From: Candidatus Limnocylindrales bacterium
GTDB lineage: Bacteria; Chloroflexota; Limnocylindria; Limnocylindrales; CSP1-4
Reading direction: 5' to 3'
Assembly: GCA_035717865.1 (NCBI GenBank)
Contig: DASTIE010000177.1
Coordinates: 547 to 64,546 of the forward strand
DNA length: 64,000 nucleotides
Shown: one piece after another, positions 1 to 64,000 of the stretch
Numbering within the stretch: the stretch's first letter is position 1
Layout of the letters: each line of letters starts with the position of its first letter
Position numbers and translations under genes: made by a program
Notes under the pieces: model-generated
Told to the model about the DNA's origin: nothing
The model's database searches: none
What the model saw: only the letters and a program-made list of their open reading frames with translations

Positions 1-1965
1 CGGCTGGTGACGCTGGTGGGGGTCGGGGGTGTGGGCAAGACGCGCCTCGCGCTGGAGGCCGCAGGAATCGCGCTCCATGACACCGCCGACGCGCTGGCCT
101 TCGTCGATCTGGCGGCGCTGTCCGATCCGGCAAGCCTCCCGGGCCAGGTCTCGGCGTCGCTCGGCCTTCGCGACGCGCCGCAGGCATCCCTCGGCGAGTC
201 GCTCACGGAGCGCTTCGGCGCGTCGAACGTGCTGCTCCTGCTGGACAACTGCGAGCACCTCCGCGATGCGACCGCCGAGCTCGCGCAGGGACTGCTGAGG
301 AGCTCGCCGGACCTCCGGATCCTCGCCACGAGCCGGGAGGTGCTCGGCGTCGCGGGCGAGGCGCCCTACCCCGTCTCGCCGCTGGCGCTTCCCGGACCGC
401 AGGAGGATCCCGGCGCCGCCCGGAGCAGCGATGCAGTCCGGCTTCTGCTCGACCGCGCGACGCTCACGCGACACGACCTGCGCCTCGACGAAGCTGCCTT
501 TGCCGCCGCGGCGCGGATCTGCCAGGAGCTGGAGGGCCTGCCGCTGGCGATCGAGCTCGCGGCCGCGCGTGCCCGGGCGCTGTCGCTCGACGAGATCGCG
601 CTTCGGCTGCGCGACAGGTTCCAGTTCCTCGTCGCGTGGCGGCGGCTCAGTGCCGCGCGACACCAGACGCTTCGCGAGGCGATGGACTGGAGCTTCGAGC
701 TGCTTCGCCCGGATGAGCAGCAGCTCCTCGCCCGCCTGTCGGTGTTCCCGGCGGGTGCGACGCTCGCCTCCATCAGCGCGGTCTGTCTCGACGGCGATGA
801 AGCCGACGCCGAGGCCGAGCGCCTCGTGGAACGGCTGGTCGACGCCTCGCTGCTGACGCCCGTGTACGCGACGACCGGCACCCGCTACCGATTGCTCGAA
901 ACGGTGCGGCAGTATGCCGCGGAGCGCCTGCCGGCCGCAGAGCTGCTCGCGCTCCAGCGGCGGCACGCGGACCGCGTCCGGGTCATCGCGGAGTCAGCGA
1001 ACCTGGGACTGGAATCCGCCAGCCATGACAGCCACTTCGACGTTGCGCGAGACGAGGTGCCGTCCATCCGCGCGGCGATCCAATGGGCGGACGAGCATGA
1101 CCCCGCCATCGGCGTCCGGATCGCGACCGCGCTGGAGCGGTTCTGGGCCTTGACCCGTGCCCGCGAGGGCATCGCCGTCTTCGACCGCCTCCTCGCGCAC
1201 GAGGACCTCCCGGAAGCACCGCGAGCTGCAGCATTTCGCGCTCGCGGCGGCTCCCGCTACGCCTCCGGTGACTTCGCCGGCGGTATCGGGGACTACGAGC
1301 GGGCGCTCGCCATTCACCGCCGGCTCGGCCAGTCGGCGCATGCGGCGCACCTGACGATGCGGCTGGCAATGGAGGCCCAACGTGTCGGCGCCACCGCCCG
1401 TGCCAAGCAGCTGCTGGACGAAGCGGCGCGGATCGGTGCGAACGGGCGGTTCCCGCCGGACGAGTACGCCGGGATGGCCCTGGAATCCGACCTGGCATTC
1501 GACGCCGGCAGGGACGACGAGGGCTTCGAGCTCCTTGCGCGCGCGGGTGCCCGCGCCGCGGCGGCCGGGGACATCTTCTGGCATCTCAGCTCCCTGCTGA
1601 CCACGGCCGAACGGGACCTGGCCCGGGACCGCGTGGCCGACGCCGGTGCCCCGGCGCTCGAGGCGCTCCGCCTGGCACAGCAGATCGAGGATCGCCAGAC
1701 GATCGTCTGGTCGCTGGCGGTGCTCGCCCAGGTCGCGGCCGCGTCGGGCGCCCAGCAGCTGGCCGGTCGACTGTGGGGCGGGCTGGAGGCCGAGGTGGAG
1801 CGAGGCGGGCACGTCGGCCAATGGGAGGGCGAGGAGGCAACCTACCGCGAGCGGGTGCTTGCTCTCGCCGGGGATGGGTTCGACGCGGGCGTCGCGAAGG
1901 GCCGCTCGATGTCGCTCGGCGAGGTGCTCGCCGAGGCCGAGGCCGGGGCCGACAGCACCACCTGA
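1..1965 (+). CDS. SARP/AfsR-family transcriptional regulator, C-terminal part (NB-ARC ATPase + TPR); 5' end lies outside the window
   Basis: The frame is open from nt 1. P-loop GVGGVGKTRLA at the N-terminus of the fragment, followed by an NB-ARC-like region and TPR-like helical repeats. Paralogous to the C-terminal two thirds of the 23702-26506 protein (LDNCEH..LRILATSR..EGLPLAIELAAAR motifs shared). Confidence 0.7.
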   Translation, partial: RLVTLVGVGGVGKTRLALEAAGIALHDTADALAFVDLAALSDPASLPGQVSASLGLRDAPQASLGESLTERFGASNVLLLLDNCEHLRDATAELAQGLLRSSPDLRILATSREVLGVAGEAPYPVSPLALPGPQEDPGAARSSDAVRLLLDRATLTRHDLRLDEAAFAAAARICQELEGLPLAIELAAARARALSLDEIALRLRDRFQFLVAWRRLSAARHQTLREAMDWSFELLRPDEQQLLARLSVFPAGATLASISAVCLDGDEADAEAERLVERLVDASLLTPVYATTGTRYRLLETVRQYAAERLPAAELLALQRRHADRVRVIAESANLGLESASHDSHFDVARDEVPSIRAAIQWADEHDPAIGVRIATALERFWALTRAREGIAVFDRLLAHEDLPEAPRAAAFRARGGSRYASGDFAGGIGDYERALAIHRRLGQSAHAAHLTMRLAMEAQRVGATARAKQLLDEAARIGANGRFPPDEYAGMALESDLAFDAGRDDEGFELLARAGARAAAAGDIFWHLSSLLTTAERDLARDRVADAGAPALEALRLAQQIEDRQTIVWSLAVLAQVAAASGAQQLAGRLWGGLEAEVERGGHVGQWEGEEATYRERVLALAGDGFDAGVAKGRSMSLGEVLAEAEAGADSTT

Positions 1966-2004
1966 GAGCGCGGGCCGCGCCCGATTCCGGCCCCGCTTGG
2001 GCCA

Positions 2005-2021
2005 TGCCACAAGGATGCAAC
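2005..2021 (+). promoter_or_regulatory. Motif copy 1, TGCCACAAGGATGCAAC, 66 nt upstream of the lipoprotein start at 2088
   Basis: Most divergent member of the 8-copy motif family described in the findings. Confidence 0.35.
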
Positions 2022-2087
2022 GCAGTTCCCGGACCCTCCGCTCGACCGACGCGGAGCGGTACCGCGTCATCGCGCAGGAGACCGGCG

Positions 2088-2552
2088 ATGCGATTGCACA
2101 TGCTCGGGTTGCTTGCTGTCACGGCGCTGTCACTCGCCGCGTGCGCACAGGCCGGCGCCCCAGCCACGACGGCACCGTCCATGCCGGCGGCTGCGTCCGC
2201 GCTCGCGGCGCCGACGGCGTCCCCGCTCCCGACGCCCGTCCCCACGCTGCTCAACCCGGCGCCGCCGGAGATGCTCGGCAAGTGGATGACCGAGTTCGCG
2301 GAGGGCGACATCGGGACGATCACGATCTCGCCGACGGGCATTCGGATCAAGCGCTTCGCCAGCGCGGACGTGCGGCTCGAGGTGTTCGGCGACGAGCTGG
2401 TGCTGTCGCACAGCCAGCTGTGCACCGGCGAGGGCCGCTACCGCTGGTCGATCGAGGGCGACGAGCTCCGCTTCGACTCGATCGAGCCGGACGCCTGCGA
2501 CGGGCGAGCCAAGACCTTCAACGGCGTGACCTTCACGCGCGTTCCCGCCTGA
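2088..2552 (+). CDS. Small secreted lipoprotein (hypothetical)
   Basis: MRLHMLGLLAVTALSLAACAQ carries a signal peptide and lipobox (LAAC). It is followed by an Ala/Pro-rich linker and a ~100 aa domain. The ORF-track start at 1773 is an upstream in-frame extension. Confidence 0.6.
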   Translation: MRLHMLGLLAVTALSLAACAQAGAPATTAPSMPAAASALAAPTASPLPTPVPTLLNPAPPEMLGKWMTEFAEGDIGTITISPTGIRIKRFASADVRLEVFGDELVLSHSQLCTGEGRYRWSIEGDELRFDSIEPDACDGRAKTFNGVTFTRVPA

Positions 2553-2564
2553 GCGCCGCGTCCG

Positions 2565-2581
2565 TGCCACAGATCTGCAAT
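2565..2581 (+). promoter_or_regulatory. Motif copy 2, TGCCACAGATCTGCAAT, 60 nt upstream of the GTG at 2642
   Basis: Member of the 8-copy motif family; variant ending GCAAT. Confidence 0.35.
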
Positions 2582-2641
2582 GAGGATGACCGACGCTTCA
2601 CGACGAGCCACCTCGGCTCGAACACATGGGAGGACCAGCTG

Positions 2642-3916
2642 GTGACGAAGCCACCCGCAATCGTGCGGCGAGAGCACCGCGGCTCGAGCCGCAAGGCATT
2701 GCTCGTTGCCGCCGTCAGTGCCCTCATCGCCGGCGGCATGCCGGCGACTGTCTCAGCGGATACGGCGCCGACGCTCGCCTCCCTCAGCCCGGACACCGTG
2801 AGCGCGAGCGCCGAAGGGCTCGTGCTGCTCGTGAGCGGCGACGGAATCGGCACGAGCTCGTTGCTGCAGTGGCGTGGCGTCGACCATCCGATCACGTTCC
2901 TGGCGGACGTCGGATCGGACGGCGGTACCCTCGGCTCCCTCATCCCGGCCTCGGAGCTCGCCATCAGCGAGGCGTTCCTCACGGTCTCCGTCACCGTCTC
3001 CACGGGCGGCGCCGTGTCCAACCCGCGGCCGGTGACGATCATCGGATCGGGGGTCAGCTCCGCGAGCAGCGCGATCGTCGGTTTCGGAGGGACCGCCACG
3101 GTTGCCACGCCGCGGCTGACCGCGACATACACGCGGGCCGCTGCAGGCTTCGGCACGCTGACGGCCGCGGACTACCTCGTCCCCAGCAGCCCGCCGATCA
3201 TCCCGAGCCCGCCGCCGATCTTCCCCGTCGCGTACGTCGACCTGCAGCTGCTGAATGCCGGCCCTGGCGATTCGCTGGTTGGGACGTTCGTGCCCCCGAA
3301 CCCGATCCTGCCGCCCAACCCCGTCCTGCCGCCGAACCCGATCCTGCCGCCGAGCCCGATCCGTCTTGCGTACTGGACCGGCTCGTCGTGGGATGCCGTC
3401 CTCGGCAGCGGAGGAATCGCGCCGGTCCTGTCGTTCGACGGCGCGACGATGACCGCCACATCCGCCACGGTCACCTTCGACCTCACCAGCGCGCCGCAGA
3501 TCGGTGCGCTCGGCGGCACCGTGTTCGCCTTCGTGACGGCCTACGCCTTCGAGGGGTTCTCGGCGCCGATCGATACCCACTCCACGAACGTCGCGCGCGC
3601 CGGACGAACGATCCCGGCGAAGTGGCTGGTCTACGACCTCGCCGGCAATCCGGTCGAGGGACTGGACCCTGCGACGGTGCAGCTCACCTCGGTTCGCGTC
3701 GACTGCGGCGCCGTCACGGGCGGAAGCGATCCGGTCGAGGCGTACGCATCCGGCTCGTCCGGGCTCATCGAGATGGGCGGCGGGGCCTACCAGTGGAACT
3801 GGGCCACGGAGAAGAGCTGGGCCGGCACCTGCCGGCGGCTGCGGCTGGACCTCGGCGATCGCAACCCGGACGGGACGCCGATCTACCGGACGGCCGACTT
3901 CGAGTTCACGCGGTAA
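2642..3916 (+). CDS. Secreted protein with PxNP(I/V)LPP heptad repeats (hypothetical)
   Basis: A GTG start at 2642 is preceded by GGGAGGA. VTKPPAIVRREHRGSSRKALLVAAVSALIAGGMPATVSA is a plausible signal peptide. Repeats ILPPNPVLPPNPILPPSPI occur at nt ~3295-3365. The long upstream in-frame extension to 1646 overlaps the neighbouring genes and is rejected. Confidence 0.55.
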   Translation: MTKPPAIVRREHRGSSRKALLVAAVSALIAGGMPATVSADTAPTLASLSPDTVSASAEGLVLLVSGDGIGTSSLLQWRGVDHPITFLADVGSDGGTLGSLIPASELAISEAFLTVSVTVSTGGAVSNPRPVTIIGSGVSSASSAIVGFGGTATVATPRLTATYTRAAAGFGTLTAADYLVPSSPPIIPSPPPIFPVAYVDLQLLNAGPGDSLVGTFVPPNPILPPNPVLPPNPILPPSPIRLAYWTGSSWDAVLGSGGIAPVLSFDGATMTATSATVTFDLTSAPQIGALGGTVFAFVTAYAFEGFSAPIDTHSTNVARAGRTIPAKWLVYDLAGNPVEGLDPATVQLTSVRVDCGAVTGGSDPVEAYASGSSGLIEMGGGAYQWNWATEKSWAGTCRRLRLDLGDRNPDGTPIYRTADFEFTR

Positions 3917-5458
3917 CGCCGGCGCCGGCCTCTTCCCGCGGACTTGCCCCTGCGTTCGATGCCCGGGTCGCCTCGCCGTACACGCCGCGCTGGCGCGGCG
4001 GGAGCAGCGCGGCGATCCGGGCCATGATCAGGCGGGTGGCGGCCTCGGTCGCCCGGCGGCCCTTCGTCGGCTGGCCGGTCGCCTCGAGCTCCTCGGGGAC
4101 CTTGAACGGCGTTCCGTAGCGGACCACCACGCGCTTGCCGGACTTCGGCAGGAGGCTGCCCTTCGGCCAGAGGCGGTCGCTGTCGACGACCGCCACGGGC
4201 AGCACCGGCGCGCCGCTCCGGAGCGCGAGCATCCCGGCGCCCTCGCGGACCGACTGCAGCGCTCCGTCCCGGCTGCGCGTGCCCTCCGGAAAGATGGCCA
4301 GCACCTGGCCGGCATCGAGGATCCGCATCGCCGAGCGGAACGCCTCCAGGTCGGCCGCCTCGCGATCGACGGGGTGGATCGCGGCGGCACGGAACGCCCA
4401 GCCCGCGGGCGGCCACTCCACGAGCTCGCGCTTGCCGAGCCAGTTCAGCGGCCGGTCGATGTCCTGGCTGAGGAACGAGGTGATGAGCACGGGGTCCGCG
4501 CTGGAGGCGTGGTTGGACGCGACGATCAACGGCCCAGTGCGCGGGATGGCGTCGAGATCGCCCTCGGATCGGAACCTCGCGATTCCCCGAACGATCGCGC
4601 GCAGCGCGACGTTGCCGAGGCGGTACAGCCAGCTCCGGCCGGTCGCGATGGGCGTCGCGCGCATTGGCTTGCGCTCCGTCCCCGCTCGGCGCGGGCGATC
4701 CGCTTTGGGAGAGGCTGCCCCCTGGTCAGGATCACGCGTGTCCTCGGTCGCCGCGGCGGGCCCGGGCCGGCGCTCTGTGGCCTGGTCCTCCTCGGTGCGC
4801 CGGATGACTTCGACGACCTCGGCCACCGTCTTCTCGAACGTGTTGCCGTCTGTGTGCAGGACCACCGCGTCCGCCGCCTGGCGAAGCGGCGCCACCTCGC
4901 GGGTCGAGTCGAGCCGGTCCCGCCGCCGAAGCTCCTCCAGGATCTCGCGCCCTTTCCGCCCGGCTGGGTCGACACCCCGCTCAACCGCCCGCCGCCGGGC
5001 CCGCTCCTCGACCGAGGCGTCGAGGAAGAGCTTCAGGTCGGCGTCCGGGAGCACGATCGTCCCGACGTCGCGCCCGGCCATGATGATCCGGCCCCGCAGC
5101 GCCAGCGCCCGCTGCCGCTCGAGCAGCGACAGCCGCAGCTCCGCGACCGCCGAGTACGCGGAGACGGCGACGTCCACGTCCGGCAATCGCACGTCGCCCG
5201 TCCGGTCGACGCCGTCGATCGCGACGTGCGCCAGCCGGCCGTCGCCGACGTCGAGCAGCTCGATCTCGCGGACCAGTGGGACCAGTCGTTCGTGCGCCGA
5301 CGCGGCGATGCCGCGATGGAGCGCGAGCCAGGTCACGGCGCGATACAGCAGACCGGTGTCGCAGAACCGGTAGCCGAGCTCCTTGGCCGCCGCGGCCCCG
5401 ACGCTGCTCTTGCCCGACGACGCAGGCCCGTCGAGGGCAACGACGAGGCTCTCTCGGG
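3906..5458 (-). CDS. cmk: Bifunctional cytidylate kinase / 1-acyl-sn-glycerol-3-phosphate acyltransferase (cmk-plsC fusion)
   Basis: The N-terminal half has the CMP kinase P-loop LVVALDGPASSGKSSV and a TGLLYRA motif. A ~60 aa Pro/Asp/Arg linker follows. The C-terminal half has acyltransferase motifs NHASSAD (HxxxxD) and FPEGTRS. It is one continuous ORF. The start is chosen as the GTG at 5458 because GGAGGA lies 4 nt upstream; the ORF-track start at 5774 would run through the intergenic motif. Confidence 0.75.
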
Positions 5459-5538
5459 CCTCTCTCACGGTTCCTCCGGCGTCCGGCACATGGCCGCGAG
5501 CATAGCCGGGGCCCCGCCGCCGTTCGGTGCGGCGCCGT

Positions 5539-5555
5539 TGCCACGGGATTGCAAC
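5539..5555 (+). promoter_or_regulatory. Motif copy 3, TGCCACGGGATTGCAAC (extends to the dyad GTTGC-N9-GCAAC), 55 nt upstream of the ATG at 5611
   Basis: Lies in the cmk / Gly-rich gene intergenic region and is oriented toward the + strand gene. Confidence 0.45.
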
Positions 5556-5610
5556 AGCCATCGGAGACCCTTCGCAGCATGAGCCGTATGCCCGCCCGGA
5601 GGACCGCAGG

Positions 5611-6981
5611 ATGAACCGCAGAAGCAGCTCCGCGCAGCGGCGGCTTGCCGTCGTGACCGTTGCGGGACTCATGGCGCTCGCGCCCGCGCCGTCGGCCTTC
5701 GCAACGGAGCAGGTCACCTTCTCCACGACCGGCGCCGAGCAGACGTGGATCGTCCCCAGCGGCGTCTCAGCCATTCACGTCGTCCTGATCGGGGGCCGAG
5801 GTGGCGATGCGGTGAGCGGCAGCGGCTTCGGCCACGCGGTTTCGGGCGACCTCGCGGTGACAGCGGGCATGACCCTCTACGTTGAAGTGGGCGGCAATGG
5901 AGCCAACTCGATCGGGCTCCCAGGAGCAGCGGGCGGATTCAACGGCGGCGGCGCGGGCGGCTCGGGCACGGGCAATGCCGGAGCGGGCGGTGGCGGCGCC
6001 AGCGATATCCGGACCGTGAGCGACACGGCTCCTGACACCCTTGATTCCCGCCTCATCGTCGCGGGCGGCGGCGGCGGTCGCGGCGGCGGTGCCGGGGCGG
6101 GCGCCGGCCTGGGAGGATCCGCCGGTGCGGCGGGCGGCGATGGACCCTCGACGTTCGGGTCACCCGGACTCGGCGGTGGAGCAGGAACAAGCTCGGCCGG
6201 CGGTGCGGGAGGAGCGGCCGGCGGTACGAGCGACAGTGCCGGGACCGACGGCGCGGAGGGGTCGGGCGGCACGGGAGGCAATCAGACAACCGGCACCGTG
6301 GGCAACAACGGTGGTGGTGGTGGCGGCGGTGGCGGCGGGTTCCACGGCGGCGGCGGCGGCGGAGCCGGTGCAGGTGGTGGTGGCGGCGGCGGTGGTGGGT
6401 CGAGCTACGTCGGCGCAGCCACGGGGGCATTCATCTCGCCAGACACGGCGGGCGTCCCGTCGATCACGATCAGCTATGAGGTCGGTCCGGATACGCCGCC
6501 CGATCCGACGCCGGGCGGCGACACCGGCACCGTTGACGCGGCGATCTCCATGGCCGACGCCGCGCTCTGTCTCGAGCTCTCGACGACGAGCATCGACTTC
6601 GGCGATCGGCAGTTCGGCGACGAGGGCGTCCGGGGGACTCCGGACCTGAACGTCACGAACTGCGGAGAGATGCCGACGACGCTGCTCGCGCGAGGAACGG
6701 ACGCCTCCGCGACGGATGCCTCATGGAACCTCGTGAAGAACAACGCCACGTGCGATGACACGCTCGGCATCGACAACTACCACCTGGCTCTCCAGGAGGG
6801 CGTGTCGGGCAGCACGGCCGTGTGGCAGCTCGGCACGTCGAACACGGAGCTCCTTGAGGTGCCTGCCGGGATCTTCGCGCCCTTCTGGCCGACGATCGAT
6901 GCCGCCTGTCCGGGCAGCTCCGGTGGCGGCCAGGAGATGGAGATGCAGATCGTGTTCGTGGCGACGGAGCCTGCGCCGTGA
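5611..6981 (+). CDS. Secreted glycine-rich protein (ALK/LTK-type glycine-rich domain family-like)
   Basis: The ATG at 5611 is preceded by GGAGGA. MNRRSSSAQRRLAVVTVAGLMALAPAPSAFA is a signal peptide. The EQTWIVPSGVSAIHVVLIGGRGGDA..G-rich pattern is present, with long poly-Gly tracts. A non-repetitive C-terminal domain follows. Confidence 0.65.
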   Translation: MNRRSSSAQRRLAVVTVAGLMALAPAPSAFATEQVTFSTTGAEQTWIVPSGVSAIHVVLIGGRGGDAVSGSGFGHAVSGDLAVTAGMTLYVEVGGNGANSIGLPGAAGGFNGGGAGGSGTGNAGAGGGGASDIRTVSDTAPDTLDSRLIVAGGGGGRGGGAGAGAGLGGSAGAAGGDGPSTFGSPGLGGGAGTSSAGGAGGAAGGTSDSAGTDGAEGSGGTGGNQTTGTVGNNGGGGGGGGGGFHGGGGGGAGAGGGGGGGGGSSYVGAATGAFISPDTAGVPSITISYEVGPDTPPDPTPGGDTGTVDAAISMADAALCLELSTTSIDFGDRQFGDEGVRGTPDLNVTNCGEMPTTLLARGTDASATDASWNLVKNNATCDDTLGIDNYHLALQEGVSGSTAVWQLGTSNTELLEVPAGIFAPFWPTIDAACPGSSGGGQEMEMQIVFVATEPAP

Positions 6982-7034
6982 TCGATCGTCGCACCTTGTC
7001 ATCCGGCCCCGCGGCCGCCCAGGCGCTCGGATCG

Positions 7035-7057
7035 CTATTGCGCACTTGCTCAATTAG
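7035..7057 (+). promoter_or_regulatory. Putative TetR-type operator CTATTG-N10-CAATTAG overlapping the pot operon promoter
   Basis: Near-identical to the perfect palindrome CTATTG-N10-CAATAG at 19072-19093. It is followed by TAGGGT ~15 nt before the potA start. Confidence 0.45.
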
Positions 7058-7074
7058 GGTACTCTCGGCGGGTC

Positions 7075-8244
7075 GTGATGCTCGCGCAGGCGCCTCAGGG
7101 CGACGTCAGGGCTGACCACCGGCCGGAGCCCCAGCCGGAGATCGCGCTCGATCGACTGACCAAGCGGTTCGGCGATGTGGTGGCGGTCGACGACATCTCC
7201 CTGACCATCCGCAGCGGCGAGTTCTTCTCGCTGCTGGGACCGTCCGGCTGCGGCAAGACGACGACGCTCCGGATGATCGGCGGCTTCGACCTGCCGAGCA
7301 GCGGACGGATCGACCTGCGGGGCCGCGACGTGACCCGGGAGCCGCCGGACAAGCGCCCGGTCAACATGGTCTTCCAGAGCTACGCCCTGTTCCCGCACCT
7401 CGACGTCGCGGGCAACATCGCCTTCGGGCTGAAGCGGCGCGGCGTGGACGCCGCGGAGATACGACGTCGCACGGGCGAGATCCTCGAGAAGGTCCACCTG
7501 CCGGGCTACGAGAAGCGGCGCACCAACCAGCTCTCGGGCGGGCAGCCGCAGCGCGTCGCGCTCGCGCGGGCGCTCGTGAACGAGCCCAACGTGCTCCTCC
7601 TGGACGAGCCGCTCGGAGCGCTGGACCTGAAGCTCCGCAAGCGCCTCCAGCTGGAGCTGAAGCGGATCCAGATGGCCGTCGGGATCACCTTCGTCTACGT
7701 GACTCACGACCAGGAGGAGGCGCTCACGATGAGCGACCGGATCGCGGTCATGCATCGCGGGAAGGTCGAGCAGGTCGGGACGCCGGAGGACCTCTACGAC
7801 CGGCCGCGGACGCCGTTCGTTGCCGACTTCATCGGCACGACGAACCTGCTGGCCGGCACGGTGACGGCCCTGCGCGACGGCGAATCCCTGATCCGCCTCG
7901 ACTCCGGCGACACATGTATCGCGGGCGCCGAGCGCTGCGTTCCGGGGCAGTCGATTCAGTTCAGCGTGCGTCCCGAGGCGATCCGGGTCGAGCGAGCGGA
8001 GGACCGCCCGGCCGACGTGTCGGGGGGCAACCGGAGCCGGCTGCTCGGCGCAATCGAGCAGGTCGCCTACCTCGGGTCGGCCGTCCAGTACCACATTCGA
8101 ACGGAAGGAGGCCTCGGCGTGTCGGTGCTCACATCCAGGTCGGGCCCGAGATTCGAATCCGGCAGCAAGGTCGTGCTTGCTTGGTCGCCTGCCGATGCCC
8201 TGATCCTGGGCGATCGGTCCAGCGAGATGGAGGATGCGTCATGA
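7075..8244 (+). CDS. potA: Spermidine/putrescine-type ABC transporter ATP-binding protein
   Basis: Walker A GPSGCGKTT, ABC signature LSGGQ, Walker B LLLDEP, and a C-terminal TOBE-like regulatory domain. Confidence 0.85.
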   Translation: MMLAQAPQGDVRADHRPEPQPEIALDRLTKRFGDVVAVDDISLTIRSGEFFSLLGPSGCGKTTTLRMIGGFDLPSSGRIDLRGRDVTREPPDKRPVNMVFQSYALFPHLDVAGNIAFGLKRRGVDAAEIRRRTGEILEKVHLPGYEKRRTNQLSGGQPQRVALARALVNEPNVLLLDEPLGALDLKLRKRLQLELKRIQMAVGITFVYVTHDQEEALTMSDRIAVMHRGKVEQVGTPEDLYDRPRTPFVADFIGTTNLLAGTVTALRDGESLIRLDSGDTCIAGAERCVPGQSIQFSVRPEAIRVERAEDRPADVSGGNRSRLLGAIEQVAYLGSAVQYHIRTEGGLGVSVLTSRSGPRFESGSKVVLAWSPADALILGDRSSEMEDAS

Positions 8245-9473
8245 CCGGAGACAGCAGGACGCCAGGGCGAGAGACGCCGTTCGACCTCGCGCTCGGGAAG
8301 CGCCTCACGGAGGCGCAATGGACCCGACGCGAGTTCATGGCGCGGGTCGCCGCGTTCGGGCTCACCGCGGCGCTCACCCAGCTCCTGGTCGCGTGCGGCC
8401 AGGCCGGCGCCAGCCCGTCGGCAGCCCCCGCGACGGCGACACCCGCGCCGGCCGGGACGATCGCCGCCGTCGCGACGCCGACGGCCGCACCCACGCCGAT
8501 CCCCGATCCGGAGCCGGAGCTCAACGTCTACAACTGGCTGGACTACATCGGCGACGGCGTCATCGAGTCGTTCGAGGAGAAGTACCCCGTCAAGGTCAAC
8601 TACGAGCTGTTCGACGACATCTACGCCGCGTACGAGAAGCTCGGTGACGACGGCAACGGCTACGACGTGTCCTTCCCGATCGGGGTCGACGTGCCCTCGT
8701 TCCGCGAGGCCGGCACGCTCCTGAAGCTCGACCAGTCGCTGATCCCGAACCTCGCCAACCTGGGACCCGAATGGTCGAACCCGGGCTACGACCCGGGCAA
8801 CCAGTACTCGGTCCCGTATGTCTGGTGGACGACGGGCATCGGCTACGACACGACCCGCCTGGAGGAGGTCCCCACGAGCTCCAACGTTCTGTGGGACCCG
8901 CGCTACAGGAACCACATCTCGCTCATGGACGACTACCAGGAGACGATGGGCCTGACCCTCATCCAGAAGGGCTTCTCTGCGAACACGACGGATCCAGCCG
9001 AGCTGGACCAGGCGATCGCGCGTCTGACCGAGGGCAAGCCGATCGTCCGGACCTGGACGAACGACACCATCTCGGCGATGACCGGCGGGGACATCTGGGT
9101 CGGCATGATCTGGGGCTCGGACCTGTACCAGATCTCGCTCGAGAACGAGAACATCGCGTACTTCATCCCGCAGGAGGGTGGCGTGCGAGGCTCGGACACG
9201 ATGGCGATCTACTCAGGGGCCGAGCATCCCATCGCGGCCCATCTGTTCATCAACCACATGCTCGACGCGCAGGTCAGCGCGGCGAACACGAACTTCATCG
9301 GCTACATGGGCCCGAACCTCGCGGCACAGGAGTTCATCGACGAGGCCATCCTCAACGACCCCGCGGTGAACCCGGACAAGGCGATCCTCGACAAGCTCGA
9401 GGAGCTGCTGGACCTGCCCAACGACGTCGACAAGCTGTACCTGGACCGCTGGCAGGCGTACCGGGCCGGCTGA
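8241..9473 (+). CDS. ABC transporter periplasmic substrate-binding lipoprotein (PotD/PotF-like)
   Basis: ATGA overlap with the potA stop. Signal peptide with lipobox (LLVACG), an Ala/Pro-rich linker, and a PotD-family SBP fold (YNWLDYIGD, WVGMIWGSDL). Confidence 0.8.
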   Translation: MTGDSRTPGRETPFDLALGKRLTEAQWTRREFMARVAAFGLTAALTQLLVACGQAGASPSAAPATATPAPAGTIAAVATPTAAPTPIPDPEPELNVYNWLDYIGDGVIESFEEKYPVKVNYELFDDIYAAYEKLGDDGNGYDVSFPIGVDVPSFREAGTLLKLDQSLIPNLANLGPEWSNPGYDPGNQYSVPYVWWTTGIGYDTTRLEEVPTSSNVLWDPRYRNHISLMDDYQETMGLTLIQKGFSANTTDPAELDQAIARLTEGKPIVRTWTNDTISAMTGGDIWVGMIWGSDLYQISLENENIAYFIPQEGGVRGSDTMAIYSGAEHPIAAHLFINHMLDAQVSAANTNFIGYMGPNLAAQEFIDEAILNDPAVNPDKAILDKLEELLDLPNDVDKLYLDRWQAYRAG

Positions 9474-9519
9474 CGTTGCGGCGCCGATCGACGAGCCATT
9501 CGCACGACCTCGCCGCTCG

Positions 9520-10419
9520 GTGACCTCGACCGCGATCGATTCACCGGGGGCCGCCGGCCTCCGCGAGCGAGCCGGGGATCGCCTGCGCAACGCCCTGCTG
9601 GTCCTGCCCGGGATCGGCTGGCTCCTGCTGTTCTTCGTCGTCCCGCTCGCGTTCATCGTCGTCATCAGCCTCGGGCGGCGTGACGAGCTGCACCGGATCG
9701 TCCTCGATCCGCTGACGCTCGAGAACTACGCGCAGGTCTTCAACCCGATCTTCCTGCCGACGATCGTCCAGTCGCTGTACCTGGCGACAGCGACGACCGT
9801 GGTGTCGCTGGCGATCGGCTTTCCCATCGCGTACTGGATCTCGCGCTACGGCGGGCACCGGAAGACCCTCCTGCTCGTCCTCGTCATGCTGCCGTTCTGG
9901 ACGAGCTGGCTGATCCGGACCTACTCCTGGATGATCGTGCTCCGGGACAACGGCGTCGTGAACCAGGCGCTCCAGGCGGTCGGGCTGACGCAGGAGCCGC
10001 TCATCCTCCTCTACACCGACTTCTCGGTGATCCTGGGCATGGTCTACGGCTTCCTGCCGTTCACGATCCTCCCGCTGTTCGTCTCGATCGACCGGCTGGA
10101 CCCGAACCTCATCGCGGCGGCCCGCGATCTGTATGCGGACGGGCGCCAGGCGTTCCTGCACGTCACGCTGCCGCTCGTGCGGCCGGGGCTGATCGCCGCG
10201 GCGCTGCTGACGTTCATCCCGGCGATGGGCGACTTCGTCACCCCGGACATCCTCGGCGGCGGGCAGGTCACGACGATCGCCAAGGTGATCCAGGAGCGCT
10301 TCCTCGACGGGCGCGACTGGCCGTACGGCTCGGCGCTGGGCTTCGTGCTCACGATCCTGACGCTGCTCGGCACGCTCGTCGCCCTGCGGACGCTCCGGCG
10401 CGAGGTCGTCGGCGAGTGA
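9520..10419 (+). CDS. ABC transporter permease (PotB-like)
   Basis: Six TM helices; permease signature region in the PotB family. Confidence 0.8.
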   Translation: MTSTAIDSPGAAGLRERAGDRLRNALLVLPGIGWLLLFFVVPLAFIVVISLGRRDELHRIVLDPLTLENYAQVFNPIFLPTIVQSLYLATATTVVSLAIGFPIAYWISRYGGHRKTLLLVLVMLPFWTSWLIRTYSWMIVLRDNGVVNQALQAVGLTQEPLILLYTDFSVILGMVYGFLPFTILPLFVSIDRLDPNLIAAARDLYADGRQAFLHVTLPLVRPGLIAAALLTFIPAMGDFVTPDILGGGQVTTIAKVIQERFLDGRDWPYGSALGFVLTILTLLGTLVALRTLRREVVGE

Positions 10420-11231
10420 GCCACGAGCGCAACCGCTGGCTCGCCGCGTTCGCGGTCACGGTCTACGCGTTCCTGTTCGCGCCGATCGTGATCCTGATCA
10501 TCTTCAGCTTCAACGACGCGCGACGGGTTTTCGTCTGGCGCGGCTTCACCACGGAGTGGTACGGCAGGCTGTTCGCGAACGACGATCTGCTCGACGCCGT
10601 GCTGGTCACGTTCCAGGTCGCGGCGGTGGCGGTGGTGGTCTCGACCGTCATCGGCGCTGCACTCGGGCTTGGGCTGGCGCGGTTGCGCGGACGGGGCCGC
10701 GCGCCGGCGGAGATGCTGCTGCTGCTGCCGATCGTCACGCCGGAGATCGTGATGGGCCTGTCGCTGCTGCTGTTCTTCCTGCAGCTGTTCGACAGCACCG
10801 GGTCCTTCGGGCAGCTCTCGATCGCCCACGTCACGTTCTGCATCTCGTACGTGGCGATCACCGTGCGGGCGCGCGCGGCGGGCATGGACCCGCAGCTGGA
10901 GGAGGCCGCGCGGGATCTCGGCGACACCGCGCTCGGGGCGCTGCGGCACGTCACGCTGCCGCTGATCATGCCGGCCGTGGTGGCGGGCGCGCTCCTGGCG
11001 TTCGCGCTCAGCTTCGACGACTACGTCGTGACGGTCTTCAACTCCGGCATTGGCACCACGACCCTCCCGCTGTACATCTACAGCGCGATCAAGTTCGGGG
11101 TCTCGCCGGAGATCAACGCGATCTCGACGATCATCGTCGCGGTGGTGTCGCTCGCGCTGCTGATCGCGTGGCGGCTCGGCGCGTTCCGCGGCGCGGCCCG
11201 CACCCCGGTCGCGGAGCCGGAGGCCGCGTAG
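10416..11231 (+). CDS. ABC transporter permease (PotC-like)
   Basis: Start overlaps the preceding stop; polytopic membrane protein of the PotC family. Confidence 0.8.
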   Translation: MSHERNRWLAAFAVTVYAFLFAPIVILIIFSFNDARRVFVWRGFTTEWYGRLFANDDLLDAVLVTFQVAAVAVVVSTVIGAALGLGLARLRGRGRAPAEMLLLLPIVTPEIVMGLSLLLFFLQLFDSTGSFGQLSIAHVTFCISYVAITVRARAAGMDPQLEEAARDLGDTALGALRHVTLPLIMPAVVAGALLAFALSFDDYVVTVFNSGIGTTTLPLYIYSAIKFGVSPEINAISTIIVAVVSLALLIAWRLGAFRGAARTPVAEPEAA

Positions 11232-11274
11232 GGGCTGCTGCGGCCGCCTCGAGTCCGCGGCACCGCCGCGGGCC

Positions 11275-12459
11275 CTACTTCCCGAGCGGGACCTGCTTCT
11301 TCGCGTCGAGGAATGGGATCGCGGCGCTGGCAGCGGGCCAGAGCTCACCGTCCGGCGCGACGATCTCGAGCTCGGTGCCGGGGCCGGACAGCTCGATCGG
11401 CAGCCAGACGTAGCCGATGTTCTTCTCGAGGCGCGGCGACCAGATGAGGTCGGTCACGGTCCCGACGGGCTCGCCGCGGTGCAGTGCCGGCCGCTTCTCC
11501 GAGAGCTCGAACGGCAGCGGGGCCCCGGGCGCCTCGATTCCCACCAGCTTCCGCGAGACTCCCTTGGCCCGGATCTCCTCGAGTGCGGCCTTGCCGATGT
11601 AGTCGGCCGCCTGCTCCTCGACGAGCCGCTCCAGGCCCATCACCTCGAACGGGTTGTTGTCGATCGTCATGTCCGAGCCGTAGTTGAAGATGCCGGCCTC
11701 GATGCGGCGGGCCTCCACGGGCGCGACCGGCCGGATGTCGAACTCCCTGCCCGCCTCGAAGACGCGATCCCACAGGTCGGCGCCGCGCGCCGGATCGCGC
11801 AGGTAGACCTCGTACCCGACCTCGCCCGTCCAGCCCGTCCGGCTGATGACGACGGGGATGCCGTCGACCTCGGTGGTAAGGGTCCAGTAGTACTTGATGT
11901 TGTCGATCGCCGGACCGAAGACCTTCCGCAGCGTGTCCTTCGACTTCGGGCCCTGGACCTGGATCGGGTAGATCTCGGGCTCACGGACCTTGACGTCCAT
12001 GCCCGAGTTGACCGCGATTCCGCGGGCATACAGGCCGGCGTCGCTGTCGGCGAGCGCCAGCCACCACCGGTTCTCCTCGACCCGGAGCAGCACCGGATCG
12101 TTCACGATCCCGCCGTCGTCCGCGGTGATGAGGACGTACTTGCCCTGCCCGACGGCGCACTTCGTCAGGTCGCGGCACGTCAGGAGGTTCGTGAAGGCGG
12201 ACGCGTCCGGGCCGGTGATCTCGACGATCCGCTCCACCGACACGTCCCAGACGGTGACGCCGTTCAGGAGCGCCCAGTATTCCTCCACCGGGTCGGCGTA
12301 GTAGCCGGGCAGGTACATGTGGTTGTAGATGTCGTAGGCCGAGCAGCCGGCGTCGAGGGTCTTCTCGAAGAACGGCGAGCGGCGGTACCAGGGCCCGAAG
12401 TAGAGGGTGCTGGACGTCGGCCGGGCGGCGGGTCGGGTGACGGTTTCGAGGGCATTCAT
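11275..12459 (-). CDS. GcvT-family aminomethyltransferase (folate-binding; stand-alone)
   Basis: Start taken at MNALETV (12459). GcvT fold motifs (WDVS, the conserved GYTGE motif (here TGWTGEVGYEV), folate-binding C-terminal barrel). Glycine cleavage T protein family, but not in a gcv context. Confidence 0.7.
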   Translation of the reverse strand: MNALETVTRPAARPTSSTLYFGPWYRRSPFFEKTLDAGCSAYDIYNHMYLPGYYADPVEEYWALLNGVTVWDVSVERIVEITGPDASAFTNLLTCRDLTKCAVGQGKYVLITADDGGIVNDPVLLRVEENRWWLALADSDAGLYARGIAVNSGMDVKVREPEIYPIQVQGPKSKDTLRKVFGPAIDNIKYYWTLTTEVDGIPVVISRTGWTGEVGYEVYLRDPARGADLWDRVFEAGREFDIRPVAPVEARRIEAGIFNYGSDMTIDNNPFEVMGLERLVEEQAADYIGKAALEEIRAKGVSRKLVGIEAPGAPLPFELSEKRPALHRGEPVGTVTDLIWSPRLEKNIGYVWLPIELSGPGTELEIVAPDGELWPAASAAIPFLDAKKQVPLGK

Positions 12460-12536
12460 CGGGTGGGCTCCTTTGCGCTGCGTGGCGAGTTGCGCTCCGT
12501 GGCGGGGTGCGCGGGCGTGCTGGCGCCGCGTCGGGA

Positions 12537-14813
12537 TCATCCTTCGGCGCCGCCAGGGTCTTCGTAGTCCCAGGCCGGATCCGCAACGTCCGCGGTGACG
12601 ACCAGCGCATCGACGGCTATGGCACCGCCGGGGCCCGCGATGACCGGGTTGAGGTCCACCTCCAGCCACGTCGGGTTCGCGAGCATCGCCCGGCCCAGCG
12701 CGGCGACCGCCTCGGCGACGGCACGCCGCCTGACGGTCGGCAGGTTGCGCGGACCGTCGAGGATGCGGGCGCCGCGGAGCTCGCCCAGCATCGCGAGCGC
12801 CTCGTCCTCCGTGACCGGGGCAAGGCGCACGGCGACATCGTCGATGGCCTCGGCCAGGATCCCGCCGAGGCCCACCAGCACCAGCGGTCCGAACTGCGCG
12901 TCGCGGCGGCCGCCGACGATCAGCTCGACACCGGGCTTGACCATGGGCTGGACCAGGACGCCGCGCGATGCGGTCGGGTGCATGGCGCGGATCGCGCGCC
13001 CGAGCGTCGTCGGGTCGGCGATTCCGAGGGCGACGCCCCCGGCATCGGTCTTGTGGGCGAAGCCCGGCGCGTCCACCTTGACGACCACCGGCCAGCCGTA
13101 GCCCTGTGCCGCTGCGGTGGCCTCGGCGACCATGGCGTCCTCGTCATCGATCCGGACCGCGGTGGATTCGACCATCGGCAGGCCTGCGGCGCGCAGGAGC
13201 TCAAGCGACTCGCGCTCGGGCATGGCTCGCGGCGTCGCTGAGCTCGGCCGACCCACGCGGCCGTGGATGTAGCGCGGGGTCGCGGACGCGAGGGCGGGCC
13301 ACGCGGCCCGGACGGGGCCGTCGGTGATCCGCGCGGCCCGCCGGCGTTCCCACCACGCCAGCTTCGCGATGGCCCCGAACGCGGTCCGCGTGCCGCGGAG
13401 GATCGGCACCCCGCCCGCGGCGTCCATCTGGGCCTCCACCTCTTGCGTCACGTCGCCGGAGGTGAGCGAGACGAAGACGGGCAGGACCTGCGGCGCCTCG
13501 GCCGTCGCGGCGACGAGCTCCGCGCCCAGCTCCACGGCCAGTGCCACTTCGCCCGGCTGCGAGCGGTACGGGAAATCATGGACCAGTGCGACGACGTCGT
13601 AGGCGCCGCTCGCGACGAACGCCTCGAAGCAGGCACGGTACGTCGGGGCGCCTTCGTCGGCGCCCCACGGGTCCAGCGGGTTCTCGATGTGGGTGAGCGT
13701 CGGGAGGGCCTGGGCGATCCGGGCGCGAGCCTCCGCGGGGATCGGCGGCAGGTCCAACCCGAGCGTGGGCGCGAGGTCGGCGACCAGGGAGCCCTCACCG
13801 GTCGAGACGGTCAGGACGCCCGTCCGTCCCTTCCCCACCCCGCGCCCCAGGCGCCGAGCCCGGCTCGCCAGCGCGGCAGCCTCGATGAGGTCGTCGAGGT
13901 CGTCGAACCGGACGACGCCCGCGGCCCGGAGCGCGGCATCGACCGCGCGGTCGTCGCCGGCGAGGTTGCCGGTGTGGGCCACGGCGGCCGCACGTGCCTG
14001 CGAGCTCCGCCCGACCTTCAGCGCGAGGATCGGCTTGCCCTCCGCCAGCGCCCGGTCCGCGAGAGCCAGGAAACGCTCCGGCCGCTTGAAGCCCTCGACG
14101 AACAGGACGATCGAGTCCGTGTGGGGATCGTCGAGGCATGCGGCGAGGTGGTCGCAGAGGTCGAGGACGGCTTCCGAGCCGACGCTGACGATCCGGCTCC
14201 AGCCGATCCGCGTGCCGGCGTGGACGAACGCGTCCGTCACGCTCCCGGACTGGGCGATCGCCGCGGTGCCGCCGCGGCGCAGGTTCGGCGGCAGGTCGTC
14301 GATGTACGTCGCGGACGGCGCCGTGAGGTCGACGAGGCCCATGCAGTTCGGGCCGAGGAGCGCGATGCCGGCCTCGCGGGCGATCGCGGCGACCTCGCGC
14401 TGCATCGCCGCGGCAGGCTCCCCGCCCTCCACGATCCCGCCGCCCGGGATGATCACGGCGCGTACGCCCGCCGCCGCTACCTCGCGAACGACGCCCGCGG
14501 CGCGCAGCGGGTTCAGGGCCACGACGACCGCGTCGGGCACCTCCGGCAGGCCGGCGAGATCCGGGTAGGCGGGACTGCCGTCGATCTCCTCGTAGCGGGG
14601 ATTCACGAAGAAGCAGCGGGTCTCGCTCCCGACCTTGGCGATGTTGTCCCGCATGGTCCGCGCGAGGTCGGAACGCGGCGACGCGCCCACGACCGCCACG
14701 GAGCGGGGCGCGTACAGCGGGCGGAGGTCGATCTCCGGGTGCCGCGCGGCGCCCGGTGTCGTGGCCTCGCTCGCCTTCGCGGTCTCGCCCGTCGCCCCCG
14801 CCGCCGCGCTCAT
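12537..14813 (-). CDS. Acyl-CoA synthetase (NDP/ADP-forming), fused alpha+beta domains
   Basis: N-terminal CoA-binding domain (VAVVGAS..NPR), a succinyl-CoA-synthetase-like alpha domain and an ATP-grasp domain. ATGA overlap with the upstream ACAD stop. Confidence 0.75.
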   Translation of the reverse strand: MSAAAGATGETAKASEATTPGAARHPEIDLRPLYAPRSVAVVGASPRSDLARTMRDNIAKVGSETRCFFVNPRYEEIDGSPAYPDLAGLPEVPDAVVVALNPLRAAGVVREVAAAGVRAVIIPGGGIVEGGEPAAAMQREVAAIAREAGIALLGPNCMGLVDLTAPSATYIDDLPPNLRRGGTAAIAQSGSVTDAFVHAGTRIGWSRIVSVGSEAVLDLCDHLAACLDDPHTDSIVLFVEGFKRPERFLALADRALAEGKPILALKVGRSSQARAAAVAHTGNLAGDDRAVDAALRAAGVVRFDDLDDLIEAAALASRARRLGRGVGKGRTGVLTVSTGEGSLVADLAPTLGLDLPPIPAEARARIAQALPTLTHIENPLDPWGADEGAPTYRACFEAFVASGAYDVVALVHDFPYRSQPGEVALAVELGAELVAATAEAPQVLPVFVSLTSGDVTQEVEAQMDAAGGVPILRGTRTAFGAIAKLAWWERRRAARITDGPVRAAWPALASATPRYIHGRVGRPSSATPRAMPERESLELLRAAGLPMVESTAVRIDDEDAMVAEATAAAQGYGWPVVVKVDAPGFAHKTDAGGVALGIADPTTLGRAIRAMHPTASRGVLVQPMVKPGVELIVGGRRDAQFGPLVLVGLGGILAEAIDDVAVRLAPVTEDEALAMLGELRGARILDGPRNLPTVRRRAVAEAVAALGRAMLANPTWLEVDLNPVIAGPGGAIAVDALVVTADVADPAWDYEDPGGAEG

Positions 14814-15979
14814 CCGACGACCTTGTCGACCCCGCGCCGCTCAAGCGAGCGCGCGATGATCAGGCGCTGGATCTCGCTCGTGCCCTCCCAGATCCGGTCC
14901 ACGCGGAGCTCGCGCATGTAGCGCTCGGCGGGGTTGTCCCGCATGTAGCCGCGACCGCCGAACACCTGGACGACGCGGTCGGCGCAGATGAACGCGGCCT
15001 CGGAGGCGAAGAGCTTCGCGAGGGACGCCTTCGCGTGGACGACCTTGGGCTCGACGTCCGCATCGGCCATCGCCGCGGCTTCGCGGGTCAGCAGCCGCGC
15101 CGCCGACGCGTCGGCCGCCGAGTTGGCCAGGGGGAACGACACGCCCTGGAAGTCGAAGATCCGTTGCCCGAACTGGACCCGCTCCGTCGCCCACTCGACC
15201 GCGATCGTGAGCAGCCGCTCCATGGCCCCGGTGCAGCGCGCGCCGATGTGGATCCGCTCCGTCACGAACCACTCGTTCGCGAGATTGTCGGCCTCCCCCA
15301 CCCCGCCCAGGCGTGCCGTGTCCGGCACGCGCACGTCCTCGAGCACGAACTGCGGATGCCGATCCGCGAACGTGTGCATGTAGTTCGGGTCGTCCTGCAT
15401 GGTCAGGCCGGGCGCGTCGTAGTCGACCAGGAACAGCGTGGGCCGCCGTTCGGAACCCTCCACGACCATCGCCTGCACGACCATGAAGTCGGTGTTGTCG
15501 GGGCCCGTCACGAACCACTTCTCGCCGTTGATGATCCAGTCGCCGCCGTCCCGCGTCGCCGTCGTCTGCAGCGACCGGGCATCCGAGCCCGCACCCGGCT
15601 CCGTCACGGCATACGCGCCAAAGCGCTCACCGCGGAGTGACGGCTCCAGGTACCGCTTCCGCTGGTCCGCGTCCGCGTGTGCGAGGACCTCGTACGCGCC
15701 CGGAACATACGACCACAGGCCGCCTGTCACCTGCCCGTACTGCTCATGGACGAGCACCTGCTCGAGCACGGACCAGCCACCACCGCCGACCGAGACCGGC
15801 AGCTCGCCGCCGGCGAGGCCCGCCTGGATCGCCGCCTGCCGCAGCTCACGAGCCTGGTGCGGCGGCAGCCGCCCGCCCGCGCGCTCGAACTCGATCTCGA
15901 CGGGCTGCAGGACCTCGACCACGAACCGCCGCGCGCGGTCGCGCAGGGCCTCCTGGGCGGGCGTCAGCGAGAGGTCCAC
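14810..15979 (-). CDS. Acyl-CoA dehydrogenase
   Basis: ACAD N-terminal, middle and C-terminal domain pattern (AYAVTEPGAGSD, GEKWFVTG). Confidence 0.8.
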   Translation of the reverse strand: MDLSLTPAQEALRDRARRFVVEVLQPVEIEFERAGGRLPPHQARELRQAAIQAGLAGGELPVSVGGGGWSVLEQVLVHEQYGQVTGGLWSYVPGAYEVLAHADADQRKRYLEPSLRGERFGAYAVTEPGAGSDARSLQTTATRDGGDWIINGEKWFVTGPDNTDFMVVQAMVVEGSERRPTLFLVDYDAPGLTMQDDPNYMHTFADRHPQFVLEDVRVPDTARLGGVGEADNLANEWFVTERIHIGARCTGAMERLLTIAVEWATERVQFGQRIFDFQGVSFPLANSAADASAARLLTREAAAMADADVEPKVVHAKASLAKLFASEAAFICADRVVQVFGGRGYMRDNPAERYMRELRVDRIWEGTSEIQRLIIARSLERRGVDKVVG

Positions 15980-16000
15980 CTGACGCGTCCGCTCAGGCGC

Positions 16001-17728
16001 TCAGCTGCCGGCCGCCGCGGCGCCGGCCTTCGCCGAGGCGCCCTTCGCCGAGGAACCGGACCCGTTGCCGCTGCCGGCTTTCGCGCGGTCGATCGCCTTC
16101 GCCCGATCCTTGAGCACTGCCTGCGCCGCCAGCTTGCCCGGCGCGCCCATGACACAGCCGCCGGGATGCGTGCCGGAGCCGCACTGGTAGTAGCCGTCGA
16201 TCGGGGTGCGGTAGTTGGCCCAGCCGATTGCGGGCCGCATGAACCACATCTGGGGCGCGAGGAACTCGCCCGCGAAGATGTTGCCCTCGCTGAGGCCGAC
16301 GGTCCGCTCGATGTCGAGCGGGGTCCGGATCTCCCGCTGGAGCACCAGCGAGCCGAACCCGGGGAAGAACGACTCGAGCGTCGCCTGGACGGTGTCGCCG
16401 AGGCCCTCCCTCTCCGTGTCCCAGTCGCTCTCGCGCAGCTCGTACGGCGCGTACTGGACGAAGCAGCTCATCACGGCCTTGCCGGCCGGCGCCATGTCCG
16501 GATCCACGGTCGACTGGATGGCCGTGTCGAGGTACGGCCGCTTCGAGTACCAGCCGTATTTGGCGTCGTCGAAGGCCCGCTCGAGGTACTCCATCGACGG
16601 CCCGATGTTGGTGAACCCGCGGTACTGATCGGTGCGGTCGCCGAGGGCCGGGTACTTCGGAATCCCGTCGAGCGCGAAGTTGACCTTCGCCGAGGTTCCC
16701 TGGAAGCGGAACCGCCGGATCTGGTCCACGAGCTCCGTCGGAAGCTCACGGGGGTCGACCAGCTCCATGAAGGTTCGTCGCGGATCGAGGGCCGAGATCA
16801 CGATCGGGGCGTGGAACTCGGCGCCGTCCGCGAGGGCCACGCCGGTCGCGCGACCCTCGGTCGTGATCACCCGCTCGACCGGCGATTCGAGCCGGATCTC
16901 CACGCCGAAGCTCTCCGCCGCGCGCGCAAGCACCTTCGTGAACCCGCCGTTGCCCTGCTTGTGGAAGGCCCACGCGCCGAACTCGCCGTCGTGCTCGCCG
17001 ATGAGGTGGTAGAGCAGCACTAGCCCGGAGCCCTGCGAGTACGGCCCGACCTTCGTACCGATGATCGCCGTGGATGCGAGGTAGCCCTTCAGCAGGTCCG
17101 ACTCGAAGTAGTCGTCGAGGAAGTCCGCGGCCGAGCCGGTCAGCAGGCGGATCGCGTCGTGCAGGACCTTCCGGTCGAGCTTCCGGAAGCGCGAGCCCAT
17201 CGCGGCGAGGCGGATGAGCTCCTCCGGGTCGTCGCTCCAGAAGTCCGGCGGCGCCTCGTCCATGAGCGGCTTGAGCGCCTGGAGGACGCGGTTGACGTCG
17301 TGGTTGTAGGCGTCGTACGCGTCGGCGTCATGGGCCGAGTGCCGGGCGATCTCCTTGTGGTTCTCGCCGTGATCCTGCCCGAAGAGCATGTAGTCGCCGT
17401 CCTCCTTCGGGCAGAAGGTCGTCGGCATGAGGATCGGCATGAAGCCGTGCTTCACGAGATCCAGCTCGTGGATGATGTCCGGCCGGAGCAGGCTCAGCGC
17501 GTACGAGAAGCTCGTGAACCAGAAGCCCGGCCGGAGCTCCTCCGTGATCGCCGCGCCGCCGAAGATCGGCCGGCGCTCGAGGACGAGCGTCTTCAGGCCG
17601 GCCCTGGCGAGGTAGGCGGCGTTCGTGAGCCCGTTGTGGCCGCCGCCGATGACGATCGCGTCCCAGGTCCGATCGTCGCGAGTGGCCTTCGCGCCGTTGC
17701 CGGCGCTGGACCCGTTGCTCTTCGCCAT
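16001..17728 (-). CDS. FAD/NAD(P)-binding oxidoreductase (phytoene-desaturase/amine-oxidase-like)
   Basis: Start at MAKSNG (17728). Rossmann dinucleotide motif AIVIGGGHNGL. The 915 aa track ORF 16001-18748 is a read-through of two genes. Confidence 0.7.
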   Translation of the reverse strand: MAKSNGSSAGNGAKATRDDRTWDAIVIGGGHNGLTNAAYLARAGLKTLVLERRPIFGGAAITEELRPGFWFTSFSYALSLLRPDIIHELDLVKHGFMPILMPTTFCPKEDGDYMLFGQDHGENHKEIARHSAHDADAYDAYNHDVNRVLQALKPLMDEAPPDFWSDDPEELIRLAAMGSRFRKLDRKVLHDAIRLLTGSAADFLDDYFESDLLKGYLASTAIIGTKVGPYSQGSGLVLLYHLIGEHDGEFGAWAFHKQGNGGFTKVLARAAESFGVEIRLESPVERVITTEGRATGVALADGAEFHAPIVISALDPRRTFMELVDPRELPTELVDQIRRFRFQGTSAKVNFALDGIPKYPALGDRTDQYRGFTNIGPSMEYLERAFDDAKYGWYSKRPYLDTAIQSTVDPDMAPAGKAVMSCFVQYAPYELRESDWDTEREGLGDTVQATLESFFPGFGSLVLQREIRTPLDIERTVGLSEGNIFAGEFLAPQMWFMRPAIGWANYRTPIDGYYQCGSGTHPGGCVMGAPGKLAAQAVLKDRAKAIDRAKAGSGNGSGSSAKGASAKAGAAAAGS

Positions 17729-17730
17729 GG

Positions 17731-19062
17731 TCAGGCCGTCCTTCGCTGCGGGTTGAACAGGGGGAGCTTGGAGACCTCGGCGTCGAAGTACTCGTAGCGG
17801 TGGCGCACGCCCGCCTCCAGCTTGACCTTCGAACCCGGGGCCTGGCGGTCGATTGGCACACGCGCGAGGGCGATGTGCCGCTGGAGCATCGGCGAGTACA
17901 TCTGGCTCGTGGCGTAGCCGAGCTGGTTCAGCTCGTCGTCGTAGACGTAGTACTCGTCCTGGACCGGCGTGTGGTCCTTGGGCGGGATGAGGCCCGCCTC
18001 GTCGTAGATCCGGTCGTAGTCCTTCCAGTCGACGACCAGCCCGGTCATGACCCAGCGCGAGCTCCGATCGTGCAGCTCCCGCTTGATCGCGTCGCGGCCG
18101 ATGAACGCGCGGCCGTTCGGGCTCGAGCCGTTGCCGTTCGACGCGGCCTTCCGACCGCCCGCTCCCGCTGCCCCAGCGGCCCCCGCCGCCGCGCCGGCGC
18201 CGGGCGCGAGATCGCGGAACATCCAGCCGAACCCGAGCTCGATCGGTGTCGAGCGGTCGGCGTCCGTCCAGGCGTACCGCGACGAGTGGAAGTCGACGTC
18301 CAGGAGGATCAACCCCGCCTCGATGCGCGCCATGTACAGCGCGGTCATGCCGAACGGGATCAGCGCGCGCGGCTCGCCGACCTCGAAGATCGCGTCCCAC
18401 ACCCGCAGCGCGCCGTCTGCCGGCGTCCAGACCTCGTAGCCGAGGTCGCCCGTGTAGCCCGTCCGCGACACGATCACGTCCACGCCGGCGATCTTCGTAC
18501 GCGTGAGCGCGAAGTAGTCGAGGGCGGCGATCGCCGGGGCCACGGCGGCGAGAATCTCGCGCGACCGGGGGCCCTGGACGGAGAGGATGCCCCAGGCGTC
18601 CGTGACGTCCTCGATCGCGAGGTCGAGGCTGCCGGCGAGGCCCTGGAAGTAGGCAAGGTTGGGCTCGGCGGCCGTCAGGAGGTACTCGTCCTCGGAGAGC
18701 CGCAACAGGACGCCGTCCTCGATCACGAAGCCGCGGTCGTCGCACCACAGCGTGTATTGCGCCCGGCCCACGGCGAGCTTGCGGGTGTCCCGCGCGAGGA
18801 CGCCGGCGAGGTAACGCTGCGCGTCCGGGCCCTGGAAGCGGTACTTGTAGAGCGGCGACGTGTCAAACGCGCCGGCCGCGTTCCGGATGGCGAAGTACTC
18901 GAACTTCTCGGACATCTGGTAGCGCTGGGCGACGAGGCAGTTCGACCAGTGCTCCCAGAGGCCCGTCTCGTTCCGGGCGCTCGTTCGCTCGTGGAAGGGC
19001 GTCGTCCGGATCACGTCGAGTGTCGCTCCCCTGCCCGCTGCGCTGCGTTGGACCCCAGGCAT
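17731..19062 (-). CDS. GcvT-family aminomethyltransferase, second stand-alone copy
   Basis: GcvT-like motifs (ILSVQGP, SRTGYTGDLGYEV), with a Gly/Ala-rich insertion. First gene of the minus-strand operon. Confidence 0.7.
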   Translation of the reverse strand: MPGVQRSAAGRGATLDVIRTTPFHERTSARNETGLWEHWSNCLVAQRYQMSEKFEYFAIRNAAGAFDTSPLYKYRFQGPDAQRYLAGVLARDTRKLAVGRAQYTLWCDDRGFVIEDGVLLRLSEDEYLLTAAEPNLAYFQGLAGSLDLAIEDVTDAWGILSVQGPRSREILAAVAPAIAALDYFALTRTKIAGVDVIVSRTGYTGDLGYEVWTPADGALRVWDAIFEVGEPRALIPFGMTALYMARIEAGLILLDVDFHSSRYAWTDADRSTPIELGFGWMFRDLAPGAGAAAGAAGAAGAGGRKAASNGNGSSPNGRAFIGRDAIKRELHDRSSRWVMTGLVVDWKDYDRIYDEAGLIPPKDHTPVQDEYYVYDDELNQLGYATSQMYSPMLQRHIALARVPIDRQAPGSKVKLEAGVRHRYEYFDAEVSKLPLFNPQRRTA

Positions 19063-19071
19063 GGTAGAGCG

Positions 19072-19093
19072 CTATTGGACAGTTGCGCAATAG
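19072..19093 (+). promoter_or_regulatory. Perfect palindrome CTATTG-N10-CAATAG in the divergent promoter region between the GcvT-like gene and tetR
   Basis: Inverted repeat 10 nt from the GcvT-like start (19062) and 16 nt from the tetR GTG (19109). Followed by TAGGTG. Confidence 0.5.
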
Positions 19094-19108
19094 GTGTAGG
19101 CTCCGCGC

Positions 19109-19726
19109 GTGGCACGCATGTCCCCCGAGGAGCGGCGCGAGGCGATCGTCGACGCTGCACTCGCCGTGGCGCGGCGCAAGGGACTGGCGGCGACGACGGT
19201 GCGCGACGTCGCGACGGAGATGGGCACCTCGAGCGGCCTGATCCACCACTACTTCAACTCGATGGACGAGGTGCTCGCGGCGGCATTCGAGCGGGTCGCG
19301 CGCGACGACCTCGAGCAGACCGAGGTGCTGCTCCAGGAGATCGGCGACCCCCAGGAGCTGATCCGGGCGTTCCTCGCCTCGTACGCCCCCGTCGGCGACG
19401 ACTGGGCCTTCCAGCTGTGGCTCGACGCCTGGGCCGAGGCGGCCCGGCGCCCCGTGCTCCGCGAGGCCTCGTCTCGGCTGAACCTCGCCTGGGCGGCCCT
19501 GCTCGAGCGTGCGATCAGGGCCGGCGTGGCGGACGGCACGTTCCACTGCGACGACCCCACGGCCGCGGCGTGGCGGATCCTCTCGGTCATCGACGGGCTG
19601 GCCCTCCAGGTGGTCGCACACCGCACCATCCTCGATCGCGCGGACATGCTCGCCTGGGCCGCGACCGCCGCGGAGCGGGAGCTGGCGCTTCCGCCCGGCG
19701 GGCTGCGAGTGGCGCCGCCGCAGTAA
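19109..19726 (+). CDS. TetR-family transcriptional regulator
   Basis: N-terminal HTH LAATTVRDVATEMGTSSGLIHHYF. GTG start. Confidence 0.85.
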   Translation: MARMSPEERREAIVDAALAVARRKGLAATTVRDVATEMGTSSGLIHHYFNSMDEVLAAAFERVARDDLEQTEVLLQEIGDPQELIRAFLASYAPVGDDWAFQLWLDAWAEAARRPVLREASSRLNLAWAALLERAIRAGVADGTFHCDDPTAAAWRILSVIDGLALQVVAHRTILDRADMLAWAATAAERELALPPGGLRVAPPQ

Positions 19727-19805
19727 TCGGCTGCGCCCCGACGAGAGGGCGGTGCGAGGCCGGCGCGAGCGCGACAGCGCACCGGGGCGCGACGTCCGCC
19801 CTCGT

Positions 19806-19822
19806 TGCCACAGGACTGCAAC
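19806..19822 (+). promoter_or_regulatory. Motif copy 4, TGCCACAGGACTGCAAC (dyad GTTGC-N9-GCAAC), 23 nt upstream of the ATG at 19846
   Basis: TACTGT (TANNNT) lies 8-13 nt upstream of the ATG, consistent with a leaderless transcript. Confidence 0.5.
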
Positions 19823-19845
19823 AGGCGATTCCTACTGTCCCGGTC

Positions 19846-20433
19846 ATGCTGACGTTCCATCGCCGCCTCGCCGCGCTTCTGACCGTCGTGAGCCTGGCCC
19901 TTGGCGCCTGTGGCGGTTCCGCGGCCACCAGCCCGCCGGGCGCGGGCAATCCCACTGCAGGTCCGGGTGCGACGCCCGGCGACGCCGCCGGGACGCCCGC
20001 CGGAGTCGCGACCCAGGCTTCCGGTGCTCCTGGCGGTCCCGATGCCGCCACGGACCCGTGCAGCCTCCTGACCGCCGAGGAGATCAAGACGGCCACCGGC
20101 TTCTCGCCCATCAGCGCGACCCCCGGCCCGACGATGGGCGTCTTCGATGTCGGGTGCGAGTGGGAGCTGGACAACGAGGGCAGCGGCGTGCCCTGGAGCA
20201 TCGTGATCGGCCTGCGAGCCGATGGCGGGCGCGAGTACTACGACGACTACTTCGCACCCCCGGTCGGCGAGGGCGAGGTGCTCCAGGGTGTCGGAGACGC
20301 CGCCATCCAGACGGACATCGGCGACGTGAACGCGGTCCGGAACGACGTGATGTTCAGCGTCAGCTACATCGAGTTCCCGTCTCGAAACGACGTGCCCGTT
20401 GCCCTCGCGAAGCTCATCGCGAGCAAGCTGTGA
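19846..20433 (+). CDS. DUF3558-like secreted lipoprotein
   Basis: MLTFHRRLAALLTVVSLALGACGG has a lipobox. A Gly/Pro/Ala linker is followed by DPCSLLTAEEI..GC.W, the motif shared by the paralogs at 20430, 21156, 27037 and 31014. Confidence 0.7.
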   Translation: MLTFHRRLAALLTVVSLALGACGGSAATSPPGAGNPTAGPGATPGDAAGTPAGVATQASGAPGGPDAATDPCSLLTAEEIKTATGFSPISATPGPTMGVFDVGCEWELDNEGSGVPWSIVIGLRADGGREYYDDYFAPPVGEGEVLQGVGDAAIQTDIGDVNAVRNDVMFSVSYIEFPSRNDVPVALAKLIASKL

Positions 20434-21104
20434 GCGACCTCCGAACGACCGGCGCGACCACGAACGGGAAGGCCCGGGCGAGCCTCGTCACCAGCCGTCC
20501 ATCGGCCACGATTGCCGCCTTTGCGGCGGCGCTCCTGCTCGCGGCCTGCTCCGGGGCGCCGAACCCACCCGGCGCCCCCGGCGCGACAGGGGCCCAGGGC
20601 GGGCCCGCCGGAGCCACTGCGGCGCCCGCCGGCCCGACCGCCACGCAGGCGCCCGGCGGCGCTTCCGCGACGGCGGCTCCCGGCGGCCCGGGCGCGACGC
20701 TCGCGCCCGGAGCGAGTCCCAGCACGGACGCCTGCGCGGTCCTGTCCGCGACAGACATCCAGGCCGTCACGGGGGCGACGCTCGTGACGACCGTGCCCGC
20801 CCAGCAGCAGGGAATCTTCACCAACGGCTGCCTCTACGAGCTTAATGACGGGTCGACGACGACCACGGTCAACCTCGGCGTCATGGTGCCCGGCGGTCGC
20901 GCGTACTACGACGCCAACGTCCGCAACGCCGGCTACGGCTCGATCGAGGGCCTGGGCGAGGCGGCGGTCAAGGCCCGCGCGGGCGCAGTGATGGTCCTCG
21001 CCGGAGACGTCCTCTTGAGCGTGCAGTACTTCGGCCCGACCGGGCCGGACGACAGCACGGCCGCGGAGTTCGCGACGAAGATCCTCGCGAACCTCGGGCT
21101 GTAG
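20430..21104 (+). CDS. DUF3558-like lipoprotein, paralog
   Basis: GTGA overlap with the preceding stop. Lipobox LLLAACSG; DACAVLSATDI..GCLYEL motif. Confidence 0.6.
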   Translation: MSDLRTTGATTNGKARASLVTSRPSATIAAFAAALLLAACSGAPNPPGAPGATGAQGGPAGATAAPAGPTATQAPGGASATAAPGGPGATLAPGASPSTDACAVLSATDIQAVTGATLVTTVPAQQQGIFTNGCLYELNDGSTTTTVNLGVMVPGGRAYYDANVRNAGYGSIEGLGEAAVKARAGAVMVLAGDVLLSVQYFGPTGPDDSTAAEFATKILANLGL

Positions 21105-21115
21105 GGCCACATGGC

Positions 21116-21132
21116 TGCCACAGGACTGCAAC
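21116..21132 (+). promoter_or_regulatory. Motif copy 5, TGCCACAGGACTGCAAC, 23 nt upstream of the ATG at 21156
   Basis: Identical core to copy 4. The ORF-track ATG at 21111 lies inside the motif and is rejected as the start. Confidence 0.5.
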
Positions 21133-21155
21133 AGGGCGTCCGTAGCGTTCGGCGC

Positions 21156-21764
21156 ATGAACATCACACCCCTCGCCCGCACCTCCTTCCACGCAGCAGCG
21201 CTCAGCCTCGTGACTGCGCTCGCACTCGCCGCCTGCGGTGGCGGGGGCGGCGCGCCCGGTACCGGCGCCACCGCCAACCCCGGCGGGCCGCTCGCCACGG
21301 CCGCGGCAGGCCCCGCGACCCAGGTCCCGGCTCCCGGGACCACCCAGGCACCGGCCGGTGCGACCGTCGACGCCTGTGCGTTGCTCTCCGATGCGGACAT
21401 CAAGGCCGCCTCCGGGCTCGAGCCCAAGGGCCCGGGCACCCCCGCCCTGTTCGGTTACTACACGGCGGGTTGCCAATGGGACATCGTGAATGAGGGCGCC
21501 GCCGTCGCACCCACCCTCGCTATCGGCGTGCTCCCGACCGGGGGCATGGAGCAGTACGATCGGGACATCGCGCCATTCGGGGTCGAGTACGGCTACGAGC
21601 CCATCGAGGGCCTGGGCGACAAGGCCGTCGACTACGGCGGCGGCGCCGTCCTGGTGCTGACGGGCGACACGCTCGTCGAGGTCCAGTACGCCGCCATCAA
21701 AGCGAACGACGTCGAGATCGCGACCGAGCTCGCGAGGACCGTCCTCAGCCACCTCGGCGGCTGA
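21156..21764 (+). CDS. DUF3558-like lipoprotein, paralog
   Basis: MNITPLARTSFHAAALSLVTALALAACGG has a lipobox; DACALLSDADI..GCQWDI motif. Confidence 0.7.
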   Translation: MNITPLARTSFHAAALSLVTALALAACGGGGGAPGTGATANPGGPLATAAAGPATQVPAPGTTQAPAGATVDACALLSDADIKAASGLEPKGPGTPALFGYYTAGCQWDIVNEGAAVAPTLAIGVLPTGGMEQYDRDIAPFGVEYGYEPIEGLGDKAVDYGGGAVLVLTGDTLVEVQYAAIKANDVEIATELARTVLSHLGG

Positions 21765-21771
21765 GGCGGAC

Positions 21772-23574
21772 GTGACGCCTCGTCTCCAATCCCCCAGGCC
21801 CGGCAGGGCCGCCGCCATCCTCCTCGCGGCGGCGCTGCTCGGGTCCGCGGGGTGCGGCCAGGCGGCACCCTCGAGCTCCTCTGGCTCCGGCGGTGATTCC
21901 AGCTCGCCCGCGACGCCCGATCCCGCCGCGGGCGCGCCGCAGTGGGAGCCGCGAACCCCGTGGGAGCGGGCTGTCGTGGCCGTCGACGAGAACGGCGCGT
22001 ACTCCAAGGCAGCAGCGTTGACGCTCTTCGCGACGGCCTACGGACCGCTGCCCGGCGTGGACGTCCAGCAGGACCTGAACGGCCTCGAGGATCGCACCCT
22101 CGCGATCGATGCCGTCGCCCGCCACCGCGACGAGCTCACGGCCGAGCAGCGCTCCGCCATCGACGCGTATCTGGCCCCGCCCGAGGACGCGATCAGGATT
22201 GACGTCCCGCCGGTCGCCCAGCTCGGGACGATGCGGCTGGTCAATGCCAATCCGGGCCTCGAGGACGCCATCCGCGAGGTCGCCGAGGAGGCTCGGATGG
22301 ACATCGCGGCGAAGATCGGCGACCACGAAGGCTTCATGCACATCTACTTCAAGCCGCGTCCGGCGGACGTCAAGCCGATCGAGGGCATCTACCCCAACGG
22401 CGGGACCGTGGCCGAGTACGACGGCGGCCTCTTCAACGGCTGCAACATCACGATCTACGACGAGGCGACCGCGCAGTCCGGCCTCCAGCTCACGGCACTC
22501 ATGACCCATGAGGTCATGCACTGCTTCCAGGCGGCGGCGCATGGTGATGTCGAGACGCACAACAACGCGCCGGGCTGGATCAACGAGGGCATGGCGACGT
22601 GGGTCGGCATGGAGCTCGGCGGCCCCAGCCCGAACTACGAGCGCTTCTGGGATCTCTACCTCGTCATGCCGCAGATCCCGTTGACGTCCCGGGCCTACGA
22701 CGCCGTCGGCTTCTACGCCCACCTCGAGGACGCTGGGATCGACCCGTGGGGCGTGATCCGTCCAATCCTTGCGGCGGGAACCAACAGCCTCGACGCGTAT
22801 CGCTCTGCGGGTGCCGACTCGGAGGCGTTCGTCGATACCTGGGCATCCAGCGTGCTCCGCGACGGCGGCGCCTGGGACACTGATGGCCCCGGAATCACGA
22901 GCACCGCCTACAAGCCGGGCGTGGCGATCGTGAGCAACGGCGCGGATCTTCCTCTCAGCCAGCCGTTCTTCTCCAACGACATCAGGCGCTACGTCCTCGA
23001 GGCCGACATGGTCGAGATCGAGGTCGACGGCCACGCCCGCCTCCGTGCGGGAGCTATGGACCTCGCGATCCACGGCTCCGTGCGCTACTGCGTGGAGGGC
23101 CACGACTGCTCCAAGGTCTGCCCGGGCTCGGAGCCGCCGCTGACGGACGGAACGGTCCCGTCCTCCGTGCTCCTCGCGACGAGCGGCGGCAGCGAGGGCC
23201 TGGTCGGCCACATCCGGGGCGTGAAGCTCGAGGAGCCGAAGTGCAGCGATCCGCCGTCCGCGGAGCCGACCGACGGCGACTTCTGCCGTCGCTATCGCGA
23301 CTACGTCAGCTGGGCGACGGCGCTCGGGCCCGACACGGACATCACGCAGGAGATCGCGGGCGAGATCGCACGCCGCTTCGACGACATGTACCCGGTCGCG
23401 CCGGCGGAGCTCAAGAACTGGGTCGCTCTCGTGTACCGGATTTACGCGACGTTCGCCAAGATCGAGGAGCCGGCGAACATCCCGGCCACGGGGCAGGTCG
23501 GCGGGATCAGCGAGCTGCCCAAGGCCCTCCAGGCGATGCATACCTACTGCGGCCTGGCCTGGCCTCCCGCCTGA
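21772..23574 (+). CDS. Secreted lipoprotein with HExxH zinc-metalloprotease motif (hypothetical metallopeptidase)
   Basis: Lipobox LLGSAGCGQ; HEVMHCFQ (HExxH) followed by NEGMATWVG. Paralog of 27636-30860; WEPRT.WERA..LFATA.GPLPGVDVQQDL is shared. Confidence 0.65.
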   Translation: MTPRLQSPRPGRAAAILLAAALLGSAGCGQAAPSSSSGSGGDSSSPATPDPAAGAPQWEPRTPWERAVVAVDENGAYSKAAALTLFATAYGPLPGVDVQQDLNGLEDRTLAIDAVARHRDELTAEQRSAIDAYLAPPEDAIRIDVPPVAQLGTMRLVNANPGLEDAIREVAEEARMDIAAKIGDHEGFMHIYFKPRPADVKPIEGIYPNGGTVAEYDGGLFNGCNITIYDEATAQSGLQLTALMTHEVMHCFQAAAHGDVETHNNAPGWINEGMATWVGMELGGPSPNYERFWDLYLVMPQIPLTSRAYDAVGFYAHLEDAGIDPWGVIRPILAAGTNSLDAYRSAGADSEAFVDTWASSVLRDGGAWDTDGPGITSTAYKPGVAIVSNGADLPLSQPFFSNDIRRYVLEADMVEIEVDGHARLRAGAMDLAIHGSVRYCVEGHDCSKVCPGSEPPLTDGTVPSSVLLATSGGSEGLVGHIRGVKLEEPKCSDPPSAEPTDGDFCRRYRDYVSWATALGPDTDITQEIAGEIARRFDDMYPVAPAELKNWVALVYRIYATFAKIEEPANIPATGQVGGISELPKALQAMHTYCGLAWPPA

Positions 23575-23701
23575 CCGAGCCCGGCTGATCCCACGCGAAC
23601 GCCTTCGCGTGGACGACGGTCGTGGCAGCGCGCATTGGCTACTCTCGCGCCACGCCCGCAGCGGGGGTCGCTGACGGCGGGCTCGCCCCCGTGGAGGGTC
23701 C

Positions 23702-26506
23702 GTGGAGCCGCGCGCAACCTCGGTCGAGATTCGATTGCTGGGTCCCGTGGAGCTGCGCATCGATGGACGGGATGTGCCGCTGGGCGGCGCCCGCCAGCGC
23801 GGGCTCCTGGCGCTGCTCGCGCTCCGGGCCGGGCAGGTGCTGTCCGCCGACGAGCTGGTCGAGGACCTCTGGGCGGGCGAGCCGACCGATGGCGCCGACA
23901 CGACCCTTCGAAGCTACGTCTCGCGACTGCGGCGGTCGCTCACGGACGCGGTCTCGATCGAGCGGACGGACCGAGGCTACGCGATCCACCTCCCGCCAGG
24001 CGCCGTGGACGTGCTGGAGTTCGAGCGGCTGGTGCGCGAGGGAGGCGAGACCCTCGCCCGCGGCTCGGCGCGGCGGGCCGGCGAGCAGCTCGCGCAGGCG
24101 CTGGCGCTATGGCGCGGTCGGCCGTTCGGCGAGCTCGGTGGCGAGGGCACGCTCGGCGGCGCGACCGAGCGCCTGGAGGAGCTGCGGCTCCTCGCGGTCG
24201 AGCGGCGCATCGAGGCTGACCTCGACCTCGGGCGCGGTGCGGAGCTGATCGACGAGCTCGAGGCCCACGTTCGCGAGCAGCCGTTCCGGGAGCGACTGTG
24301 GCAGCACCTGATGCTCGCGCTCTACCGGGCCGGTCGCCAGGCGGACGCGCTGGCCGCGTACCACCGCGCGCGCGCGGCGCTGGATGAGCACCTCGGGATC
24401 GAGCCCGGGGAGGAGCTCCGCGCCCTCGAGGCCGCGATCCTGCAGCAGACGGTCCCGCCGCCCGCCGCCGCGGAGGACCGCTCGCCGCTGCCGATCCCGG
24501 TCAGCAGCTTCGTCGGGCGCGAGGCGGAGCTGGCCGCGCTGGCGCCGCGCATTCGCGGGGAGCGGCTGCTCACGCTCACGGGGGTCGGCGGCGTGGGCAA
24601 GACGCGGCTCGCGCTGGAGCTCGCCCAGCGAACCGCCGCCGAGTTCGCCGACGGCGTGGCGTTCGTCGACCTGTCGCCCCTCGCGGACGCCGGCCTCGTG
24701 GCCGGCGAGGTCGCTGTCGCGCTCGGCGTACGGGAGCAGGGCGAGCGCGATCTCGCCGAGCTGGTCGCCGCGCGGGTCCGTGCAGCGGACCTGCTGCTGG
24801 TCCTGGACAACTGCGAGCACGTCCGGGGGGTCGCGGCGTCCCTGGTGGAGCGGCTGCTGCTCGCCGGGCCGGGACTGCGCATCCTCGCCACGAGCCGGTC
24901 GCCGCTCGGCGTTCCGGGCGAGGCCGAGGTGCCCGTCGCGCCACTGAGCGTCGACTCCGACGCCGTGCGCCTCCTGCTGGCCCGGGCCCGCGCGGCGCGT
25001 CCGAGCATCGCGGACGACGCGGCGACGCTCGCCATCGCGGCCCGGATCTGCACGGACCTGGAGGGCCTGCCGCTGGCCATCGAGCTCGCGGCCGCCCGCG
25101 CGCGCTCCCTTTCCCTCGACGACATCGCCCAGCGGCTGGACGACCGCTTTCGCTTCCTCGTGTCCTGGCGTCGGCTCACGACGGCCCGGCACCGGACGCT
25201 CGGCGAGGCGATGGACTGGAGTCACGACCTCCTCGCGCCGGACGAGCAGGAGCTGCTCGCCGGGCTGTCCGTGTTCGCGGGCGGCTTCAACCTCGTGGCC
25301 GTCGCTGCCGTGTGCGCCGGCGGTGACGATGACGCGGCGCTGCGGCGGATCGAGGCCCTGGTTGAGGCCTCGCTCGTCATCGCCGGGGATGGGCCCGGCG
25401 AGACCCGCTACCGGCTCCTGGAGACGGTCCGCCAGTACGCGGCCAAGCGCCTCGAGGCGGCAGGCGCAGGCGACGACGTGCGACGCCGCCATGCGACGTG
25501 GTGTCTCGAGCTGGCCGAGGCGGCCGCGCCCGAGCTGTCCGGCGAGCGCCAGGGAGCGTGGTTCGCGCGGCTCGAAGCGGAGCAGGACAACCTGCGCGTC
25601 GCCCTGGCCTTCCTCGCGGAATCCGGCCTGTGGCGCGAGCACCTCCGCCTGGCGATCGCGCTCACCCGCTTCTGGTACGTGCGTGGCCACCTCCTCGAGG
25701 GTCGCGCGAACCTGGAGCAGGCACTGCAGGGCGACACGGCCCATGACCCGGTGCTCCGCCGCCGGGCGCTGACGGCCGCCGCATCCCTCGCGCTCCTGCA
25801 GGGCGAGCACGCGACCGCGACCTCGTTCGCCGAGGAAGGGCTGGCCGTCGCGCGCGAGACGGGCGAGCAGCACCTCGTCGCCAATGCCCTCAGCAACCTC
25901 GGGGCGATCGTGCTCGCGGGCGGCGACGCGGACCGGGCAGGACCGCTGCTCGAGGAGGCCGTGGCGGTGGCGCGCGGAGCCGGGGACCAGCGGATCCTCG
26001 CGCTCGCGGTGAACAACCGGGGCGACTATGCGCTGACCCGTGGCGATTTCGCGACGGCGAGGCCGCTCTTCGAGGAGAGCCTCGAGCTGCTTCGCGCGCG
26101 CGGCGACACGGCCAACGTCTCGCGGGCGCTGTTCAACCTCGGCGCCAGCGAGCTGGAGCTGGGGCGACACGATGTCGCAGGCGAGCACTTCCGCGAGGGC
26201 CTGGCCCTGGCTCGCGATGCCGGCGACCGCGAGGATCTGGCGTGGCTCCTCGAGGGCATCGGGGCCATCGCGGCCGCGCGAGGCGACGCCGACCGGGCTG
26301 CGAAGCTCCTCGGCGCTGCGGACGGGGTGCTCCAGGCGATGGGCGCCGACCACAAGCCCTACGAGCGCTCGCTGCGCGACCGGACGGACGCTGCCACCGT
26401 GCGCCGCATCGGCGCGGAGGCGACCGCCGCGGCGTTGCTCGAAGGCCGCAGCATGCCCCTCGCGGACGCAATCGAGCTCGCCCTCGAGATCCCACCCGGC
26501 ACCTGA
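23702..26506 (+). CDS. SARP/AfsR-family transcriptional regulator (OmpR-type wHTH + BTAD + NB-ARC + TPR)
   Basis: VEIRLLGPVELRIDG wHTH. BTAD region (RLWQHLMLALYRAGRQADALAAY), P-loop LTGVGGVGKTRLA, and long TPR-like C-terminus. Start ATG 23702 or GTG 23723. Confidence 0.8.
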   Translation: MEPRATSVEIRLLGPVELRIDGRDVPLGGARQRGLLALLALRAGQVLSADELVEDLWAGEPTDGADTTLRSYVSRLRRSLTDAVSIERTDRGYAIHLPPGAVDVLEFERLVREGGETLARGSARRAGEQLAQALALWRGRPFGELGGEGTLGGATERLEELRLLAVERRIEADLDLGRGAELIDELEAHVREQPFRERLWQHLMLALYRAGRQADALAAYHRARAALDEHLGIEPGEELRALEAAILQQTVPPPAAAEDRSPLPIPVSSFVGREAELAALAPRIRGERLLTLTGVGGVGKTRLALELAQRTAAEFADGVAFVDLSPLADAGLVAGEVAVALGVREQGERDLAELVAARVRAADLLLVLDNCEHVRGVAASLVERLLLAGPGLRILATSRSPLGVPGEAEVPVAPLSVDSDAVRLLLARARAARPSIADDAATLAIAARICTDLEGLPLAIELAAARARSLSLDDIAQRLDDRFRFLVSWRRLTTARHRTLGEAMDWSHDLLAPDEQELLAGLSVFAGGFNLVAVAAVCAGGDDDAALRRIEALVEASLVIAGDGPGETRYRLLETVRQYAAKRLEAAGAGDDVRRRHATWCLELAEAAAPELSGERQGAWFARLEAEQDNLRVALAFLAESGLWREHLRLAIALTRFWYVRGHLLEGRANLEQALQGDTAHDPVLRRRALTAAASLALLQGEHATATSFAEEGLAVARETGEQHLVANALSNLGAIVLAGGDADRAGPLLEEAVAVARGAGDQRILALAVNNRGDYALTRGDFATARPLFEESLELLRARGDTANVSRALFNLGASELELGRHDVAGEHFREGLALARDAGDREDLAWLLEGIGAIAAARGDADRAAKLLGAADGVLQAMGADHKPYERSLRDRTDAATVRRIGAEATAAALLEGRSMPLADAIELALEIPPGT

Positions 26507-26559
26507 ACCCCCCGGTATCGCGGGGCGGCGCATCGTGTGACGCTGCGGCAACGGGCGGC

Positions 26560-26576
26560 TGCCACGGAATTGCAAC
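26560..26576 (+). promoter_or_regulatory. Motif copy 6, TGCCACGGAATTGCAAC, 23 nt upstream of the GTG at 26600
   Basis: Consensus copy. Confidence 0.5.
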
Positions 26577-26599
26577 GACGCTCCGCAACCCTTCCGGTC

Positions 26600-27040
26600 G
26601 TGGAAGCACGCACCCCGATCGACGACGCGGCGGCCGATATCGATCGCTCCCGACTCGCCTTCCTTTCGGCGCTCAGCTCCGGCGATGCCGAGGCGGCGGC
26701 CGCGATCTACGCCGACGACGCGACGCTGCTCGCGCCCGCCGCAGACGTGCTCCACGGGCGCCAGGCGATCGAGCGCTTCTGGCGGACCGGCGTCGAGACG
26801 GGGATCGAGCAGGTCGAGCTCGCCGTCATCGACCTCCAGCAGCGGGGTGACGTCGCGTTCGAGGTCGGGCGGTACGAGTTGCACGTGCTGCCGGAATCGG
26901 GTGCGCGGGTGGTGGATCGCGGCCGCTACCTGGTCGTCCACCGCGTGGAGGCGGACGGCCACTGGCGCCGTGCCGCAGAGATGTTCAGCCCGGACACTGT
27001 GCCGGGTCCCGAGACCGTGGATCGGAGGACAAACGAATGA
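26600..27040 (+). CDS. SnoaL-like/NTF2-like (DUF4440-like) small protein
   Basis: GTG start 23 nt after the motif. NTF2-like fold pattern (IYADDATLLAP..GRQAIERFW..). No signal peptide. The ORF-track ATG at 26537 would precede the motif. Confidence 0.55.
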   Translation: MEARTPIDDAAADIDRSRLAFLSALSSGDAEAAAAIYADDATLLAPAADVLHGRQAIERFWRTGVETGIEQVELAVIDLQQRGDVAFEVGRYELHVLPESGARVVDRGRYLVVHRVEADGHWRRAAEMFSPDTVPGPETVDRRTNE

Positions 27041-27639
27041 ATCGTTCGTCGGCGCCGGCTGCTGGGGCCGTCGTTTCCCTGGGGCTCCTGGCCTCGCTCG
27101 TGCTGGGCGCGTGCGGCGGTGGCGGGGCGGCGGCCACGGCCGGCGCACCCGGCGTCGGCGGCGGCACCGGCGGACCAGGAGCGGCAGCCGGCACGGACGC
27201 CCCTGCGCCGGCAGGCCCAACAGCAGCACCGGGCGGCGTGGGTGCCGGAACGGACCTGCCGTATCCCTGCAGCCTCCTGACCCCCGAGGAGATCTCGGCG
27301 CTCACGGGCTACAACGTCGTACGGAGCAGCTCCACGACGGTCAACCTGGGCGACAACGACCTCAGCTGCTCGTGGGACCTCGACGGCCCCGCGGACCTGC
27401 CCGGAGCGGTCGTGGTGGGCTTCCAGCTGACCGGCGGTCGCGACGCCTTCCGGGCACGACAGGACTTCCTCGACGACGCTCCTGCCGTCGAGGGCGTGGG
27501 CGATGCCGCCATCCAGGAGGAAACCCTCGTCGTCAGCGCCGTGAAGGGCGACACCTACCTCACGCTCACGTACATGGAGTTCCCCGAGCCCGAGGGCATG
27601 GCGGCCAAGCTCGCCAAGGCCATCGCGGACGACCTGTGA
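27037..27639 (+). CDS. DUF3558-like lipoprotein, paralog
   Basis: ATGA overlap with the upstream stop; GGAGGA SD. Lipobox LVLGACGG; PCSLLTPEEI..SCSWDL motif. Confidence 0.7.
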   Translation: MNRSSAPAAGAVVSLGLLASLVLGACGGGGAAATAGAPGVGGGTGGPGAAAGTDAPAPAGPTAAPGGVGAGTDLPYPCSLLTPEEISALTGYNVVRSSSTTVNLGDNDLSCSWDLDGPADLPGAVVVGFQLTGGRDAFRARQDFLDDAPAVEGVGDAAIQEETLVVSAVKGDTYLTLTYMEFPEPEGMAAKLAKAIADDL

Positions 27640-30600
27640 ACCGTGGGGCGACGCTCCTGCGTCGCCGGATCGTCGTCCTCCTCGCCGCTGCCCTCCTCGC
27701 CTCCTGCACCCCCGCTGCAACGCCGGACCCGAGCGGCGCGTGGGTCGCGCGCTGGGAGCCGCGCACTGCGTGGGAACGAGCCCTCGCGACTCTCGATCCC
27801 GCAACCGGTACGTTCGCCAGGGACGACGCCCTGCGCCTGTTCGCGACGGCATTCGGGCCGCTGCCCGGCGTCGACGTCCAGCAGGACCTCACCGGAATCA
27901 CCGATCGGACCATCGCGATCGCAGCGGTCAAGGCCTACGAATCGGAGCTGACCGAGGACCAGCGCGCGGCGATCGATGCCGCGATTGCACCCCCACCCGA
28001 CAGCCTGCGGGTCGTGGTGAGCGATGAGGCCGCGGACGCCCGGCCGGCGTCGATCGACAGCAGGCCCGCAACCGGGCTGGTGCCCGTGGCGCTCGCGCGG
28101 GCGCGAGCCGATCCTGCTGCCGCCGGTGTCGGGCTGACCGCGAGCAGCACCTTCGCCCCAGGGCTCAAGGAGGCGATCGAGGAGTCCGTCGCCACGTACC
28201 GCACCATCATCGCGGCCAAGCTCGGAATGAGCCTGTCCGGGAAGATCACCGTGAACCTCGCGCCCCAGCCGAAGAACGAGCCCAATGTTCTTGGTCAGGC
28301 CTGGAGCAAGTGGCCCGGGGGTGTGTTCGGCGACTGCGAGATCACGGTCTTCCCGCTCGCGACGGATCTCGGCGGCGTGGAGACGCTCGACACGCTCGCC
28401 CACGAGGTCTTCCACTGCTTCCAGTTCGACGGGTACCACTCGCTCCTGCAGTATGCCTACGCGCCCCGGTGGGTCATCGAGGGCCAGGCAGCCTGGGTCG
28501 GCGAGACGCTTGCCGGGGGTGACACGGGCGTTCCGTTCAACCATTGGCGGCGGTATCTCACGCTGCCGTGGCTGTCCCTGACCGGGCGCGTGTATGACGC
28601 CATCGGCTTCTATTCGCACCTCGCCGAGTCGGGCATCGATCCCTGGACGCGATTCCGCGCGATGTGGGGGGCGGGCAGCGACAGCGCCGCCGCATTCGTC
28701 AATTCCGACGCCGAAGGCCCGAGCTTCCTGGAGTCGTGGGGCTCCAGCATCGTGCGGGAGGCCGCTCGTGGCGCGTCCTGGGACACCACCGGTCCGAGCA
28801 TCACGGAGGATTCCTACTTCCTGCGACCCGCGGACATGATCGGCGGCGACGACGTCAGGCGGATCGCCACGCCCGAGTTCACCGCCGATGCGTTCCAGTA
28901 CGAGGCCACGGCGGACATGGTCAGGATCAGCATCCCGGGTCAGGCCCGCCTGAGCGACGGAAAGCTGGACACGACCGAGCTCGCCGGAGTCACGTTCTGC
29001 GTCGAAGGCCACGACTGCTCGAAGGCCACCGCCTGCCCGGGCGAGGAGAACGAGCCCCAGGCGAAGGCCGTGATCGGTTCGCGCTTCGTCATCGGCATCA
29101 GCGGCGGTGTCAAGCCCATGACGGGGACCATCCGGGGCATCAGGATCGGGAGTCCCGACGAATGCCCGAGCGCCCCTCCCGAGACCCCGCCGCCGCCCTC
29201 GCGCGCTCCTGGTGCGTCGCCGCCGCGGCCGCCGGCTTCGACCGGCCGCACCCCGTGCCAGTCGAGCTGCGGGCAGTCGAACGGCGACGTGCACATCGAC
29301 ACCTTCGGTGCGTTCGACTACGACTTCCAGGGCGTGGGGGAGTTCGTCGTGGCCCGATCCGCGGACGGCCGCTTCGAGGTCCAGACGCGCCAGGCGCCGT
29401 TCGGCGACTCGAAGGTCGTATCCATCAACACCGCGGTGGCAGTCAAGGCCGGCGGCCAGCGCATGGCCCTGTACGTCGACGTCCGGACGAACACGGTTCG
29501 CCTGTCCGTGAACGGGCTGGACGTGCCGATGGCCGCCCCGGTCGCGTTCGGGGCCGGCCTGATCGTGCCCTCAACCGAGGGTGTCCGCATCGACACGGGC
29601 GACGGCAGCTACGTCGACGTGATCGGCACGAGCCATCGCGGGTTGAACCTGCTGGTCGAGCCGGGCGTGGATCGGCTGGCGGGCATCGTTGGGCTCATGG
29701 GGCTGAACGCGAAGGACAGCCGCTGGCCGGCGCTGCCGGATGGTTCGGCCATCCTCCCCTATCCGTTCGATCGCCACACCGAGTACGCCCAACTCTACGA
29801 GACCCTCGCTCCCGCGTGGCGAGTCACGCCCGCGTCCTCGCTGTTCGACTACGCGCCGGGCGAGTCGACCGACACCTTCACGAACCAGCGCTTCCCGGCC
29901 GAGGTCGACTTCATCTCACTCGCCGACCTGACACCGGCCCAGCGTGCCGCCGGCGAGGAAGCCTGCGCGGGCGTCACCGACCCGGACCTCCACGACATGT
30001 GCGTCTTCGACGTCGGCGTGACGTCGGATTTCGGGTACGGCGATGTCTACGAGACGACCATCCGGCTGCGCGAGACGGGCGAGCTCGGGTTCAGCGGCGA
30101 ACGGGTCCGCATCGTCAACCTGTATGCCAACGACGGCCGCGGCACGGATCTCGACGTGTACGCATGGGCGGGCGACGCGGCCAACCTTGGGGACTCGGGC
30201 ACGGGCCCGGTGCTCGTGACCACGGTGCCGTACGGACAGTCGAGCGATTGGTTCGACCCGGGCCGGATGGCCAACGGACCCTTCGCCCCCGTGACCTGGA
30301 TCTCGGTCCAGCGGCACGGCGAGCCCGTGAACACCTGGCAGCTCAACCTGTTCGACCTGGGCCGTGACGTCCTGGCCGGCCTCGAACGCACGTTCGTCCT
30401 GGCGAGCGATCGCGACGGATTCAGCGCCGTCGGCGGCACCCCTGGGGGTCGCCAGGAGATCCTCGAGCAGGCGCCGGAAAGCTTCTTCCCGCTGATCGAC
30501 GCACCCGCCGGCAAGGCGCTTGCCTTCCTTGATGCCGCGCCGATGTCGGACGTGGACGAGACGCAGCAGTGGGCCGCGAGCGTCGACGGCACGTGCCTCG

Positions 30601-30860
30601 CCGATCCCGACTTCCCGACGCTGGTGCGGACCGCCCTGGGCGACGCGCTCCGGCCGGTGGTCCTCGAGCCCGGTTCCGTCGATATCGCGGTGCACGAGTT
30701 CCCGCCCGGCGCCGACAGCTTCGACCTGAGCTGCGCGCGCCTGCCGATCGTGGCGCGGACCCACGTCACCGTGGCAGCCGGCGATCGCGTCCACCTGTTC
30801 ATCTACGCGGAGAGCGCGACGGCTCCGACCCGCCTCCTGGCCTTGCGGGTCGGCGACTAG
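27636..30860 (+). CDS. Large secreted lipoprotein with HExxH metalloprotease-like N-terminal region, VWD-like domain and C-terminal extension
   Basis: GTGA overlap with the upstream stop. Lipobox LLASCTP; HEVFHCFQ. A VWD-like segment CQSSCGQSNGDVHIDTFGAFDYDFQGVGEFVVARS starts at nt ~29250. The N-terminal ~550 aa are paralogous to 21772-23574. Confidence 0.65.
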   Translation: MNRGATLLRRRIVVLLAAALLASCTPAATPDPSGAWVARWEPRTAWERALATLDPATGTFARDDALRLFATAFGPLPGVDVQQDLTGITDRTIAIAAVKAYESELTEDQRAAIDAAIAPPPDSLRVVVSDEAADARPASIDSRPATGLVPVALARARADPAAAGVGLTASSTFAPGLKEAIEESVATYRTIIAAKLGMSLSGKITVNLAPQPKNEPNVLGQAWSKWPGGVFGDCEITVFPLATDLGGVETLDTLAHEVFHCFQFDGYHSLLQYAYAPRWVIEGQAAWVGETLAGGDTGVPFNHWRRYLTLPWLSLTGRVYDAIGFYSHLAESGIDPWTRFRAMWGAGSDSAAAFVNSDAEGPSFLESWGSSIVREAARGASWDTTGPSITEDSYFLRPADMIGGDDVRRIATPEFTADAFQYEATADMVRISIPGQARLSDGKLDTTELAGVTFCVEGHDCSKATACPGEENEPQAKAVIGSRFVIGISGGVKPMTGTIRGIRIGSPDECPSAPPETPPPPSRAPGASPPRPPASTGRTPCQSSCGQSNGDVHIDTFGAFDYDFQGVGEFVVARSADGRFEVQTRQAPFGDSKVVSINTAVAVKAGGQRMALYVDVRTNTVRLSVNGLDVPMAAPVAFGAGLIVPSTEGVRIDTGDGSYVDVIGTSHRGLNLLVEPGVDRLAGIVGLMGLNAKDSRWPALPDGSAILPYPFDRHTEYAQLYETLAPAWRVTPASSLFDYAPGESTDTFTNQRFPAEVDFISLADLTPAQRAAGEEACAGVTDPDLHDMCVFDVGVTSDFGYGDVYETTIRLRETGELGFSGERVRIVNLYANDGRGTDLDVYAWAGDAANLGDSGTGPVLVTTVPYGQSSDWFDPGRMANGPFAPVTWISVQRHGEPVNTWQLNLFDLGRDVLAGLERTFVLASDRDGFSAVGGTPGGRQEILEQAPESFFPLIDAPAGKALAFLDAAPMSDVDETQQWAASVDGTCLADPDFPTLVRTALGDALRPVVLEPGSVDIAVHEFPPGADSFDLSCARLPIVARTHVTVAAGDRVHLFIYAESATAPTRLLALRVGD

Positions 30861-30914
30861 GTTCGTCGCCAACACGACCGGCCGGACCTCGAGCTCGCGA
30901 CCGTCGCACGGGCT

Positions 30915-30931
30915 TGCCACGGAATTGCAAC
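30915..30931 (+). promoter_or_regulatory. Motif copy 7, TGCCACGGAATTGCAAC, 22 nt upstream of the ATG at 30954
   Basis: Consensus copy. Confidence 0.5.
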
Positions 30932-31013
30932 CGCCGTTCGCGATCCTCCGGCCATGGACCAGCCCACGCACCGCGCCCGGCTCGCCCCGCGCCAGGCCCG
31001 ACAGGAGTTGACC

Positions 31014-31637
31014 ATGTCGCGAATCGAGAACCCGAGCCCCGCGGCGCCACGCACGCTCCGGGCGCTGCCCCTCGCGGCCTTCGTGGCGGTCCTTGCCGGC
31101 CTCGCCGCATGCAGCTCGCCGGCGGACACCGCGCCCGGGACGACCGGGACGAGCACCACGGCAGGCCCGACCGGCACGTCAGGCGTCGCGGGCACGCCCG
31201 CTGCAGGTACGACAACCGGCCCGGCCGCGACCTCCGGCACGGGGAACGGCAACGGCAACGGCGTCACGAACGCACGCGCCTGCGACCTGCTCAGCGATGC
31301 GGACCTCCAGGAGATCACGCAGTCGGCGGTGATCGCGAAGACCGACACCGCGGCGGACACGATCTTCGCGAACTTCTGCCGCTGGAACCTGCCGGGCGCC
31401 GAGATCGACCTCGGCGTGGTCAGTCCGGGCGGCCGCGCCTGGTACGACGAGCACGTCGCGATCCTGAACGGCCTGCAGCCGGTGTCGGGCCTGCCCGCCG
31501 ACGTCGCGGTCCTCCAGGAGCTGACGGGGTCGATCTTCGCCGTGAAGGGCGACACCTACATCGACCTCTTCACCATCGGCGTCCGTGCGCCCGACGAGGA
31601 CCTCGTGCGCCGGGTCCTCGAGAACCTGGGGCAGTAG
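31014..31637 (+). CDS. DUF3558-like lipoprotein, paralog
   Basis: The ATG at 31014 has an AGGAG SD; lipobox LAGLAACSS; ACDLLSDADL..FCRWNL motif. An alternative in-frame start at 30954 lies 22 nt after the motif. Confidence 0.65.
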   Translation: MSRIENPSPAAPRTLRALPLAAFVAVLAGLAACSSPADTAPGTTGTSTTAGPTGTSGVAGTPAAGTTTGPAATSGTGNGNGNGVTNARACDLLSDADLQEITQSAVIAKTDTAADTIFANFCRWNLPGAEIDLGVVSPGGRAWYDEHVAILNGLQPVSGLPADVAVLQELTGSIFAVKGDTYIDLFTIGVRAPDEDLVRRVLENLGQ

Positions 31638-33020
31638 GTGGGCGGCAACCGCGGCCGCCTGGTCGGGAACCACGTTGACCGCGCCCGCGACGACCGCGCC
31701 GGCTGCAGCGAGGGCGGCGGCACCGTCACTCGCCTCCTGGCGGTGATCGCAGCCATCGCCGTGGCCGCCGCGGGCCAGCTCGCGCACCCGTCGCCCGCAT
31801 GGGCGTCATGGGGTGGCTCGATCTCGGTGTCCTTCGGCAACGGGGACGGAGCCGGGCGGGTGACGAGCGACGATGACGGAATCGACTGCCGCTACGCCAA
31901 CGGCGGCGCCTCGGGCGATTGCAGCCAGACCTACATCTTCCCGGACTTCCAGAGCTCGGTCCTGGTGACCATCACCTACACGCCCAGTCAGGGCAGCTAC
32001 CTCTGTGTGGGCAGCGCCGGTGGCTGCGTCACGAGCGGGGCGCCGCATTCCGTGACCCTCGAGTTCCGGCCGGAGTACGGCAATGTGGTCACGCTCACAC
32101 CCAGATTCGAGCTCACGTCGTACCGGCTGCAGGCCAGGATCGACGGTCCGGGGACCATCTCGAGCAACGGCACGCCGTGCTCTCCGAGTACGACATTGGA
32201 CTGGTGTGCGCTCTTCAAGCACGGAACCACTGCCACGCTCACGGCGCAACCGGCCGCCGGCTCGATCTTCACCTACTGGTCCGGAAATCCGTGCACGGGC
32301 TTCGATCCCGTCTGCTCGCTGACCGTGACCGAGGACTCGAACTACCTCGTGGTCTTCGGGAAGGTGAACATCTCCCTCGACATCGAGGGCTCGGGAACGG
32401 CCTGCGCCACGTCGGGGGCCAGGCTGTGCACGGAAGGGCTGATCCCGCCCGTGAGCAACTTCATCGCGGTTGGCACCACGCTGGTGATCGAGGCCAAGCC
32501 CGAGAAGGGCTGGCGCTTCGATCACTGGAACAGCGGGCCGTGTGGCGGCCAGGGCCTGACCTGTACCTTCACCGTGAAGGCCGCCAAATCCCTCGTTGCA
32601 ACGTTCAAGCGAATCCCGACGGCCACACCCACGCCGAAGCCGACACCGAAGCCGACCCCCAGGGCGACGCCGGCAACGGTCGCCACACCACGACCCACGG
32701 CCCCTTCAACTCCGGTCGCGGTGGCGCCGCCCGCCGCCAGCGCGGAACCGGCCCCGACGCTGGGCGCAGGCGAGCAGCCCCTGCCGACGTGGGATCCGCC
32801 GCCGTCGGTGCTGCAGACGGAGGAGCCGGTGGCCCCCGCCGTGACACTCGCGACCTCGCCGGTGCCCTCGTTCGCGACCGTCTCCACCGGGGCGGCCTCG
32901 GTGGCCACCGGGCCCGACGGGTTGATGCTCCTGCTCCTCGTGTTGCTGGCTGCCGGCGCGTTCGCGCTGCTCGGATTCGCCCTCGGTCGGCGGCGAGGGG
33001 CTACGCGACCTCGCGCTTGA
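31638..33020 (+). CDS. Surface protein with tandem divergent InlB-B-repeat-like Cys-containing domains, Pro/Thr-rich stalk and C-terminal TM anchor
   Basis: Signal peptide LLAVIAAIAVAAAGQLAHPSPAWA. Repeated ~80 aa modules with conserved C..C and F.YWSGNPC / FDHWNSGPCGG. PTPKPTPKPTP linker. Ends LLLLVLLAAGAFALLGFALGRRRG. N-terminal start uncertain. Confidence 0.55.
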   Translation: MGGNRGRLVGNHVDRARDDRAGCSEGGGTVTRLLAVIAAIAVAAAGQLAHPSPAWASWGGSISVSFGNGDGAGRVTSDDDGIDCRYANGGASGDCSQTYIFPDFQSSVLVTITYTPSQGSYLCVGSAGGCVTSGAPHSVTLEFRPEYGNVVTLTPRFELTSYRLQARIDGPGTISSNGTPCSPSTTLDWCALFKHGTTATLTAQPAAGSIFTYWSGNPCTGFDPVCSLTVTEDSNYLVVFGKVNISLDIEGSGTACATSGARLCTEGLIPPVSNFIAVGTTLVIEAKPEKGWRFDHWNSGPCGGQGLTCTFTVKAAKSLVATFKRIPTATPTPKPTPKPTPRATPATVATPRPTAPSTPVAVAPPAASAEPAPTLGAGEQPLPTWDPPPSVLQTEEPVAPAVTLATSPVPSFATVSTGAASVATGPDGLMLLLLVLLAAGAFALLGFALGRRRGATRPRA

Positions 33021-34209
33021 TCGTCGTCGAGGCCAGGGCGACGAAGAACAGGGCGATCCCGGCGAGGACGACCAGGTCGACCTGTACGGTGCCGTTCGAG
33101 AGATCGGCGCCCTTGAGCATCACCTCGCGGAGGCCATCGACCGCGTAGGTCAGCGGCAGCACGTGGGCGATCGCCTGGAGCACGTCCGGCAGCTTCTCCA
33201 CGGGCCACAGCAGCCCGGAGAGGAGGCCCTGCGGCACGATCACCAGCGGGATGAACTGGATGACCTGGAGCTCCGTTCGGGCGAAGGTCGACAGGAAGAT
33301 CCCGAGGTTGACCGCGCCGATCGACAGCAGCAGCGCAATGAGGAACGCCAGGTAGGGCGAGCCGGCGGCGTCGACCCCGAGCCCGATCGTGAGCGATGGG
33401 ATCGGGCCGAGCTCCGGCGTCTGGAAGGAGTTCAGGATGAACACGGTCAGGAAGGCGATCTGGATGGTCGCGAAGGTCCCGAAACCGAGGCTGTAGCCGA
33501 GCACGATCTCGGCCCGGGTCACGGGCGTGGCGACGAGCCGCTCCAGCGTGCCGCCGATTCGCTCGCGCAGGAAGCTCACGCCGGTCAGGAGGAACACGAA
33601 GAAGTAACCGAAGAAGCCGAGGAAGATCGGCGCGAAGACGTCCACCTGGTCGGCGTCCGGGGAGAGGTAGACGGTCTCGTGCGCGACCTGAGGAATGACT
33701 GGCGGCTGCGCGCCCGGGGGCACGAGCTCGCGCGCGACCGTGGCCATGAGGGCCTGTAGCTTCCCGAACGCGTCGGCATCGGCTCCCGGCTCGACCCCCT
33801 TGGTGATCACCGTGATGACCGGGCGGCGGCCGGCGAGGACGTCGTCGACGAGCGTGCTGGGCAGCACGAGCCCGAGATCGATGTTGTCGTCGCGGAGCTG
33901 CTGGCGCGCGCCCTCGCGAAGATCGAATCCAGGCTCAGCCTGGTCGGGGTCGCTGAACGACACCACCTCGATCCCGTCCGGGGCCCCGATGGTCGCCTCC
34001 GTGAGCGCATCGACGATCCGTTGGCCGGGCGCCCCCGCCTCATTCACGACCATCACACGAACGAGCGTGTCGTTGGTGTCGCGCAGGACCCAGCCGAGCA
34101 GCGCCGTGATCACGAGGGGCACGACGAACATCAGCGCGAGCGTTCGCTCGTCGCGGCGGAAGCCCTGGGCGATCCGGCGCGCGATGGCGGCGATGCGGCT
34201 CGGGCTCAC
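33001..34209 (-). CDS. ABC-2 family transporter permease
   Basis: Six TM helices at the C-terminus after a large N-terminal extracytoplasmic loop; ABC-2/YhgE-type architecture. Confidence 0.75.
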   Translation of the reverse strand: MSPSRIAAIARRIAQGFRRDERTLALMFVVPLVITALLGWVLRDTNDTLVRVMVVNEAGAPGQRIVDALTEATIGAPDGIEVVSFSDPDQAEPGFDLREGARQQLRDDNIDLGLVLPSTLVDDVLAGRRPVITVITKGVEPGADADAFGKLQALMATVARELVPPGAQPPVIPQVAHETVYLSPDADQVDVFAPIFLGFFGYFFVFLLTGVSFLRERIGGTLERLVATPVTRAEIVLGYSLGFGTFATIQIAFLTVFILNSFQTPELGPIPSLTIGLGVDAAGSPYLAFLIALLLSIGAVNLGIFLSTFARTELQVIQFIPLVIVPQGLLSGLLWPVEKLPDVLQAIAHVLPLTYAVDGLREVMLKGADLSNGTVQVDLVVLAGIALFFVALASTTIKREVA

Positions 34210-35063
34210 GCGTCGGCTCCGTCGGCGCCGGAGGCTCCGTCGGCGCCAGAGGCTCCGTCGGCGCCAGAGACGCCCGAGGCCCCCGGGAGCGGGCGCCCTT
34301 CGGGATCGAGGCCGGACAGCACCAGGAAGGCCGACTCGAGGTTCTCCTGCCCGGCCGTCGCTCGGAGCTCCGCACCGGTCCCCCGCCCGATGACCTTGCC
34401 GCTGCGCACGAACAGCAGCTCGTCGCAGCGATCGGCCTCGTCCATCACGTGGCTCGCGACGAGGATCGTGGTGCCGTCAGCCGCGAGGCGCCGGAAGTGG
34501 GTCCAGAACTGGACGCGCAGCGCCGGGTCCACGCCGACGGTCGGTTCATCCAGGAACAGCACCTTCGGACGGTGGACGAGGGTGCACGCGAGCGAGAGCC
34601 GGCGGCGCATGCCGCCGGAGAGCTGCAGCGCGGGCGTCCCCTTGCGGCCGCTCAGCTCCACGAGGTCGAGGACCTCGTCGATCGATGCCTTGTCCGCATG
34701 CCCTTCGAGCCGCGCGAAGAAGCCGAGGTTCTCGCCCACGGACAGGTCCGGGTAGATCGCCTCGGCCTGGGGCATGTAGCCGATCGAGGCGAGCGCCCTG
34801 CGCGACGGCATCCGCTCGCCCAGGATCCGCGCCTCGCCGGACGTGGCCTGCGCCAGGCCTGTCAGCAGCCGAATGAGGGTCGTCTTGCCGGAGCCGTTCG
34901 GGCCCAGCAGGCCGTAGATACGCCCCGGCCGGAGCGCGAGGTCGATGCCGTTGACGGCGTCGAGCGAGCCGAAGCGCTTGTGCAGGTCCACCGCCTCGAC
35001 GGCCGGCATCGGCGGCGGGGCCGTCGAGCGCATCGCGATGGCGGTCTCGTCCCGGTCCGTCAC
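34206..35063 (-). CDS. ABC transporter ATP-binding protein
   Basis: Walker A GPNGSGKTT, LSGGMRRR, Walker B LFLDEPT. C-terminal (SGADGA)3 repeat. Confidence 0.85.
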   Translation of the reverse strand: MTDRDETAIAMRSTAPPPMPAVEAVDLHKRFGSLDAVNGIDLALRPGRIYGLLGPNGSGKTTLIRLLTGLAQATSGEARILGERMPSRRALASIGYMPQAEAIYPDLSVGENLGFFARLEGHADKASIDEVLDLVELSGRKGTPALQLSGGMRRRLSLACTLVHRPKVLFLDEPTVGVDPALRVQFWTHFRRLAADGTTILVASHVMDEADRCDELLFVRSGKVIGRGTGAELRATAGQENLESAFLVLSGLDPEGRPLPGASGVSGADGASGADGASGADGADA

Positions 35064-35824
35064 GGCCGCAGGCCCGCCAGCGCCGAGGCCACGAGCTCGT
35101 CGACCGCCGCCTCCGGGCTGGGCAGATCGACCGCCCGCTCGATGACGGCGCGCGTCATCAGGTGGAAGAAGATGGGGCCGACGACGGCCTGGAGCGCGAG
35201 GATCGGGGGCATCCGCCGGATCCGCCCCGCGGCCATCTGCCGCGCCATGTAGTCGGCCAGCTGGCCGAGCGTCTGGGCGAAGAGGGGCCCCATGCCGGCC
35301 ATCCCCGGTCCGCTGCGGGCGGTGACCTCGTGGAACACGGCACGCATCAACCCGAACCGCTCGCCCGCCACGCCCACGACGGCCCGCCCGATCTGCGGCA
35401 GGACCACCTCCGGCGGGTCGTCCGGGTGGTTCACGATGATCGCCCGAACCGACTCGAACGGCGAGTACGCCTGGATCAGCGCCGCGAGGAGCGCCGGCTT
35501 GCCGGGGACCAGGCGGTACAGCGTGCCGCGTGACACGTCCGCGGCGACCGCGAGCTCCTCCATCGACAGCTCGGCGAGCGAGGACGTGAGCAGCATGTCC
35601 TTGGCGGCGGCGAGGATGCGGGCCCTGGCGTCCGGTCGGGGCTCCAGCTCGACGCTCCGCAGCAGGGACGCGCGCGAGCCGAAGTGGCGGTAGAACGTGG
35701 CCCGTGAGACGCCCGCCCGATCGGCGATGACCGCGACCGGAGCGCCGGCGTCGCCCGCGAGGACCTCGCGCGCCGCGGACATGACCTGGCGCCGGATGGT
35801 CGGATCCTCGGCGAGGGCTGGCAC
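35060..35824 (-). CDS. TetR-family transcriptional regulator (of the downstream ABC-2 exporter)
   Basis: Two TetR-type HTH-like segments; heads the tetR-ABC-ABC operon. Confidence 0.75.
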   Translation of the reverse strand: MPALAEDPTIRRQVMSAAREVLAGDAGAPVAVIADRAGVSRATFYRHFGSRASLLRSVELEPRPDARARILAAAKDMLLTSSLAELSMEELAVAADVSRGTLYRLVPGKPALLAALIQAYSPFESVRAIIVNHPDDPPEVVLPQIGRAVVGVAGERFGLMRAVFHEVTARSGPGMAGMGPLFAQTLGQLADYMARQMAAGRIRRMPPILALQAVVGPIFFHLMTRAVIERAVDLPSPEAAVDELVASALAGLRP

Positions 35825-35888
35825 GCCGTGAACCTAGATGTGACTCCGTGTCCCGTCAAGTCTCACGGTGTCGCGAATCACGATCGCG

Positions 35889-36515
35889 TCAGAGTCGGAT
35901 CGCGCCCGCCACCACCAGCGTCGCGAGCGCGATCGCGGCGCCGATGAGGAAGGCGAGCCACGTCCGGTAGCGCGGCCCCTCGTCCATCGATCGCAGCAGG
36001 TCGACTTCGTCGAGGATCGTTCGGAACGAGGCCGCGTCCGATTCGGGCAGGTCGCGCTTGGTGAACATCTGCGGCCGCACGACGCGCGAGGTCAGGATGA
36101 ACAGTCGCTGCGTCTCCTGCGCCGTGCGGTACACCGTCCACGGCTGGCGGATCTCCCGATCGGCCACGTGGAGGATCATCCCGGAGGTGTCGGCCTCGAC
36201 CGTCTGGACCATCAGCTCCGGCGCGGCCAGGTACGACCACCAGATGAACGGCAGGAGCAAGAAGCCCGTCCCGATCGCCGCGCTCAGGATCAGCGGCGGC
36301 ACCCACAGATCCGGGTGGACCCCGCGGAACAGGCCGAGCAGCCCGAGGGTCATCAGGAATCCGGCGATGCCCTGCGCGCCGGTCGATCTCGTCGCGCGGG
36401 TGAACACGAGGTCGGCGACGTCGCGGATGGAGATGCGGCTCTCGAACTTGACGTACGGCCCGTCGCGTTCGTCGTCGTCGGACGCCGCCCTGATCAGGTC
36501 CGCGTCCATGGCCAT
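35889..36515 (-). CDS. Membrane protein (YcxB-like, hypothetical)
   Basis: Two adjacent TM helices followed by a cytoplasmic domain. Confidence 0.5.
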   Translation of the reverse strand: MAMDADLIRAASDDDERDGPYVKFESRISIRDVADLVFTRATRSTGAQGIAGFLMTLGLLGLFRGVHPDLWVPPLILSAAIGTGFLLLPFIWWSYLAAPELMVQTVEADTSGMILHVADREIRQPWTVYRTAQETQRLFILTSRVVRPQMFTKRDLPESDAASFRTILDEVDLLRSMDEGPRYRTWLAFLIGAAIALATLVVAGAIRL

Positions 36516-36524
36516 GCGGGCGCC

Positions 36525-37332
36525 TTACCTTCGACGCTTCGGGCGAGGACGCGGCGCCTTCTCGCGGCCCGCGAGCGCCTCGACCTCCGGCGTCTTCAGC
36601 GCCCGGGCCCGGCCGGACGGCAGCGGCCCGAGCTTCACGGGCCCGATCCCGACCCGCACCAGCCGCACGATCGGTGCCTCGACCGCGCCGAACATCCGCC
36701 GCAGCTGCCGCTTCCAGCCCTGCGCGAGGACCGCGCGGTACCAGACGAGGGCCGGGTCCGGCGGCGGGTCGATCGTTGCCGCGACCTCATGGATCTGCTG
36801 TGGCGTCGCCGTCCGGATGGGGCCGGCGAGGCGCGCGAGCCCCTCCTCGAGGCGAATGCCCGCGTTCAGCGCACGGGCCTGCTCGCCGACGAGCGGCGCC
36901 GCGAGGGCCACCGCGTACTCGCGCTCGACGCCGAAGCGCGGATGGAGGATCCGCTCCGCCCAGTCGCCGTCGTTCGTGAGGAGGAGCAGACCCTCGGAGT
37001 CCAGGTCCAGCCGCCCGACCGGGTAGAGCCGGACGCCGTCGGGGGCGAGCGCGGTCGGGACGAGATCGAGGACGGTCGTGTCGGCGTGCCGATCGCGGGT
37101 CGTCGAGGTCACCCCGGCCGGCTTGTGGAGGGCCACGTACGCACGAGTCGCGTTGATGCCCACGAGTGACCCGTCGACCTCGATCCGCGATCGATCGGGG
37201 TCCACCTTCTGCCCGACGCTCGCCGGCTTGCCGTCCACGCGGACGCGGCCCTCCGCGACGAGCGCCTCCGACGCGCGACGCGACGCCACCCCCGCCGCCG
37301 CGAGGACCTTCTGGATCCGCTCCTCCGGCATG
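36525..37332 (-). CDS. rluB: 23S rRNA pseudouridine synthase (RluB family)
   Basis: S4 domain followed by the RsuA/RluB catalytic motif VGRLDLDSEGLLLLTNDG and a basic C-terminal tail. Start at MPEERIQ (37332). Confidence 0.85.
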
Positions 37333-37338
37333 CCCCGC

Positions 37339-38007
37339 TCAGGTGCCGGGCGTGGAGCCGTTGCCGGGGTCGTCCGGCGCGTCCTCGTCGAGCGCCAGCA
37401 GGAGCGCGCCACCCTCCTCCGCGAGGCGCGCCGCGACGTCGGCGTCCAGCGTCGGCAGGTCGTCGAGGGACTCCAGACCGAACCGCTCCAGGAACTCGAA
37501 CGCCGTCCCGTACAGGATCGGCCGACCGGGCGTGTTCGCGCGGCCGAGCTCCACCACGAGCCGGCGATGGAGCAGGCTGCGGACGGTGTGGTCCGAGTCG
37601 ACGCCGCGGATCCGCTCCACCGCGGCCTTCGTGACGGGCTGGCGGTAGGCGACGATCGCCAGCGTCTCGAGGGCCGCGGGCGACAGCCGCACCGCGTCCG
37701 TCCCGACGTACCGCGCGACGAGCGCGCCTGCCTCGGGGGCCGTCGCCAGCTCGACGCGGTCACCGGTGGCGAGGAGGCGGATTCCACGATCGCGGAGGGC
37801 GACCTCCAGGTCCCCGAGGCGCGCATCAACGGTGGCGGCGTCGACGCCGGCGATCGTCGCGATCTCGCGCCGGCTCAGCGGCTTCTCGGCGACGAACAGC
37901 AGCGCCTCCAGGCCGGCCTCGCTCAGCTCGCCGGGGGCGGGCCGCTCCCCCGGCGCCGCAGTGGCCGCCGCGGAGTCCACGTCAGCAAGCAGCTGCTCCT
38001 CGGTCAC
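37339..38007 (-). CDS. scpB: Segregation and condensation protein B
   Basis: ScpB winged-helix motifs (EALLFVAEKPLS, ETLAIVAYRQPVT). GTG start overlapping the scpA stop. Confidence 0.85.
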   Translation of the reverse strand: MTEEQLLADVDSAAATAAPGERPAPGELSEAGLEALLFVAEKPLSRREIATIAGVDAATVDARLGDLEVALRDRGIRLLATGDRVELATAPEAGALVARYVGTDAVRLSPAALETLAIVAYRQPVTKAAVERIRGVDSDHTVRSLLHRRLVVELGRANTPGRPILYGTAFEFLERFGLESLDDLPTLDADVAARLAEEGGALLLALDEDAPDDPGNGSTPGT

Positions 38008-38909
38008 GCGAACGACTCCAGCGACTCGTCGAGCGGCGCCTCGTCGGCCTCCGCCGCCAGTCCGGCCGCGAGCCGCTCCTCGGCCGTCGTGCGGCGGGCG
38101 GTGATCGGGCCGAAGGGCTCCTCCTGCTCGACAACGACCTCGCGGCGCTTCATGAGCTCGAGCATCGCGAGGAACGTGACCGCCACCACGACCTTGTCGC
38201 GCACGCCCTGCAGGAGGTCCTGCAGCACGATCGACGAGGCGCCTCTGAGCGCGAGCCGGATGATCGATGCGCGCTGGGTCAGCGTGATGGTCCGCGGGAC
38301 GACCTCCGGCGGCGGCTCGGGCTCCGGCAGCACGCGGACGAGCGAATCGAGCGACCGCACGAGCAGCCGCGGGTCCGCCGGGGCGGCGGTCGGCGCGGCG
38401 GTCGCGCCCGCGAGCCCCGAGGCGAGCGCCGCCGCGGGCTCCCGCCGGAACAGTCCGACCCGCTCGATCGCCCCGGCCTGGAGCGCGGCGCCGGCGTCGC
38501 GGAACGCCCGATACAGCAGCAGCCGCGCGCGCAGCTCGGCCTCGGGATCGAGGCCCTCGTCCTCCAGCGTGCCCTCGGGCAGCGCCGGTGGTCGCGGCAG
38601 CATCGCCCGGCTCTTGATGAGGATCAGCTGGCTCGCGACGGCCACGAACGCGCTGATCGTCGTCATGCGGTCGTGCTCGATCGTGGCGAGCGCCTCGAGA
38701 TAGGCCTCGGCGAGGCCGCCGAGGGGCACGTCCAGGACGTCCAGGCGGCGCGCCTCGATCAGCGACAGCAGCAGCCCCAGCGGGCCCTCCCACTCGGCGA
38801 TCCGGACGTGCGTGGCCCAGTCTCGCCCGCGACCCGGCTCGATCCGCACCGACGGGGCGCCGTCCAGCCCCAGCGCGAGCGTGCCCGCGCCCGCTGCCTG
38901 CTCCAGCAC
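38004..38909 (-). CDS. scpA: Segregation and condensation protein A
   Basis: EWEGPLGLLLSLIEARRLDVLDVPL kleisin N-terminus. Start chosen at the GTG at 38909, 2 nt after the upstream stop. The track ORF extends to 38978. Confidence 0.75.
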   Translation of the reverse strand: MLEQAAGAGTLALGLDGAPSVRIEPGRGRDWATHVRIAEWEGPLGLLLSLIEARRLDVLDVPLGGLAEAYLEALATIEHDRMTTISAFVAVASQLILIKSRAMLPRPPALPEGTLEDEGLDPEAELRARLLLYRAFRDAGAALQAGAIERVGLFRREPAAALASGLAGATAAPTAAPADPRLLVRSLDSLVRVLPEPEPPPEVVPRTITLTQRASIIRLALRGASSIVLQDLLQGVRDKVVVAVTFLAMLELMKRREVVVEQEEPFGPITARRTTAEERLAAGLAAEADEAPLDESLESFA

Positions 38910-38911
38910 CG

Positions 38912-39415
38912 TCAGCTGGCCTCGTCCGCGAGGCGGAGGCGCTCGCCCGCCTCGGGGTCGCGAGGCGCGTCCTGCCACCGGATCAGGTCCACCGTTCGCG
39001 GCGAGCAGCCGGCGGCCTCGGCGAGCCGCGCAGAGGTCTCAGCGTGTGCCACCAGTCGGTCGAGGGCGGACGCCATGCCCGGGATGCGTCGTGCGAGGCG
39101 GCCCGGCCAGCCCAGCCCTGCCTGGCCGAGCGAGTACAGGACCCGCGGAACGAGCCCCGTGTCGCCCTTGCCGGCGTCGTGGAGCAGGGCCGCGAGCAGC
39201 ACCTCGCCGTCCGTCTCGCCGGCGGCCCGGAGCGCCGCCATCACGTCGAGCCCGTGGCGCCGGTCGGCGACGTGCATGGCATCGAACACCGCGAGCTGCG
39301 CAGCCGTCAGGGACGCCGCGAGGGCGTGCCGCTCCTCCGCGGCCACTCGTGCCAGCAGGTGGCGCTTCGCCTGACGGATCTTGGTCGCCCACCAGCCCAC
39401 GGAGCCGGACTTCAC
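38912..39415 (-). CDS. HD-domain protein (hypothetical phosphohydrolase)
   Basis: An H..D dyad (HVADRRHGLD) is present, with LLHDAGK downstream. Confidence 0.5.
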   Translation of the reverse strand: MKSGSVGWWATKIRQAKRHLLARVAAEERHALAASLTAAQLAVFDAMHVADRRHGLDVMAALRAAGETDGEVLLAALLHDAGKGDTGLVPRVLYSLGQAGLGWPGRLARRIPGMASALDRLVAHAETSARLAEAAGCSPRTVDLIRWQDAPRDPEAGERLRLADEAS

Positions 39416-39422
39416 GCCGGCC

Positions 39423-40079
39423 TCACTGCCCGGTCAGGAGCCGGATGAGCGGGAACAGCACCTCGCTGACGACGATGCCAATCAGCGTGTTGCCCCCGAA
39501 GATCGGCAGGAACATCGCGGCAAGCAGGATCAGCAGGCCGTACTGCTCCAGGGTCGCCCGGACCTGCCAGCCCGTTCGCGGGTCGAGGAAGGCGTACAGC
39601 ACCTTGGAGCCGTCGAGGGGCGGGATCGGGATGAGGTTGAAGACCATCAGCAGGAGGTTGATCACGACCAGCAGCTGCAGGACGCCCGCGAGGAACGGCA
39701 CGTCCATGCCGGTCGCGTAGATGTACCGCAGCGGAATCGCCGCCGCGATCGCGATGACGAGGTTCGAGATGGGGCCGGCGACGGCGATGATCGCCTCGCC
39801 CCAGCGCCCGCCCTGGAGGTTCATCGGGTTGTAGGGCGTCGGCTTGGCCCAGCCGATGCCGAAGCCGGCGATCATCGAGACGGCGAGGATGATCGCGCCG
39901 GCGGGGTCGAAATGCGCCCGCGGATCGAGCGTCAGGCGGCCCATGAGCCGCGGCGTGCTGTCCCCGAGCCGGGTCGCGGCAAGCGCGTGCGCGAACTCGT
40001 GGACCGGGAATGCGACGAGCAGCATCACCGCGAGGACGATGGCGACCTCGAAGAGACGGCCGGTCGAGATATCGAACAT
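39423..40079 (-). CDS. Peptidase M50 (site-2 protease family) membrane metalloprotease
   Basis: HEFAH zinc motif within a TM helix; polytopic; LDGSKVL motif. Confidence 0.75.
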   Translation of the reverse strand: MFDISTGRLFEVAIVLAVMLLVAFPVHEFAHALAATRLGDSTPRLMGRLTLDPRAHFDPAGAIILAVSMIAGFGIGWAKPTPYNPMNLQGGRWGEAIIAVAGPISNLVIAIAAAIPLRYIYATGMDVPFLAGVLQLLVVINLLLMVFNLIPIPPLDGSKVLYAFLDPRTGWQVRATLEQYGLLILLAAMFLPIFGGNTLIGIVVSEVLFPLIRLLTGQ

Positions 40080-40113
40080 CAGGCGGGCTGCCGCTGGCGG
40101 TGCTCGGTCCCGG

Positions 40114-40869
40114 TCATAGCCGGGCGAGCAGGTCCTGCTTCTTGGCCTCGTAGTCCTCGGGGCTGATCGCGCCGCGATCGCGCAGGTCGGCGAGGTTGCC
40201 GAGGGCGCCCGTGATCTCGTCGGACGACATCTCGCGCCTCGCGGGGTCGACCGGCGCCGCGGGCTCGGCCGGCGCGGGCGGAGGTGTCGGCGCCGGGTCC
40301 ACCGACGTCGACTGCATCGGTGACGCGGCGCGAAGCGGCGGCGCGGGAATCTGGAAGGCCTCCTGCTCCAGCCGGTGCTTCTCCTCGAGCATGGTCCGCT
40401 TGAAGGTCTGCGCCTCGGACAGCATCCGGTAGCGATCGACCGACTGCTCGTTGGCGGTCAGGATGTCGAGGTCGCCGTAGCCGAGCATGCGCCCGAAGAC
40501 GCTCTGCTCGAGGACCGCGTCGTTGATCTTCTCGAGCGAGCTGTCCGCCGAGCGCTTCTTGAGGATGCCCTCGACCTTCATCACCCGGCGGTTCGTGATG
40601 ACGTAGTCCTGCGAGTACCAGGTCAGGTAGATCTGGGCCAGCCACGCCAGCCCGACCAGCAGCAGGATGAGGCCCGTCCAGCTGAAGAGCTGCCGCACGA
40701 TCGCCGGCGTATTGGGGGCGAGCTGCGTCACGAGCAGGGTGAGCACGAGCGCGGCGACGAAGATCGCCCAGGCGAGGCGGCCCTCGACCAGGGTCGCCAG
40801 CAGGTGCTGCCGACCCCGAAGGCGAACGCGTTCGCCGTCCGCCAGCAGCCTGTCCGCGTAGCGTGTCAA
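40114..40869 (-). CDS. Membrane protein with bacterial PH (YdbT-like) domain and C-terminal SHOCT motif
   Basis: Two TM helices followed by a PH-like domain and SPEDYEAKKQDLLARL. Confidence 0.55.
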   Translation of the reverse strand: MTRYADRLLADGERVRLRGRQHLLATLVEGRLAWAIFVAALVLTLLVTQLAPNTPAIVRQLFSWTGLILLLVGLAWLAQIYLTWYSQDYVITNRRVMKVEGILKKRSADSSLEKINDAVLEQSVFGRMLGYGDLDILTANEQSVDRYRMLSEAQTFKRTMLEEKHRLEQEAFQIPAPPLRAASPMQSTSVDPAPTPPPAPAEPAAPVDPARREMSSDEITGALGNLADLRDRGAISPEDYEAKKQDLLARL

Positions 40870-40881
40870 GCCTGTCCCTCC

Positions 40882-41826
40882 CTAGGCCCGGGGATGCGCC
40901 CGAGCATAGACCTCGCGGATCCGCTCACCCGTGACGTGGGTGTACAGCTGCGTCGTGCTGATGCTCGCATGTCCGAGCAATTCCTGAACGATGCGCAGGT
41001 CCGCGCCGCCCTCGAGGAGGTGGGTGGCGAAGGAGTGGCGGAGCGTGTGCGGCGAGACGCGGTCGTTCAGGCCGGCGGTCGCGGCTGCGCGCTTCACGAT
41101 CGCCCAGGCCTGCTGGCGCGCGAGGCGCCGCCCGGTGCGCCCAATGAACAGCGGACCGCCGCGGATCGGCGCGACGTGGTGCTGCTCGACGAGCGCCCCG
41201 CGGGGACCAGCAAGCCAGGCCCGGACGGCATCGATCGCGACCTCGCCGACGGGCACGAGGCGCTCTCGATCGCCTTTCCCGATCACCCGGACGAACGCGC
41301 CGTCGAGCGACAGGTCCTCGAGGTCCAGCCGCAGGGCCTCCGAGATCCGAAGCCCCGCGGCATACAGGAGCTCCAGGAGCGCGCGGTCCAGCAGGGCGTC
41401 CTCCGGCGGCGCCCCCAGCAGGCGCTCCGTCTCGGCCTGGGTCAAGGTCTCCGGCAGGAGGCGCGGCATGCGCGGCAGGTCCAGGTGGGCCGCCACGTCG
41501 ATCGGGATGAGGCCTTCCCCGAACGCGAACCGGTAGAACCCCTTGAGCGCGGCGGCGCGCCGGCGAAGGCTGGTCGGGGCGAGGCCGGGATCGTCGCGAC
41601 GGCCGCGTCTCGCACGAGCGGCGAGGTAGCGGAGCACCGCGTCAGGTCCCTCCGACCACCTGCGCGTGACACCGCTTGTGCCGGCGAAGTCAGCCAGATC
41701 CCCGCGGTAGGCGCGGATCGTCGCGGCGGCAAGGCCTCGCTCGACCGCGAGGAACGTGAGGTAGGCCTCGATGGCGCGATCGAGGTCCGAGGTTCCCGGG
41801 CGGCGTGGCGGCGGTGCGACGGCCAC
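40882..41826 (-). CDS. xerD: Tyrosine recombinase XerD
   Basis: The R..HxxR..Y catalytic set is present (RHSFATHLL, ELLGHASISTTQLYTHV). Located in the conserved scpAB context. Confidence 0.85.
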   Translation of the reverse strand: MAVAPPPRRPGTSDLDRAIEAYLTFLAVERGLAAATIRAYRGDLADFAGTSGVTRRWSEGPDAVLRYLAARARRGRRDDPGLAPTSLRRRAAALKGFYRFAFGEGLIPIDVAAHLDLPRMPRLLPETLTQAETERLLGAPPEDALLDRALLELLYAAGLRISEALRLDLEDLSLDGAFVRVIGKGDRERLVPVGEVAIDAVRAWLAGPRGALVEQHHVAPIRGGPLFIGRTGRRLARQQAWAIVKRAAATAGLNDRVSPHTLRHSFATHLLEGGADLRIVQELLGHASISTTQLYTHVTGERIREVYARAHPRA

Positions 41827-41858
41827 GGAAGCGAGATTCGCGCGTGCCCTGGCCGGTC

Positions 41859-43766
41859 TCAGACCGGGACGACGGGTACGACGGGGCGACCGCGCCAGGC
41901 CTCGGCGGCGTCGAGCAGCTCGCGCGCGGCGGCAAGGGCCGCTCCGGCGGCCGGTGGCGGCCCCGCCTCGGCGCTCGCCGCGGTGGCTTCGGCGGCGGCC
42001 TCCGCATCGAGGTCGCCGTCACCATCACCCTCTGGGCCGGGCCCAACGGCGATGAGGCCGCTGTTCGTGGTACCGCTCGGGTCGGGACCGCCGAGGGCGG
42101 GCCCGCCGCCCAGCATCGCGGCCAGCTCCACGATCCGCCCCTCGCGGTCCAGCTGCTCGACCTCCGTGACGGTTCGACCGTCCCGCTCGCGCTTGGCGAT
42201 GCGGAAATGGGCGTCGGCATGGGCTGCGATCTGCGGCAGGTGCGTGACCACCAGCACCTGGTGGTTGCGCGCGAGGGCCCACAGGCTCCGGCCCACGGGG
42301 TCGGCCGTGCGCCCGCCGATCCCGGCGTCGACCTCGTCGAAGACGAGCGTCGGGGTCTCGTCGGCCGCGGCGAGGACCTGCTTGATCGCCAGCGCGACGC
42401 GCGACAGCTCGCCGCCCGAGGCGATCTTCGCGAGCGAGCGCGCGGGCTCGCCGGGGTTCGGCGCGAACCGGAAGACCACCTCATCCGCCCCGGTCGGATC
42501 GAAGGCGACCGCATCGCCGTCCAGCTCGATCGCCGCCTCGTCCTTGTCCGCGGCGCGACGCCCCACCTCGACCGAAAACGCCCCGACACGGAAGCCGAGG
42601 CCTCGAAGGGCCTCGTCTGCCGCGACCCCCAGCGTGGCGGCCGCCGCCCGCCGCGCCCCGGAAAGCTCGGCGGCCGCGAACGACACTTCGGCCAGGAGCT
42701 TCGCGTCGTCCGCTTCACGCCGCCTGCGCTCGCCCTCCAGGCCCTCCAGGCGCTCGATCTCCGCCGCCGCCCGTTCGCCGTGCGCCAGGACCGCGGCCTC
42801 GTCCTCGCCGTAGCGCCGCTCCAGAGAGTAGATGCGGGACAGGCGCTCCTCCGCTGCGAGCACGGACGCCGCGTCATGGTCCAGGCCCTCTGCCAGCCGC
42901 CGCACGTCCGCGGCCGCGTCCTCGAGCTCCGCCTCCAGCCCGGCCAGCCGTGCGGCGACGTCCTCGAAGCGAGCGTCGATTCTCGCCACCGACCGCGCCT
43001 CGCTGACCGCGCTTGCCAACCCCTCGCGAACCCCCGTTCCTTCGCTCGCTCCGGTCCCCTCGCCGTCGAGGGCCGCGCGAATGGCCGCGGCGCCCCGCGA
43101 GATCGCCTCGCCATGGCGCGCCCGCTCCAGCAGCTCCCGCAGCTCCGCGGCCTCTCCGGCACGGAGGCGCGCGCCGCCGATCTCCTCGACCTCGTGCCGC
43201 AGCACCTCCAGCCGCCGCTCTACCTCCCGGGGCTCAAGGGCCACGTCCTCCAGCGCCGATCGGTTCTCGCGCCAGCGCTCCACCGCGCGCGACATGGCGA
43301 GCCGCAGCTCACGGTGGTCCCCGAAGGCATCGAGGAGCTCGCGCTGCCAGCGCTCGTCGAGCAGCCGCGACTGCTCGTGCTGCCCGTGGATCTCCACGAG
43401 CGGCCCGACAGCCTCCGCGAGCCGTGCCGCGGTGACCGCGCCGTCGTCCAGGCGAGCGGTCGAGCGCCCGCTCGCGCCGACCTCGCGCGCGGCGATGAGC
43501 GGCTCCGGCACGCGGTCGAAGAGCGCCTCAACGCGCGCGGCCTCGGCGCCGTGTCGCACAAGGGTCGTATCCGCGCGCGCGCCGAGGGCCAGGCCGAGCG
43601 CGTCGATGAGCAGGCTCTTCCCCGCCCCGGTCTCGCCCGTGAGCACGTTCAGGCCGGGCTCCAGCTGCAGCCGCAGCCGCTCGATCAGCGCGAGATCGCG
43701 AACGGACACCTCGAGCAGCCGGCCCACGCCGTCGCCCGCGACCATCGACTCCCCCGCCCCGCTCAC
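41859..43766 (-). CDS. recN: DNA repair protein RecN
   Basis: Walker A GETGAGKS, a long coiled-coil, and C-terminal signature GGELSRVALA. Start possibly at an internal Met. Confidence 0.85.
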   Translation of the reverse strand: MSGAGESMVAGDGVGRLLEVSVRDLALIERLRLQLEPGLNVLTGETGAGKSLLIDALGLALGARADTTLVRHGAEAARVEALFDRVPEPLIAAREVGASGRSTARLDDGAVTAARLAEAVGPLVEIHGQHEQSRLLDERWQRELLDAFGDHRELRLAMSRAVERWRENRSALEDVALEPREVERRLEVLRHEVEEIGGARLRAGEAAELRELLERARHGEAISRGAAAIRAALDGEGTGASEGTGVREGLASAVSEARSVARIDARFEDVAARLAGLEAELEDAAADVRRLAEGLDHDAASVLAAEERLSRIYSLERRYGEDEAAVLAHGERAAAEIERLEGLEGERRRREADDAKLLAEVSFAAAELSGARRAAAATLGVAADEALRGLGFRVGAFSVEVGRRAADKDEAAIELDGDAVAFDPTGADEVVFRFAPNPGEPARSLAKIASGGELSRVALAIKQVLAAADETPTLVFDEVDAGIGGRTADPVGRSLWALARNHQVLVVTHLPQIAAHADAHFRIAKRERDGRTVTEVEQLDREGRIVELAAMLGGGPALGGPDPSGTTNSGLIAVGPGPEGDGDGDLDAEAAAEATAASAEAGPPPAAGAALAAARELLDAAEAWRGRPVVPVVPV

Positions 43767-44614
43767 GACGGCAGCAGCTCGACCTTGCGGCGGACGAGGT
43801 CCCAGAACGGCAGCGAGCCCTCCGGCTCGACCAGCCGCACGGGCCGCTCGATCGCGCGCACCTCGACGATGTCGCCGACCCGGACCGGGATGTCCTCACG
43901 CCCGTCGACCGACACGAGCGCCTCGTGGGCATCGACGATCCGCGTCCGTACCACCGCCTCTGGGCCGACCACGACCGACCGAATCGTGGTGAGATAGCCG
44001 GCGATCGGGGTGACGACGAGGTTCCGCGCGGTCGGGCCCAGGATCGGGCCTCCGGCAGAGAAGGAGTAGCCGGTCGACCCGGTCGGGCTTGCGACGACGA
44101 GGCCATCGGCCACGAACGACGCGAGGTGGCTCTCGTCGATGCTCGTGTCGAGCCGCACGACGCGTGCCAGCGCGCCGCGTGCGACCACGATGTCGTTCAG
44201 GGCCACGAGCTGGTCGCCCGGCAGCGGGCTGCCGCCGCGGAGGATCCGGCCCTCCAGCGCCATCCGCGGCTCGAGGATGAACTCGCCCCCGAGCAACAGC
44301 TCGAGGACCTTCTCGAGATCCGTCGCCTCGACCTTCGAGAGGAAGCCGACCTTGCCGACGTTGATGCCGAGGAGCGGCACGTCGTCGCGCACGACGGCGC
44401 GCGCAGCGCGCAGGAACGTTCCATCGCCACCGAGAACGACGAGCACGTCCGTGTTCGGGAGCTCGCGATGCAGGTCCTCGCGATCCGCGGCGGGCTCGGC
44501 CCAGTGGTCGACGTCGTGACGCGCCGCCCAGGCCATCGCCCGGTCCTTCAGCTCGACCGCGGGCTCGCTCGTCGGGTTGAAGGCGAAGCCAACGCGCTTG
44601 ACGGCCGCGCTCAC
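43763..44614 (-). CDS. nadK: NAD kinase
   Basis: GGDGT motif (VVLGGDGTFL); NE/D short motif. GTG start overlapping the tlyA stop. Confidence 0.85.
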   Translation of the reverse strand: MSAAVKRVGFAFNPTSEPAVELKDRAMAWAARHDVDHWAEPAADREDLHRELPNTDVLVVLGGDGTFLRAARAVVRDDVPLLGINVGKVGFLSKVEATDLEKVLELLLGGEFILEPRMALEGRILRGGSPLPGDQLVALNDIVVARGALARVVRLDTSIDESHLASFVADGLVVASPTGSTGYSFSAGGPILGPTARNLVVTPIAGYLTTIRSVVVGPEAVVRTRIVDAHEALVSVDGREDIPVRVGDIVEVRAIERPVRLVEPEGSLPFWDLVRRKVELLPS

Positions 44615-45465
44615 GCCGCGAGCCCCTGGCCAACCGCGTCGAGCCGCCGCGCGATCGCTGCCTGGAGCGCCGCGGGCCGCTCGAGGTTCGCCGCCCGTCG
44701 CGCTGCCGGCGGCACCCGGAGATGCAGCAGGAACTCGCGGTTGCCCTCCGGTCCAAGGATGGGCGAGGCGATGGCGTCCAGCGGCTCCAGCCCCGCCGCG
44801 AGCGCCGCGCCGGCGACAACGTGGAGGACCCGGGTGTGGATCGCCGGGTCGCGGACAACGCCATCGCGGACCTCGCCGCGGCCGGCCTCGAACTGCGGCT
44901 TGACGAGCGGCACGATGTCGCCGCCGGCCTGCTCGAAGGTCGAGGCGATCGGTGCAAGGACGTGGCGGAGGGAGATGAACGAGACGTCGATGCTGGCCAG
45001 CGACACCCGCTCCGGGAGCGAATCCGGCGTGAGCGCGCGGGCGTTCGTCCGCTCCATCGAGATGATCCTCGAATCGCGCCGGAGTGTCTCCGCCAGCTGG
45101 CCGCGCCCGACGTCGACGGCGTAGACGCGGCGCGCGCCGCGCTGCAGCAGCACGTCCGTGAACCCGCCCGTCGAGGCGCCCGCATCGAGGCACACGCGAC
45201 CTGCCGGCTCGACGCCGAACGCGTCCAGCGCCGCCGCGAGCTTGTGGCCCCCGCGGCTGACGTACGGCTCCGGCGTCGCGACCTCCAGCGGGATATCCGG
45301 ATCCACCTGGTCGCCGGGCTTCCGATCGAATCTCGCCGCATCGCCGGCGCCCACCCGGACCTTGCCGGCAAGCAGCAGGGCCTGGGCACGGGAGCGCGAT
45401 TCGGCGAGCCCCCGCTCGACGATCAGCTGGTCCAGTCGAACCCGGGAGGTGCGCACGCCGCTCAC
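44611..45465 (-). CDS. tlyA: TlyA-family rRNA 2'-O-methyltransferase
   Basis: S4 domain followed by an FtsJ-like methyltransferase (LDAGASTGGFTD). Conserved tlyA-nadK-recN order. Confidence 0.85.
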   Translation of the reverse strand: MSGVRTSRVRLDQLIVERGLAESRSRAQALLLAGKVRVGAGDAARFDRKPGDQVDPDIPLEVATPEPYVSRGGHKLAAALDAFGVEPAGRVCLDAGASTGGFTDVLLQRGARRVYAVDVGRGQLAETLRRDSRIISMERTNARALTPDSLPERVSLASIDVSFISLRHVLAPIASTFEQAGGDIVPLVKPQFEAGRGEVRDGVVRDPAIHTRVLHVVAGAALAAGLEPLDAIASPILGPEGNREFLLHLRVPPAARRAANLERPAALQAAIARRLDAVGQGLAA

Positions 45466-45570
45466 CGGGCCATGGTCGCATATGCCACTTCACCCGGACT
45501 CACCGGTCGCCGGCGAATCGCTCCCTGCCTCGTATGTCCCGCGGCGTCTCCACCGCGGTGGCCCGCGCTG

Positions 45571-47076
45571 TCAGCCAGCGGTTTCGTCGGCCCCTTCGTG
45601 CTCACGCCGCCGGTTCGTCGGGGCGGCGACGATCAGGCTGCCGGCCAGCACGCCGAGCGCGGCGAGCAGCAGCCAGGGGAGGTTCGGGGTCCGCCCGCTC
45701 CGAGGCTCGCCGAGGGTGTCCGTCTGCGGCCCGGTCGTCTCATTGGAAACAGAGCCGGCAAAGCTCGTCGTCGTCGTGGCGGCGCTCGATGTCGAGGAGT
45801 TCCCTTGGGACGTCGACGACGAGGTCTCGCTGCTCGACGAGTCGGTCGTCGACGACGTCTCGGTGGTCGACGACGAGTCGGTGGTCGTGGAGCTGACTGA
45901 CGTCGATGCGGTATCGGACGTGGTGGTCTCGGTGACCGTCGTTGTCTCGGTGGCCGTCGTTGTCGTGGTCGAGGCGGTCTCCGTGGTCGTTGACGACTCC
46001 GTCGTGGTTGAAGACGTGGTCGTGGACGAGGTCGTCGTCTCCTCGACGATCGTGTACGACTGGTACTCGGTCTCGCTGTCCTGGAAGGTCGTGCCCTCGG
46101 CGGCGGAGTAGCAGACCGCGAAGATCCAGTCGGACGGCGTGTCGAAGGTCTCCTGGAACGAGGCCTTGCCCTCGGCGTCGAGGGGGCCGGATGCGATCGG
46201 CGAGCCCATGCCGCAGAAGCCGCCGATGATGATCGCGACGTTGCCCTGCGGGGTTGTGCCCGATGCTGCGGTGACGACGACGTCGAAGGTCACCGTGCCG
46301 CCGGCGTACTGCTGGTCGGCGGGCGTGATGGTGAGCGTCGGGGTCGTGACGTTGTCGACGATCTTGTACGACTGGTACTCGGTCTCGCTGTCCTGGAAGG
46401 TCGTGCCCTCGGCGGCGGAGTAGCAGACCGCGAAGATCCAGTCGGACGGCGTGTCGAAGGTCTCCTGGAACGAGGCCTTGCCCTCGGCATCGAGGCCGCC
46501 GAAGGCCAGCGGCGAGCCCATGCCGCAGAAACCGCCGGTCATGATCGCCACGTTGCCCTGGGGGATCGCGCCTGAGGCGGCCGTGACGGCGACGTCGAAG
46601 GTCACCGTGCCGCCGGCGTACTGCTGATCGGCGGGCGTGATGGTGAGCGTCGGGGTCGTGACGTTGTCGACCACGGAATACGGGAGATCGCCTGAGATGC
46701 TGCTCTGGAACGCGCTGTCCGCTGGCGGGCCGTAGCAGGCGGTGAGCTGGTACTCATACGGCGCCACGAAGGTATAGGTGAGGGACGCCTTGCCCTCGGC
46801 GTCCAGCGTGCCAGACACCAGTGGCGAGCCGAACAGGCAGCCCGACGTGTGGATGTAGACGGGCCCCTGGGGGATCGCGCCCGATTCGGACGTCACGGTG
46901 ATGTCGAAGGTCGTCGTGCCACCCGTGTACTGCACGTCGGCGGGCGTGATCGTGAAGGTCGTGGTGGTCGGGTCTTCACCCGCAGCGACAACCGGCGCCG
47001 CTGAGCCGGCCATTGCGGCAATCAGGGTGGCGAGAACGAGTGCGCGGCGAGGGGATCGGCGATCGAAGGTTGACAT
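45571..47076 (-). CDS. Cell-surface protein with three Ig-like repeats, Thr/Ser-rich stalk and C-terminal TM anchor
   Basis: Signal peptide ALVLATLIAAMAGSAAPVVAAG. Three ~104 aa repeats, of which two are near-identical. ~120 aa of T/S-rich low complexity. Ends LLLAALGVLAGSLIVAAPTNRRRE. Confidence 0.65.
   Translation of the reverse strand: MSTFDRRSPRRALVLATLIAAMAGSAAPVVAAGEDPTTTTFTITPADVQYTGGTTTFDITVTSESGAIPQGPVYIHTSGCLFGSPLVSGTLDAEGKASLTYTFVAPYEYQLTACYGPPADSAFQSSISGDLPYSVVDNVTTPTLTITPADQQYAGGTVTFDVAVTAASGAIPQGNVAIMTGGFCGMGSPLAFGGLDAEGKASFQETFDTPSDWIFAVCYSAAEGTTFQDSETEYQSYKIVDNVTTPTLTITPADQQYAGGTVTFDVVVTAASGTTPQGNVAIIIGGFCGMGSPIASGPLDAEGKASFQETFDTPSDWIFAVCYSAAEGTTFQDSETEYQSYTIVEETTTSSTTTSSTTTESSTTTETASTTTTTATETTTVTETTTSDTASTSVSSTTTDSSSTTETSSTTDSSSSETSSSTSQGNSSTSSAATTTTSFAGSVSNETTGPQTDTLGEPRSGRTPNLPWLLLAALGVLAGSLIVAAPTNRRREHEGADETAG
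46054..46677 (-). repeat. Two near-identical 312-bp tandem repeats inside the surface-protein gene
   Basis: Long identical DNA stretches at 46054+ and 46366+. Period 312 bp = 104 aa. A third diverged copy follows. Confidence 0.7.
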
Positions 47077-47098
47077 GGCCCGAGGCTATGGGCCCGCT

Positions 47099-47115
47099 GT
47101 TGCAATTCCGTGGCA
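47099..47115 (-). promoter_or_regulatory. Motif copy 8 (minus strand), TGCCACGGAATTGCAAC, 22 nt upstream of the start at 47076
   Basis: Consensus copy, the only one on the minus strand. It is oriented toward the minus-strand surface-protein gene. Confidence 0.5.
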
Positions 47116-47166
47116 CTCGGCGGCGACGTGATGGTCGATGCATCGTCGGCATCGGCCCAGATCGGC

Positions 47167-49170
47167 TCAGCCGGCCGGCGACGTCACCACAGCCTCATGC
47201 CGAACCGCGAGCTGGAGCAGTCGCTCAACGGCCTCGGCGAGGGCCCACCCGAGCACACCGCAAGCGACGGACACGCCGAGCAGGAGCGTGACCGACCAGC
47301 TGAGCGTGCCGCCGAGACCGATCGTCAGCCCGACCGCGAGCGTCGCCAACGCAGGCAACGCTGCCGCGGCGACGCGGGCGCGCCATCGAGGTTTCACCAG
47401 CCGAACGAGCCCGTCGACCGCCAGTCCGGTGAGCAGGGCGCCCGGGAGGAATCGCCACTGGTCGCTCGGGATCGCGGCCGCGAGGACCACGATCAGCAAC
47501 GCCACCGTGAACGACCCCACCGGCGCGCCCAACGCGATCAGCACCAGCGCCACCGCCGCGAGCGCGAGCCCGAAGACGAGCGATTGCGCCGCGGCGAAGT
47601 CCTCGCGGACCCAGCCGGAGTTCACCGGATCCTGGAACGCGGCGTTGCCGTAGGCCAGGCGGGTCCCGTCCGGCGCCCAGCTCATGCTCCAGTTGCCATC
47701 CAGGTGGTGCGGGTGGTTGGTGAGGTTCTTCGGGTCCGAGCCGTCGGTCGCCATCGACCAGATCTCGGGCTCGCCGGTCCGATCGGACACGAACGCGAGC
47801 CGCGAGCCGTCCGGGAAGAACACCGGCACCCAGTCGCCACCGGGCTCGGCCGTGAGCTGCTTCGGGGGCGTGGCGCCGCCGGAGTCCACGACGTGGATCT
47901 CGTCGTCGCCCGACCGGTTCGACGTGAACGCGAGCGATGCGCCGTCCGGCGACCACGCGATCCCCCAGTCGTCGCCCGAGCTCGGCACGACGGCGATGTC
48001 GTCGGTCAGGCCGTCGTCCGTGACCGCCGCGACGTGAATGCCGGGCTGGCCACCCGAGGCTCGCACGTACGCGATTCGCGAGCCGTCCGGCGACCATGCA
48101 GGCCCGAATCCGTCGCCGCCCTCCGGGGTCAGGCGGCGCGCCTCCGTTCCGTCCGGTCGGACGAGCCAGATGGCCGCGCCGCGAACCGACGACGGCGGTC
48201 CGGCCTGGCCCGGCGCTGCATTCGGCGGCGCCTGCGCCGGCGGCTGGTTCGAGGTCGTCGCGTGCGGGCTGAGCGTGAATGCCAGCCACTGCCCGTCCGG
48301 CGACCAGGCCGGGATCCAGGCGTCGGCCCTCCCGTCCTGGGCCCTGGCGCCGTCGAAGACGAGCCGTCGATCCGTGCCGTCCGCAGCCATCGTCCAGATC
48401 GCGGCGGTCTGGTCGTCGTAGCGGATGTTCTGCTTCGCGCCGTTGTCGTTGGTCCAGGCGGTGTACGCGATGCGGGCGCCGTCGGGCGACCATGCCGGCA
48501 GCGAGTAATCCACGCCGTCCCCGACCGCAACCAGCAGCCGCGTCTGGGCGGAGCCGTCCGGCGCCATGGTCCAGATCTCCGAGAGATCCGTGGCCGGCAG
48601 GTAGGACCAATCCTGAACGGGAGTCTGGATGGGGTTGAAGGCGGTCAGGGTGAGCGCGCCACCGATGAGGCCGGTTGCCACGACCCCCGCCCAGCGGATC
48701 AGCCGCTCGCCCGGCTGCAGGCCACGTTCCGCGCGGAGCGCCACGGCCTCGCGGAGCGGGCCTGCCGCGAGGAGCGCCAAAGCAACGGGAATGAGCAGGC
48801 GAGTCGGGGCGAGCCCGCTCTCGATGCCGGGGCGGACCCCCAGGGTGTCGCGCCAGATGGGATCGAGGACCACCCAGGCCAGCAGGAGGACGAAGGCCAG
48901 GCCGAGCCCGCCATACAGCGGCGGGAAGGCCTCTCGCCATCGACCGCGGCGAAGGGCGCGGAAGAAGGCCCAGGCGACGTAGAGCGCGAGCACGAGGAGC
49001 GCCGCATAGCCCACGAAGTGGTACGGCGAGATCGAGATGTCGTCGATGAGCCCGAGCGTGTTGGCCCGGGTGACGACCAGGACGCCGAGCATGATCCAGC
49101 CGGCGAGCCCGACGACCAGCCACGCGCGCAGCCAGGGACGGTCCGCGAGGACAGCACGTCGGTCGGACAC
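47167..49170 (-). CDS. Polytopic membrane protein with central TolB-like beta-propeller (PD40 repeats)
   Basis: N-terminal TM bundle, followed by repeated AWSPDG..IAY/LAF PD40 motifs, followed by a C-terminal TM bundle. Confidence 0.65.
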   Translation of the reverse strand: MSDRRAVLADRPWLRAWLVVGLAGWIMLGVLVVTRANTLGLIDDISISPYHFVGYAALLVLALYVAWAFFRALRRGRWREAFPPLYGGLGLAFVLLLAWVVLDPIWRDTLGVRPGIESGLAPTRLLIPVALALLAAGPLREAVALRAERGLQPGERLIRWAGVVATGLIGGALTLTAFNPIQTPVQDWSYLPATDLSEIWTMAPDGSAQTRLLVAVGDGVDYSLPAWSPDGARIAYTAWTNDNGAKQNIRYDDQTAAIWTMAADGTDRRLVFDGARAQDGRADAWIPAWSPDGQWLAFTLSPHATTSNQPPAQAPPNAAPGQAGPPSSVRGAAIWLVRPDGTEARRLTPEGGDGFGPAWSPDGSRIAYVRASGGQPGIHVAAVTDDGLTDDIAVVPSSGDDWGIAWSPDGASLAFTSNRSGDDEIHVVDSGGATPPKQLTAEPGGDWVPVFFPDGSRLAFVSDRTGEPEIWSMATDGSDPKNLTNHPHHLDGNWSMSWAPDGTRLAYGNAAFQDPVNSGWVREDFAAAQSLVFGLALAAVALVLIALGAPVGSFTVALLIVVLAAAIPSDQWRFLPGALLTGLAVDGLVRLVKPRWRARVAAAALPALATLAVGLTIGLGGTLSWSVTLLLGVSVACGVLGWALAEAVERLLQLAVRHEAVVTSPAG

Positions 49171-49266
49171 GGAGCGCTCCCTCCCTCGGCCCGCTCCCGC
49201 GGGCGTCGTCGGTGCATCCTATCGCGCCGGATTCGCGCGCTACGCGGAAATTCCGCCGCGCGGCGA

Positions 49267-51360
49267 TCAGACGGCGCGGGCGGTCTCTCTGGCGCGCGGC
49301 GGGTGGGACGGCACGAGGGCGAGGGTCGAGATGGCCTCGCGAACCTGCTCCTCGAGACCCGGGACGTCCAGTCGCAGCATGCGTCGCAGGTCCGCGACGG
49401 CGCCGTGGTCCACGAAGCGATCTGCCGGGATGCCCAGGATCCGCACCGTCGTCTCGCGGAGTGCCGGCTCCAGCAGCCGCGCCTCCTCGACCGCCTCCAG
49501 GACGGCCCCGCCGAAGCCGCCGCTCACGACGGACTCCTCGAAGGTCACCACGAGCCGCTTGCCGCGTGCCTGATCGAGGACCAGCTGGCGATCGAGCGGC
49601 TTCGCGAACCGCGCGTTGACCACGCCGACGGACCAGCCGTCGGCGGCGAGCCTGTCCGCGACCTCGACCGCTCGCACCGTGATCGGCCCGAAGCCGACGA
49701 ACAGGATGTCGTCGCCCTCGCGCAGCACCTCCGCCTGCCCGACCGCGATCGGCTTCGGCTCGACCGGCGGCAGCCCGAACCCGGGGTCTCGCGGGTAGTG
49801 CAGCGCGAACGGGTGCTCCTGCCCCATCGCCGTCCGGATGAGCCCGCGGAGCTCCTGCTCGTCCTTCGGGCTCGCGATGACGAGGAAGGGCAGCTGGCGC
49901 TGGGCGGGGATCGCGAACATCCCCTGGTGGGACGTGCCGTCCTCGCCGACGAGCCCCGCTCGGTCGACGGCGAGGAGCACGGGCAGGTCGTTCTGGCAGA
50001 CGTCGTGGACGGTCTGGTCGAAGGCCCGCTGCAGGAAGGTCGAGTACAGCGCCACGACCGGCCGCATGCCCGCGATCGCGAGGCCGGAGGCCATGGTGAC
50101 CGCGTGCTGCTCGGCGATGCCGACGTCGTGGAATCGCGTCGGGAAGGCCGCCTGGAACTTGGAGAGGCCGGTGCCGGTGGGCATCCCGGCGGTGATCGCG
50201 ACGATCCGATCGTCGGCCTGCGCCAGCTCGATGAGCTCGGCGGAGAAGATCGAGGTGTAGCTCGGGTTCTTCGGCGCCGATGCAGGTGTCGGCGGCGCGA
50301 GGGCGTCGCCGTTCGAGCCGGCGCCGTGCGGGCTGCCCGGCCGGATCTTGGCCGGCCGGTCCTGCGCGGCTGCGGGACCGCTCGCGAGGTTCGCGGCGGA
50401 CCTCGCTCCCGTGCCGTCGAAGGCGTCGGCCTGCGGTGCGAGCTCCATGGGCGGCAGGGCCGCGCCGTGGAACGACACCTGGTCCGTCTCGGCGGGCCGA
50501 TAGCCGCGGCCCTTCTGCGTCCGCACGTGGACGAGCACCGGGCCGGACAGCTCGAGCGTCCGCTGGAAGACCTGCAGCAGCGCGTGGATGTCGTGGCCGG
50601 GGACCACGCCGATGTAGGTGATCCCGAGGTCCTCGAACAGCTGGCCCGGGCTCGCGAGGTTGACGATGGAGCGGCGCAGCCGCTGGCTCCACATGACGAT
50701 CCCCCGGCCCACGATCGGGATCGCGCCCCAGAATTGGTCCCAGATGGACTTCGAGGACTGCCAGGCGCCGGAGAGCTTGATCTTCGAGAGGTAGGTCGAG
50801 AACGCACCGACCGTGGCGCTGATGGACATCTCGTTGTCGTTGAGCACGATCAGGAGCGGCGTCCGGCGATGGCCGATGTCGTTGAGCGCCTCAAGGCTGA
50901 GGCCGGCCATCAGGGCCGCGTCGCCGACGACGACCGCGATCTTCTCCGTGGAGTGGCGGATGTCGCGGGCGGCGGCGAGACCCTCTGCGATGGACAGGCC
51001 CGTTCCCGCGTGCCCGCCGTCGAACACGTCGTGCTCGCTCTCGGAGCGGCGCGGGAAGCCCCCGATGCCGTCGATCTGGCGGAGCGTGCCGAAATGCCCC
51101 AGTCGCCCGGTCAGCAGCTTGTGCGCGTAGGCCTGGTGGCCCGTGTCCCAGACGATCCGGTCGCGCGGCGAGTCGAGGAGGCGGTGGAGCGCGATCGCGA
51201 TCTCCACCACGCCAAGGCTGGACCCGAGGTGCCCGCCCGTCTTCGCGACGGTCGAGATGATCGTGTCGCGGATCTCCTGGGCGAGCGTCTCCAGCTGCTG
51301 CTCGGAAAGGCGCTTGAGGTCCCCGGGCCCGTTCAGCGTGGGGAGGATCTGGGCGGACAC
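49267..51360 (-). CDS. dxs: 1-deoxy-D-xylulose-5-phosphate synthase
   Basis: TPP-binding motif GDG..N and a transketolase-like pyrimidine-binding domain. A ~80 aa low-complexity insertion is present. Confidence 0.9.
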   Translation of the reverse strand: MSAQILPTLNGPGDLKRLSEQQLETLAQEIRDTIISTVAKTGGHLGSSLGVVEIAIALHRLLDSPRDRIVWDTGHQAYAHKLLTGRLGHFGTLRQIDGIGGFPRRSESEHDVFDGGHAGTGLSIAEGLAAARDIRHSTEKIAVVVGDAALMAGLSLEALNDIGHRRTPLLIVLNDNEMSISATVGAFSTYLSKIKLSGAWQSSKSIWDQFWGAIPIVGRGIVMWSQRLRRSIVNLASPGQLFEDLGITYIGVVPGHDIHALLQVFQRTLELSGPVLVHVRTQKGRGYRPAETDQVSFHGAALPPMELAPQADAFDGTGARSAANLASGPAAAQDRPAKIRPGSPHGAGSNGDALAPPTPASAPKNPSYTSIFSAELIELAQADDRIVAITAGMPTGTGLSKFQAAFPTRFHDVGIAEQHAVTMASGLAIAGMRPVVALYSTFLQRAFDQTVHDVCQNDLPVLLAVDRAGLVGEDGTSHQGMFAIPAQRQLPFLVIASPKDEQELRGLIRTAMGQEHPFALHYPRDPGFGLPPVEPKPIAVGQAEVLREGDDILFVGFGPITVRAVEVADRLAADGWSVGVVNARFAKPLDRQLVLDQARGKRLVVTFEESVVSGGFGGAVLEAVEEARLLEPALRETTVRILGIPADRFVDHGAVADLRRMLRLDVPGLEEQVREAISTLALVPSHPPRARETARAV

Positions 51361-51832
51361 AGCGGCGGAGGCGCTCCTGTGGCGGGCTTGCGAGACGACC
51401 GCGAGAGGCCCGCATGTGACGCGACGGTTGAGGCGCGGTTCGCGCGGCCTTCGCGCAACCGTTCAGCGCGACGAGTGTAGTCGCGGCCCATTTCGCCGGT
51501 TATTTGATACCACGCCCGCGCACGTTTCGCCCGCCGGACCCCGCCGGAGCCAGACCGCTCCGCCGCCGACCACCCGCCCAGGCGGGTGCGCCGGACACGG
51601 CGCACTCGACAGACATGCAACCTCATATCCGCCTGCCGCCGGTCCAGCGGCGCCGCTCAGCCCCTATTCGCGCCGCAGACGGCGGAACCAACGGCTGCCG
51701 GCGCAACTGGCCGCCAAACGAAGCGACGCACGTGGCCTTCCGACGTCGAATGCGTCGTTTGTGGCGCATGCGTGTAGCACGGCCCAGAACGCGGCACACT
51801 CGGGGCCGCCCGCGGCTCCGTACGCTGTGAAG

Positions 51833-52729
51833 ATGCAACACGAGCTGTTCGATATCGGCGGCGCACCGCTTCTCGACGTGGCCGGGACATCGCTCTTCGT
51901 GCGTCGCTGGGGGAAGCCCGACGGACGGCCGTTGCTGTTCCTGCATTCGCTCGGGCCGGCCGCCTCTGCTGAGCTGCTCGCCCCCGGCGTCGCTCCTCTT
52001 GCCGACGCCGGTTGGTCCGTCGCGGCGCCGGACATGCCGGGCTTCGGAGAGTCGCCGCCGATCGAGGTCGATGGCTACCGCGCGGAGCGCCTCGCGGACC
52101 TCGCCTGGTCGATCGCCGACGGGCTCGGGTGGGATCGCCTCGCCCTCGCCGGTCACAGCTGGGGCGGCTCCGTGGCGGTTCATGCCGCTGCGGCGCGGCC
52201 GGAGCGCGTCCGGGCCCTCGTGCTCGTCGACAGCGGCCACATCGACTACGCCGACCAGCCCGGCCCTCGCCTCGACGAGACGCTCGACGAACTCACCGAC
52301 AAGATGGAGGCCGCCCGCGTCCGGCCGAAGGATCGCGCGGAGGTCGCCTCGGACCTCGGGCTGCCGATCGACGATCCCGTCGTCGACGCCTACATGGCCG
52401 GCCTGATCGAGGACGGTGCCGGCGGGCTCGTCTCGCGGACGACTGGTGCCAGTCGGGCCAAGGCGATGTACCACCTGATGCGCGCCCGCCAGAGCGACCA
52501 GTGGGCAGCGCTCGCCGCCGCGGAGTTCCCCATCCTCCTGCTGCTGGCCACGAAGCCGGACGACCTCCGGACCACCAACGCGGCCGCAGCGGCGCGTTTC
52601 GGCGCCGCGGTTCCGAGGGCGGACATCCGGTTCGTCGAGGGCGCCACCCACTCCCTCATCACCGACCTCCGCGACGAGTTCGGCGCCACTGTTCGGGACT
52701 GGCTTTCGTCGCTCACGCGTCGCGACTAG
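51833..52729 (+). CDS. Alpha/beta-hydrolase fold protein
   Basis: Start at MQHELF (51833). GHSWGG nucleophile elbow. The track ORF 51143 upstream extension is rejected. Confidence 0.7.
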   Translation: MQHELFDIGGAPLLDVAGTSLFVRRWGKPDGRPLLFLHSLGPAASAELLAPGVAPLADAGWSVAAPDMPGFGESPPIEVDGYRAERLADLAWSIADGLGWDRLALAGHSWGGSVAVHAAAARPERVRALVLVDSGHIDYADQPGPRLDETLDELTDKMEAARVRPKDRAEVASDLGLPIDDPVVDAYMAGLIEDGAGGLVSRTTGASRAKAMYHLMRARQSDQWAALAAAEFPILLLLATKPDDLRTTNAAAAARFGAAVPRADIRFVEGATHSLITDLRDEFGATVRDWLSSLTRRD

Positions 52730-53151
52730 GGCATGCAGTCTCCGGGAGTCCCCGGACCTGGCGCGGGGCCACCGACGGGCCCGCCTGCCCACATGTCGAA
52801 GCGACCGCACGACAGATCGACGCGGCCGAGCGCGCCGCTGATCTGTGTCGATCCATCCGGCAGCTGCCTCCTGAACACCTGTCCGGGCTGCACGTCCATC
52901 GATGTCAGAAGTCGGCCGGTCGTCGTCCTCGCCTCGACGCTCCAGGGCAGCGGCGGCAGGACATTGACATCGATCTCGTCGCCGACGCCCGCTGCAAACC
53001 GCCCGGCCTCGATGCCGTTCACGGTCACGATGACCGCAAGATCGGTGCCGTTGGAGACGCCCAGCGGCGGCCGTTCCCCCGACTGCAGCAGGCTGCATGC
53101 GGCGACGGCCGCGACCAGGACGACGCCGGCGAGACGGGCAACCATGGTCAA
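52726..53151 (-). CDS. Small lipoprotein (hypothetical)
   Basis: Lipobox VAACSL; ~120 aa mature domain. Confidence 0.5.
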   Translation of the reverse strand: MTMVARLAGVVLVAAVAACSLLQSGERPPLGVSNGTDLAVIVTVNGIEAGRFAAGVGDEIDVNVLPPLPWSVEARTTTGRLLTSMDVQPGQVFRRQLPDGSTQISGALGRVDLSCGRFDMWAGGPVGGPAPGPGTPGDCMP

Positions 53152-54176
53152 TCGGGCCAGCGAACCCTGATCGGCCTCTTCAGGCCGGGGAGTGGCATCG
53201 TCGCGGCGTCCGATTCGACCGCCAGTCGTTCGCTCGCCGTCATCCTCCGCCAGGGGTCGATCGTGACGTCCGGCCCGGCTCGGCGCCAGACGCCGGAGAT
53301 CTGGCCATCCACCAGCAGCGCGCCCGGCCAGACCCGCGAGGTCCAGAGCTCAGCGCGACGGGTCGCGTCCGGGACGAGCAGCTCGCGATCCGCGCCCCAG
53401 AACATGTAGAAGGGGTCGCCGCTGGGGAGGAATCTCGCCGGAGCCGTGGGTCCCGGCTTGGCGCGCATGTCGACCTCGTCGGTCGCGAGGAGCCAGCCGT
53501 CGCCGATCGGCGTTCGCACCGCGACCAACCCGCCGCGGTCGCCGGCGAGCCGATCGAACGCTTCGCGACCCTGCGCCGCGCCGACACCCGCCCAGTGAGC
53601 AAAGGCCGCCTCCTTCGATGGCCCGAAGACGTGCAGGAAGCGGCGCGCCAGCTCGATTCGCGCATCCAGCGGCGAGATCTCGGGTCGCGGCACGGTCCAG
53701 ACGAGCGGCGCGCGGGCGCCCTCCCAGCGGATTCGCAGGGTGCCGGTCGTCGTGCCGTAGCGCATGCCGTTGCCGAGGCCGGTGGCCGCGCTGATCGCTC
53801 GATCGGTCAGGCGCCTGCCCTGGAGGTGATCGGCGACCTTCGCCGCCATGTCTTCCGCAACGCGACGGCCGCGCGCGTCGTCCGGGTATCGACCGACCGT
53901 GAAGATCGGCACGTCCTGCGCCGGGACCACGAAGGCGCTGAACCGCGGCCCCCAGATCTGGGCGAGCGCTGGATCCGCCCACGTCTCCGGCTCCGTGCCT
54001 GCCACCCGGGCGTGAATCGCGAGGACCGCCGCGCGCGGCATCGAGTCCTGGATGCCGGCCCACGCCGCGACGCGAAGCGATCGGGCGCTCATTGGAAGCC
54101 GCTCGTCGAGCGCCTGGACGCGCCGCCGGAAGGCGAGGATCTGATCGCGGTCGACCTTGAGCGGCGCCTTCGTCAC
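53148..54176 (-). CDS. Winged-helix DNA-binding domain protein (YcaQ/AlkZ-like, DUF1006)
   Basis: Length and motif pattern are typical of crosslink-repair glycosylase-like wH proteins. Assignment tentative. Confidence 0.45.
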   Translation of the reverse strand: MTKAPLKVDRDQILAFRRRVQALDERLPMSARSLRVAAWAGIQDSMPRAAVLAIHARVAGTEPETWADPALAQIWGPRFSAFVVPAQDVPIFTVGRYPDDARGRRVAEDMAAKVADHLQGRRLTDRAISAATGLGNGMRYGTTTGTLRIRWEGARAPLVWTVPRPEISPLDARIELARRFLHVFGPSKEAAFAHWAGVGAAQGREAFDRLAGDRGGLVAVRTPIGDGWLLATDEVDMRAKPGPTAPARFLPSGDPFYMFWGADRELLVPDATRRAELWTSRVWPGALLVDGQISGVWRRAGPDVTIDPWRRMTASERLAVESDAATMPLPGLKRPIRVRWPD

Positions 54177-54207
54177 CGTTCGAGTGTGACGTCAGTCCCG
54201 CGCGAAG

Positions 54208-54924
54208 TCAGCCGTTCACCGACGAAACGACGAGAGATCCCGAACTCACCGATCGCCGGATGGCCTCGAGGAGCTGGTCGAACGGTTGACCATCGAGGGT
54301 CGCAGGGTAAGGACCGAGTGCCTCCTCCCAGCCCTCCGGACCCGCGATCACCTTCACGACGCCGTTGATGTTCCGAAGCACGGCCTGATAGCCGTTCGGA
54401 CGGGTGTAGTAGAAGCGATCCGAAGCATCGCCGAACAGGCCATTGCCGCCGGACTCCTCGGCGAGCTGCTCGTAGTTCTTCAGGAAGATGACGATCTCCT
54501 CGCGCGGGAGCTCGCTCCGCTCCTGCCCCATCGAGCCGAGCCGAGTGACCAGGACTGCACCGGGCTGGAGGATGTTCGGGACGCCCTTCAGGACCTCGTT
54601 GATCGTGATCACACCGAAGGTGACGGGTCGTGCTGTCAGTTCGCCGCCGGGATCCTCCACCGGCAGAGCCTCGTGTTCCTGCGTGCCCACCACCCTGCCG
54701 CGGACGATCAGGTGGGCATCGGCGGTGATCTCATCCAGTGACTCGTAGCGAAACGCAGTCGGACTGAACTGGGAGTTCGCCTCCCAGAACTGGTCCGAGA
54801 TCCCGATCTCCGTCGGCCCCATCCTCGGCGCTTCCGGCGAGCCAGGAGCGGGGCTCTCCGCTCGCTCCGCGCATGCAGACACCAGCAACGCGAAGGTCGG
54901 CACGACGAGCCAACGACCGTTCAA
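54208..54924 (-). CDS. Lipoprotein (hypothetical)
   Basis: Lipobox LLVSACAE. Confidence 0.5.
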   Translation of the reverse strand: MNGRWLVVPTFALLVSACAERAESPAPGSPEAPRMGPTEIGISDQFWEANSQFSPTAFRYESLDEITADAHLIVRGRVVGTQEHEALPVEDPGGELTARPVTFGVITINEVLKGVPNILQPGAVLVTRLGSMGQERSELPREEIVIFLKNYEQLAEESGGNGLFGDASDRFYYTRPNGYQAVLRNINGVVKVIAGPEGWEEALGPYPATLDGQPFDQLLEAIRRSVSSGSLVVSSVNG

Positions 54925-54959
54925 CGCTCAGTCGCGAGCTGTCACGCGACCAAAGCCGT

Positions 54960-55418
54960 TCATGGCCGGCTGCCGCCGCCGTCGCTCGGCTGTCGCAAAC
55001 GGGGGTCGATCGGAGTCGGGACATCGAGACATCGATCGGTCGATGTCGCGATCGAACCGGTCAGGACGGATAGCTCGGTCGTCATCCCGGAAACATCTGG
55101 CGGTTCGAGGTACATCTGCCCGCCCTCGAAAAACGAGTTGTTGCCCTTGCCAAAGACGGAAGTCCCGATCTCGCGACAGTTCTGGTCGACCATGACGGCT
55201 CGATCGACATTGAGCGATCGGTCCAACAGCACCAGGCTGTTCCGGGGCAGCGCGAAGTCACGAAACGCGCCACTGACGAGAACGAGCCGAACCACGGCGT
55301 CTTCCTCGGTCCGGTTGACGCCTGCCATCGTTGGCTCTCGTCCGAACTGGCACGCGGCCACAGTGAACGCGACAGCCAGCAACAGCCCGATACGCGCCGC
55401 ACCCCTTCGAACGGTCAT
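54960..55418 (-). CDS. Lipoprotein (hypothetical)
   Basis: Lipobox VAACQF. Confidence 0.5.
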   Translation of the reverse strand: MTVRRGAARIGLLLAVAFTVAACQFGREPTMAGVNRTEEDAVVRLVLVSGAFRDFALPRNSLVLLDRSLNVDRAVMVDQNCREIGTSVFGKGNNSFFEGGQMYLEPPDVSGMTTELSVLTGSIATSTDRCLDVPTPIDPRLRQPSDGGGSRP

Positions 55419-55453
55419 CGTGGAGCCTTCGCACCGCCCTCAGTCAGCGCTTG

Positions 55454-55726
55454 TCACTCGGTGTCGCGGGCGGTGTCGGGTGCGACGTCGATGGTTTCGA
55501 GGGCGCCGCCGGCGCGGGTGACTAACTGCTGGACCTTGAGCTCGGCCTCGGTGAGCTGCTTTGCGAGGTGCTCGTGCAGGGCGGTGCCGCGCTCGAACAG
55601 GGCCAGCGCGCGCTCCAGCGGCAGCCCGCCGGTCTCGAGCTCGGCGACCGTGCGCTGGAACGCGGCGAGAGCGTCGTCGAACGAGAGCTCGGCGATGGGC
55701 GGCCCGTCAGTCGGCTCGGTCACGAG
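55454..55726 (-). CDS. xseB: Exodeoxyribonuclease VII small subunit
   Basis: LSFDDALAAFQRTVAELETGGLPLERALALFERGTALHEHLAKQLTEAELKV is typical XseB. A GTG start is assumed. Immediately downstream of xseA. Confidence 0.75.
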   Translation of the reverse strand, partial: LVTEPTDGPPIAELSFDDALAAFQRTVAELETGGLPLERALALFERGTALHEHLAKQLTEAELKVQQLVTRAGGALETIDVAPDTARDTE

Positions 55727-55881
55727 GATCCTCGTCGTCGTCAGCATCGGCGCGGTCGAACAGCCGCCCGAGCCGTGGCGCGACCACGATACCCAACCCG
55801 ATGCCGATGGCAACCGCGACCGCCGCGATCACGAGCACGACGGCGATCGCGAGCAGCATCGTCAGGGCTTCGATCTTCCGA

Positions 55882-57282
55882 TCACGTGTCGGCCTCGTGG
55901 CCCGCGGTCGCCGGGAACTCGCCACGCGCGACGCGGACACGGAGGCGAGAGCCGCCACTCACCTCCGCCGGGTCACGAACGATCGAGTCGTCTGCCGCCT
56001 TTCGGACGATCGCGTAGCCGCGCTCCAGCGTCGCCTGCGGCCCCAGCACGGCGAGGGCCGCGGCTGTCTCCTGGAGGAGCGCGCGGCGCTGGCCGAGCAG
56101 CCGGGCTGCGAGGTTCGGGAGCGCGTCCGCGAGGCGCTCCTCGGTCGTCGAGGCGCTCGCGAGCCTGACGCGCACCGCGCGGGTTGCGCGATCCAGCAGG
56201 TCGCTCGCGAGCTGGCGCGTGGCGGCGAGGCGCACGGCGGGATTCAGCCGGTCGAGCACCCGGCGCTCCGCCTCGAGGTCGCGCCGTGCGGCGACCAGCA
56301 CGCGCGTGCCCGCGACGCGCATCCGATCGGCGCCGCGAGCCAGCGCGCTCGCGTACTCGACCCGGTCTGGGATCACGAGCTCCGCCGCCGCGGTGGGAGT
56401 GGCGGCGCGCACGTCCGCGGCGAAGTCCGTGAGCGTGACGTCCACCTCGTGACCCACCCCGCTCACGACCGGTAGCGAGTGCCCAACGATCGCGCGCACG
56501 ACCCGCTCGTCGTTGAACGACCAGAGGTCCTCCATCGAGCCGCCGCCGCGTGCGACGATCGTGACCGCGGGCGCCTCCGCCGCGCGACCTTCCGCACCCA
56601 GCGCCGCAACGTGCTTCTCGATCCGTCGGAGCGCCCGGACGATCGACTCCGCCGAGCCGTCGCCCTGGACCTGGCACGCCACGAGCACCACCCTCGTCAG
56701 CGGCCACCGCCGCGCGAACACCTGGCAGACGTCCTTCCAGGCCGCGCCCGTCGGCGACGACACGACGGCGACGACACGGGGGCGAGACGGCAGCGCGCGC
56801 TTTCGCTCCGACGCGAACAGGCCCTCCGCCGCGAGGTTCGCCTTCAGCTGCTCGAACCGGATCGCGAGGTCCCCCACCCCGCTGGGCTGGATCGAGTCGA
56901 CGTACAGCTGCAGCGCGCCCTGCGCCTCGTACACGTCCACCCGGCCGTGCGCGACGACCCGCAGGCCCGTTTGCGGCTGGAACGGCGATCGAACGCGATC
57001 GTCCCGGAACCACACGCACTGGAGCTGCGCGCGCTCGTCCTTCAGCGTGAAGTACGCATGGCCCGCCGAGGAGATCGTGACGCGCCCGACCTCGCCCTCG
57101 ACCCACAGGTCGCGAAGCTGCTCGTCTGCCCTGACGGTCGACGCGATCGCGCGTGCCGCCTCGCCGACCGAGAAGATGCGCAGTGCGTCGGGTGGGGCGG
57201 CGCCCGCCCCCGTAGTGACGGCGCCGCCTGCGCCGGGGACGGTCCCGCCCGCTCCCGGTGCCGCGCCTGCTCCGGTCTCCAT
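55882..57282 (-). CDS. xseA: Exodeoxyribonuclease VII large subunit
   Basis: OB-fold N-terminus (GEVGRVTISSAGHAYFTLKD) followed by the catalytic core and a coiled-coil C-terminus. A Gly/Ala-rich N-terminal extension is present. Confidence 0.85.
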   Translation of the reverse strand: METGAGAAPGAGGTVPGAGGAVTTGAGAAPPDALRIFSVGEAARAIASTVRADEQLRDLWVEGEVGRVTISSAGHAYFTLKDERAQLQCVWFRDDRVRSPFQPQTGLRVVAHGRVDVYEAQGALQLYVDSIQPSGVGDLAIRFEQLKANLAAEGLFASERKRALPSRPRVVAVVSSPTGAAWKDVCQVFARRWPLTRVVLVACQVQGDGSAESIVRALRRIEKHVAALGAEGRAAEAPAVTIVARGGGSMEDLWSFNDERVVRAIVGHSLPVVSGVGHEVDVTLTDFAADVRAATPTAAAELVIPDRVEYASALARGADRMRVAGTRVLVAARRDLEAERRVLDRLNPAVRLAATRQLASDLLDRATRAVRVRLASASTTEERLADALPNLAARLLGQRRALLQETAAALAVLGPQATLERGYAIVRKAADDSIVRDPAEVSGGSRLRVRVARGEFPATAGHEADT

Positions 57283-57325
57283 TTCGTGATCCTACGGCGG
57301 CAAGCGGCCCGCTATCGTCGCCTGG

Positions 57326-58660
57326 ATGTTCACGGAGTTCGAACGGCTCGCCGGAACGGAGCTCCTGGTGTCCGTCGCCCTTGCGGTTTTCATCGTCCCG
57401 GCGGTCTTCCTCGCGAGCGTGGCGTTCGCCGCGAGCCGGCGGATGCAGGGCCGCGAGATCGGGCCGCGACTGGCCGCGGAGCTGTGCGTCGCCGGTGCCG
57501 CGAGCCTGGGCACCATGGTGCTGTTCGCGCCGGACGTGGCGATCGCCACGCCGCTCGTCGTCGTCCTCGGGGCGATCGTGATCGGGCGGTGGCGGGCGGG
57601 CCGGCGGGCGCAGGCCGGCTGGCTGATCCTGGGCGCCGGGTTCCCGATCCTCGTTGCGTGGATCCTCCTCCTGCTGTCCCCGACGCCCTCGTCGGGCGCC
57701 ATGACCGAGGCGGGGTGGCTCTGGCTCGCCGGGGGCGCCGTGACATGCCTCGTCGGGCTGGCACTCGCCGCCCGCGGTGATCCGCCACCGGCCGCGCCGG
57801 ACATCGCGGCGCCGGCCGGCCAGCCCGGGTCGCGCGCCCTCGGCTCGATCGCGATGGCCATCCGCGAGCCGGGGATGGTCGGGCCGTTCGGGCTGCCGGA
57901 GCTGTCGATGCTCGGCGCCTTCGTGCTCGTCTGGATCGTCGTCCCGTTCCTGATCCCGCGCGACGCCCACCTGCTCGTCCAGCTCGGGCTCCCCAGCCTC
58001 GTCGCGTCGGTCGTCGCCACCGAGGCGTACGTCCGCTCGATGCCCGCGCGCAGCCGCCGCGCGTTCGAGGCCTTCAGCTGGCTCGGCGAGTGGGAGCTCG
58101 CGCGTGCGCGCCAGGTCACCGGCCGATCCGTCCCCACGTCCCGCGACGCCGCGCTGCGCTGGCTCGCCGAGCGGCCCGAGCGTGTCGACAGGCTGGACGA
58201 GGCGGCCCTTCGCGTCGAGGTGCTGCTGCTCGCGGAGCAGCTCGACGAGGCGGGCCGGCTGGTCGACAGGATGGACGAGCGCGCCACGACGCCGTGGGAG
58301 CGCTTCGAGGTCGCGGCGCTCAAGGACCTCGTGAGCTGGCGCGCGGGCGGCGGCGGTGATCTCCCGGCCCTCCACGTCGCGGCCGAGGCGATCCTCCCGC
58401 GAGATTCGGACGATCGCCTGCGCGCGGAGGTCACCGTGGCCGTCGCGCAGGTGCGCCGCCGCATGGCCGACGGCAGGAGCGTCGCCGGCGACGCGGCACA
58501 GCCGCTGCTGGACGTGCGCGAGCGGCTGGGCGATCGCGCGAAGGGGCAGGTCGGGCGGGCGCTCAGGCCACGGCTGCTCCCGATGCTGCTGCTGCTCGCC
58601 GCCGTGTTCGCGTTGCTGACGTACGGCCTAGGGGCGCTCGGAGGCGGCTCGGCCGCCTGA
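57326..58660 (+). CDS. Polytopic membrane protein (hypothetical)
   Basis: ~7 TM helices at the N-terminus, a soluble helical C-terminal domain and a final TM helix. Confidence 0.5.
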   Translation: MFTEFERLAGTELLVSVALAVFIVPAVFLASVAFAASRRMQGREIGPRLAAELCVAGAASLGTMVLFAPDVAIATPLVVVLGAIVIGRWRAGRRAQAGWLILGAGFPILVAWILLLLSPTPSSGAMTEAGWLWLAGGAVTCLVGLALAARGDPPPAAPDIAAPAGQPGSRALGSIAMAIREPGMVGPFGLPELSMLGAFVLVWIVVPFLIPRDAHLLVQLGLPSLVASVVATEAYVRSMPARSRRAFEAFSWLGEWELARARQVTGRSVPTSRDAALRWLAERPERVDRLDEAALRVEVLLLAEQLDEAGRLVDRMDERATTPWERFEVAALKDLVSWRAGGGGDLPALHVAAEAILPRDSDDRLRAEVTVAVAQVRRRMADGRSVAGDAAQPLLDVRERLGDRAKGQVGRALRPRLLPMLLLLAAVFALLTYGLGALGGGSAA

Positions 58661-58710
58661 TCGGCGCGCGCCAGCGACCCGAGGTGTCGAACCGTCTTGA
58701 CGAGCGCCTG

Positions 58711-59439
58711 CTAGGGGTCGCAGCGCACTGGTTTCGCCTCCGGGTGCGCCTCTTCGTGCGCCGCGGGCCTTTCACCGTTGGGCTTCGCGATGACCATCGT
58801 CTTCGGGACCGTGCCATGCGGGCCCTCCGAGGTCTGGAGCACGAGCTGCTCGGCCGTTTCCCGGAAGGCCGCGTCGAGCGACGTGACGTGTCGCTCGACC
58901 TCTGCCATGCGGTACTCGAAGAGGCGGTCATCGCTGGTGAAGACCTGGACCGTCGTCCCAACCAGCGCGCGGCCGCCGGCGACCATGGACGCTTCGAGGA
59001 TGGGGAGGAACATGCCGGCTCGCGCATGCGCGTACAGGAATGTCGTGCCGGGCCGCCCCGGCACTGACAGCGTCGGGAGGAACTCCGCGACGTTGCAGTA
59101 CGGGTAGTGCGCGGGGTCGGCCGGCGGGTCGACGACGGGAAGGTCGATCCCGAGGTCGCGGATCCGCACTCGTGTGGGGACACGATCGCGGATCGACTCC
59201 GGGAGCAGCGTCGGCAGCGCCATGCTGTTCGCCGCGAGCGCGCTCATGGTGTTGTCTGGGGCGCGGGCGGCCGACGCGAACGTCGACGCCTTGGGCGGGG
59301 AGACAGTGGCGTCCGCGCCCGCTCCGGTTGCCCAGCCGCAGCCGATCGTGACTGCTGCCAGCAGGCCCGCGGCGAGGACTCGCGCCGCAACAGCGCGGCG
59401 GCCTGGCGAGGGAAACGGTGGGTCGATCGACCGGCTCAC
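58711..59439 (-). CDS. Sortase-fold-like protein with Ser in the position of the catalytic Cys (hypothetical)
   Basis: N-terminal TM anchor. PTRVRIRDLGIDLPVV, TTFLYAHARAG (His motif) and LVLQTSEGP where sortases have LxTC.P. GTG start with GTGA overlap. Confidence 0.4.
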   Translation of the reverse strand: MSRSIDPPFPSPGRRAVAARVLAAGLLAAVTIGCGWATGAGADATVSPPKASTFASAARAPDNTMSALAANSMALPTLLPESIRDRVPTRVRIRDLGIDLPVVDPPADPAHYPYCNVAEFLPTLSVPGRPGTTFLYAHARAGMFLPILEASMVAGGRALVGTTVQVFTSDDRLFEYRMAEVERHVTSLDAAFRETAEQLVLQTSEGPHGTVPKTMVIAKPNGERPAAHEEAHPEAKPVRCDP

Positions 59440-60275
59440 GAGATGACGGCGACGTTGTCGACGGCGATCCAACCCGCGGGGCCTTCCGGCGACAGGATGC
59501 ACAGCGAGTCTGCCGCCCCCGTGACCGTAAGGTCCAGGTGGAGCCAGTCGGTGGTGCCCTGCAGGCCCGGGGTCGGGGTGTTCTGCGCGACCTGGATGGC
59601 GCCGTTCTCCGAGGTGACCTCCATCGTCCCCTCACGTGTGCTGACTGCGGCAATCGTGGTGTCACCTTCGGCAACGTTGATGACGGTCGCGCCGTCCGGG
59701 ACCGCCGGTCCCAGCAAAACGTCGAGCGACACCTGGATCACGCGTTCCTCGGGCGTGGCGACGGCTCGGCACACGAACGAGGCGTCCCCGCTCGGGCTCG
59801 AGGTCAGCCGGAGGCTCCGGTCGACACTCGTGGGAAGCGGCACGACTGCGGCCGCGCCACCGCCACTCGACGTCCAATCCGATGGTGGGCCGCTGTCGAT
59901 CGGCAGCGAATCGAACGTCTCGACGTCCTTAGTCAATCCGCCGACGGCCTGTCCCGGGCTCTCGAGATCCTCCCACGCGACCGTCGGTGCCGGCGCTGCG
60001 ACGCCCTGGGGCTCACGCTCCAAAACGAGGGAGCCGCCGGTCAGCCAAAGCACGGCCGCAACGAACGCCATGCCGGCGGCCAGGACGATCCCTGCCGGCG
60101 CCGTCCGCTCCACGAGCTGGACCCACGTGACCCGTGCCGGCGCAGGGCGCACCTCGACGGCCTTCGGTGTCCGCGAGGGGCGTGCGTCGCTGGCCTTCGG
60201 TGCCGGGGGCGCGGCCGAGCCTCCCGACGTCCGGGTCGATCGGCCGGCCCTGGCCGTCCTGCGTCGCGATGCCAT
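59436..60275 (-). CDS. Membrane-anchored secreted protein (hypothetical)
   Basis: Basic N-terminus followed by a single TM helix and an extracytoplasmic domain. Confidence 0.45.
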   Translation of the reverse strand: MASRRRTARAGRSTRTSGGSAAPPAPKASDARPSRTPKAVEVRPAPARVTWVQLVERTAPAGIVLAAGMAFVAAVLWLTGGSLVLEREPQGVAAPAPTVAWEDLESPGQAVGGLTKDVETFDSLPIDSGPPSDWTSSGGGAAAVVPLPTSVDRSLRLTSSPSGDASFVCRAVATPEERVIQVSLDVLLGPAVPDGATVINVAEGDTTIAAVSTREGTMEVTSENGAIQVAQNTPTPGLQGTTDWLHLDLTVTGAADSLCILSPEGPAGWIAVDNVAVIS

Positions 60276-60278
60276 GGC

Positions 60279-61673
60279 TCAGTCCCGCCGCGCGGAGCCC
60301 CACCTGCGGCCGCGGAGACTCCTCGGGCGCAACGCCCAGGCACCGGTCGCCGCGCCCGCGAGCGCGGTCAGGACGACCAGGAGCAGGGGCAGCGCTTCCA
60401 TGCCGTGCCCCGCCATCGCATCGGTCGCGGGAGCGGCGACATCGGATGGAAACTTGTCCGGCATCTGGCCGGCGATGCCGGTCGCGAGCGCCTCGCCCGC
60501 GTCGAACATGTGGCTGTACCCCTCGCGCATGATCGCGTAGCTCTTGTCGTAGTCCGCGGCCTCGAACGCGTCGACCTGCGTGATGAGGTGACGGGCGTGC
60601 TCGCGGAACATCGCTGAGAGGTCATTCGCGTCGAAGCGCGGGTTGGCGCCGGCGAGGAAGCCCGCGATCTGCGCGACGTACTGGTCGACCTGGTCAGTTG
60701 CCGCCGCCTTGCCCGCCGCGTTGTTCGCCCGAGCCGCCTGGATGTACTCGACGTATGCCGTGATGTGGCTGTCCCAGAGCTTCCGGAACGAAGCGGCCGC
60801 CGCGTCGTTGTAGGCCGCGCCGATGAGGCCCTCGAGGTCCGCGGAGTTACCGCTGACAGCAGCGGCGCCCGCCTCGAACGACGGATCGTTCGCGATCCCG
60901 GACCGCATGACCTCGGCGGCCAGGAAGGCGTGCTCGGCGAGCACGCGGTCGAGCGTGACCCGCAGGGTGCCGGCAGCGCTGTACGCGACGTCGACCCCGC
61001 TGAACTCTTCGGGGAACCGATTCGCGATCACCTTCGCCAGCGCGTCGCCGACGTGGAACATGTGCGGGTAGGCCTCGCGCTCGATGTCGTATGCGCCGGC
61101 ATGGTCGCCCTGGTGCTCGGCGTCGATGAATGCGATGAGCTGCGCGGTGTGCATGTCGAGCGCGTCGGTGATCCCACCGAGGTCGACGCCCGGATTGGCG
61201 TCGGTCAGGAACTTGGCGATGCGTTGGCGGTAGACGGCGAGGCCGTCCACCGCCTGCTCGGCGGCGTCAGGGTCGTCCTTGCCGATCGCGACGGCGTAGT
61301 CGACCAGGTGGCCGATGTGGGCCCGCCAGATCTCGCCGAACGGCTCGATCGCGGCATCGCCGTAAATCGAGCCGATCGCCGCGGCGACGTCGGTCGAGTT
61401 CGCTTCGACTGCCTTCGCCGCGGCCGCGAGGTCCGGGGCGTGGGTCAGGCCGCTCCGCATCTGCTCGATGGTCAGGAAGGCATGCTCCGCGAGCAGGCGG
61501 TCCAGCATGACGCGCAGCTCCGCCGCAGGGCTGCTGAGCGACGAGCTGCCGGCCTCGCCGCTGCCGTGCTCGTGATCCATGCTCGGGACTGGGCTGGCCG
61601 CGAACGCGGGCTGGGCCGCGATCAGGAGGGCCGCGGCGCACAGGCCGAAGACGTACCGGATGCGCGTCATGTA
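60279..61673 (-). CDS. Secreted protein with internally duplicated helical domain and C-terminal TM anchor (hypothetical)
   Basis: Signal peptide MTRIRYVFGLCAAALLIAAQPAFA. Two ~180 aa homologous halves (LDRLLAEHAFL..). Ends LPLLLVVLTALAGAATGAWALRPRSLRGRR. Confidence 0.5.
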   Translation of the reverse strand, partial: YMTRIRYVFGLCAAALLIAAQPAFAASPVPSMDHEHGSGEAGSSSLSSPAAELRVMLDRLLAEHAFLTIEQMRSGLTHAPDLAAAAKAVEANSTDVAAAIGSIYGDAAIEPFGEIWRAHIGHLVDYAVAIGKDDPDAAEQAVDGLAVYRQRIAKFLTDANPGVDLGGITDALDMHTAQLIAFIDAEHQGDHAGAYDIEREAYPHMFHVGDALAKVIANRFPEEFSGVDVAYSAAGTLRVTLDRVLAEHAFLAAEVMRSGIANDPSFEAGAAAVSGNSADLEGLIGAAYNDAAAASFRKLWDSHITAYVEYIQAARANNAAGKAAATDQVDQYVAQIAGFLAGANPRFDANDLSAMFREHARHLITQVDAFEAADYDKSYAIMREGYSHMFDAGEALATGIAGQMPDKFPSDVAAPATDAMAGHGMEALPLLLVVLTALAGAATGAWALRPRSLRGRRWGSARRD

Positions 61674-61843
61674 CCGGTCCTCCTGTCCCACTAGCGCGAC
61701 CTGGAGGCGGTCCACATGCATCGGGCTGCCGCGGACGTTGCCAGCATCAATGTGCGTCCGCGCACCATGAAGATGGCGGCAACGAACGCCGCGTCCCGTG
61801 TCGCGAGTCTTTCAGACGCGCCTCGCGCGCGCCCGCCGCGAGA

Positions 61844-62401
61844 TCAGAGCCGGGTCTGGTACTCGCCCGTCCGGGTGTCGACGCGGATCGTGTCACCCTC
61901 GCTCACGAAGAGCGGCACCTGGACCACGAGGCCCGTCTCGGTCGTCGCCGGCTTGCGGGCGCCCTGGGCGGTGTCGCCGGCGAAGCCGGGCTCGGTGGTC
62001 TCGACCTTGAGGTCGATGGTGACCGGCAGCTCGACGCCGATCGTCTCGCCGTGGTAGCTCGTCCGGTCGAGCGTCATGCCGTCCTTCATGAACTTCGTCG
62101 ACTCGCCGAGCTGGTCCGCGCGGAGCATGAACTGGTCGTACGAATCGGTGTCCATGAAGTGGTAGTCGTCGCCGTCGCGGTACAGGAACTGGACGGGCCG
62201 GTTCTCCATCTGGGCGCGCGGCCACTTCGTGCCGGCCTGGAACGAGCGCTCGATCGTCTGGCCGCGACGGACGTTGCGGAGCGTGATCCGGACCTGGGCA
62301 GAGCCGCGGCCCATCTTGATGTGGTGGTAGTCGAGGATCTGCCAGAGCTCGTTGTCGAGCTCGATGGTCACGCCCTTGCGCAGCTCGCCGGTGCTGATCA
62401 T
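61844..62401 (-). CDS. efp: Elongation factor P
   Basis: Full-length EF-P (KGVTIELDNELWQILDYHHIKMGRGSA..). Confidence 0.9.
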   Translation of the reverse strand: MISTGELRKGVTIELDNELWQILDYHHIKMGRGSAQVRITLRNVRRGQTIERSFQAGTKWPRAQMENRPVQFLYRDGDDYHFMDTDSYDQFMLRADQLGESTKFMKDGMTLDRTSYHGETIGVELPVTIDLKVETTEPGFAGDTAQGARKPATTETGLVVQVPLFVSEGDTIRVDTRTGEYQTRL

Positions 62402-62493
62402 GGTCGGGTGGGCTCCAGTGGTTCAGGAGGAGGGCGCGCGGCGGCGCCGTCTCGTGGTCGATTCGGTCGGCGAATTGTACGCGGGCGGGAGTG

Positions 62494-63774
62494 TCAGACC
62501 CCGACGACGACCTCGTCGCGCGGGAACTGCGTGACCCGGTCCACGCGGCCGGCATCGACGTCGACGACGACGAGATCCTCGATCCGCACGCCGGTCTCGC
62601 CCTCGAGATAGATCCCGGGCTCCACGGAGAAGACGGTGCGCCGAGGGAGCGGCTGGTCCGGGCTGCGGCGGCCGAGGCCGGGCAGCTCGTGCGTCGCGAG
62701 CCCGATTCCGTGCCCGAGGCCGTGGCCGTAGACCGGGAACCGCCCGTCGGCTTCGATGAGGTCGCGCGCCAGCTGGTCCATCTCCGGGCCCGTGGGCATC
62801 TCCTCGCCGCGCTGGGCTGCCGCCACGGCCTCCTCGAGTCGGTCGAACACGATGTCCTGCGCCGCCGCGACCACGCGATACACCTCGCGGTCCCGCTCCT
62901 GCGGCTCGCCGACGAACAGCGTTCGCGTCATGTCGCTGCGGTAGCCCTCCACCTGGGCGCCGAAGTCGAACAGCAGCACCGCGCCGGATTCGACCTGCCG
63001 GCGGCCCGGCGCCCCGTGCGGCAGCGCCGCCTCGGCGCCGGCGAGGCAGGCCACGTCGAAGGCGAGCCGGTCGGCGCCGGAGGTTCGCATCCGCCACTCC
63101 AGGTCCAGCGCCAGCTCGATCTCGGTCACGCCCGGTCGGATGGACGGCAGCAGCGACGCCAGGGCTCGGTCCGCGACGGCGCTCGCGGCGGCGACGCGCT
63201 CCAGCTCGCTCGGCTCCTTGTGCTGGCGCTGGGCCTCGACCCAGCCCTCGACCGGCACCAGCTCGACCTCCGGCGCGGCCTGCTGGAGCCGCTCCCAGGT
63301 GAGATGCGGCACGGTCATGGCCTCGATCGCGACGCGCTTCACGCCGGCCCTCGTCACGAGGTCCCGCCAGAACTCGTGGAGCTGCGCGAAGACCTCGTAC
63401 AGGGTCGTGTCGGGCGCCTCGCGCCGGGCGGCGATCGTGTAGCGCGAGTCGGCGACCAGCCAGACCTCGGACATCCCGATGAGGAACTTGCCCGACTCGC
63501 CGGAACCCGCGACCTCGCTCTCGTCGAAGGGCAGGCCGGTGAGGTAGCGCATGTGCTCCCAGCGCAGCCCGAAGTAGCCGTCCACGCCCTCGCGGCCCAT
63601 CCGCTCCCGCAGCCGTGCGAGGCGCTCCGGCCTCGCCGCCCGATCCGCCTCTGCCCAGCGCTCGCGATCGGCCGCGGTCGGCGGCGCCGGGAAGTCGGCG
63701 GGCGTCGGCCACGCGTCAGGCAGGAGCATCCGGAGGCGCTTCCCGAGCTGGAGCCGGTCGGTCGTCTCGGTCAT
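62494..63774 (-). CDS. pepP: Xaa-Pro aminopeptidase (M24 family)
   Basis: M24 metal ligands (HGLGHGIGL, VEPGIY). Conserved efp-pepP pairing. Confidence 0.85.
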   Translation of the reverse strand: MTETTDRLQLGKRLRMLLPDAWPTPADFPAPPTAADRERWAEADRAARPERLARLRERMGREGVDGYFGLRWEHMRYLTGLPFDESEVAGSGESGKFLIGMSEVWLVADSRYTIAARREAPDTTLYEVFAQLHEFWRDLVTRAGVKRVAIEAMTVPHLTWERLQQAAPEVELVPVEGWVEAQRQHKEPSELERVAAASAVADRALASLLPSIRPGVTEIELALDLEWRMRTSGADRLAFDVACLAGAEAALPHGAPGRRQVESGAVLLFDFGAQVEGYRSDMTRTLFVGEPQERDREVYRVVAAAQDIVFDRLEEAVAAAQRGEEMPTGPEMDQLARDLIEADGRFPVYGHGLGHGIGLATHELPGLGRRSPDQPLPRRTVFSVEPGIYLEGETGVRIEDLVVVDVDAGRVDRVTQFPRDEVVVGV

Positions 63775-63784
63775 CGAATGGGCC

Positions 63785-64000
63785 TCACAGGTAGCCGTAC
63801 TTGCGGAGGTTCGCGTTGTGCTGGGACAGCGTCTTGGCGAACGCGTGCTCCTTCGTATCGGGAATCGCGACGAAGTACAGGTAGCCGTCCTCCTGGTCCG
63901 GCTCGAGCGCGGCGTCGATCGATTTCAGGCTGGGGGTCGAGATTGGGCCCGGGATGAGGCCGCCGACCTGGTAGGTCTGGTAGCCGCGGAGCGCCTTGTC
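63785..64000 (-). CDS. mltG: Endolytic murein transglycosylase MltG/YceG, C-terminal fragment (continues beyond the window)
   Basis: Translation ends ..YQTYQVGGLIPGPISTPSLKSIDAALEPDQEDGYLYFVAIPDTKEHAFAKTLSQHNANLRKYGYL, the conserved YceG C-terminus. Confidence 0.6.
   Translation of the reverse strand, partial: DKALRGYQTYQVGGLIPGPISTPSLKSIDAALEPDQEDGYLYFVAIPDTKEHAFAKTLSQHNANLRKYGYL

Follow-up and report, generated by a model that had tools for sequence, protein, structure and literature searches.

The SARP sites described in the literature consist of direct repeats spaced by 11 bp, the 3' one being 8 bp away from the -10 hexamer (PMC10936776). The closest comparator for the sites described here is the afs box in the afsS promoter of Streptomyces coelicolor (cryo-EM structures 8K60, 8JKE and 8HVR), which spans -40 to -19; contacts with AfsR are made by the first 8 bp in each of its repeats (PMC10936776). 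Sigma adaptation has been shown for AfsR. The afsS gene adjoins afsR and is directly activated by AfsR, and the afsS repeats used by AfsR are also bound by PhoP, which competes with AfsR on the afs box (PMC10972967). The boxes of the pathway-specific SARPs (ActII-ORF4, DnrI, etc.), which are small SARPs, are TCGAG-type heptamers, again repeated directly at a distance of one helical turn, with about 8 bp between the 3' copy and the -10, and the regulator is cluster-situated and serves several nearby promoters. The SARP activation mechanism is known from Streptomyces and, to our knowledge, undescribed in Chloroflexota.

We analyzed a 64-kb stretch of DNA (the window), of Limnocylindrales-like Chloroflexota and not of actinomycete origin, in which an earlier note had pointed out a 17-nt motif, TGCCAC-RGRAY-TGCAAC, with eight intergenic copies directed at genes. 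Allowing up to one mismatch, TGCCAC-N5-TGCAAC has eight matches in the window as compared to 0.07 expected. Our gene calls leave 6.5% of the window as non-coding DNA; all eight matches are found there (chance about 3e-10), and all point toward the adjacent gene, so this part of the observation holds. The copies (each given with its -10-like hexamer, and for boxes 1 to 3 with the PWM score), the genes that follow them and the two SARP genes are:

1-1965, + strand: SARP1, C-terminal 654 aa (NOD and TPR) of a second large SARP, the rest of which lies beyond the window edge
2005-2037, + strand: box 1, TGCCAC-aagga-TGCAAC, N10, GACCCT (2032-2037); 30.0 bits
2088-2552, + strand: lipoprotein gene, putative target of box 1; predicted leader of about 43 nt with an AGGAG Shine-Dalgarno
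2565-2597, + strand: box 2, TGCCAC-agatc-TGCAAT, N10, GACGCT; 33.9 bits
2642-3916, + strand: PxNP-repeat secreted protein with GTG start, putative target of box 2; predicted to be leadered, with a GGGAGG Shine-Dalgarno
5539-5571, + strand: box 3, TGCCAC-gggat-TGCAAC, N10, GACCCT; 41.9 bits
5611-6981, + strand: Gly-rich secreted protein, putative target of box 3
19806-19838, + strand: box 4, TGCCAC-aggac-TGCAAC, N10, TACTGT, then 7 nt to ATG 19846
19846-21104, + strand: DUF3558 lipoprotein operon, putative target of box 4; mRNA predicted leaderless
21116-21148, + strand: box 5, TGCCAC-aggac-TGCAAC, N10, TAGCGT, then 7 nt to ATG 21156
21156-21764, + strand: DUF3558 lipoprotein, putative target of box 5
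23702-26506, + strand: SARP2, AfsR-like large SARP of 934 aa with OmpR-type DNA-binding domain, BTAD, NB-ARC/NOD and TPR
26560-26592, + strand: box 6, TGCCAC-ggaat-TGCAAC, N10, AACCCT, then 7 nt to GTG 26600
26600-27040, 27037-27639 and 27636-30860, + strand: DUF4440 protein, DUF3558 lipoprotein and 1074-aa VWD-like protein, putative targets of box 6
30915-30947, + strand: box 7, TGCCAC-ggaat-TGCAAC, N10, GATCCT, then 6 nt to ATG 30954
30954-31637 and 31638-33020, + strand: DUF3558-like lipoprotein and InlB-B-repeat protein, putative targets of box 7
47083-47115, - strand: box 8, TGCCAC-ggaat-TGCAAC, N10, TAGCCT, then 6 nt to ATG 47076
47076-45571, - strand: Ig-like (Big_3_5) surface protein, putative target of box 8

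Six of the copies (5539, 19806, 21116, 26560 and 30915 on the + strand, and 47099-47115 on the - strand) match the proposed consensus TGCCAC-RGRAY-TGCAAC exactly, and no exact match is expected in shuffled sequence. Two copies, one at 2005 with the spacer AAGGA and one at 2565 with the spacer AGATC and the second hexamer TGCAAT, fall outside RGRAY and inside TGCCAC-N5-TGCAAC at up to one mismatch. The core CCACGGAATTGCAAC, described as almost invariant, is found in three exact copies and one copy with one mismatch; it is the two hexamers that are invariant, and the spacer is semi-conserved. The claim that every copy precedes a gene for a secreted or lipobox protein fails for one, as the product of 26600 is a cytoplasmic DUF4440/SnoaL protein, leaving a secreted first gene for seven of the eight boxes.

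We collected 28 sites from 13 loci (the window copies plus relatives). The first hexamer has the counts T26 G28 C28 (C16/A12) A26 C28, followed after N5 by T28 G28 C28 A28 A28 C25 for the second, and both the flanks and the -35 position are variable. TGCMAC and TGCAAC are 11 bp apart (start to start) in all 28 sites, i.e., a direct repeat with a period of one helical turn, as the SARP-box rule has it. A direct repeat of TGCMAC at a period of 11 bp describes the motif better than a dyad or a sigma-54 site does: the repeat fits all copies, and the dyad GTTGC-N9-GCAAC, reported as imperfect in four copies, is perfect in only two window copies. PWM scores are bimodal, with 23 matches at 27.9 bits or above in 241 kb of Limnocylindrales-type DNA and none at 14–27.9 bits; in 765 kb around distant SARPs, a match was found at a single locus (L156) only.

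A -10-like hexamer (NANNNT) is always found 10 nt downstream of TGCAAC, and its A2 and T6 are present in 28 of the 28 sites, relatives included, as compared to only 10 of 118 chance matches from unrelated genomes. The TACTGT noticed earlier before 19846 is one instance of this hexamer, which every copy has. Start codons are found 5–9 nt past the hexamer in most sites, which would imply leaderless mRNAs there. The distance of 22–23 nt between the 3' end of the motif and the start codons at 19846, 21156, 26600, 30954 and 47076 is correct as first reported; with +1 put at the start codon the repeats span -40/-39 to -19/-18, and the earlier placement of the motif at about -24 to -41 of transcripts whose leader is absent or short is supported. 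The 8-bp core of the repeat is 8 bp away from the -10 hexamer (9 nt if the repeat is taken as a heptamer, 10 nt from the end of TGCAAC), and with +1 as predicted, both this distance and the overlap with the -35 region follow the SARP-box rule within 1 bp. The poor or absent -35 and suboptimal -10 of SARP promoters are seen as well: the -35 position is variable spacer, and only A2 and T6 of the -10 are kept. A promoter scan of 19–32 kb found no canonical sigma-70 promoter.

Using Pfam, we were able to identify BTAD (E=7e-45), Trans_reg_C (E=6.8e-11), NB-ARC/AAA_22 and TPR_12 in SARP2, and its best PDB match is AfsR (8K60, E=1.3e-43, residues 7-592). The DNA-contact residues W74, R87, S91, R92 and R94 of AfsR are kept, with K95 replaced by R and T88 by S, and the recognition helix reads TTLRSYVSRLR; by architecture and DNA-contact residues the 23702-26506 protein is an AfsR-type large SARP. 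SARP1 shares 59% identity with the SARP1 of a related locus (L121), which has the same recognition helix as SARP2, and the NOD and TPR regions of the paralogous SARPs are divergent (about 42% identity). The two SARPs, which the earlier note proposed to test, appear to be the best candidates for the regulator, and SARP2 is a candidate box-binding activator.

The window and the AfsR system are alike in the ODB-BTA-NOD-TPR architecture of the regulator, in having two direct repeats of 11-bp period at about -40 to -19, and in the overlap of these repeats with a missing or poor -35 followed by a weak -10 (CACTGT in afsS; TACTGT, TAGCCT, GACCCT, etc. here). An A/T step closes the upstream repeat, which is the point where AfsR bends DNA. 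They differ in the repeat itself (CGTT(T/C)ATCG for AfsR, TGCMAC here), in the distance from the 11-bp downstream repeat to the -10 (6 bp as compared to 5 bp here), in the host (Actinomycetota as compared to Chloroflexota), in the targets (a regulator of antibiotic synthesis as compared to DUF4440 and lipoproteins or secreted proteins), and in that most transcripts here are predicted to be leaderless and the boxes to be SARP-bound. TGCMAC is unlike any published SARP box, TCGAG-type heptamers included: compared with the pathway-specific systems, the window has a hexamer core of different sequence, large SARPs instead of small ones, and no biosynthetic gene cluster. The PafBC -26 element of mycobacterial RecA-NDp promoters is also an activator site just upstream of TANNNT with the -35 absent, and works by sigma adaptation, but it is a single element used by a WYL-domain protein, as opposed to a tandem repeat and, putatively, an OmpR-type domain.

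Conservation in related DNA, proposed earlier as a check, was examined in 11 related loci, which were picked via SARP homologs. A SARP gene (OmpR-type domain plus BTAD), a box, the -10 hexamer and a DUF4440 gene follow one another in this order in 10 of the 11 (SARP identity 52–79%, several of them non-syntenic), with the box 5–54 bp past the SARP stop codon; the window contains two SARPs, whose stop codons are 40 bp (SARP1, box 1) and 54 bp (SARP2, box 6) from the next box. The exception (L119/L120) has a SARP gene without a neighboring box, and the DUF4440 gene is missing too. The cytoplasmic DUF4440 gene adjoining the SARP gene is the most conserved target, an arrangement that parallels the AfsR/afsS pair, where the prime target is also the gene next to the regulator gene. 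Box 3 is kept as well, ahead of the ortholog of the Gly-rich protein in L121 (position 6090). Within 200 bp of a SARP gene the boxes number 22 per 10 kb, falling to about 1 per 10 kb at 0.2–5 kb and to 0.1–0.3 per 10 kb (about 0.15) beyond 5 kb, the density far from SARP genes being based on about 130 kb of sequence. Of the 25 boxes in 280 kb of related DNA, 23 are within 5 kb of a SARP gene, which speaks against the dispersed, genome-wide envelope regulon envisaged at first; box 8 is the only window box farther away (20.6 kb). L156, an independent lineage, contains a SARP of only 43% identity among different neighbor genes, with TGCAAC-N5-TGCAAC boxes on both sides of the SARP gene.

Taken together, we consider it probable that these are cluster-situated SARP boxes that replace the -35 element and are bound by AfsR-like large SARPs encoded nearby. 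Judging from sequence, we infer binding, start sites and activation as follows. Each copy would be the upstream half of an activator-dependent promoter with the layout TGCMACnnnnn-TGCAACnnnnn, then a weak sigma-70-type NANNNT -10, the -35 element being absent. SARP2 and SARP1 would each occupy the two repeats as a side-by-side dimer. This dimer would take the place of the missing -35 contact (sigma adaptation) and bring in the housekeeping RNA polymerase. Transcription is predicted to start 6–7 nt past the -10 hexamer; in five window promoters the first base of the start codon (A or G) falls there, so that their mRNAs would be leaderless, and the remaining three would have leaders of about 32–43 nt with a Shine-Dalgarno. 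The NOD and TPR domains may gate the response to a signal, and the genes switched on would be the neighboring DUF4440 gene and operons close by that encode lipoproteins and large secreted or surface proteins.

Box geometry does not discriminate between SARPs and OmpR/PhoB-family response regulators, as it is the same for the sites of both. In the classical pho box, 11-bp direct repeats end 10 bp upstream of the -10 and replace the -35, the layout found here, and the PhoB, PhoP, GlnR and AfsQ1 boxes share the 11-bp period of nnAC repeats (cf. GTnAC-n6-GTnAC). A response regulator of an envelope-stress or nutrient two-component system could thus bind the boxes in the manner of a pho box, with the SARP genes being neighbors or members of the regulon; secreted proteins and lipoproteins would suit such a system, and PhoP does bind AfsR's repeats at afsS (PMC10972967). 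However, the SARPs are the only proteins with Trans_reg_C there (the window and the 11 related loci gave no Response_reg and no further Trans_reg_C), boxes are about 150 times denser close to SARP genes (within 200 bp) than more than 5 kb away, and the L156 box is beside a SARP gene even though the other genes differ. Because OmpR/PhoB regulators use the same kind of repeats at the same promoter position and PhoP competes with AfsR, we retain a response regulator encoded elsewhere as an unlikely alternative. We note that response regulators need not be linked to their targets.

The earlier note left the choice between a dedicated regulator and an alternative sigma factor; a promoter-associated site for the former is supported, and a promoter of an ECF or other group 3/4 sigma factor, with TGCAAC or TGCCAC as its -35, is very improbable and is rejected. 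Some ECF -35 elements do end in AAC, the motif is fixed in position relative to the start codon, and sigma-70-family genes are found near the SARP gene in two related loci (L203 and L206). Yet the spacing to NANNNT is 10 nt from TGCAAC and 21 nt from TGCCAC, as compared to the 16–19 nt spacer of a sigma-70-family holoenzyme, the DNA at the -35 position varies, a hexamer doubled at one helical turn is not a sigma feature, and sigma genes lack a consistent linkage to the boxes. An ECF promoter (-35 ending in AAC, spacer of about 16–17 nt, CGT/GTC -10) was looked for and not found: 16–17 nt past TGCAAC only the last base of NANNNT is conserved.

A degenerate sigma-54 (-24/-12) promoter, suggested by the superficial likeness of TGxCAC-N5-TGC to TGGCAC-N5-TTGCW, is hardly credible and is also rejected, in support of the earlier view that the motif is neither a sigma-54 site nor a canonical -35/-10 pair. 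The -24 GG reads GC in all 28 sites, the spacing from G to G is 11 instead of 12, the canonical pattern has no match in the window at up to one mismatch, and downstream are the invariant A and T of a sigma-70-type -10. The start codon is also at the wrong distance: at 22–23 nt past the motif, a sigma-54 start would leave a leader of about 10 nt without a Shine-Dalgarno. Neither the invariant GG/GC spacing nor a linked enhancer-binding protein was found (no Sigma54_activat protein among the window genes or in the related loci).

Equally implausible, and rejected, is a dispersed repeat or mobile element, or copying along with duplicated genes, without a regulatory role: boxes 4 and 5 precede paralogous DUF3558 genes and share the spacer AGGAC, and two L207 copies (14993 and 17051) have about 25 nt of common upstream flank, but the flanks of the other copies are unrelated, contrary to the copied-with-flanks element that the earlier note named as its possible refutation, orthologous sites (SARPs 52–79% identical) keep only the two hexamers and the -10 A/T, and orientation and distance to the gene start are strict.

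Returning to the SARP-bound boxes, a broader proposal is possible but tentative: several paralogous STAND-type SARP sensors with the identical helix TTLRSYVSRLR and divergent NOD/TPR regions may converge on one shared box and through it turn on leaderless transcripts of a conserved DUF4440 gene and of a variable set of genes for lipoproteins and large surface proteins, forming a self-contained signal-to-surface module in uncultured soil Limnocylindrales. In such a module the DUF4440 protein might serve as a relay in the manner of AfsS or as a partner that handles a ligand. If this is the case, SARPs would be general regulators of envelope remodeling outside Actinomycetota, and not antibiotic regulators.

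Among the proteins of the surface set are DUF3558, VWD-like, PKD, Ig-like, Gly-rich and RHS proteins. Downstream of box 3, ATG 5579 coincides with the predicted start site and opens an 11-codon uORF, and a weak third repeat (GGCCAC) is found 11 bp upstream of box 5 (21105).

All eight sites of the earlier note are recovered, with no others, by TGCCAC-N5-TGCAAC at one mismatch or fewer (0.07 expected), whereas the consensus TGCCAC-RGRAY-TGCAAC proposed for them is exact in six only (5539, 19806, 21116, 26560 and 30915 on the + strand and 47099 on the - strand; 0 expected by chance). The copies at 2005 and 2565 have spacers that depart from RGRAY, and the copy at 2565 also ends in TGCAAT; the 15-nt core described as almost invariant has just three exact copies in the window. 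Only scattered matches appear when the pattern is loosened to two or three mismatches, so the motif class is sharply bounded (the two-mismatch matches are in-frame coding matches, or an overlapping register of a true box). With window genes called by a codon-usage model (coding fraction 93.5%), all eight copies are intergenic and face the adjacent gene, as had been claimed (chance of all being intergenic ~3e-10); the observation is real and highly significant.

The box is a direct repeat of TGC-C/A-AC, with copy starts 11 bp apart, a feature that the earlier note had missed. Its dyad reading (GTTGC-N9-GCAAC) was dropped, as the T preceding the motif is found in a minority of sites, whereas the direct repeat suits all of them. 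An RNA element was also rejected: the window has no match in Rfam, and the transcript is predicted to start downstream of the motif. A third repeat further upstream is weak (at offset -11, 7 of 25 sites match at least 4 of 6 positions); examples one helical turn upstream of the box are GGCCAC at 21105-21110 and TCGCAC at 30904, and three of the related loci described below (L204-L206) have instead an extra (T/C)GCAAC 9-10 bp upstream of the box.

Exactly 10 nt past TGCAAC, all eight window copies have A at position 2 and T at position 6 of a hexamer. These are the key positions of a sigma-70-type -10 element, and the genome has a G+C content of about 72%.

Boxes in the window and their -10-like hexamers
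2005, + strand, box followed by GACCCT
2565, + strand, box followed by GACGCT
5539, + strand, box followed by GACCCT
19806, + strand, box followed by TACTGT
21116, + strand, box followed by TAGCGT
26560, + strand, box followed by AACCCT
30915, + strand, box followed by GATCCT
47099, - strand, box followed by TAGCCT

The distances of 22-23 nt reported between the motif and the start codons at 19846, 21156, 26600, 30954 and 47076 are right; at these five sites the start codon lies 6-7 nt past the hexamer, too close for a leader to fit. An ATG likewise lies 7 nt past the hexamer at 5539, but it opens a short uORF only, and at 2005, 2565 and 5539 the annotated start is found ~32-43 nt further on, behind a GGAGG-like Shine-Dalgarno. 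Because its position is fixed relative to the -10 hexamer and not to the start codon, the motif is a transcriptional element. The uORF (5579-5614, 11 codons, MSRMPARRTAG) starts at the very base predicted as transcription start for the 5539 promoter, and its stop codon shares an ATGA with the start codon of the Gly-rich gene (5611); it could be leaderless and subject to translational coupling. The ortholog in a syntenic locus (L121) lacks it and has a plain leader with a Shine-Dalgarno.

The claim that the targets are always secreted or surface proteins was too broad: a signal peptide or lipobox is found in 7 of the 8 first genes, and the gene at 26600 encodes a cytoplasmic DUF4440/SnoaL protein. 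According to Pfam, the window is a chromosomal region (cmk-plsC fusion, scpAB, xerD, recN, nadK, tlyA, dxs, xseAB and efp), and it contains two AfsR-like large SARP genes.

SARP genes in the window
1-1965, SARP1, cut by the window edge
23702-26506, SARP2, complete, with Trans_reg_C, BTAD, NB-ARC and TPR domains (Pfam)

The stops of both genes lie 40-54 bp upstream of a box (2005 and 26560, respectively). The closest homologs of the complete SARP (at most 91% identity) are metagenomic, and the named ones come from Candidatus Limnocylindrales or 'Chloroflexi bacterium' MAGs; the window is therefore from Chloroflexota, which corrects an earlier actinobacterial impression. A look-up for proteins identical to the EF-P of the window gave no match.

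We compared the DNA around ten SARP homologs (52-79% identity), including three loci syntenic with the window (L119, L121 and L202) and seven in unrelated neighbourhoods (L203-L209). In every locus but L119/L120, a DUF4440 gene directly follows the SARP gene, and the gap of 60-110 bp between them contains TGC(C/A)(A/G)C-N5-TGCAA(C/T), N10, NANNNT, N5-9 and ATG/GTG, with divergent sequence between and on either side of the elements; L119/L120 lacks both the DUF4440 gene and the box. Boxes also precede the ortholog of the Gly-rich protein (L121, 6090), a DUF3558 lipoprotein gene (L202, 210), four genes for proteins with signal peptides, downstream of the SARP gene (L207), and a gene followed by those of RHS-repeat proteins (L209). 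Over 28 sites the two hexamers of the box are nearly invariant, and A2 and T6 of the -10 hexamer are found in 28/28; by comparison, among the matches listed, the downstream A and T are found in 10 of 118 chance matches to the bare motif in unrelated genomes (negative control). A PWM built from the sites gave a bimodal distribution in 241 kb of Limnocylindrales-type DNA, with 23 matches of at least 27.9 bits and none at 14-27.9, and was almost silent in 765 kb around distant SARP homologs. A contig scan with TGCCACRGRAYTGCAAC returned, among the matches listed, mostly single chance matches from all phyla; the only genuine-looking ones among them are L053 (a Limnocylindrales MAG contig, in which the box precedes a DUF4440 gene) and perhaps L071. 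In L207, the boxes at 14993 and 17051 have near-identical 25-nt upstream flanks and precede paralogous secreted proteins (both begin MKPTFFKGALVGG), which is a recent tandem duplication of gene and promoter.

The frequency of boxes was then calculated by distance from the SARP gene in 280 kb of SARP-centred loci.

Box density by distance from the SARP gene
Up to 200 bp: 22 boxes per 10 kb
0.2-5 kb: 1.0-1.5 boxes per 10 kb
More than 5 kb: 0.1-0.3 boxes per 10 kb

This steep drop does not fit the sigma regulon pictured earlier; the motif marks a regulator-centred gene cluster. A metagenome scan with SARP2 gave distant homologs only (33-45% identity), and boxes were found in just one of their loci, L156, an independent case in which the SARP is 43% identical and the DUF4440 gene is absent. 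Here TGCAAC-N5-TGCAAC-N10-NANNNT boxes lie on both sides of the SARP gene, at 6380 (-) and 9355 (+), facing O-methyltransferase and 4-oxalocrotonate-tautomerase-like genes (putative targets). Because these boxes flank a SARP gene amid different genes, the box tracks the SARP gene and not a particular target gene, and the case suggests that the TGCAAC specificity predates the Limnocylindrales clade or extends beyond it. L156 is a high-GC metagenome contig whose context looks like a biosynthetic cluster. As for autoregulation, a scan with a 14-bit threshold found no box ahead of the SARP genes in the Limnocylindrales-type loci that it covered (two later-added loci were scanned at 12 bits); in L156 a 24-bit box does precede the SARP gene, by ~30 bp and on the strand opposite to it.

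In published SARP sites, direct repeats are spaced by 11 or 22 bp, and 8 bp separate the 3' repeat from the -10 hexamer. Two 11-bp repeats (-40 to -30 and -29 to -19) make up the afs box; AfsR touches the first 8 bp of either one, the bend that it puts into the DNA is at the final base of the upstream one, and sigma region 4 sits on the SARP dimer and does not read a -35 element (PMC10936776). In the window sites, with +1 taken as the first base of the start codon, TGCCAC would be at -40/-39 and TGCAAC at -29/-28. The distance from an 8-bp core to the hexamer would be 8 bp, a fit within 1 bp of the rule, and the semi-conserved A/T-rich spacer end (..AAT) appears to fall where AfsR bends the DNA. 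Among solved structures, the window SARP matches AfsR best (8K60, E=1.3e-43, residues 7-592), followed by EmbR, and its recognition helix RSYVSRLRR aligns to RTYASRLRK of AfsR. Among the residues that contact DNA in the AfsR transcription initiation complex (R87, T88, S91, R92, R94 and K95), R87, S91, R92 and R94 are retained, T88 is replaced by S and K95 by R. The helix TTLRSYVSRLR is common to most Limnocylindrales SARPs compared, including the paralog SARP1 of L121 (the ortholog of the truncated SARP1 of the window; 59% identity over the NOD and TPR domains), so both window SARPs could read the same box while sensing different signals. Two SARPs (L204 and L206) have the helix ATIRSYVSRLR, and the upstream repeat of both is TGCCGC (12897 and 12901), which may be protein-DNA covariation, seen in two cases from one clade.

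Judging from these sequence comparisons, the motif is likely a cluster-situated SARP box, taking the place of the -35 element at weak promoters in Limnocylindrales-like Chloroflexota. Most of these promoters would give leaderless mRNAs, and they would drive the DUF4440 gene and operons that encode lipoproteins and surface proteins. The proposed mechanism and the geometry are those of AfsR; the consensus, phylum and target class are different and new. Literature searches found nothing relevant for TGCAAC together with SARP and, among the results listed, no paper tying SARPs to Chloroflexota. The only serious rival is binding by an OmpR/PhoB-type response regulator, whose site geometry is identical (PhoP competes with AfsR on the afs box; PMC10972967), but the linkage is contrary to it: boxes cluster at SARP genes, and none of the SARP-centred loci examined has a response regulator, an enhancer-binding protein or a consistently linked sigma factor. 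The alternative or ECF sigma promoter proposed earlier is rejected, given hexamer-to--10 spacers of 10 and 21 nt and sites that lack an ECF-type -10 element. A sigma-54 promoter fails its defining features (GC in place of GG at all sites, spacing 1 nt short, 0 matches to the canonical pattern in the window), and a -10 hexamer of sigma-70 type is present. A dispersed repeat is rejected, as the flanks are unrelated and only functional positions are kept between genomes.

A large SARP gene with a DUF4440/SnoaL-like gene (~130-150 aa) directly after it (23702-27040 in the window) is found in 10 of 11 Limnocylindrales-type loci (the window, L121 and L202-L209), non-syntenic ones included, and in none of 80 loci around distant SARP homologs. 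The pair parallels AfsR, which directly activates the adjacent gene afsS (PMC10972967), and by this analogy the DUF4440 protein may work with the SARP as a functional partner or as a relay.

To our knowledge, work on SARPs has dealt almost entirely with the activation of antibiotic synthesis in actinomycetes, and the Limnocylindrales host belongs to a widespread, uncultured soil lineage. Our findings provide a precise, testable SARP box pattern (TGCMAC-N5-TGCAAC-N10-NANNNT), a conserved SARP-DUF4440 pair with a set of putative secreted-protein targets, a defined DNA probe and protein domain for binding work, a promoter architecture for annotating leaderless genes in Limnocylindrales MAGs, and an example of possible targets of large STAND-type SARPs beyond secondary metabolism.

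The region from the cmk-plsC gene to the ABC-2/TetR genes (5469-33000) is a variable island, ~27 kb in the window and ~4-8 kb in the three syntenic relatives (L119, L121 and L202); extras in the window include a PotA-type ABC importer, two GCV_T paralogs, an amine oxidase, an acyl-CoA dehydrogenase, an acyl-CoA synthetase-like gene and additional DUF3558 cassettes. Other features are as follows.

45571-47076, - strand, Ig-like (Big_3_5) protein with a long Ser/Thr-rich stalk, a C-terminal hydrophobic anchor and a basic tail
58711-59247, - strand, sortase-domain gene, 12 kb from the Ig-like protein gene
57326-58660, 59436-60152 and 60279-61721, large genes without Pfam match beside the sortase-domain gene
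3906-5468, - strand, cytidylate kinase and PlsC-type acyltransferase in a single 520-aa ORF, a fusion kept in L119, L120 and L121

Follow-up and report, generated by a model that had tools for sequence, protein, structure and literature searches.

Genes of the locus

The source lineage is an uncultured soil Chloroflexota. The window, the whole stretch of DNA that was analyzed, is 64 kb long with a G+C content of ~72%, and thus A+T-rich words are rare in it. The genes at the locus are as follows.

7075 to 8244 (+): PotA-type ABC ATPase (TIGR01187, 362.7 against a cut-off of 355.6)
8241 to 9473 (+): PotD/PotF-like substrate-binding lipoprotein (domain and family profile matches)
9520 to 11231 (+): ABC permeases, PotB-like (9520-10419) and PotC-like (10416-11231) (profile matches)
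11275 to 12459 (-): GcvT-like aminomethyltransferase 2 (GcvT2), DmdA-like, last operon gene, 77 nt after the synthetase gene
12537 to 14813 (-): ADP-forming acyl-CoA synthetase (CoA-binding, Succ_CoA_lig and ATP-grasp domains)
14810 to 15979 (-): acyl-CoA dehydrogenase (domain matches; acryloyl-CoA reductase, as the top NCBIfam profile, scores under the cut-off)
16001 to 17728 (-): FAD-dependent oxidoreductase of the CrtI/amine-oxidase family (domain and family profile matches)
17731 to 19014 (-): GcvT-like aminomethyltransferase 1 (GcvT1), first operon gene (GCV_T and GCV_T_C; likely GTG start at 19014, MIRTTPFHE; the ORF reaches ATG 19062)
19109 to 19726 (+): TetR-family regulator, 205 aa, C-terminal domain of the BetI type (PF00440, PF13977); start position conserved

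The importer genes have the four-gene PotABCD architecture: an ATPase with a TOBE domain, a PotD-type binding protein and two permeases. Specificity for spermidine/putrescine is not indicated at the equivalog level (PotD, NF007048, 177 against 582; PotB, 241 against 348; PotC, 245 against 326). From the linkage, it is reasonable to consider that the importer and the catabolic operon serve one substrate, and a PotABCD-type importer narrows the search for the substrate of that operon.

The flavoprotein gene directly follows that of GcvT1 in 77 of 80 genome loci; in the other 3, the contig ends at its start. GcvT2 is related to the DMSP demethylase DmdA but is not its equivalog, with 318.3 bits to NF009133 against a cut-off of 410. 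A preliminary description of this DNA placed the start of the GcvT-like gene at 19062. The ATG there is not conserved and overlaps a -10 box, and alignments of GcvT1 orthologues begin at residue 17; the gene thus probably starts at GTG 19014.

The product of 19109-19726 scores 52 bits to PF00440 (cut-off 24) and 61.1 bits to PF13977, TetR_C_6 (cut-off 27), and many TetR structures are among its PDB matches. The position of its start codon is kept, as ATG or GTG, in orthologues. The helix-turn-helix, KGLAxTTVRDVAxEMGtSSGLIHHYF, is nearly invariant in orthologues down to ~64% identity. Assignment to BetI itself failed with both TIGR03384 (67.9 against a cut-off of 201.3) and NF001978 (63.1 against 118). 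No betA or betB was present among the ten genes scanned from 7075 to 19726. The regulator is BetI-like but not BetI.

Putative operators and predicted promoters

Two putative operators and the elements of three predicted promoters were recognized at the locus.

7036 to 7055 (no strand): putative operator O2, TATTGCGCACTTGCTCAATT, core TTGCGCA-CT-TGCTCAA, second-best matrix match in the window
7038 to 7043 (+): putative -35-like TTGCGC for potA, within O2, with 16 nt to the -10, invariant in six loci
7060 to 7065 (+): predicted -10 of the potA promoter, TACTCT, separated from O2 by 4 nt and from GTG 7075 by 9 nt
19061 to 19066 (-): predicted -10 of the catabolic-operon promoter, TACCAT, 6 nt from O1
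19073 to 19092 (no strand): putative operator O1, TATTGGACAGTTGCGCAATA, a 20-bp pseudo-palindrome, from its sequence, conservation in 44 loci and co-occurrence with tetR
19075 to 19080 (+): putative -35-like TTGGAC for tetR, within O1, with 16 nt to the -10
19085 to 19090 (-): putative -35-like TTGCGC for the catabolic operon, within O1, with 18 nt to the -10
19097 to 19102 (+): predicted -10 of the tetR promoter, TAGGCT, separated from O1 by 4 nt and from GTG 19109 by 6 nt

The letters read CTATTG at 19072-19077, GACAGTTGCG as spacer and CAATAG at 19088-19093, so that the two 6-bp arms form a perfect inverted repeat across 10 nt, exactly as reported in the preliminary description. The near-identical copy that it placed 5' of potA is present at 7035-7056 with 2 mismatches, but it is not a clean palindrome in the frame used there (CAATTAG against CAATAG); GCTATTGCGCACTTGCTCAAT at 7034-7054 fits the degenerate pattern given for it exactly. 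The search for CTATTG-N10-CAATAG with up to 2 mismatches, on either strand of the 64 kb window, detected O1 and O2 only. In dinucleotide shuffles, the mean number of matches was 0.07, and at least 2 matches were seen in 0 of 100 shuffles. Both sites are intergenic and lie immediately 5' of start codons (potA GTG 7075; tetR GTG 19109).

The two sites of the proposed shared operator are therefore real and unique in the 64 kb, but their core is TTGnnCA-N2-TGnnCAA and not CTATTG-N10-CAATAG. The fuller form is (TA)TTG-nn-CA-NN-TG-nn-CAA(TA). The core of O1 is TTGGACA-GT-TGCGCAA, and O2 differs from it at two inner positions of each half-site. The matrix score of O2 is slightly higher in the orientation inverted relative to O1, and both orientations are close in score. 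When the two intergenic regions are aligned, the likeness is confined to ~25 nt at the motif and ends at its edges, and outside it the alignment is at the level of G+C-rich noise, which argues against simple duplication.

The operators overlap the -35 element and the spacer of all three predicted promoters. A strict sigma-70 consensus scan found no promoters at these sites, so it is the comparative conservation of TANNNT that assigns them. TANNNT is located 4-6 nt past the operator on the tetR side in 44 of 44 loci, with the start codon 6-8 nt later in 40 of the 44, and a reverse-strand TANNNT is located 4-6 nt from the operator in all 44. At potA, TA..CT of the -10 and the start context TCGTGA are both invariant in six loci, and the distance from the -10 to GTG is 9-10 nt in all six O2 loci. 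Because TAGGCT is only 6 nt before GTG 19109, the tetR mRNA is predicted to be leaderless. The potA mRNA would be nearly so. The -10 spacing at both genes is in line with the leaderless type, which is marked by a -10 hexamer about 6-8 nt ahead of the start codon and by the lack of a Shine-Dalgarno sequence. The conserved TANNNT hexamers TAGGCT and TACTCT thus agree with the leaderless or short-leader transcripts proposed earlier. The TAGG(G/T)G element proposed together with them did not hold: one copy has TAGGTG, the other has TAGGGT, and relatives do not conserve it. Since the -35-like TTGGAC and TTGCGC are inside the motif, part of the motif conservation could stem from promoter function.

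Distribution of the putative operators among related loci

About 130 related loci were compared. The motif TATTGGAC-N4-GCGCAATA was found in the intergenic region of all 40 species loci that have an intact tetR beside the GcvT-like gene, and in 1 of the 29 loci scored as tetR-negative. This sole exception, L053, has a frameshifted tetR; the other 28 are without the motif. The association between motif and tetR gives a Fisher p of 2e-18, which is not corrected for phylogeny and is inflated by shared ancestry. In 44 loci from different species, conservation extends from -13 to +38 relative to the motif, the central two bases vary freely, and the sequence farther out is at the background level. 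The layout is also conserved: reverse -10, 4-6 nt, operator, 4-6 nt, -10, and the start codon 6-8 nt on. In five loci that have lost tetR (L009, L012, L018, L060 and L062), the core is scrambled, and the -10 boxes or a promoter remnant are kept with unchanged spacing. The site is still present, with 34.7 bits, in L122, a relative at 54% identity. As is usual in the TetR family, the palindromic site adjoins the regulator's own gene and is conserved together with the regulator. From these comparisons, the 20-bp near-palindrome is very probably the binding site of the adjacent TetR repressor.

A matrix trained on tetR-adjacent sites alone, with leave-one-out, was used to scan the window and the related loci. 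O2 was the second-ranked match in the window, with 19.1 bits against 3.9 for the next. The site upstream of potA was also ranked second in L003 (21.5 bits), L004 (13.3 bits) and L005, and first in L036 (14.8 bits), where the tetR region is off the contig. In L015, the matrix detected a variant upstream of potA, the palindrome TTGGACA-TC-TGTCCAG, with O1-type half-sites and the same 7-2-7 spacing. The best four matches outside the tetR sites, in 1.42 Mb scanned, are all upstream of potA. The background rate of matches of at least 13 bits is about 1 in 2.8 million positions. Sites upstream of potA score 13-21 bits against 32-39 bits for O1 sites.

TTGCGCA-NN-TGCTCAA upstream of potA is invariant in six loci, and only the central dinucleotide varies, as in O1. 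Besides the L015 variant, O2 is limited to these six loci, which belong to one sub-clade with the gene order of the window and probably share a single ancestral site. L013 has this gene order without tetR, and the potA site is absent there too. Among the related loci scanned, those of Type II have O1 and the same TetR but lack O2 upstream of potA, so importer control cannot be ascribed to this regulator in general. The earlier proposal that an operator of the adjacent TetR joins tetR, the catabolic operon and the importer is supported by the co-occurrence, the decay, the nearly invariant helix-turn-helix and the matrix-predicted potA site; for the importer, it would apply to one sub-clade.

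The predicted regulon and alternative explanations

It is likely that TetR binds O1 and O2 and shuts three promoters until a ligand releases it. The sites are observed, together with how they are conserved, how they follow tetR and where they lie with respect to the conserved -10 boxes; physical binding, repression as the mode of control, the effector and the limits of the operons are predicted. TetR (19109-19726) would bind the 20-bp pseudo-palindrome as a dimer or a pair of dimers. O1, between back-to-back promoters, would cover the -35 and spacer of the leaderless tetR and of the five-gene catabolic operon (GcvT1, FAD oxidoreductase, acyl-CoA dehydrogenase, acyl-CoA synthetase and GcvT2), and O2 would be placed likewise at the potABCD-type importer operon. 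In its ligand-free state, TetR would keep RNA polymerase from all three promoters. Either the imported compound, of a methylated or cationic amine type, or an intermediate of the pathway is the probable ligand. Once bound to it, TetR would leave the DNA, and import, catabolism and the repressor would be induced together.

The boxes of BetI regulators are located over -35 elements, and transporter genes with promoters of their own are among the BetI targets (PMC12442346, PMC7876524); the published consensus of the betI box is ATTGACG*CGTCAAT (PMC12442346). Both BetI and this TetR contain the N-terminal helix-turn-helix and the BetI-type C-terminal domain PF13977, and their recognition helices are similar, GTSSGLIHHYF in this TetR and GVSTGIISHYF in the E. 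coli protein. ATTGGAC, the half-site here, recurs unchanged as the left half of E. coli betI-betT ATTGGACGTTCAAT. The box overlaps the -35s of a divergent promoter pair in both, and both regulons, the one here by prediction, have a transporter at a separate promoter. In contrast, this TetR is only 28% identical to E. coli BetI, and O1 does not qualify as a betI box (14-bp ATTGnnn*nnnCAAT): the half-site fits, but ATTG and CAAT are separated by 10 nt (N10) instead of 6 nt (N6). The predicted targets are the GcvT-like pair, a CrtI-type flavoprotein, acyl-CoA dehydrogenase, the synthetase and a PotABCD-type importer, whereas those of BetI are betA/betB/betT, and the host is an uncultured Chloroflexota.

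AcuR of Rhodobacter sphaeroides is a TetR regulator of acuR-acuI-dddL with a leaderless transcript and an operator that overlaps the promoter (PMC3017554). Both are autoregulated, leaderless TetR genes with an inverted-repeat operator on their own promoter, although autoregulation and leaderlessness are predictions here. The role of AcuR in controlling the catabolism of a C3 onium-derived compound (PMC3017554) is counted as another likeness. The AcuR operator is different, TAATAGAC-N6-GTCTATTA; acuR itself heads the operon under its control, whereas tetR here is divergent from the operon; and a second operator at a transporter is not described for AcuR. In the classical TetR/tetO system, one palindromic operator region between divergent promoters controls the repressor gene and the target. 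O1 would serve its two promoters in the same way, but there is a second, remote operator at the importer, the operator sequence is another one, and the ligand class is probably different too.

It is conceivable, but unlikely, that O1 is a genuine TetR operator and that the potA site, unbound by TetR, is a -35 TTGCGC plus a sequence of another factor or of none. TTGCGC is plausible as the -35 of potA, GTTGCG is also found upstream of potA in relatives without the full O2, and the low scores of O2, its presence in one sub-clade and its absence in Type II loci with the same TetR are consistent with this possibility. However, a -35 does not explain the second half-site, TGCTCAAT, which is invariant in six loci, and the variable central dinucleotide, the rarity of chance matches, the L015 palindrome and the joint absence of tetR and the potA site in L013 also argue for TetR binding. 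It is very improbable that the motif as a whole consists of promoter elements for RNA polymerase, such as overlapping divergent -35s or UP-like A+T tracts, without any repressor. TTGGAC and TTGCGC do lie 16-18 nt from conserved TANNNT boxes, but the conservation spans 20-24 bp with dyad symmetry, including the TA/TA flanks and CA/TG positions outside any hexamer. The presence of the motif strictly tracks tetR, and in lineages that have lost tetR, the -10 boxes persist but the core decays, including the -35-like hexamer of the retained GcvT1 gene.

Two similar stretches of ~25 nt, 12 kb apart, could also be functionless relics of a duplicated intergenic segment. This origin is effectively refuted by sequence comparison: the likeness stops at the motif edges, similar scores in both orientations are expected of a palindrome and not of a copy, and O1 and O2 are each conserved across species whose neutral flanks have randomized. 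The motif was examined in gene neighborhoods, and it could be the operator of another transcription factor encoded elsewhere, with the neighboring TetR binding something else. The chance of this is slight, given the perfect co-occurrence with the adjacent tetR, the decay once tetR is lost, the divergent tetR/target layout typical of the family, the BetI-like recognition helix and the half-site shared with ATTGGACGTTCAAT, which fits the published betI box consensus.

TetR binding at O1 and O2, as predicted, is ordinary, textbook regulation, with an autoregulated TetR, a divergent target and a second operator at the transporter. What is new is a regulator-operator pair of an already known type. 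It provides a well-supported regulon prediction for an uncultured, very common soil lineage (repressor, two operators, three promoters; fourteen parts). More speculatively, the operator may mark the regulon of an uncharacterized tetrahydrofolate-dependent demethylation pathway for an imported methylated onium/amine (betaine-like, DMSP-like). Such a pathway would be common among the 'Candidatus Limnocylindria' that abound in soil, and its core would be a new two-protein demethylase composed of a CrtI/amine-oxidase-type flavoprotein and a free-standing GcvT-like folate protein. This joint reading is doubtful at present. If it is true, the BetI-like repressor would be a ready-made biosensor for that compound, recognizing half-sites of the BetI type that are spaced 4 bp farther apart than in any described betI box. 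If the operator and the repressor were synthesized, screens for the effector could be run with them, and these could reveal the compound that these bacteria consume.

Gene composition and the two copies of the palindrome

Pfam and NCBIfam scans assigned the following genes to the region from the importer to tetR.

7075-8244, plus strand: PotA-type ATPase
8241-9473, plus strand: PotD/F-like binding lipoprotein
9520-10419 and 10416-11231, plus strand: two permeases
11275-12459, minus strand: second GcvT-like protein (GcvT2)
12537-14813, minus strand: ADP-forming acyl-CoA synthetase
14810-15979, minus strand: acyl-CoA dehydrogenase
16001-17728, minus strand: CrtI/amine-oxidase-type FAD oxidoreductase
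17731-19062 (as ORF), minus strand: first GcvT-like protein (GcvT1)
19109-19726, plus strand: TetR regulator, 205 aa, with a BetI-type C-terminal domain (PF13977)

Overlaps and gaps between genes are 46 nt or shorter throughout, except for a 77-nt gap ahead of GcvT2. This spacing fits two operons. No terminator-like sites or strict sigma-70 promoters were found at 6800-19800. Because the strict scan is uninformative at 72% G+C in Chloroflexota, the promoter calls below rest on the comparative conservation of TANNNT hexamers. Directly 3' of tetR, on the plus strand (~19860-21764), there are three tandem paralogous lipoprotein genes with Ala/Gly/Pro-rich linkers, two of which show DUF3558 matches. 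Immediately 5' of the potA promoter, a 484-aa secreted protein with long Gly-rich runs (GGxGG repeats) is encoded on the plus strand (5527-6981); it has no Pfam match.

The sequence at 19072-19093 is CTATTG-GACAGTTGCG-CAATAG, whose 6-bp arms form a perfect inverted repeat around a 10-nt spacer, and the sequence at 7034-7054 is GCTATTGCGCACTTGCTCAAT. The candidate operators at these places are designated O1 (19073-19092, between tetR and GcvT1) and O2 (7036-7055, upstream of potA). In the 64-kb window, whose G+C content is ~72%, they are the only two sites that match CTATTG-N10-CAATAG with two or fewer mismatches, against a mean of 0.07 in shuffled sequences. The degenerate pattern proposed in the preliminary description matches both sites exactly (shuffle mean 0.02). 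The palindrome and the second copy reported there are real. Similarity extending into the flanks had been named there as a sign of simple duplication. Alignment of the two intergenic regions revealed likeness only within ~25 nt around the motif, so duplication of an intergenic segment is rejected as the explanation.

Conservation of O1 and its co-occurrence with tetR

Homologues are plentiful in soil metagenomes, where they are labelled as Chloroflexota or 'Candidatus Limnocylindrales'. Species-representative genomes scanned with the FAD oxidoreductase yielded 80 loci with 10-kb flanks (L001-L080), and ten window proteins mapped onto them by tblastn revealed three layouts. Type I, the order of the window, is observed in L001, L003, L004, L005, L008, L015, and L036, and also in L013, where tetR is missing. 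In type II (for example, L040, L047, L050, L057, and L072), forward potABCD is followed by GcvT2 and tetR, both reverse, and then by the divergent GcvT1 and oxidoreductase genes. In type III, tetR is divergent from GcvT1 and the oxidoreductase, and the remaining genes are missing. The oxidoreductase gene comes directly after GcvT1 in 77 loci out of the 80, and the other three contigs break off at its start. The tetR frames of L053 (7900-8800), L050, L072, and L080, all from MFD long-read MAG assemblies, are frameshifted, probably by sequencing indels rather than as pseudogenes. Such frameshifts depress tblastn identity and could distort presence/absence counts.

Every tetR-bearing locus holds GCTATTGGAC-nnnT-GCGCAATATCG in the tetR/GcvT1 intergenic region. 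When 44 distinct sequences were profiled around anchor positions, conservation was also seen outside the anchors (G-TA to the left, a T at +9, and TATCGT to the right), the two central positions were free to vary, and the composition equaled the background past about -17 and +40. Two half-sites in a 7-2-7 arrangement make up the symmetric core, TTGGACr-NN-TGCGCAA, which has TA on either flank. The half-sites differ at two inner positions (GA vs. CG), and this asymmetry is itself conserved. The CTATTG/CAATAG symmetry described earlier is the outer part of the functional one, which reads TTGnnCA-N2-TGnnCAA and has TA on its flanks.

A TANNNT hexamer lies 4-6 nt downstream of the operator in all 44 loci, and a reverse-strand TANNNT lies 4-6 nt upstream of it, again in 44 of 44. 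ATG or GTG follows the downstream hexamer after 6-8 nt in 40 of the 44. In the window, the corresponding predicted elements are:

19061-19066, reverse strand: -10 box TACCAT of the catabolic side
19097-19102, plus strand: -10 box TAGGCT of tetR, 6 nt before GTG 19109

The codon aligned to GTG 19109 is ATG or GTG in most tetR orthologues. Because of this aligned start and the -10 box at 6-8 nt, the tetR mRNA is very probably leaderless. The element TAGG(G/T)G, to which the preliminary description had drawn attention, is not conserved, relatives mostly reading CAATATCGT, and is rejected as a functional element; judged by conservation, the TANNNT boxes are the relevant elements. The GcvT1 start at ATG 19062 is probably not the true one either. 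This codon lies partly within the conserved -10 box, L003 does not have it, and orthologue alignments begin at residue 17 of the window ORF (MIRTTPFHE). The most likely start, based on these alignments, is GTG 19014, which yields the same MIRTTPFHE and is preceded by GGGGAG (minus strand; region 19012-19062). It would leave a GcvT1 leader of ~40 nt in the window genome. In several relatives, the leader is only 8-9 nt long.

In both divergent promoters, the operator covers positions from about -37 to -16, and two -35-like hexamers, TTGGAC and TTGCGC, sit within it. It could be supposed that the motif is purely promoter-based, but its distribution argues against this explanation. Among 69 loci spanning the region upstream of GcvT1, the motif is present in 40 of 40 with tetR and absent in 28 of 29 scored as tetR-negative; the lone exception is L053, where tetR is broken by frameshifts in a long-read assembly. 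In natural tetR deletions (L009, L012, L018, L060, and L062), the 20-bp operator core upstream of GcvT1 is scrambled, although promoter remnants persist at unchanged spacing: ACGGTA on one side and, on the other, GTCTAGnCTG..GGGAC (L009, L012, L018, and L060) or TACCCT (L062). The helix-turn-helix KGLAxTTVRDVAxEMGtSSGLIHHYF is near-invariant among 44 orthologues, and the site is retained (34.7 bits) in the distant metagenomic locus L122, whose TetR is ~54% identical. Co-occurrence, decay, and a conserved helix-turn-helix form the pattern which an operator maintained by a repressor should show.

The outer flanks of two variant sites (L005 8712-8731 and L107 60-79) are changed symmetrically, AGTTG...CAACT instead of the usual TATTG...CAATA. 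Such a change is expected for a dimeric reader. No compensating change was seen in the helix-turn-helix of the L005 TetR.

The site upstream of potA

A search matrix was built from the tetR sites of other loci only. The potA-upstream site ranked second in the window (19.1 bits; next match, 3.9), L003 (21.5), L004 (13.3), and L005, and first in L036 (14.8 bits), whose contig does not include the tetR region. When tetR sites are set aside, the four best matches in 1.42 Mb all lie upstream of potA. In an alignment of six potA promoters (the window, L003, L004, L005, L036, and the metagenomic locus L107), TTGCGCA-NN-TGCTCAA is invariant except for its central dinucleotide, which varies. A TAC.CT -10 box lies 4-5 nt past O2, and an invariant TCGTGA start 9-10 nt further. 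The geometry and position of O2 are thus the same as those of the operator at the tetR promoter. O2 scores slightly higher when inverted relative to O1, so the potA promoter resembles that of GcvT1, with TTGCGC as -35. In L015, two O1-type half-sites with the same spacing, TTGGACA-TC-TGTCCAG, are found upstream of potA (20906-20925). This palindrome is more symmetric, and its distance to the -10 box is ~20 nt greater than that of O2 in the window.

L013, the type I locus without tetR, has no site at potA. O2 was also absent upstream of potA in the type II genome loci and in ~15 metagenomic potA orthologues (58-66% identity), indicating that the predicted control of the importer is restricted to the sub-clade of the window. 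Co-repression of the importer, as originally proposed, is therefore favored within this clade by the matrix prediction and the six invariant sites, but it does not extend to the whole family. The potA loci without O2 (L081, L083, L086, L091, L096, L101, L105, L106, L109, L118, and L072) carry GTTGCG-N8-GGGACG instead, often followed by CGCGTTCCC and with a TAGGCT/TAGCCT box ~40 nt downstream. Another regulator of the same importer may bind this element.

Likeness to known regulators and the candidate substrate

Comparative genomics supports an operator shared by tetR, the divergent operon, and the importer, with putative binding of TetR. The predicted mechanism, in which a TetR repressor would act on its own gene and on a divergent target and would bind once more at a transporter operon, is of a standard type. 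For BetI proteins, too, the regulated genes include transporter genes at separate promoters (PMC12442346; PMC7876524), and the consensus betI box is the 14-bp ATTGACG*CGTCAAT, overlapping -35 boxes (PMC12442346). O1 shares the ATTGGAC half-site with the E. coli betI-betT sequence, and a recognition-helix motif is common to both proteins. In contrast, the gap between ATTG and CAAT is 10 nt in O1 and 6 nt in the betI box. The window TetR is 28% identical to BetI and below both NCBIfam BetI cut-offs, and its predicted regulated genes differ from those of BetI. By sequence, the regulator is BetI-like, not BetI. In onium-compound catabolism, AcuR sets a precedent: this TetR is leaderless and autoregulated, and an inverted repeat overlaps its promoter (PMC3017554). 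DmdR, the known regulator of dmdA, is not a parallel; it is an unrelated protein of the GntR/FadR family with unrelated boxes.

The betI-betT intergenic region of E. coli K-12 (L133 100-119) contains TATTGATTGGACGTTCAATA. It includes the 14-bp betI box (ATTG-N6-CAAT) and, via a tandem ATTG, a TATTG-N10-CAATA frame, whose spacing is identical to that of the Chloroflexota operator.

NCBIfam and PDB searches for the substrate gave sub-threshold resemblances only: GcvT2 to DmdA, GcvT1 to the folate domain of TMAO demethylase (C-terminal domain) and sarcosine oxidase, the dehydrogenase to acryloyl-CoA reductase, the synthetase to ADP-forming acetate/3-hydroxypropionate-CoA ligases, and the binding protein to PotD. 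Taken with the ligand domain of BetI type, such likenesses may point to a methylated cationic compound whose acyl backbone is short. In the window (16001-19062) and in 77 of L001-L080, a CrtI/amine-oxidase-type flavoprotein of ~575 aa comes immediately after a free-standing GcvT-like folate protein. In PDB, no characterized homologue was found beyond phytoene desaturase (E = 3e-17). By analogy, GcvT1 and the flavoprotein may constitute a two-subunit oxidative N-demethylase, like dimethylglycine or sarcosine oxidases.

Follow-up and report, generated by a model that had tools for sequence, protein, structure and literature searches.

A conserved gene island of Limnocylindria that may couple folate-dependent demethylation to CoA-dependent catabolism of an imported onium compound

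Introduction

What is the function of an operon that encodes two stand-alone proteins of the GcvT family, a flavoprotein, an acyl-CoA dehydrogenase (ACAD), and an ADP-forming acyl-CoA synthetase (ACD), and that faces a Pot-type importer in a MAG of the Limnocylindria (Chloroflexota)? We have addressed this question for a 64-kb stretch of DNA, referred to as the window throughout. Its uncultured host, presumably from soil or freshwater, is a member of the Chloroflexota and no actinomycete. Our best reading is demethylation in two chemical modes, followed by CoA-dependent breakdown, of a methylated ammonium or sulfonium carboxylate. With a probability of roughly 0.6, the island would serve the TetR-repressed, folate-dependent demethylation and catabolism of an imported onium compound bearing a carboxylate or a group from which one can be formed. 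Such a route looks previously undescribed.

Results

Organization and conservation of the island

A Pfam search finds the five minus-strand enzyme genes at the coordinates that the original prediction had assigned to them (Table 1), and GC3 values of 0.92-0.95 agree with the coding frames. Including the operator-like site in front of potA, the island spans positions 7035-19726 and comprises tetR, the enzyme genes in the order gcvT2-FAD-ACAD-ACD-gcvT1, and potCBDA, the importer genes being convergent with the enzyme operon. The tight coupling claimed for the enzyme genes is evident from their junctions: gcvT2 and the FAD gene are separated by 2 nt (TGA-CC-ATG), the FAD and ACAD genes by 21 nt, the ACAD and ACD genes overlap (ATGA), and the 77-nt gap between the ACD gene and gcvT1 contains an AAGGAG ribosome-binding site. 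Genome-context comparison in relatives reveals the whole 10-gene island in synteny at 12 other Limnocylindria loci (type-a loci), with protein identities of 62-95%, and the arrangement is therefore not due to chance.

Table 1. Features of the island, their coordinates in the window, and the matches that characterize them.
Feature	Coordinates	Strand	Matches and remarks
Operator-like palindrome CTATTGCGCACTTGCTCAATTA	7035..7056	+	Upstream of potA, 19 nt before GTG start
potA-like ABC ATPase (ABC_tran + TOBE_2)	7075..8244	+	TIGR01187 potA 362.7 bits, cut-off 355.6
PotD-family lipoprotein substrate-binding protein	8241..9473	+	Best PDB match 4EQB PotD, 188 bits
potB-like permease	9520..10419	+	PRK09497 PotB 241.5 bits
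potC-like permease	10416..11231	+	PRK09500 PotC 245.4 bits
GcvT1, DmdA-like	11275..12459	-	Pfam GCV_T 9.7e-42 + GCV_T_C
Fused alpha/beta ADP-forming acyl-CoA synthetase (ACD)	12537..14813	-	Pfam CoA_binding_2 + Succ_CoA_lig + ATP-grasp_5
Short-chain-type acyl-CoA dehydrogenase (ACAD), 389 aa	14810..15979	-	Three ACAD domains (Pfam)
PYROXD2-family FAD protein (CrtI/amine-oxidase superfamily)	16001..17728	-	Pfam Amino_oxidase/NAD_binding_8
GcvT2	17731..19062	-	Pfam GCV_T 1.4e-55 + GCV_T_C
Operator-like palindrome CTATTGGACAGTTGCGCAATAG	19072..19093		46-bp gcvT2/tetR intergenic region
TetR-family repressor, BetI-type C-terminal domain	19109..19726	+	Divergent; TetR_N 5.9e-14, TetR_C_6 1.5e-16

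A shared operator and a Pot-type importer

Within the 64-kb window, exact copies of the 10-mer CTATTGCGCA are confined to two positions, 7035-7044 (+) and 19084-19093 (-), and a scan of the window for the palindrome CTATTG-N10-CAATAG gave two matches where 0.07 are expected. One copy of this 22-bp site lies before potA and the other in the gcvT2/tetR promoter region. The latter is kept at the same position in the related loci L001, L002, L004, and L013, and L013 also has a similar palindrome upstream of potA. On the BetI model TIGR03384, the TetR protein scores 67.9 bits, which is under the cut-off. As the same operator-like site precedes the importer and the enzyme operon, TetR probably controls both, in agreement with the common operator proposed by the original prediction.

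The PotA-like ATPase reaches 380 bits on the PRK09452 PotA model (cut-off 482). The binding protein has a Tat-like or lipobox N-terminus and, with 177.2 bits against a cut-off of 582, does not pass the PotD/PotF equivalog models. Seven of the 13 ligand residues of E. coli PotD (W34, Y37, D168, E171, W229, D257, and Y293) are unchanged in it, E36 is replaced by Asp, and all four acidic positions are still acidic. T35, S83, Y85, and Q327 differ, all type-a loci have Gly in place of W255, and the full set of polyamine-contacting residues is thus not kept. The aromatic and acidic cation-binding residues are retained in both variants of the binding protein. Overall, the protein resembles the polyamine type more than the betaine type.

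Neither GcvT homolog is a glycine-cleavage T protein

Might the operon simply encode ordinary glycine-cleavage T proteins together with a carotenoid desaturase or ketolase? Both GcvT homologs have Pfam GCV_T domains, and among the NCBIfam models CrtO matches the flavoprotein best. However, GcvT2 and GcvT1 reach only 169.6 and 168.1 bits, respectively, about half of the NCBIfam cut-off of 300, both lie outside the clade of true GcvT from T. maritima and B. subtilis, and neither gcvH nor gcvP is present in the 64-kb window, and hence neither is a glycine-cleavage T protein, in line with the original prediction, which had noted the lack of a glycine-cleavage context. The CrtO score of the flavoprotein, 266.8 bits, is a quarter of the cut-off of 1000, its crtI_fam score is 100.9 against 238, and no crt genes occur in the 64-kb window. 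Also, the flavoprotein shares 39% identity with PYROXD2, compared with 17% in a Foldseek alignment to the CrtI structure, and its match to CrtI (4DGK) amounts to just 66 bits. As far as sequence can show, this explanation is refuted. Genes for metF, folD, and purU are likewise lacking in the 64-kb window.

GcvT1 belongs to a DmdA-like clade

DmdA is the best match of GcvT1 both in NCBIfam (NF009133, 318.3 bits, under the cut-off of 410) and in the PDB (3TFH, 240 bits). GcvT1 has an identity of 35-36% with DmdA, compared with 47% with the Phaeobacter P88 and Lichenihabitans paralogs. In the phylogenetic tree, a DmdA-like superclade that includes GcvT1 is split off with 89% bootstrap; the DmdAs of Pelagibacter and Phaeobacter pair at 100%, with GcvT1 outside, and GcvT1 groups with the P88 and Lichenihabitans paralogs at 79%. 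This clade retains the GcvT-like motif TGE.G, in contrast to SKQGG in DmdA. In the alignment, GcvT1 and all nine DmdA-like sequences share an N-D-P motif where GcvT and Tdm have D-D, the 11 other sequences having D-D or E-D throughout. The Asn takes the place of the leading Asp in the D-D motif at folate N10, and this exchange, judged by the role that T-protein structures ascribe to the Asp, is consistent with the transfer of a methyl rather than a methylene group. GcvT1 is probably a 5-methyl-THF-forming methyltransferase that uses an onium methyl donor.

Relatives of GcvT1 adjoin dmdB-dmdC-dmdD and a related Pot-like ABC system in Marivivens, metF and purU-folD in Lichenihabitans, BCCT-folD-metF in Halomicrococcus, and genes for an enoyl-CoA hydratase and an AMP-forming CoA ligase in Phaeobacter and Loktanella. 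On a Haloarcula plasmid, a GcvT1-like gene is accompanied by metF and a gene for a large FAD oxidoreductase, a set that by analogy appears to follow the same two-stage logic. Given the DmdA-like placement of GcvT1 and the neighbors of its relatives, the original prediction was fair in describing a DmdA-DmdB-DmdC logic in which the ligase is ADP-forming. Since GcvT1 is not an ortholog of validated DmdA, DMSP is just one candidate substrate.

The island could nevertheless be DMSP-specific, constituting a land version of DMSP demethylation, a possibility that we consider rather doubtful. GcvT1 would then act as DmdA and convert DMSP to methylmercaptopropionate (MMPA) and 5-methyl-THF, the ACD would replace the AMP-forming DmdB and the short ACAD would replace DmdC, a hydratase encoded elsewhere would free methanethiol, and the flavoprotein with GcvT2 would take the second methyl group, from MMPA or methanethiol, to methylene-THF. 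That the best characterized relative of GcvT1 is DmdA and that a DmdA-like member in Marivivens adjoins a dmd operon favor this idea, whereas the low identity, the score under the model cut-off, and the sister-clade position with its TGE.G motif speak against it, as do the MAG isolate and metagenome names, which suggest soil, peat (palsa), and groundwater as sources.

GcvT2 and a PYROXD2-family flavoprotein form a pair that crosses phyla

By its sequence relationships, the FAD oxidoreductase of the original prediction is a PYROXD2-family protein and forms with GcvT2 a gene pair that recurs across phyla. It is 39% identical to PYROXD2 from the oyster Magallana gigas over 543 residues (E 5e-120) and 38-40% identical over the full length to animal PYROXD2 (cluster names according to NCBI and UniRef), which is comparably close to it as are the alphaproteobacterial homologs (40-44%). 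To our knowledge, animal PYROXD2 is an orphan, annotated as pyridine nucleotide-disulfide oxidoreductase domain-containing protein 2, for which no biochemical function is known. An AlphaFold model was too poor (pLDDT 54) for inspection of the active site.

GcvT2 forms a clade with 99% bootstrap with the GcvT proteins of alphaproteobacterial FAD-FAD-GcvT clusters, and these relatives always adjoin the same flavoprotein. It has an acidic E-D at the position of the D-D motif and shows similarity to the SoxA and DMGO folate domains. GcvT2 is probably the folate-binding partner of the flavoprotein and would form 5,10-methylene-THF.

Outside the Limnocylindria, a GcvT-family gene is adjacent to the flavoprotein gene in six of nine contexts and a Pot-type ABC importer is present in six of the nine. 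Further companions encode class-III aminotransferases, Rieske oxygenases, NADH:flavin oxidoreductase, and a member of the 3-keto-5-aminohexanoate-cleavage family (BKACE). Alphaproteobacteria possess two flavoprotein paralogs per GcvT, and in them an FAD-GcvT-Pot-TetR submodule is present without ACAD or ACD. The Fuscovulum FAD-FAD-GcvT cluster contains a cupin of a DMSP-lyase family, which is in favor of DMSP as the substrate; in contrast, the other contexts of the flavoprotein are amine-catabolic, and we know of no flavin-plus-GcvT S-demethylase. PYROXD2-family genes are also found without a GcvT neighbor, adjoining genes for CoA ligases, and therefore the flavoprotein could act on an acyl-CoA and not on N-methyl groups.

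The ACAD-ACD pair

The best PDB match of the ACD is DddX (7CM9; 290 bits, 30.6% identity), an ATP-dependent DMSP lyase of the ACD superfamily (eLife 2021, PMC8163506), and archaeal 3-HP and 4-HB CoA ligases score near it (263 and 232 bits). The superfamily architecture and the phosphohistidine H292 of DddX (H280) are present in the ACD, and W391, E432, Y181, and D208 of DddX correspond to W383, E422, Y170, and D194, F435 being replaced by Leu; five of the six active-site residues are thus kept. At the position of W391, the archaeal 3-HP/4-HB ligases have G or V and the Shinella ACD has C. As DddX is its nearest solved relative, the ACD may be a ligase-lyase. That this relative is DMSP-specific and that its cation-pi Trp is retained also speak for DMSP.

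The ACAD carries the catalytic Glu of the MCAD type (..WEGTSEIQ..), and in the PDB it matches generic short-chain ACADs best (1UKW, 194 bits). It is no ortholog of DmdC, since the two are 26% identical across part of their length and have 389 and 586 aa, respectively, and this is a further argument against a DMSP-specific pathway. The top NCBIfam match is the acryloyl-CoA reductase AcrC (226.6 bits). Neither an enoyl-CoA hydratase nor an aldehyde dehydrogenase is encoded in the 64-kb window.

Most Limnocylindria possess a sister of the ACAD-ACD pair in another context: at 71 other loci (type b), the pair is present but GcvT, FAD, and Pot genes are absent, and the sister ACD is accompanied by a hydratase and an aldehyde dehydrogenase. 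The type-a ACDs form a clade of their own, sister to type b, and type-b loci, in which demethylase genes are absent, conserve the DddX-like residues just as well.

One might therefore ask whether a lyase reaction comes first, the ACD being a true ligase-lyase of the DddX type that converts a 3-onium-propionate (DMSP or beta-alanine betaine) to acryloyl-CoA and dimethyl sulfide or trimethylamine, with the ACAD as acryloyl-CoA reductase or propionyl-CoA dehydrogenase and the three folate-linked proteins demethylating the released leaving group. The retained catalytic or binding residues, among them the proposed base E432, would fit, and so would the AcrC match, the hydratase and aldehyde dehydrogenase at type-b loci, which are expected for acryloyl-CoA disposal, and an aldehyde dehydrogenase in the Psychrobacter dddX cluster. 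However, the archaeal 3-HP-CoA ligase, which is no lyase, also has Glu at the position of E432, the AcrC score stays far under the model's threshold of 640 and matches to ordinary short-chain ACADs are just as good, the identity to DddX is low, and neither dimethyl sulfide nor trimethylamine is an onium compound, as a DmdA-type enzyme requires for its donor. We regard this order of events as unlikely.

It is also improbable that two unrelated functions merely share a transcription unit, i.e., that TetR, Pot, FAD, and GcvT2 serve a methylated polyamine-like amine while ACAD-ACD activates an ordinary short-chain acid of the propionate or 3-hydroxypropionate type. Such a division would agree with the type-b loci, the alphaproteobacterial submodule, and the conserved acidic PotD residues of the binding protein. 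Nonetheless, the type-a ACDs are a separate clade, the ACD gene is embedded between the FAD gene and gcvT1 in 12 of 12 type-a loci with overlapping or nearly overlapping junctions, PYROXD2-like genes elsewhere recur beside CoA ligase and beta-oxidation genes, and members of the GcvT1 clade recur beside CoA ligases.

Discussion

A proposed pathway and its substrate

The chemistry outlined here is what we infer from the genes present, their family placement, and their linkage. The PotD-type ABC system would import a positively charged methylated onium compound, from whose quaternary ammonium or sulfonium centre GcvT1 would move an activated methyl group straight to THF, giving 5-methyl-THF. The flavoprotein would oxidize remaining N-methyl groups (S-methyl groups being less likely) and GcvT2, its translationally coupled partner, would capture the methylene unit as 5,10-methylene-THF. 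The carboxylate would be activated by the DddX-related ACD, in a reaction that may include an elimination provided that the beta position still bears the onium group, and the short-chain ACAD would desaturate the alpha-beta bond. The pathway would be completed by a hydratase, an aldehyde dehydrogenase, and enzymes of C1-folate metabolism whose genes lie elsewhere.

As substrate, we tentatively favor a trimethylammonio-alkanoate, for example beta-alanine betaine or gamma-butyrobetaine, although the odds are somewhat below even. DMSP is the main rival of such a betaine-type compound, a methylated polyamine-like amine has little probability, and some other compound accounts for the remainder.

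More speculatively, the PYROXD2-family flavoprotein and the adjacent GcvT-fold protein might constitute an unrecognized two-component, folate-coupled demethylase, distributed from Chloroflexota to Alphaproteobacteria, that acts downstream of a DmdA-type methyltransferase to remove all onium methyl groups. If this were true, animal PYROXD2 would oxidize methylated amines, which would offer an explanation for the control of trimethylamine and dimethylamine levels by the human HPS1/PYROXD2 locus, and soil Limnocylindria would be unrecognized consumers of betaine- or DMSP-type compounds. Only genetic evidence connects PYROXD2 with trimethylamine and dimethylamine, and it is disputed which gene at the HPS1/PYROXD2 locus is causal (PMC3169529, PMC9286311).

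Comparison with known systems

Like the DmdA-DmdB-DmdC-DmdD pathway of Ruegeria, Pelagibacter, and Phaeobacter, the island has a stand-alone GcvT-family enzyme that belongs to the DmdA-like clade and carries the N-D-P motif, with CoA activation and then an acyl-CoA dehydrogenase as the next steps, and relatives of GcvT1 reside in genuine dmdBCD operons. In contrast, its ligase is ADP-forming (ATP-grasp) and not AMP-forming, its ACAD is of the short-chain type and much smaller than DmdC, and DmdD is missing. In addition, the island has a flavoprotein/GcvT pair and a Pot-type importer, and its Chloroflexota host is apparently non-marine. DddX has the same fused domain order as the ACD, and both are linked to importers of charged compounds resembling osmolytes, but the island has neither dddB/dddC partners nor a BCCT transporter, and F435 is not kept.

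With PotABCD and PotFGHI, the polyamine importers, the island transporter has the four-component architecture in common, and its PotA passes TIGR01187. It differs from them in a binding protein far under the PotD/PotF cut-offs, with Gly instead of W255, and in its probable co-regulation with demethylase genes. Animal PYROXD2 matches the island flavoprotein over its full length, although animals have no adjacent GcvT partner. In dimethylglycine dehydrogenase/oxidase, sarcosine dehydrogenase, and heterotetrameric sarcosine oxidase, as proposed for the island, flavin-dependent N-methyl oxidation is combined with a GcvT-fold module that passes the C1 unit to THF; yet their flavoproteins belong to the DAO family whereas that of the island is PYROXD2/CrtI-like, and in the island the two functions reside on separate, translationally coupled polypeptides.

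Gene Organization, Conservation, and Regulation

Because the G+C content of the window is about 72%, genes were called by third-position GC, which together with Pfam assignments returned for the five minus-strand genes exactly the coordinates of the original prediction. In line with the coupling described there, the successive junctions are TGA-CC-ATG, a spacer of 21 nt, an overlap (ATGA), and, as the widest, 77 nt containing an AAGGAG ribosome-binding site. The remaining window contains housekeeping genes (cmk-acyltransferase, scpA/B, rluB, xerC-like, recN-like, NAD kinase, dxs, xseA, efp, and others), and genes for metF, folD, purU, enoyl-CoA hydratase, or aldehyde dehydrogenase were not found in the 64 kb. 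The claim that neither GcvT-family protein resides in a glycine-cleavage setting holds, as gcvH and gcvP are absent from the 64-kb window; with both proteins also outside the GcvT family criteria, glycine cleavage is rejected on sequence grounds.

Features of the island, of the adjacent block, and of homologous loci
Sequence	Feature	Position	Strand	Remarks
Window	potA, PotD-family lipoprotein, potB, potC	7075-11231	+	Convergent with and downstream of enzyme operon
Window	GcvT1	11275-12459	-	Pfam GCV_T, GCV_T_C
Window	CoA synthetase (ACD)	12537-14813	-	Pfam CoA_binding_2, Succ_CoA_lig, ATP-grasp_5
Window	Acyl-CoA dehydrogenase (ACAD)	14810-15979	-	Three Pfam ACAD domains
Window	Flavoprotein (FAD)	16001-17728	-	Pfam Amino_oxidase/NAD_binding_8
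Window	GcvT2	17731-19062	-	Pfam GCV_T, GCV_T_C
Window	BetI-type TetR	19109-19726		Divergent from enzyme operon
Window	Block of mostly Pfam-less genes	19800-33000
Window	BTAD-AAA-TPR regulator	23702-26506		Within block
Window	1074-aa protein	27636-30860		Within block
Window	InlB-B-repeat protein	31638-33020		Within block
L020	Example of type-b locus	7126-13076		Type-b set within L011-L083
L086	Shinella sumterensis plasmid locus	6035-12755
L089	S. meliloti pSymA locus	9443-16673
L093	Paraburkholderia sp. PREW-6R plasmid locus	7237-11693
L095	Lichenihabitans plasmid locus	3928-11218

A scan of 185,579 species genomes identified 309 relatives, and the best 80 of these have MAG names of the Chloroflexota type (Limnocylindrales, Chloroflexota, “uncultured Chloroflexia”) except for four short contigs binned elsewhere; a search of plasmids with the CoA synthetase produced one partial match only. 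An actinomycete origin, which the 72% G+C might suggest, is rejected. When the ten window proteins were mapped onto the relatives' loci, two types became apparent. Type a (12 loci) possesses the entire island in the order TetR, GcvT2-FAD-ACAD-ACD-GcvT1, PotCBDA, constantly situated between scpAB-rluB and cmk-ispH-der. Type b (71 loci) consists of an ACAD-ACD pair without the remaining island genes; commonly, a lactaldehyde-dehydrogenase-like aldehyde dehydrogenase lies upstream of it (55 clustered copies at 52 loci) and, on the downstream side, an enoyl-CoA hydratase (41 loci). The CoA synthetases of both types form reciprocally monophyletic sister clades. In three relatives (L001-L003), an ABC-2/TetR-rluB-scpBA block lies within about 1 kb of tetR, and in the window the two are separated by a block of about 13 kb, which looks like an insertion.

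A perfect palindrome, CTATTGGACAGTTGCGCAATAG, is located within the 46-bp gcvT2/tetR spacer, and a near copy of it precedes potA by 19 nt. Within 64 kb, the exact 10-mer CTATTGCGCA is confined to these two sites, and the palindrome pattern is matched twice in the window where 0.07 matches are expected, in agreement with the earlier proposal that importer and enzyme operon have one operator in common. An operator-like palindrome is kept in the gcvT2/tetR spacer of four relatives and before potA in one of them, and it is nearly absent from type-b loci (one match in 1.26 Mb). Since the palindrome is present at both sites and rare elsewhere, Pot importer and enzyme operon probably constitute one regulon governed by this predicted operator. 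A consensus scan for promoters and terminators gave no match.

GcvT1, a Putative DmdA-Type Methyltransferase

The top NCBIfam model for GcvT1 is DMSP demethylase DmdA, at 318 bits and thus below the cut-off of 410, and the closest solved structure is DmdA of Pelagibacter (3TFH, 240 bits). Phylogenetic placement, proposed earlier as a check, was carried out with 20 sequences; at 89% support, the DmdA-like proteins, including GcvT1, split off from the GcvT, Tdm, and GcvT2-like sequences. The pair of validated-type DmdA sequences receives 100% and GcvT1 is situated outside this pair, grouping at 79% with 47%-identical proteins from Phaeobacter inhibens P88 and Lichenihabitans. In all DmdA-like sequences, among them GcvT1, N-D-P takes the place of the D-D of T proteins and Tdm, and structures indicate that an Asp of the D-D motif in T proteins activates N10 of folate. 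DmdA transfers the methyl group directly to N5 of folate (PMC5395565), and loss of the motif Asp in GcvT1 would fit such a direct transfer.

Members of the GcvT1 clade are followed by dmdB, dmdC, and dmdD in Marivivens, by OsmC, a hydratase, and an AMP-forming CoA ligase in Phaeobacter and Loktanella, are flanked by metF on one side and by purU and folD on the other in Lichenihabitans, and adjoin BCCT, folD, and metF in Halomicrococcus. Placement, N-D-P motif, and clade contexts lead us to read GcvT1 as a putative DmdA-type methyltransferase, which is, however, not demonstrable as a DMSP demethylase. The Lichenihabitans plasmid locus also has genes for an aminotransferase, an FAD-binding oxidoreductase, and a Pot-like ABC system; such a set would suit the breakdown of an amino- or hydroxy-acid of the sulfonium or ammonium type. 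Haloarchaeal GcvT1-like genes, on a Haloarcula marina plasmid (L100) and in Halomicrococcus (L097), are accompanied by DHFR, metF, folD, a BCCT transporter, and a large FAD oxidoreductase, which hints at a possible folate-dependent betaine demethylation in haloarchaea.

GcvT2 and the PYROXD2-Like Flavoprotein

The most interesting element of the island is the PYROXD2-like/GcvT pair. The best matches of GcvT2 are two folate domains, that of TMAO demethylase and that of SoxA, and its D-D motif position stays acidic (E-D). In the 20-sequence tree it is united at 99% with alphaproteobacterial genes of the “aminomethyltransferase family”, which are always preceded by one or two flavoprotein homologs 40-44% identical to that of the window. 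These clusters, exemplified by Rhizobium sp. SL42, Fuscovulum, Parasedimentitalea, Shinella zoogloeoides, and S. sumterensis, also hold a TetR gene and a Pot-type ABC importer, frequently besides class-III aminotransferases, Rieske oxygenase alpha subunits, an NADH:flavin oxidoreductase, a DMSP-lyase-family cupin, or a gene of the 3-keto-5-aminohexanoate-cleavage (BKACE) family. A metagenomic flavoprotein homolog with 49% identity adjoins a GcvT and a Rieske gene. Among nine flavoprotein contexts outside Limnocylindria, an adjacent GcvT and a Pot-type importer are each encountered in six; three lack GcvT, and in one of these the flavoprotein gene lies directly 3′ of a CoA ligase gene.

Some further features were noted. 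GcvT2 contains an Ala/Gly-rich low-complexity insert at residues ~290-325 (LAPGAGAAAGAAGAAGAGGRKAASNGNGSSPNG) and a further one of some 20 residues, both absent from alphaproteobacterial homologs. On the Paraburkholderia plasmid, a PYROXD2-like gene is located inside a pot operon (potB-potC-FAD-potA). The S. sumterensis plasmid locus encodes, in operon order, a hydratase, an ADP-forming CoA ligase, a 3-hydroxyacyl-CoA dehydrogenase, a PYROXD2-like protein, and a bona fide-type GcvT, with a BKACE gene nearby, a parts list matching that of the window but without ACAD. The plasmid homolog closest to GcvT2 by coverage, on pSymA, neighbors a Pfam-less 362-aa ORF, a purU-like formyltransferase, a class-V aminotransferase, a 2-hydroxyacid dehydrogenase, and SHMT.

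Searched exhaustively, 1.84 billion representatives yielded 2,230 clusters (50% identity) of the flavoprotein family at E ≤ 1e-30. The full-length members of 38-40% identity are, by name, animal PYROXD2 (oyster, mayfly) and an unnamed choanoflagellate protein; in a BLASTP alignment with oyster PYROXD2, 543 residues are covered at 39% identity (E 5e-120). A mixed Chloroflexota/Alphaproteobacteria profile search returned, among the matches listed, the near-identical set again and one 49% match, too shallow for a deep alignment. The AlphaFold model is poor (pLDDT 53.8, pTM 0.50), and Foldseek with this model (TM 0.3-0.4) tentatively places the protein in the CrtI/amine-oxidase superfamily and nothing finer. 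A carotenoid enzyme is ruled out by a CrtO score of one quarter of the cut-off and 66 bits to CrtI. In humans, the HPS1/PYROXD2 locus is a replicated QTL for urinary trimethylamine and plasma dimethylamine, with associations to asymmetric dimethylarginine and caprolactam also on record and the causal gene still disputed (PMC3169529, PMC9286311).

CoA Synthetase, Acyl-CoA Dehydrogenase, and Binding Protein

The best solved match of the CoA synthetase is DddX (7CM9, 290 bits, 30.6% identity), followed by archaeal 3-hydroxypropionate (263 bits) and 4-hydroxybutyrate (232 bits) CoA ligases. DddX is a DMSP lyase that depends on ATP and in which H292, W391, E432, Y181, D208, and F435 matter by mutagenesis (PMC8163506). 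All of these are kept in the island enzyme except F435, which is replaced by Leu. At the W391 position, the archaeal ligases carry Gly or Val and the Shinella enzyme Cys, and retention of the Trp hints at a cationic acyl substrate. The sister ACAD-ACD pair, present in most Limnocylindria, has invariant DddX-like W, E, and H residues as well. As such residues are invariant in type-b loci and the E432 position is also Glu in the 3-hydroxypropionate ligase, lyase activity is not inferable. The ACAD is of the ordinary short-chain type (389 aa, catalytic Glu at the MCAD position), and at 26% identity it is ruled out as a DmdC orthologue.

The binding protein is a PotD homolog (188 bits to 4EQB; 177 bits versus a PotD cut-off of 582). 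At the positions of E. coli PotD which we take to be ligand contacts, the alignment reveals W34, Y37, D168, E171, W229, D257, and Y293 as kept and an acidic residue as retained at 35 or 36, whereas W255 is Gly and four other contacts are changed. This pattern, the same in both binding-protein variants of type-a loci, argues for a cationic ligand other than plain spermidine.

Proposed Pathway and Substrate

Taken together, the parts are consistent with one pathway that acts on a methylated onium compound after its import, and in which we infer every catalytic step. The DmdA-type enzyme would take off an activated methyl group as 5-methyl-THF, flavoprotein and GcvT2 would oxidatively strip further methyl groups to yield methylene-THF, and the carbon skeleton would be CoA-activated and then α,β-desaturated. 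DMSP is the main rival substrate, as it is the compound used by the two nearest characterized enzymes, DmdA and DddX. A trimethylammonio-alkanoate is favored, because the two demethylation chemistries are both required only for a poly-methylated nitrogen, because the flavoprotein-GcvT2-Pot-TetR submodule elsewhere occurs among amine-catabolic genes, because the regulator is BetI-like, and because the isolate and source-metagenome names of the MAGs suggest non-marine origins (soil, peat, groundwater). The γ-butyrobetaine ligase BcoA/B of S. meliloti is reportedly ADP-forming, and we did not use this as evidence. Given the terrestrial names and an identity of at least 79% among the flavoprotein matches listed from a 90%-identity database, the pathway probably acts as a sink of quantitative relevance for methylated osmolytes in land habitats. 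With a DMSP-like substrate, the pathway might either generate or bypass dimethyl sulfide, methanethiol, or methylamines.

Comparison With Known Systems

A literature search, including the topics Limnocylindria dmdA, Chloroflexi DMSP, and PYROXD2 demethylase, found the cluster undescribed in the searchable library, and the island proteins do not qualify as DmdA, DmdC, GcvT, CrtI/CrtO, or PotD. A flavoprotein fold of the PYROXD2 type is not known to take part in GcvT-coupled demethylation, and the island supplies a first genomic-context hypothesis for the orphan enzyme PYROXD2. In its working logic, the island resembles the demethylation pathway for DMSP as well as those for betaine, dimethylglycine, and sarcosine, with DmdA-type methyl transfer apparently joined to oxidative GcvT-coupled demethylation and with the AMP-forming ligase replaced by a DddX-related ADP-forming one.
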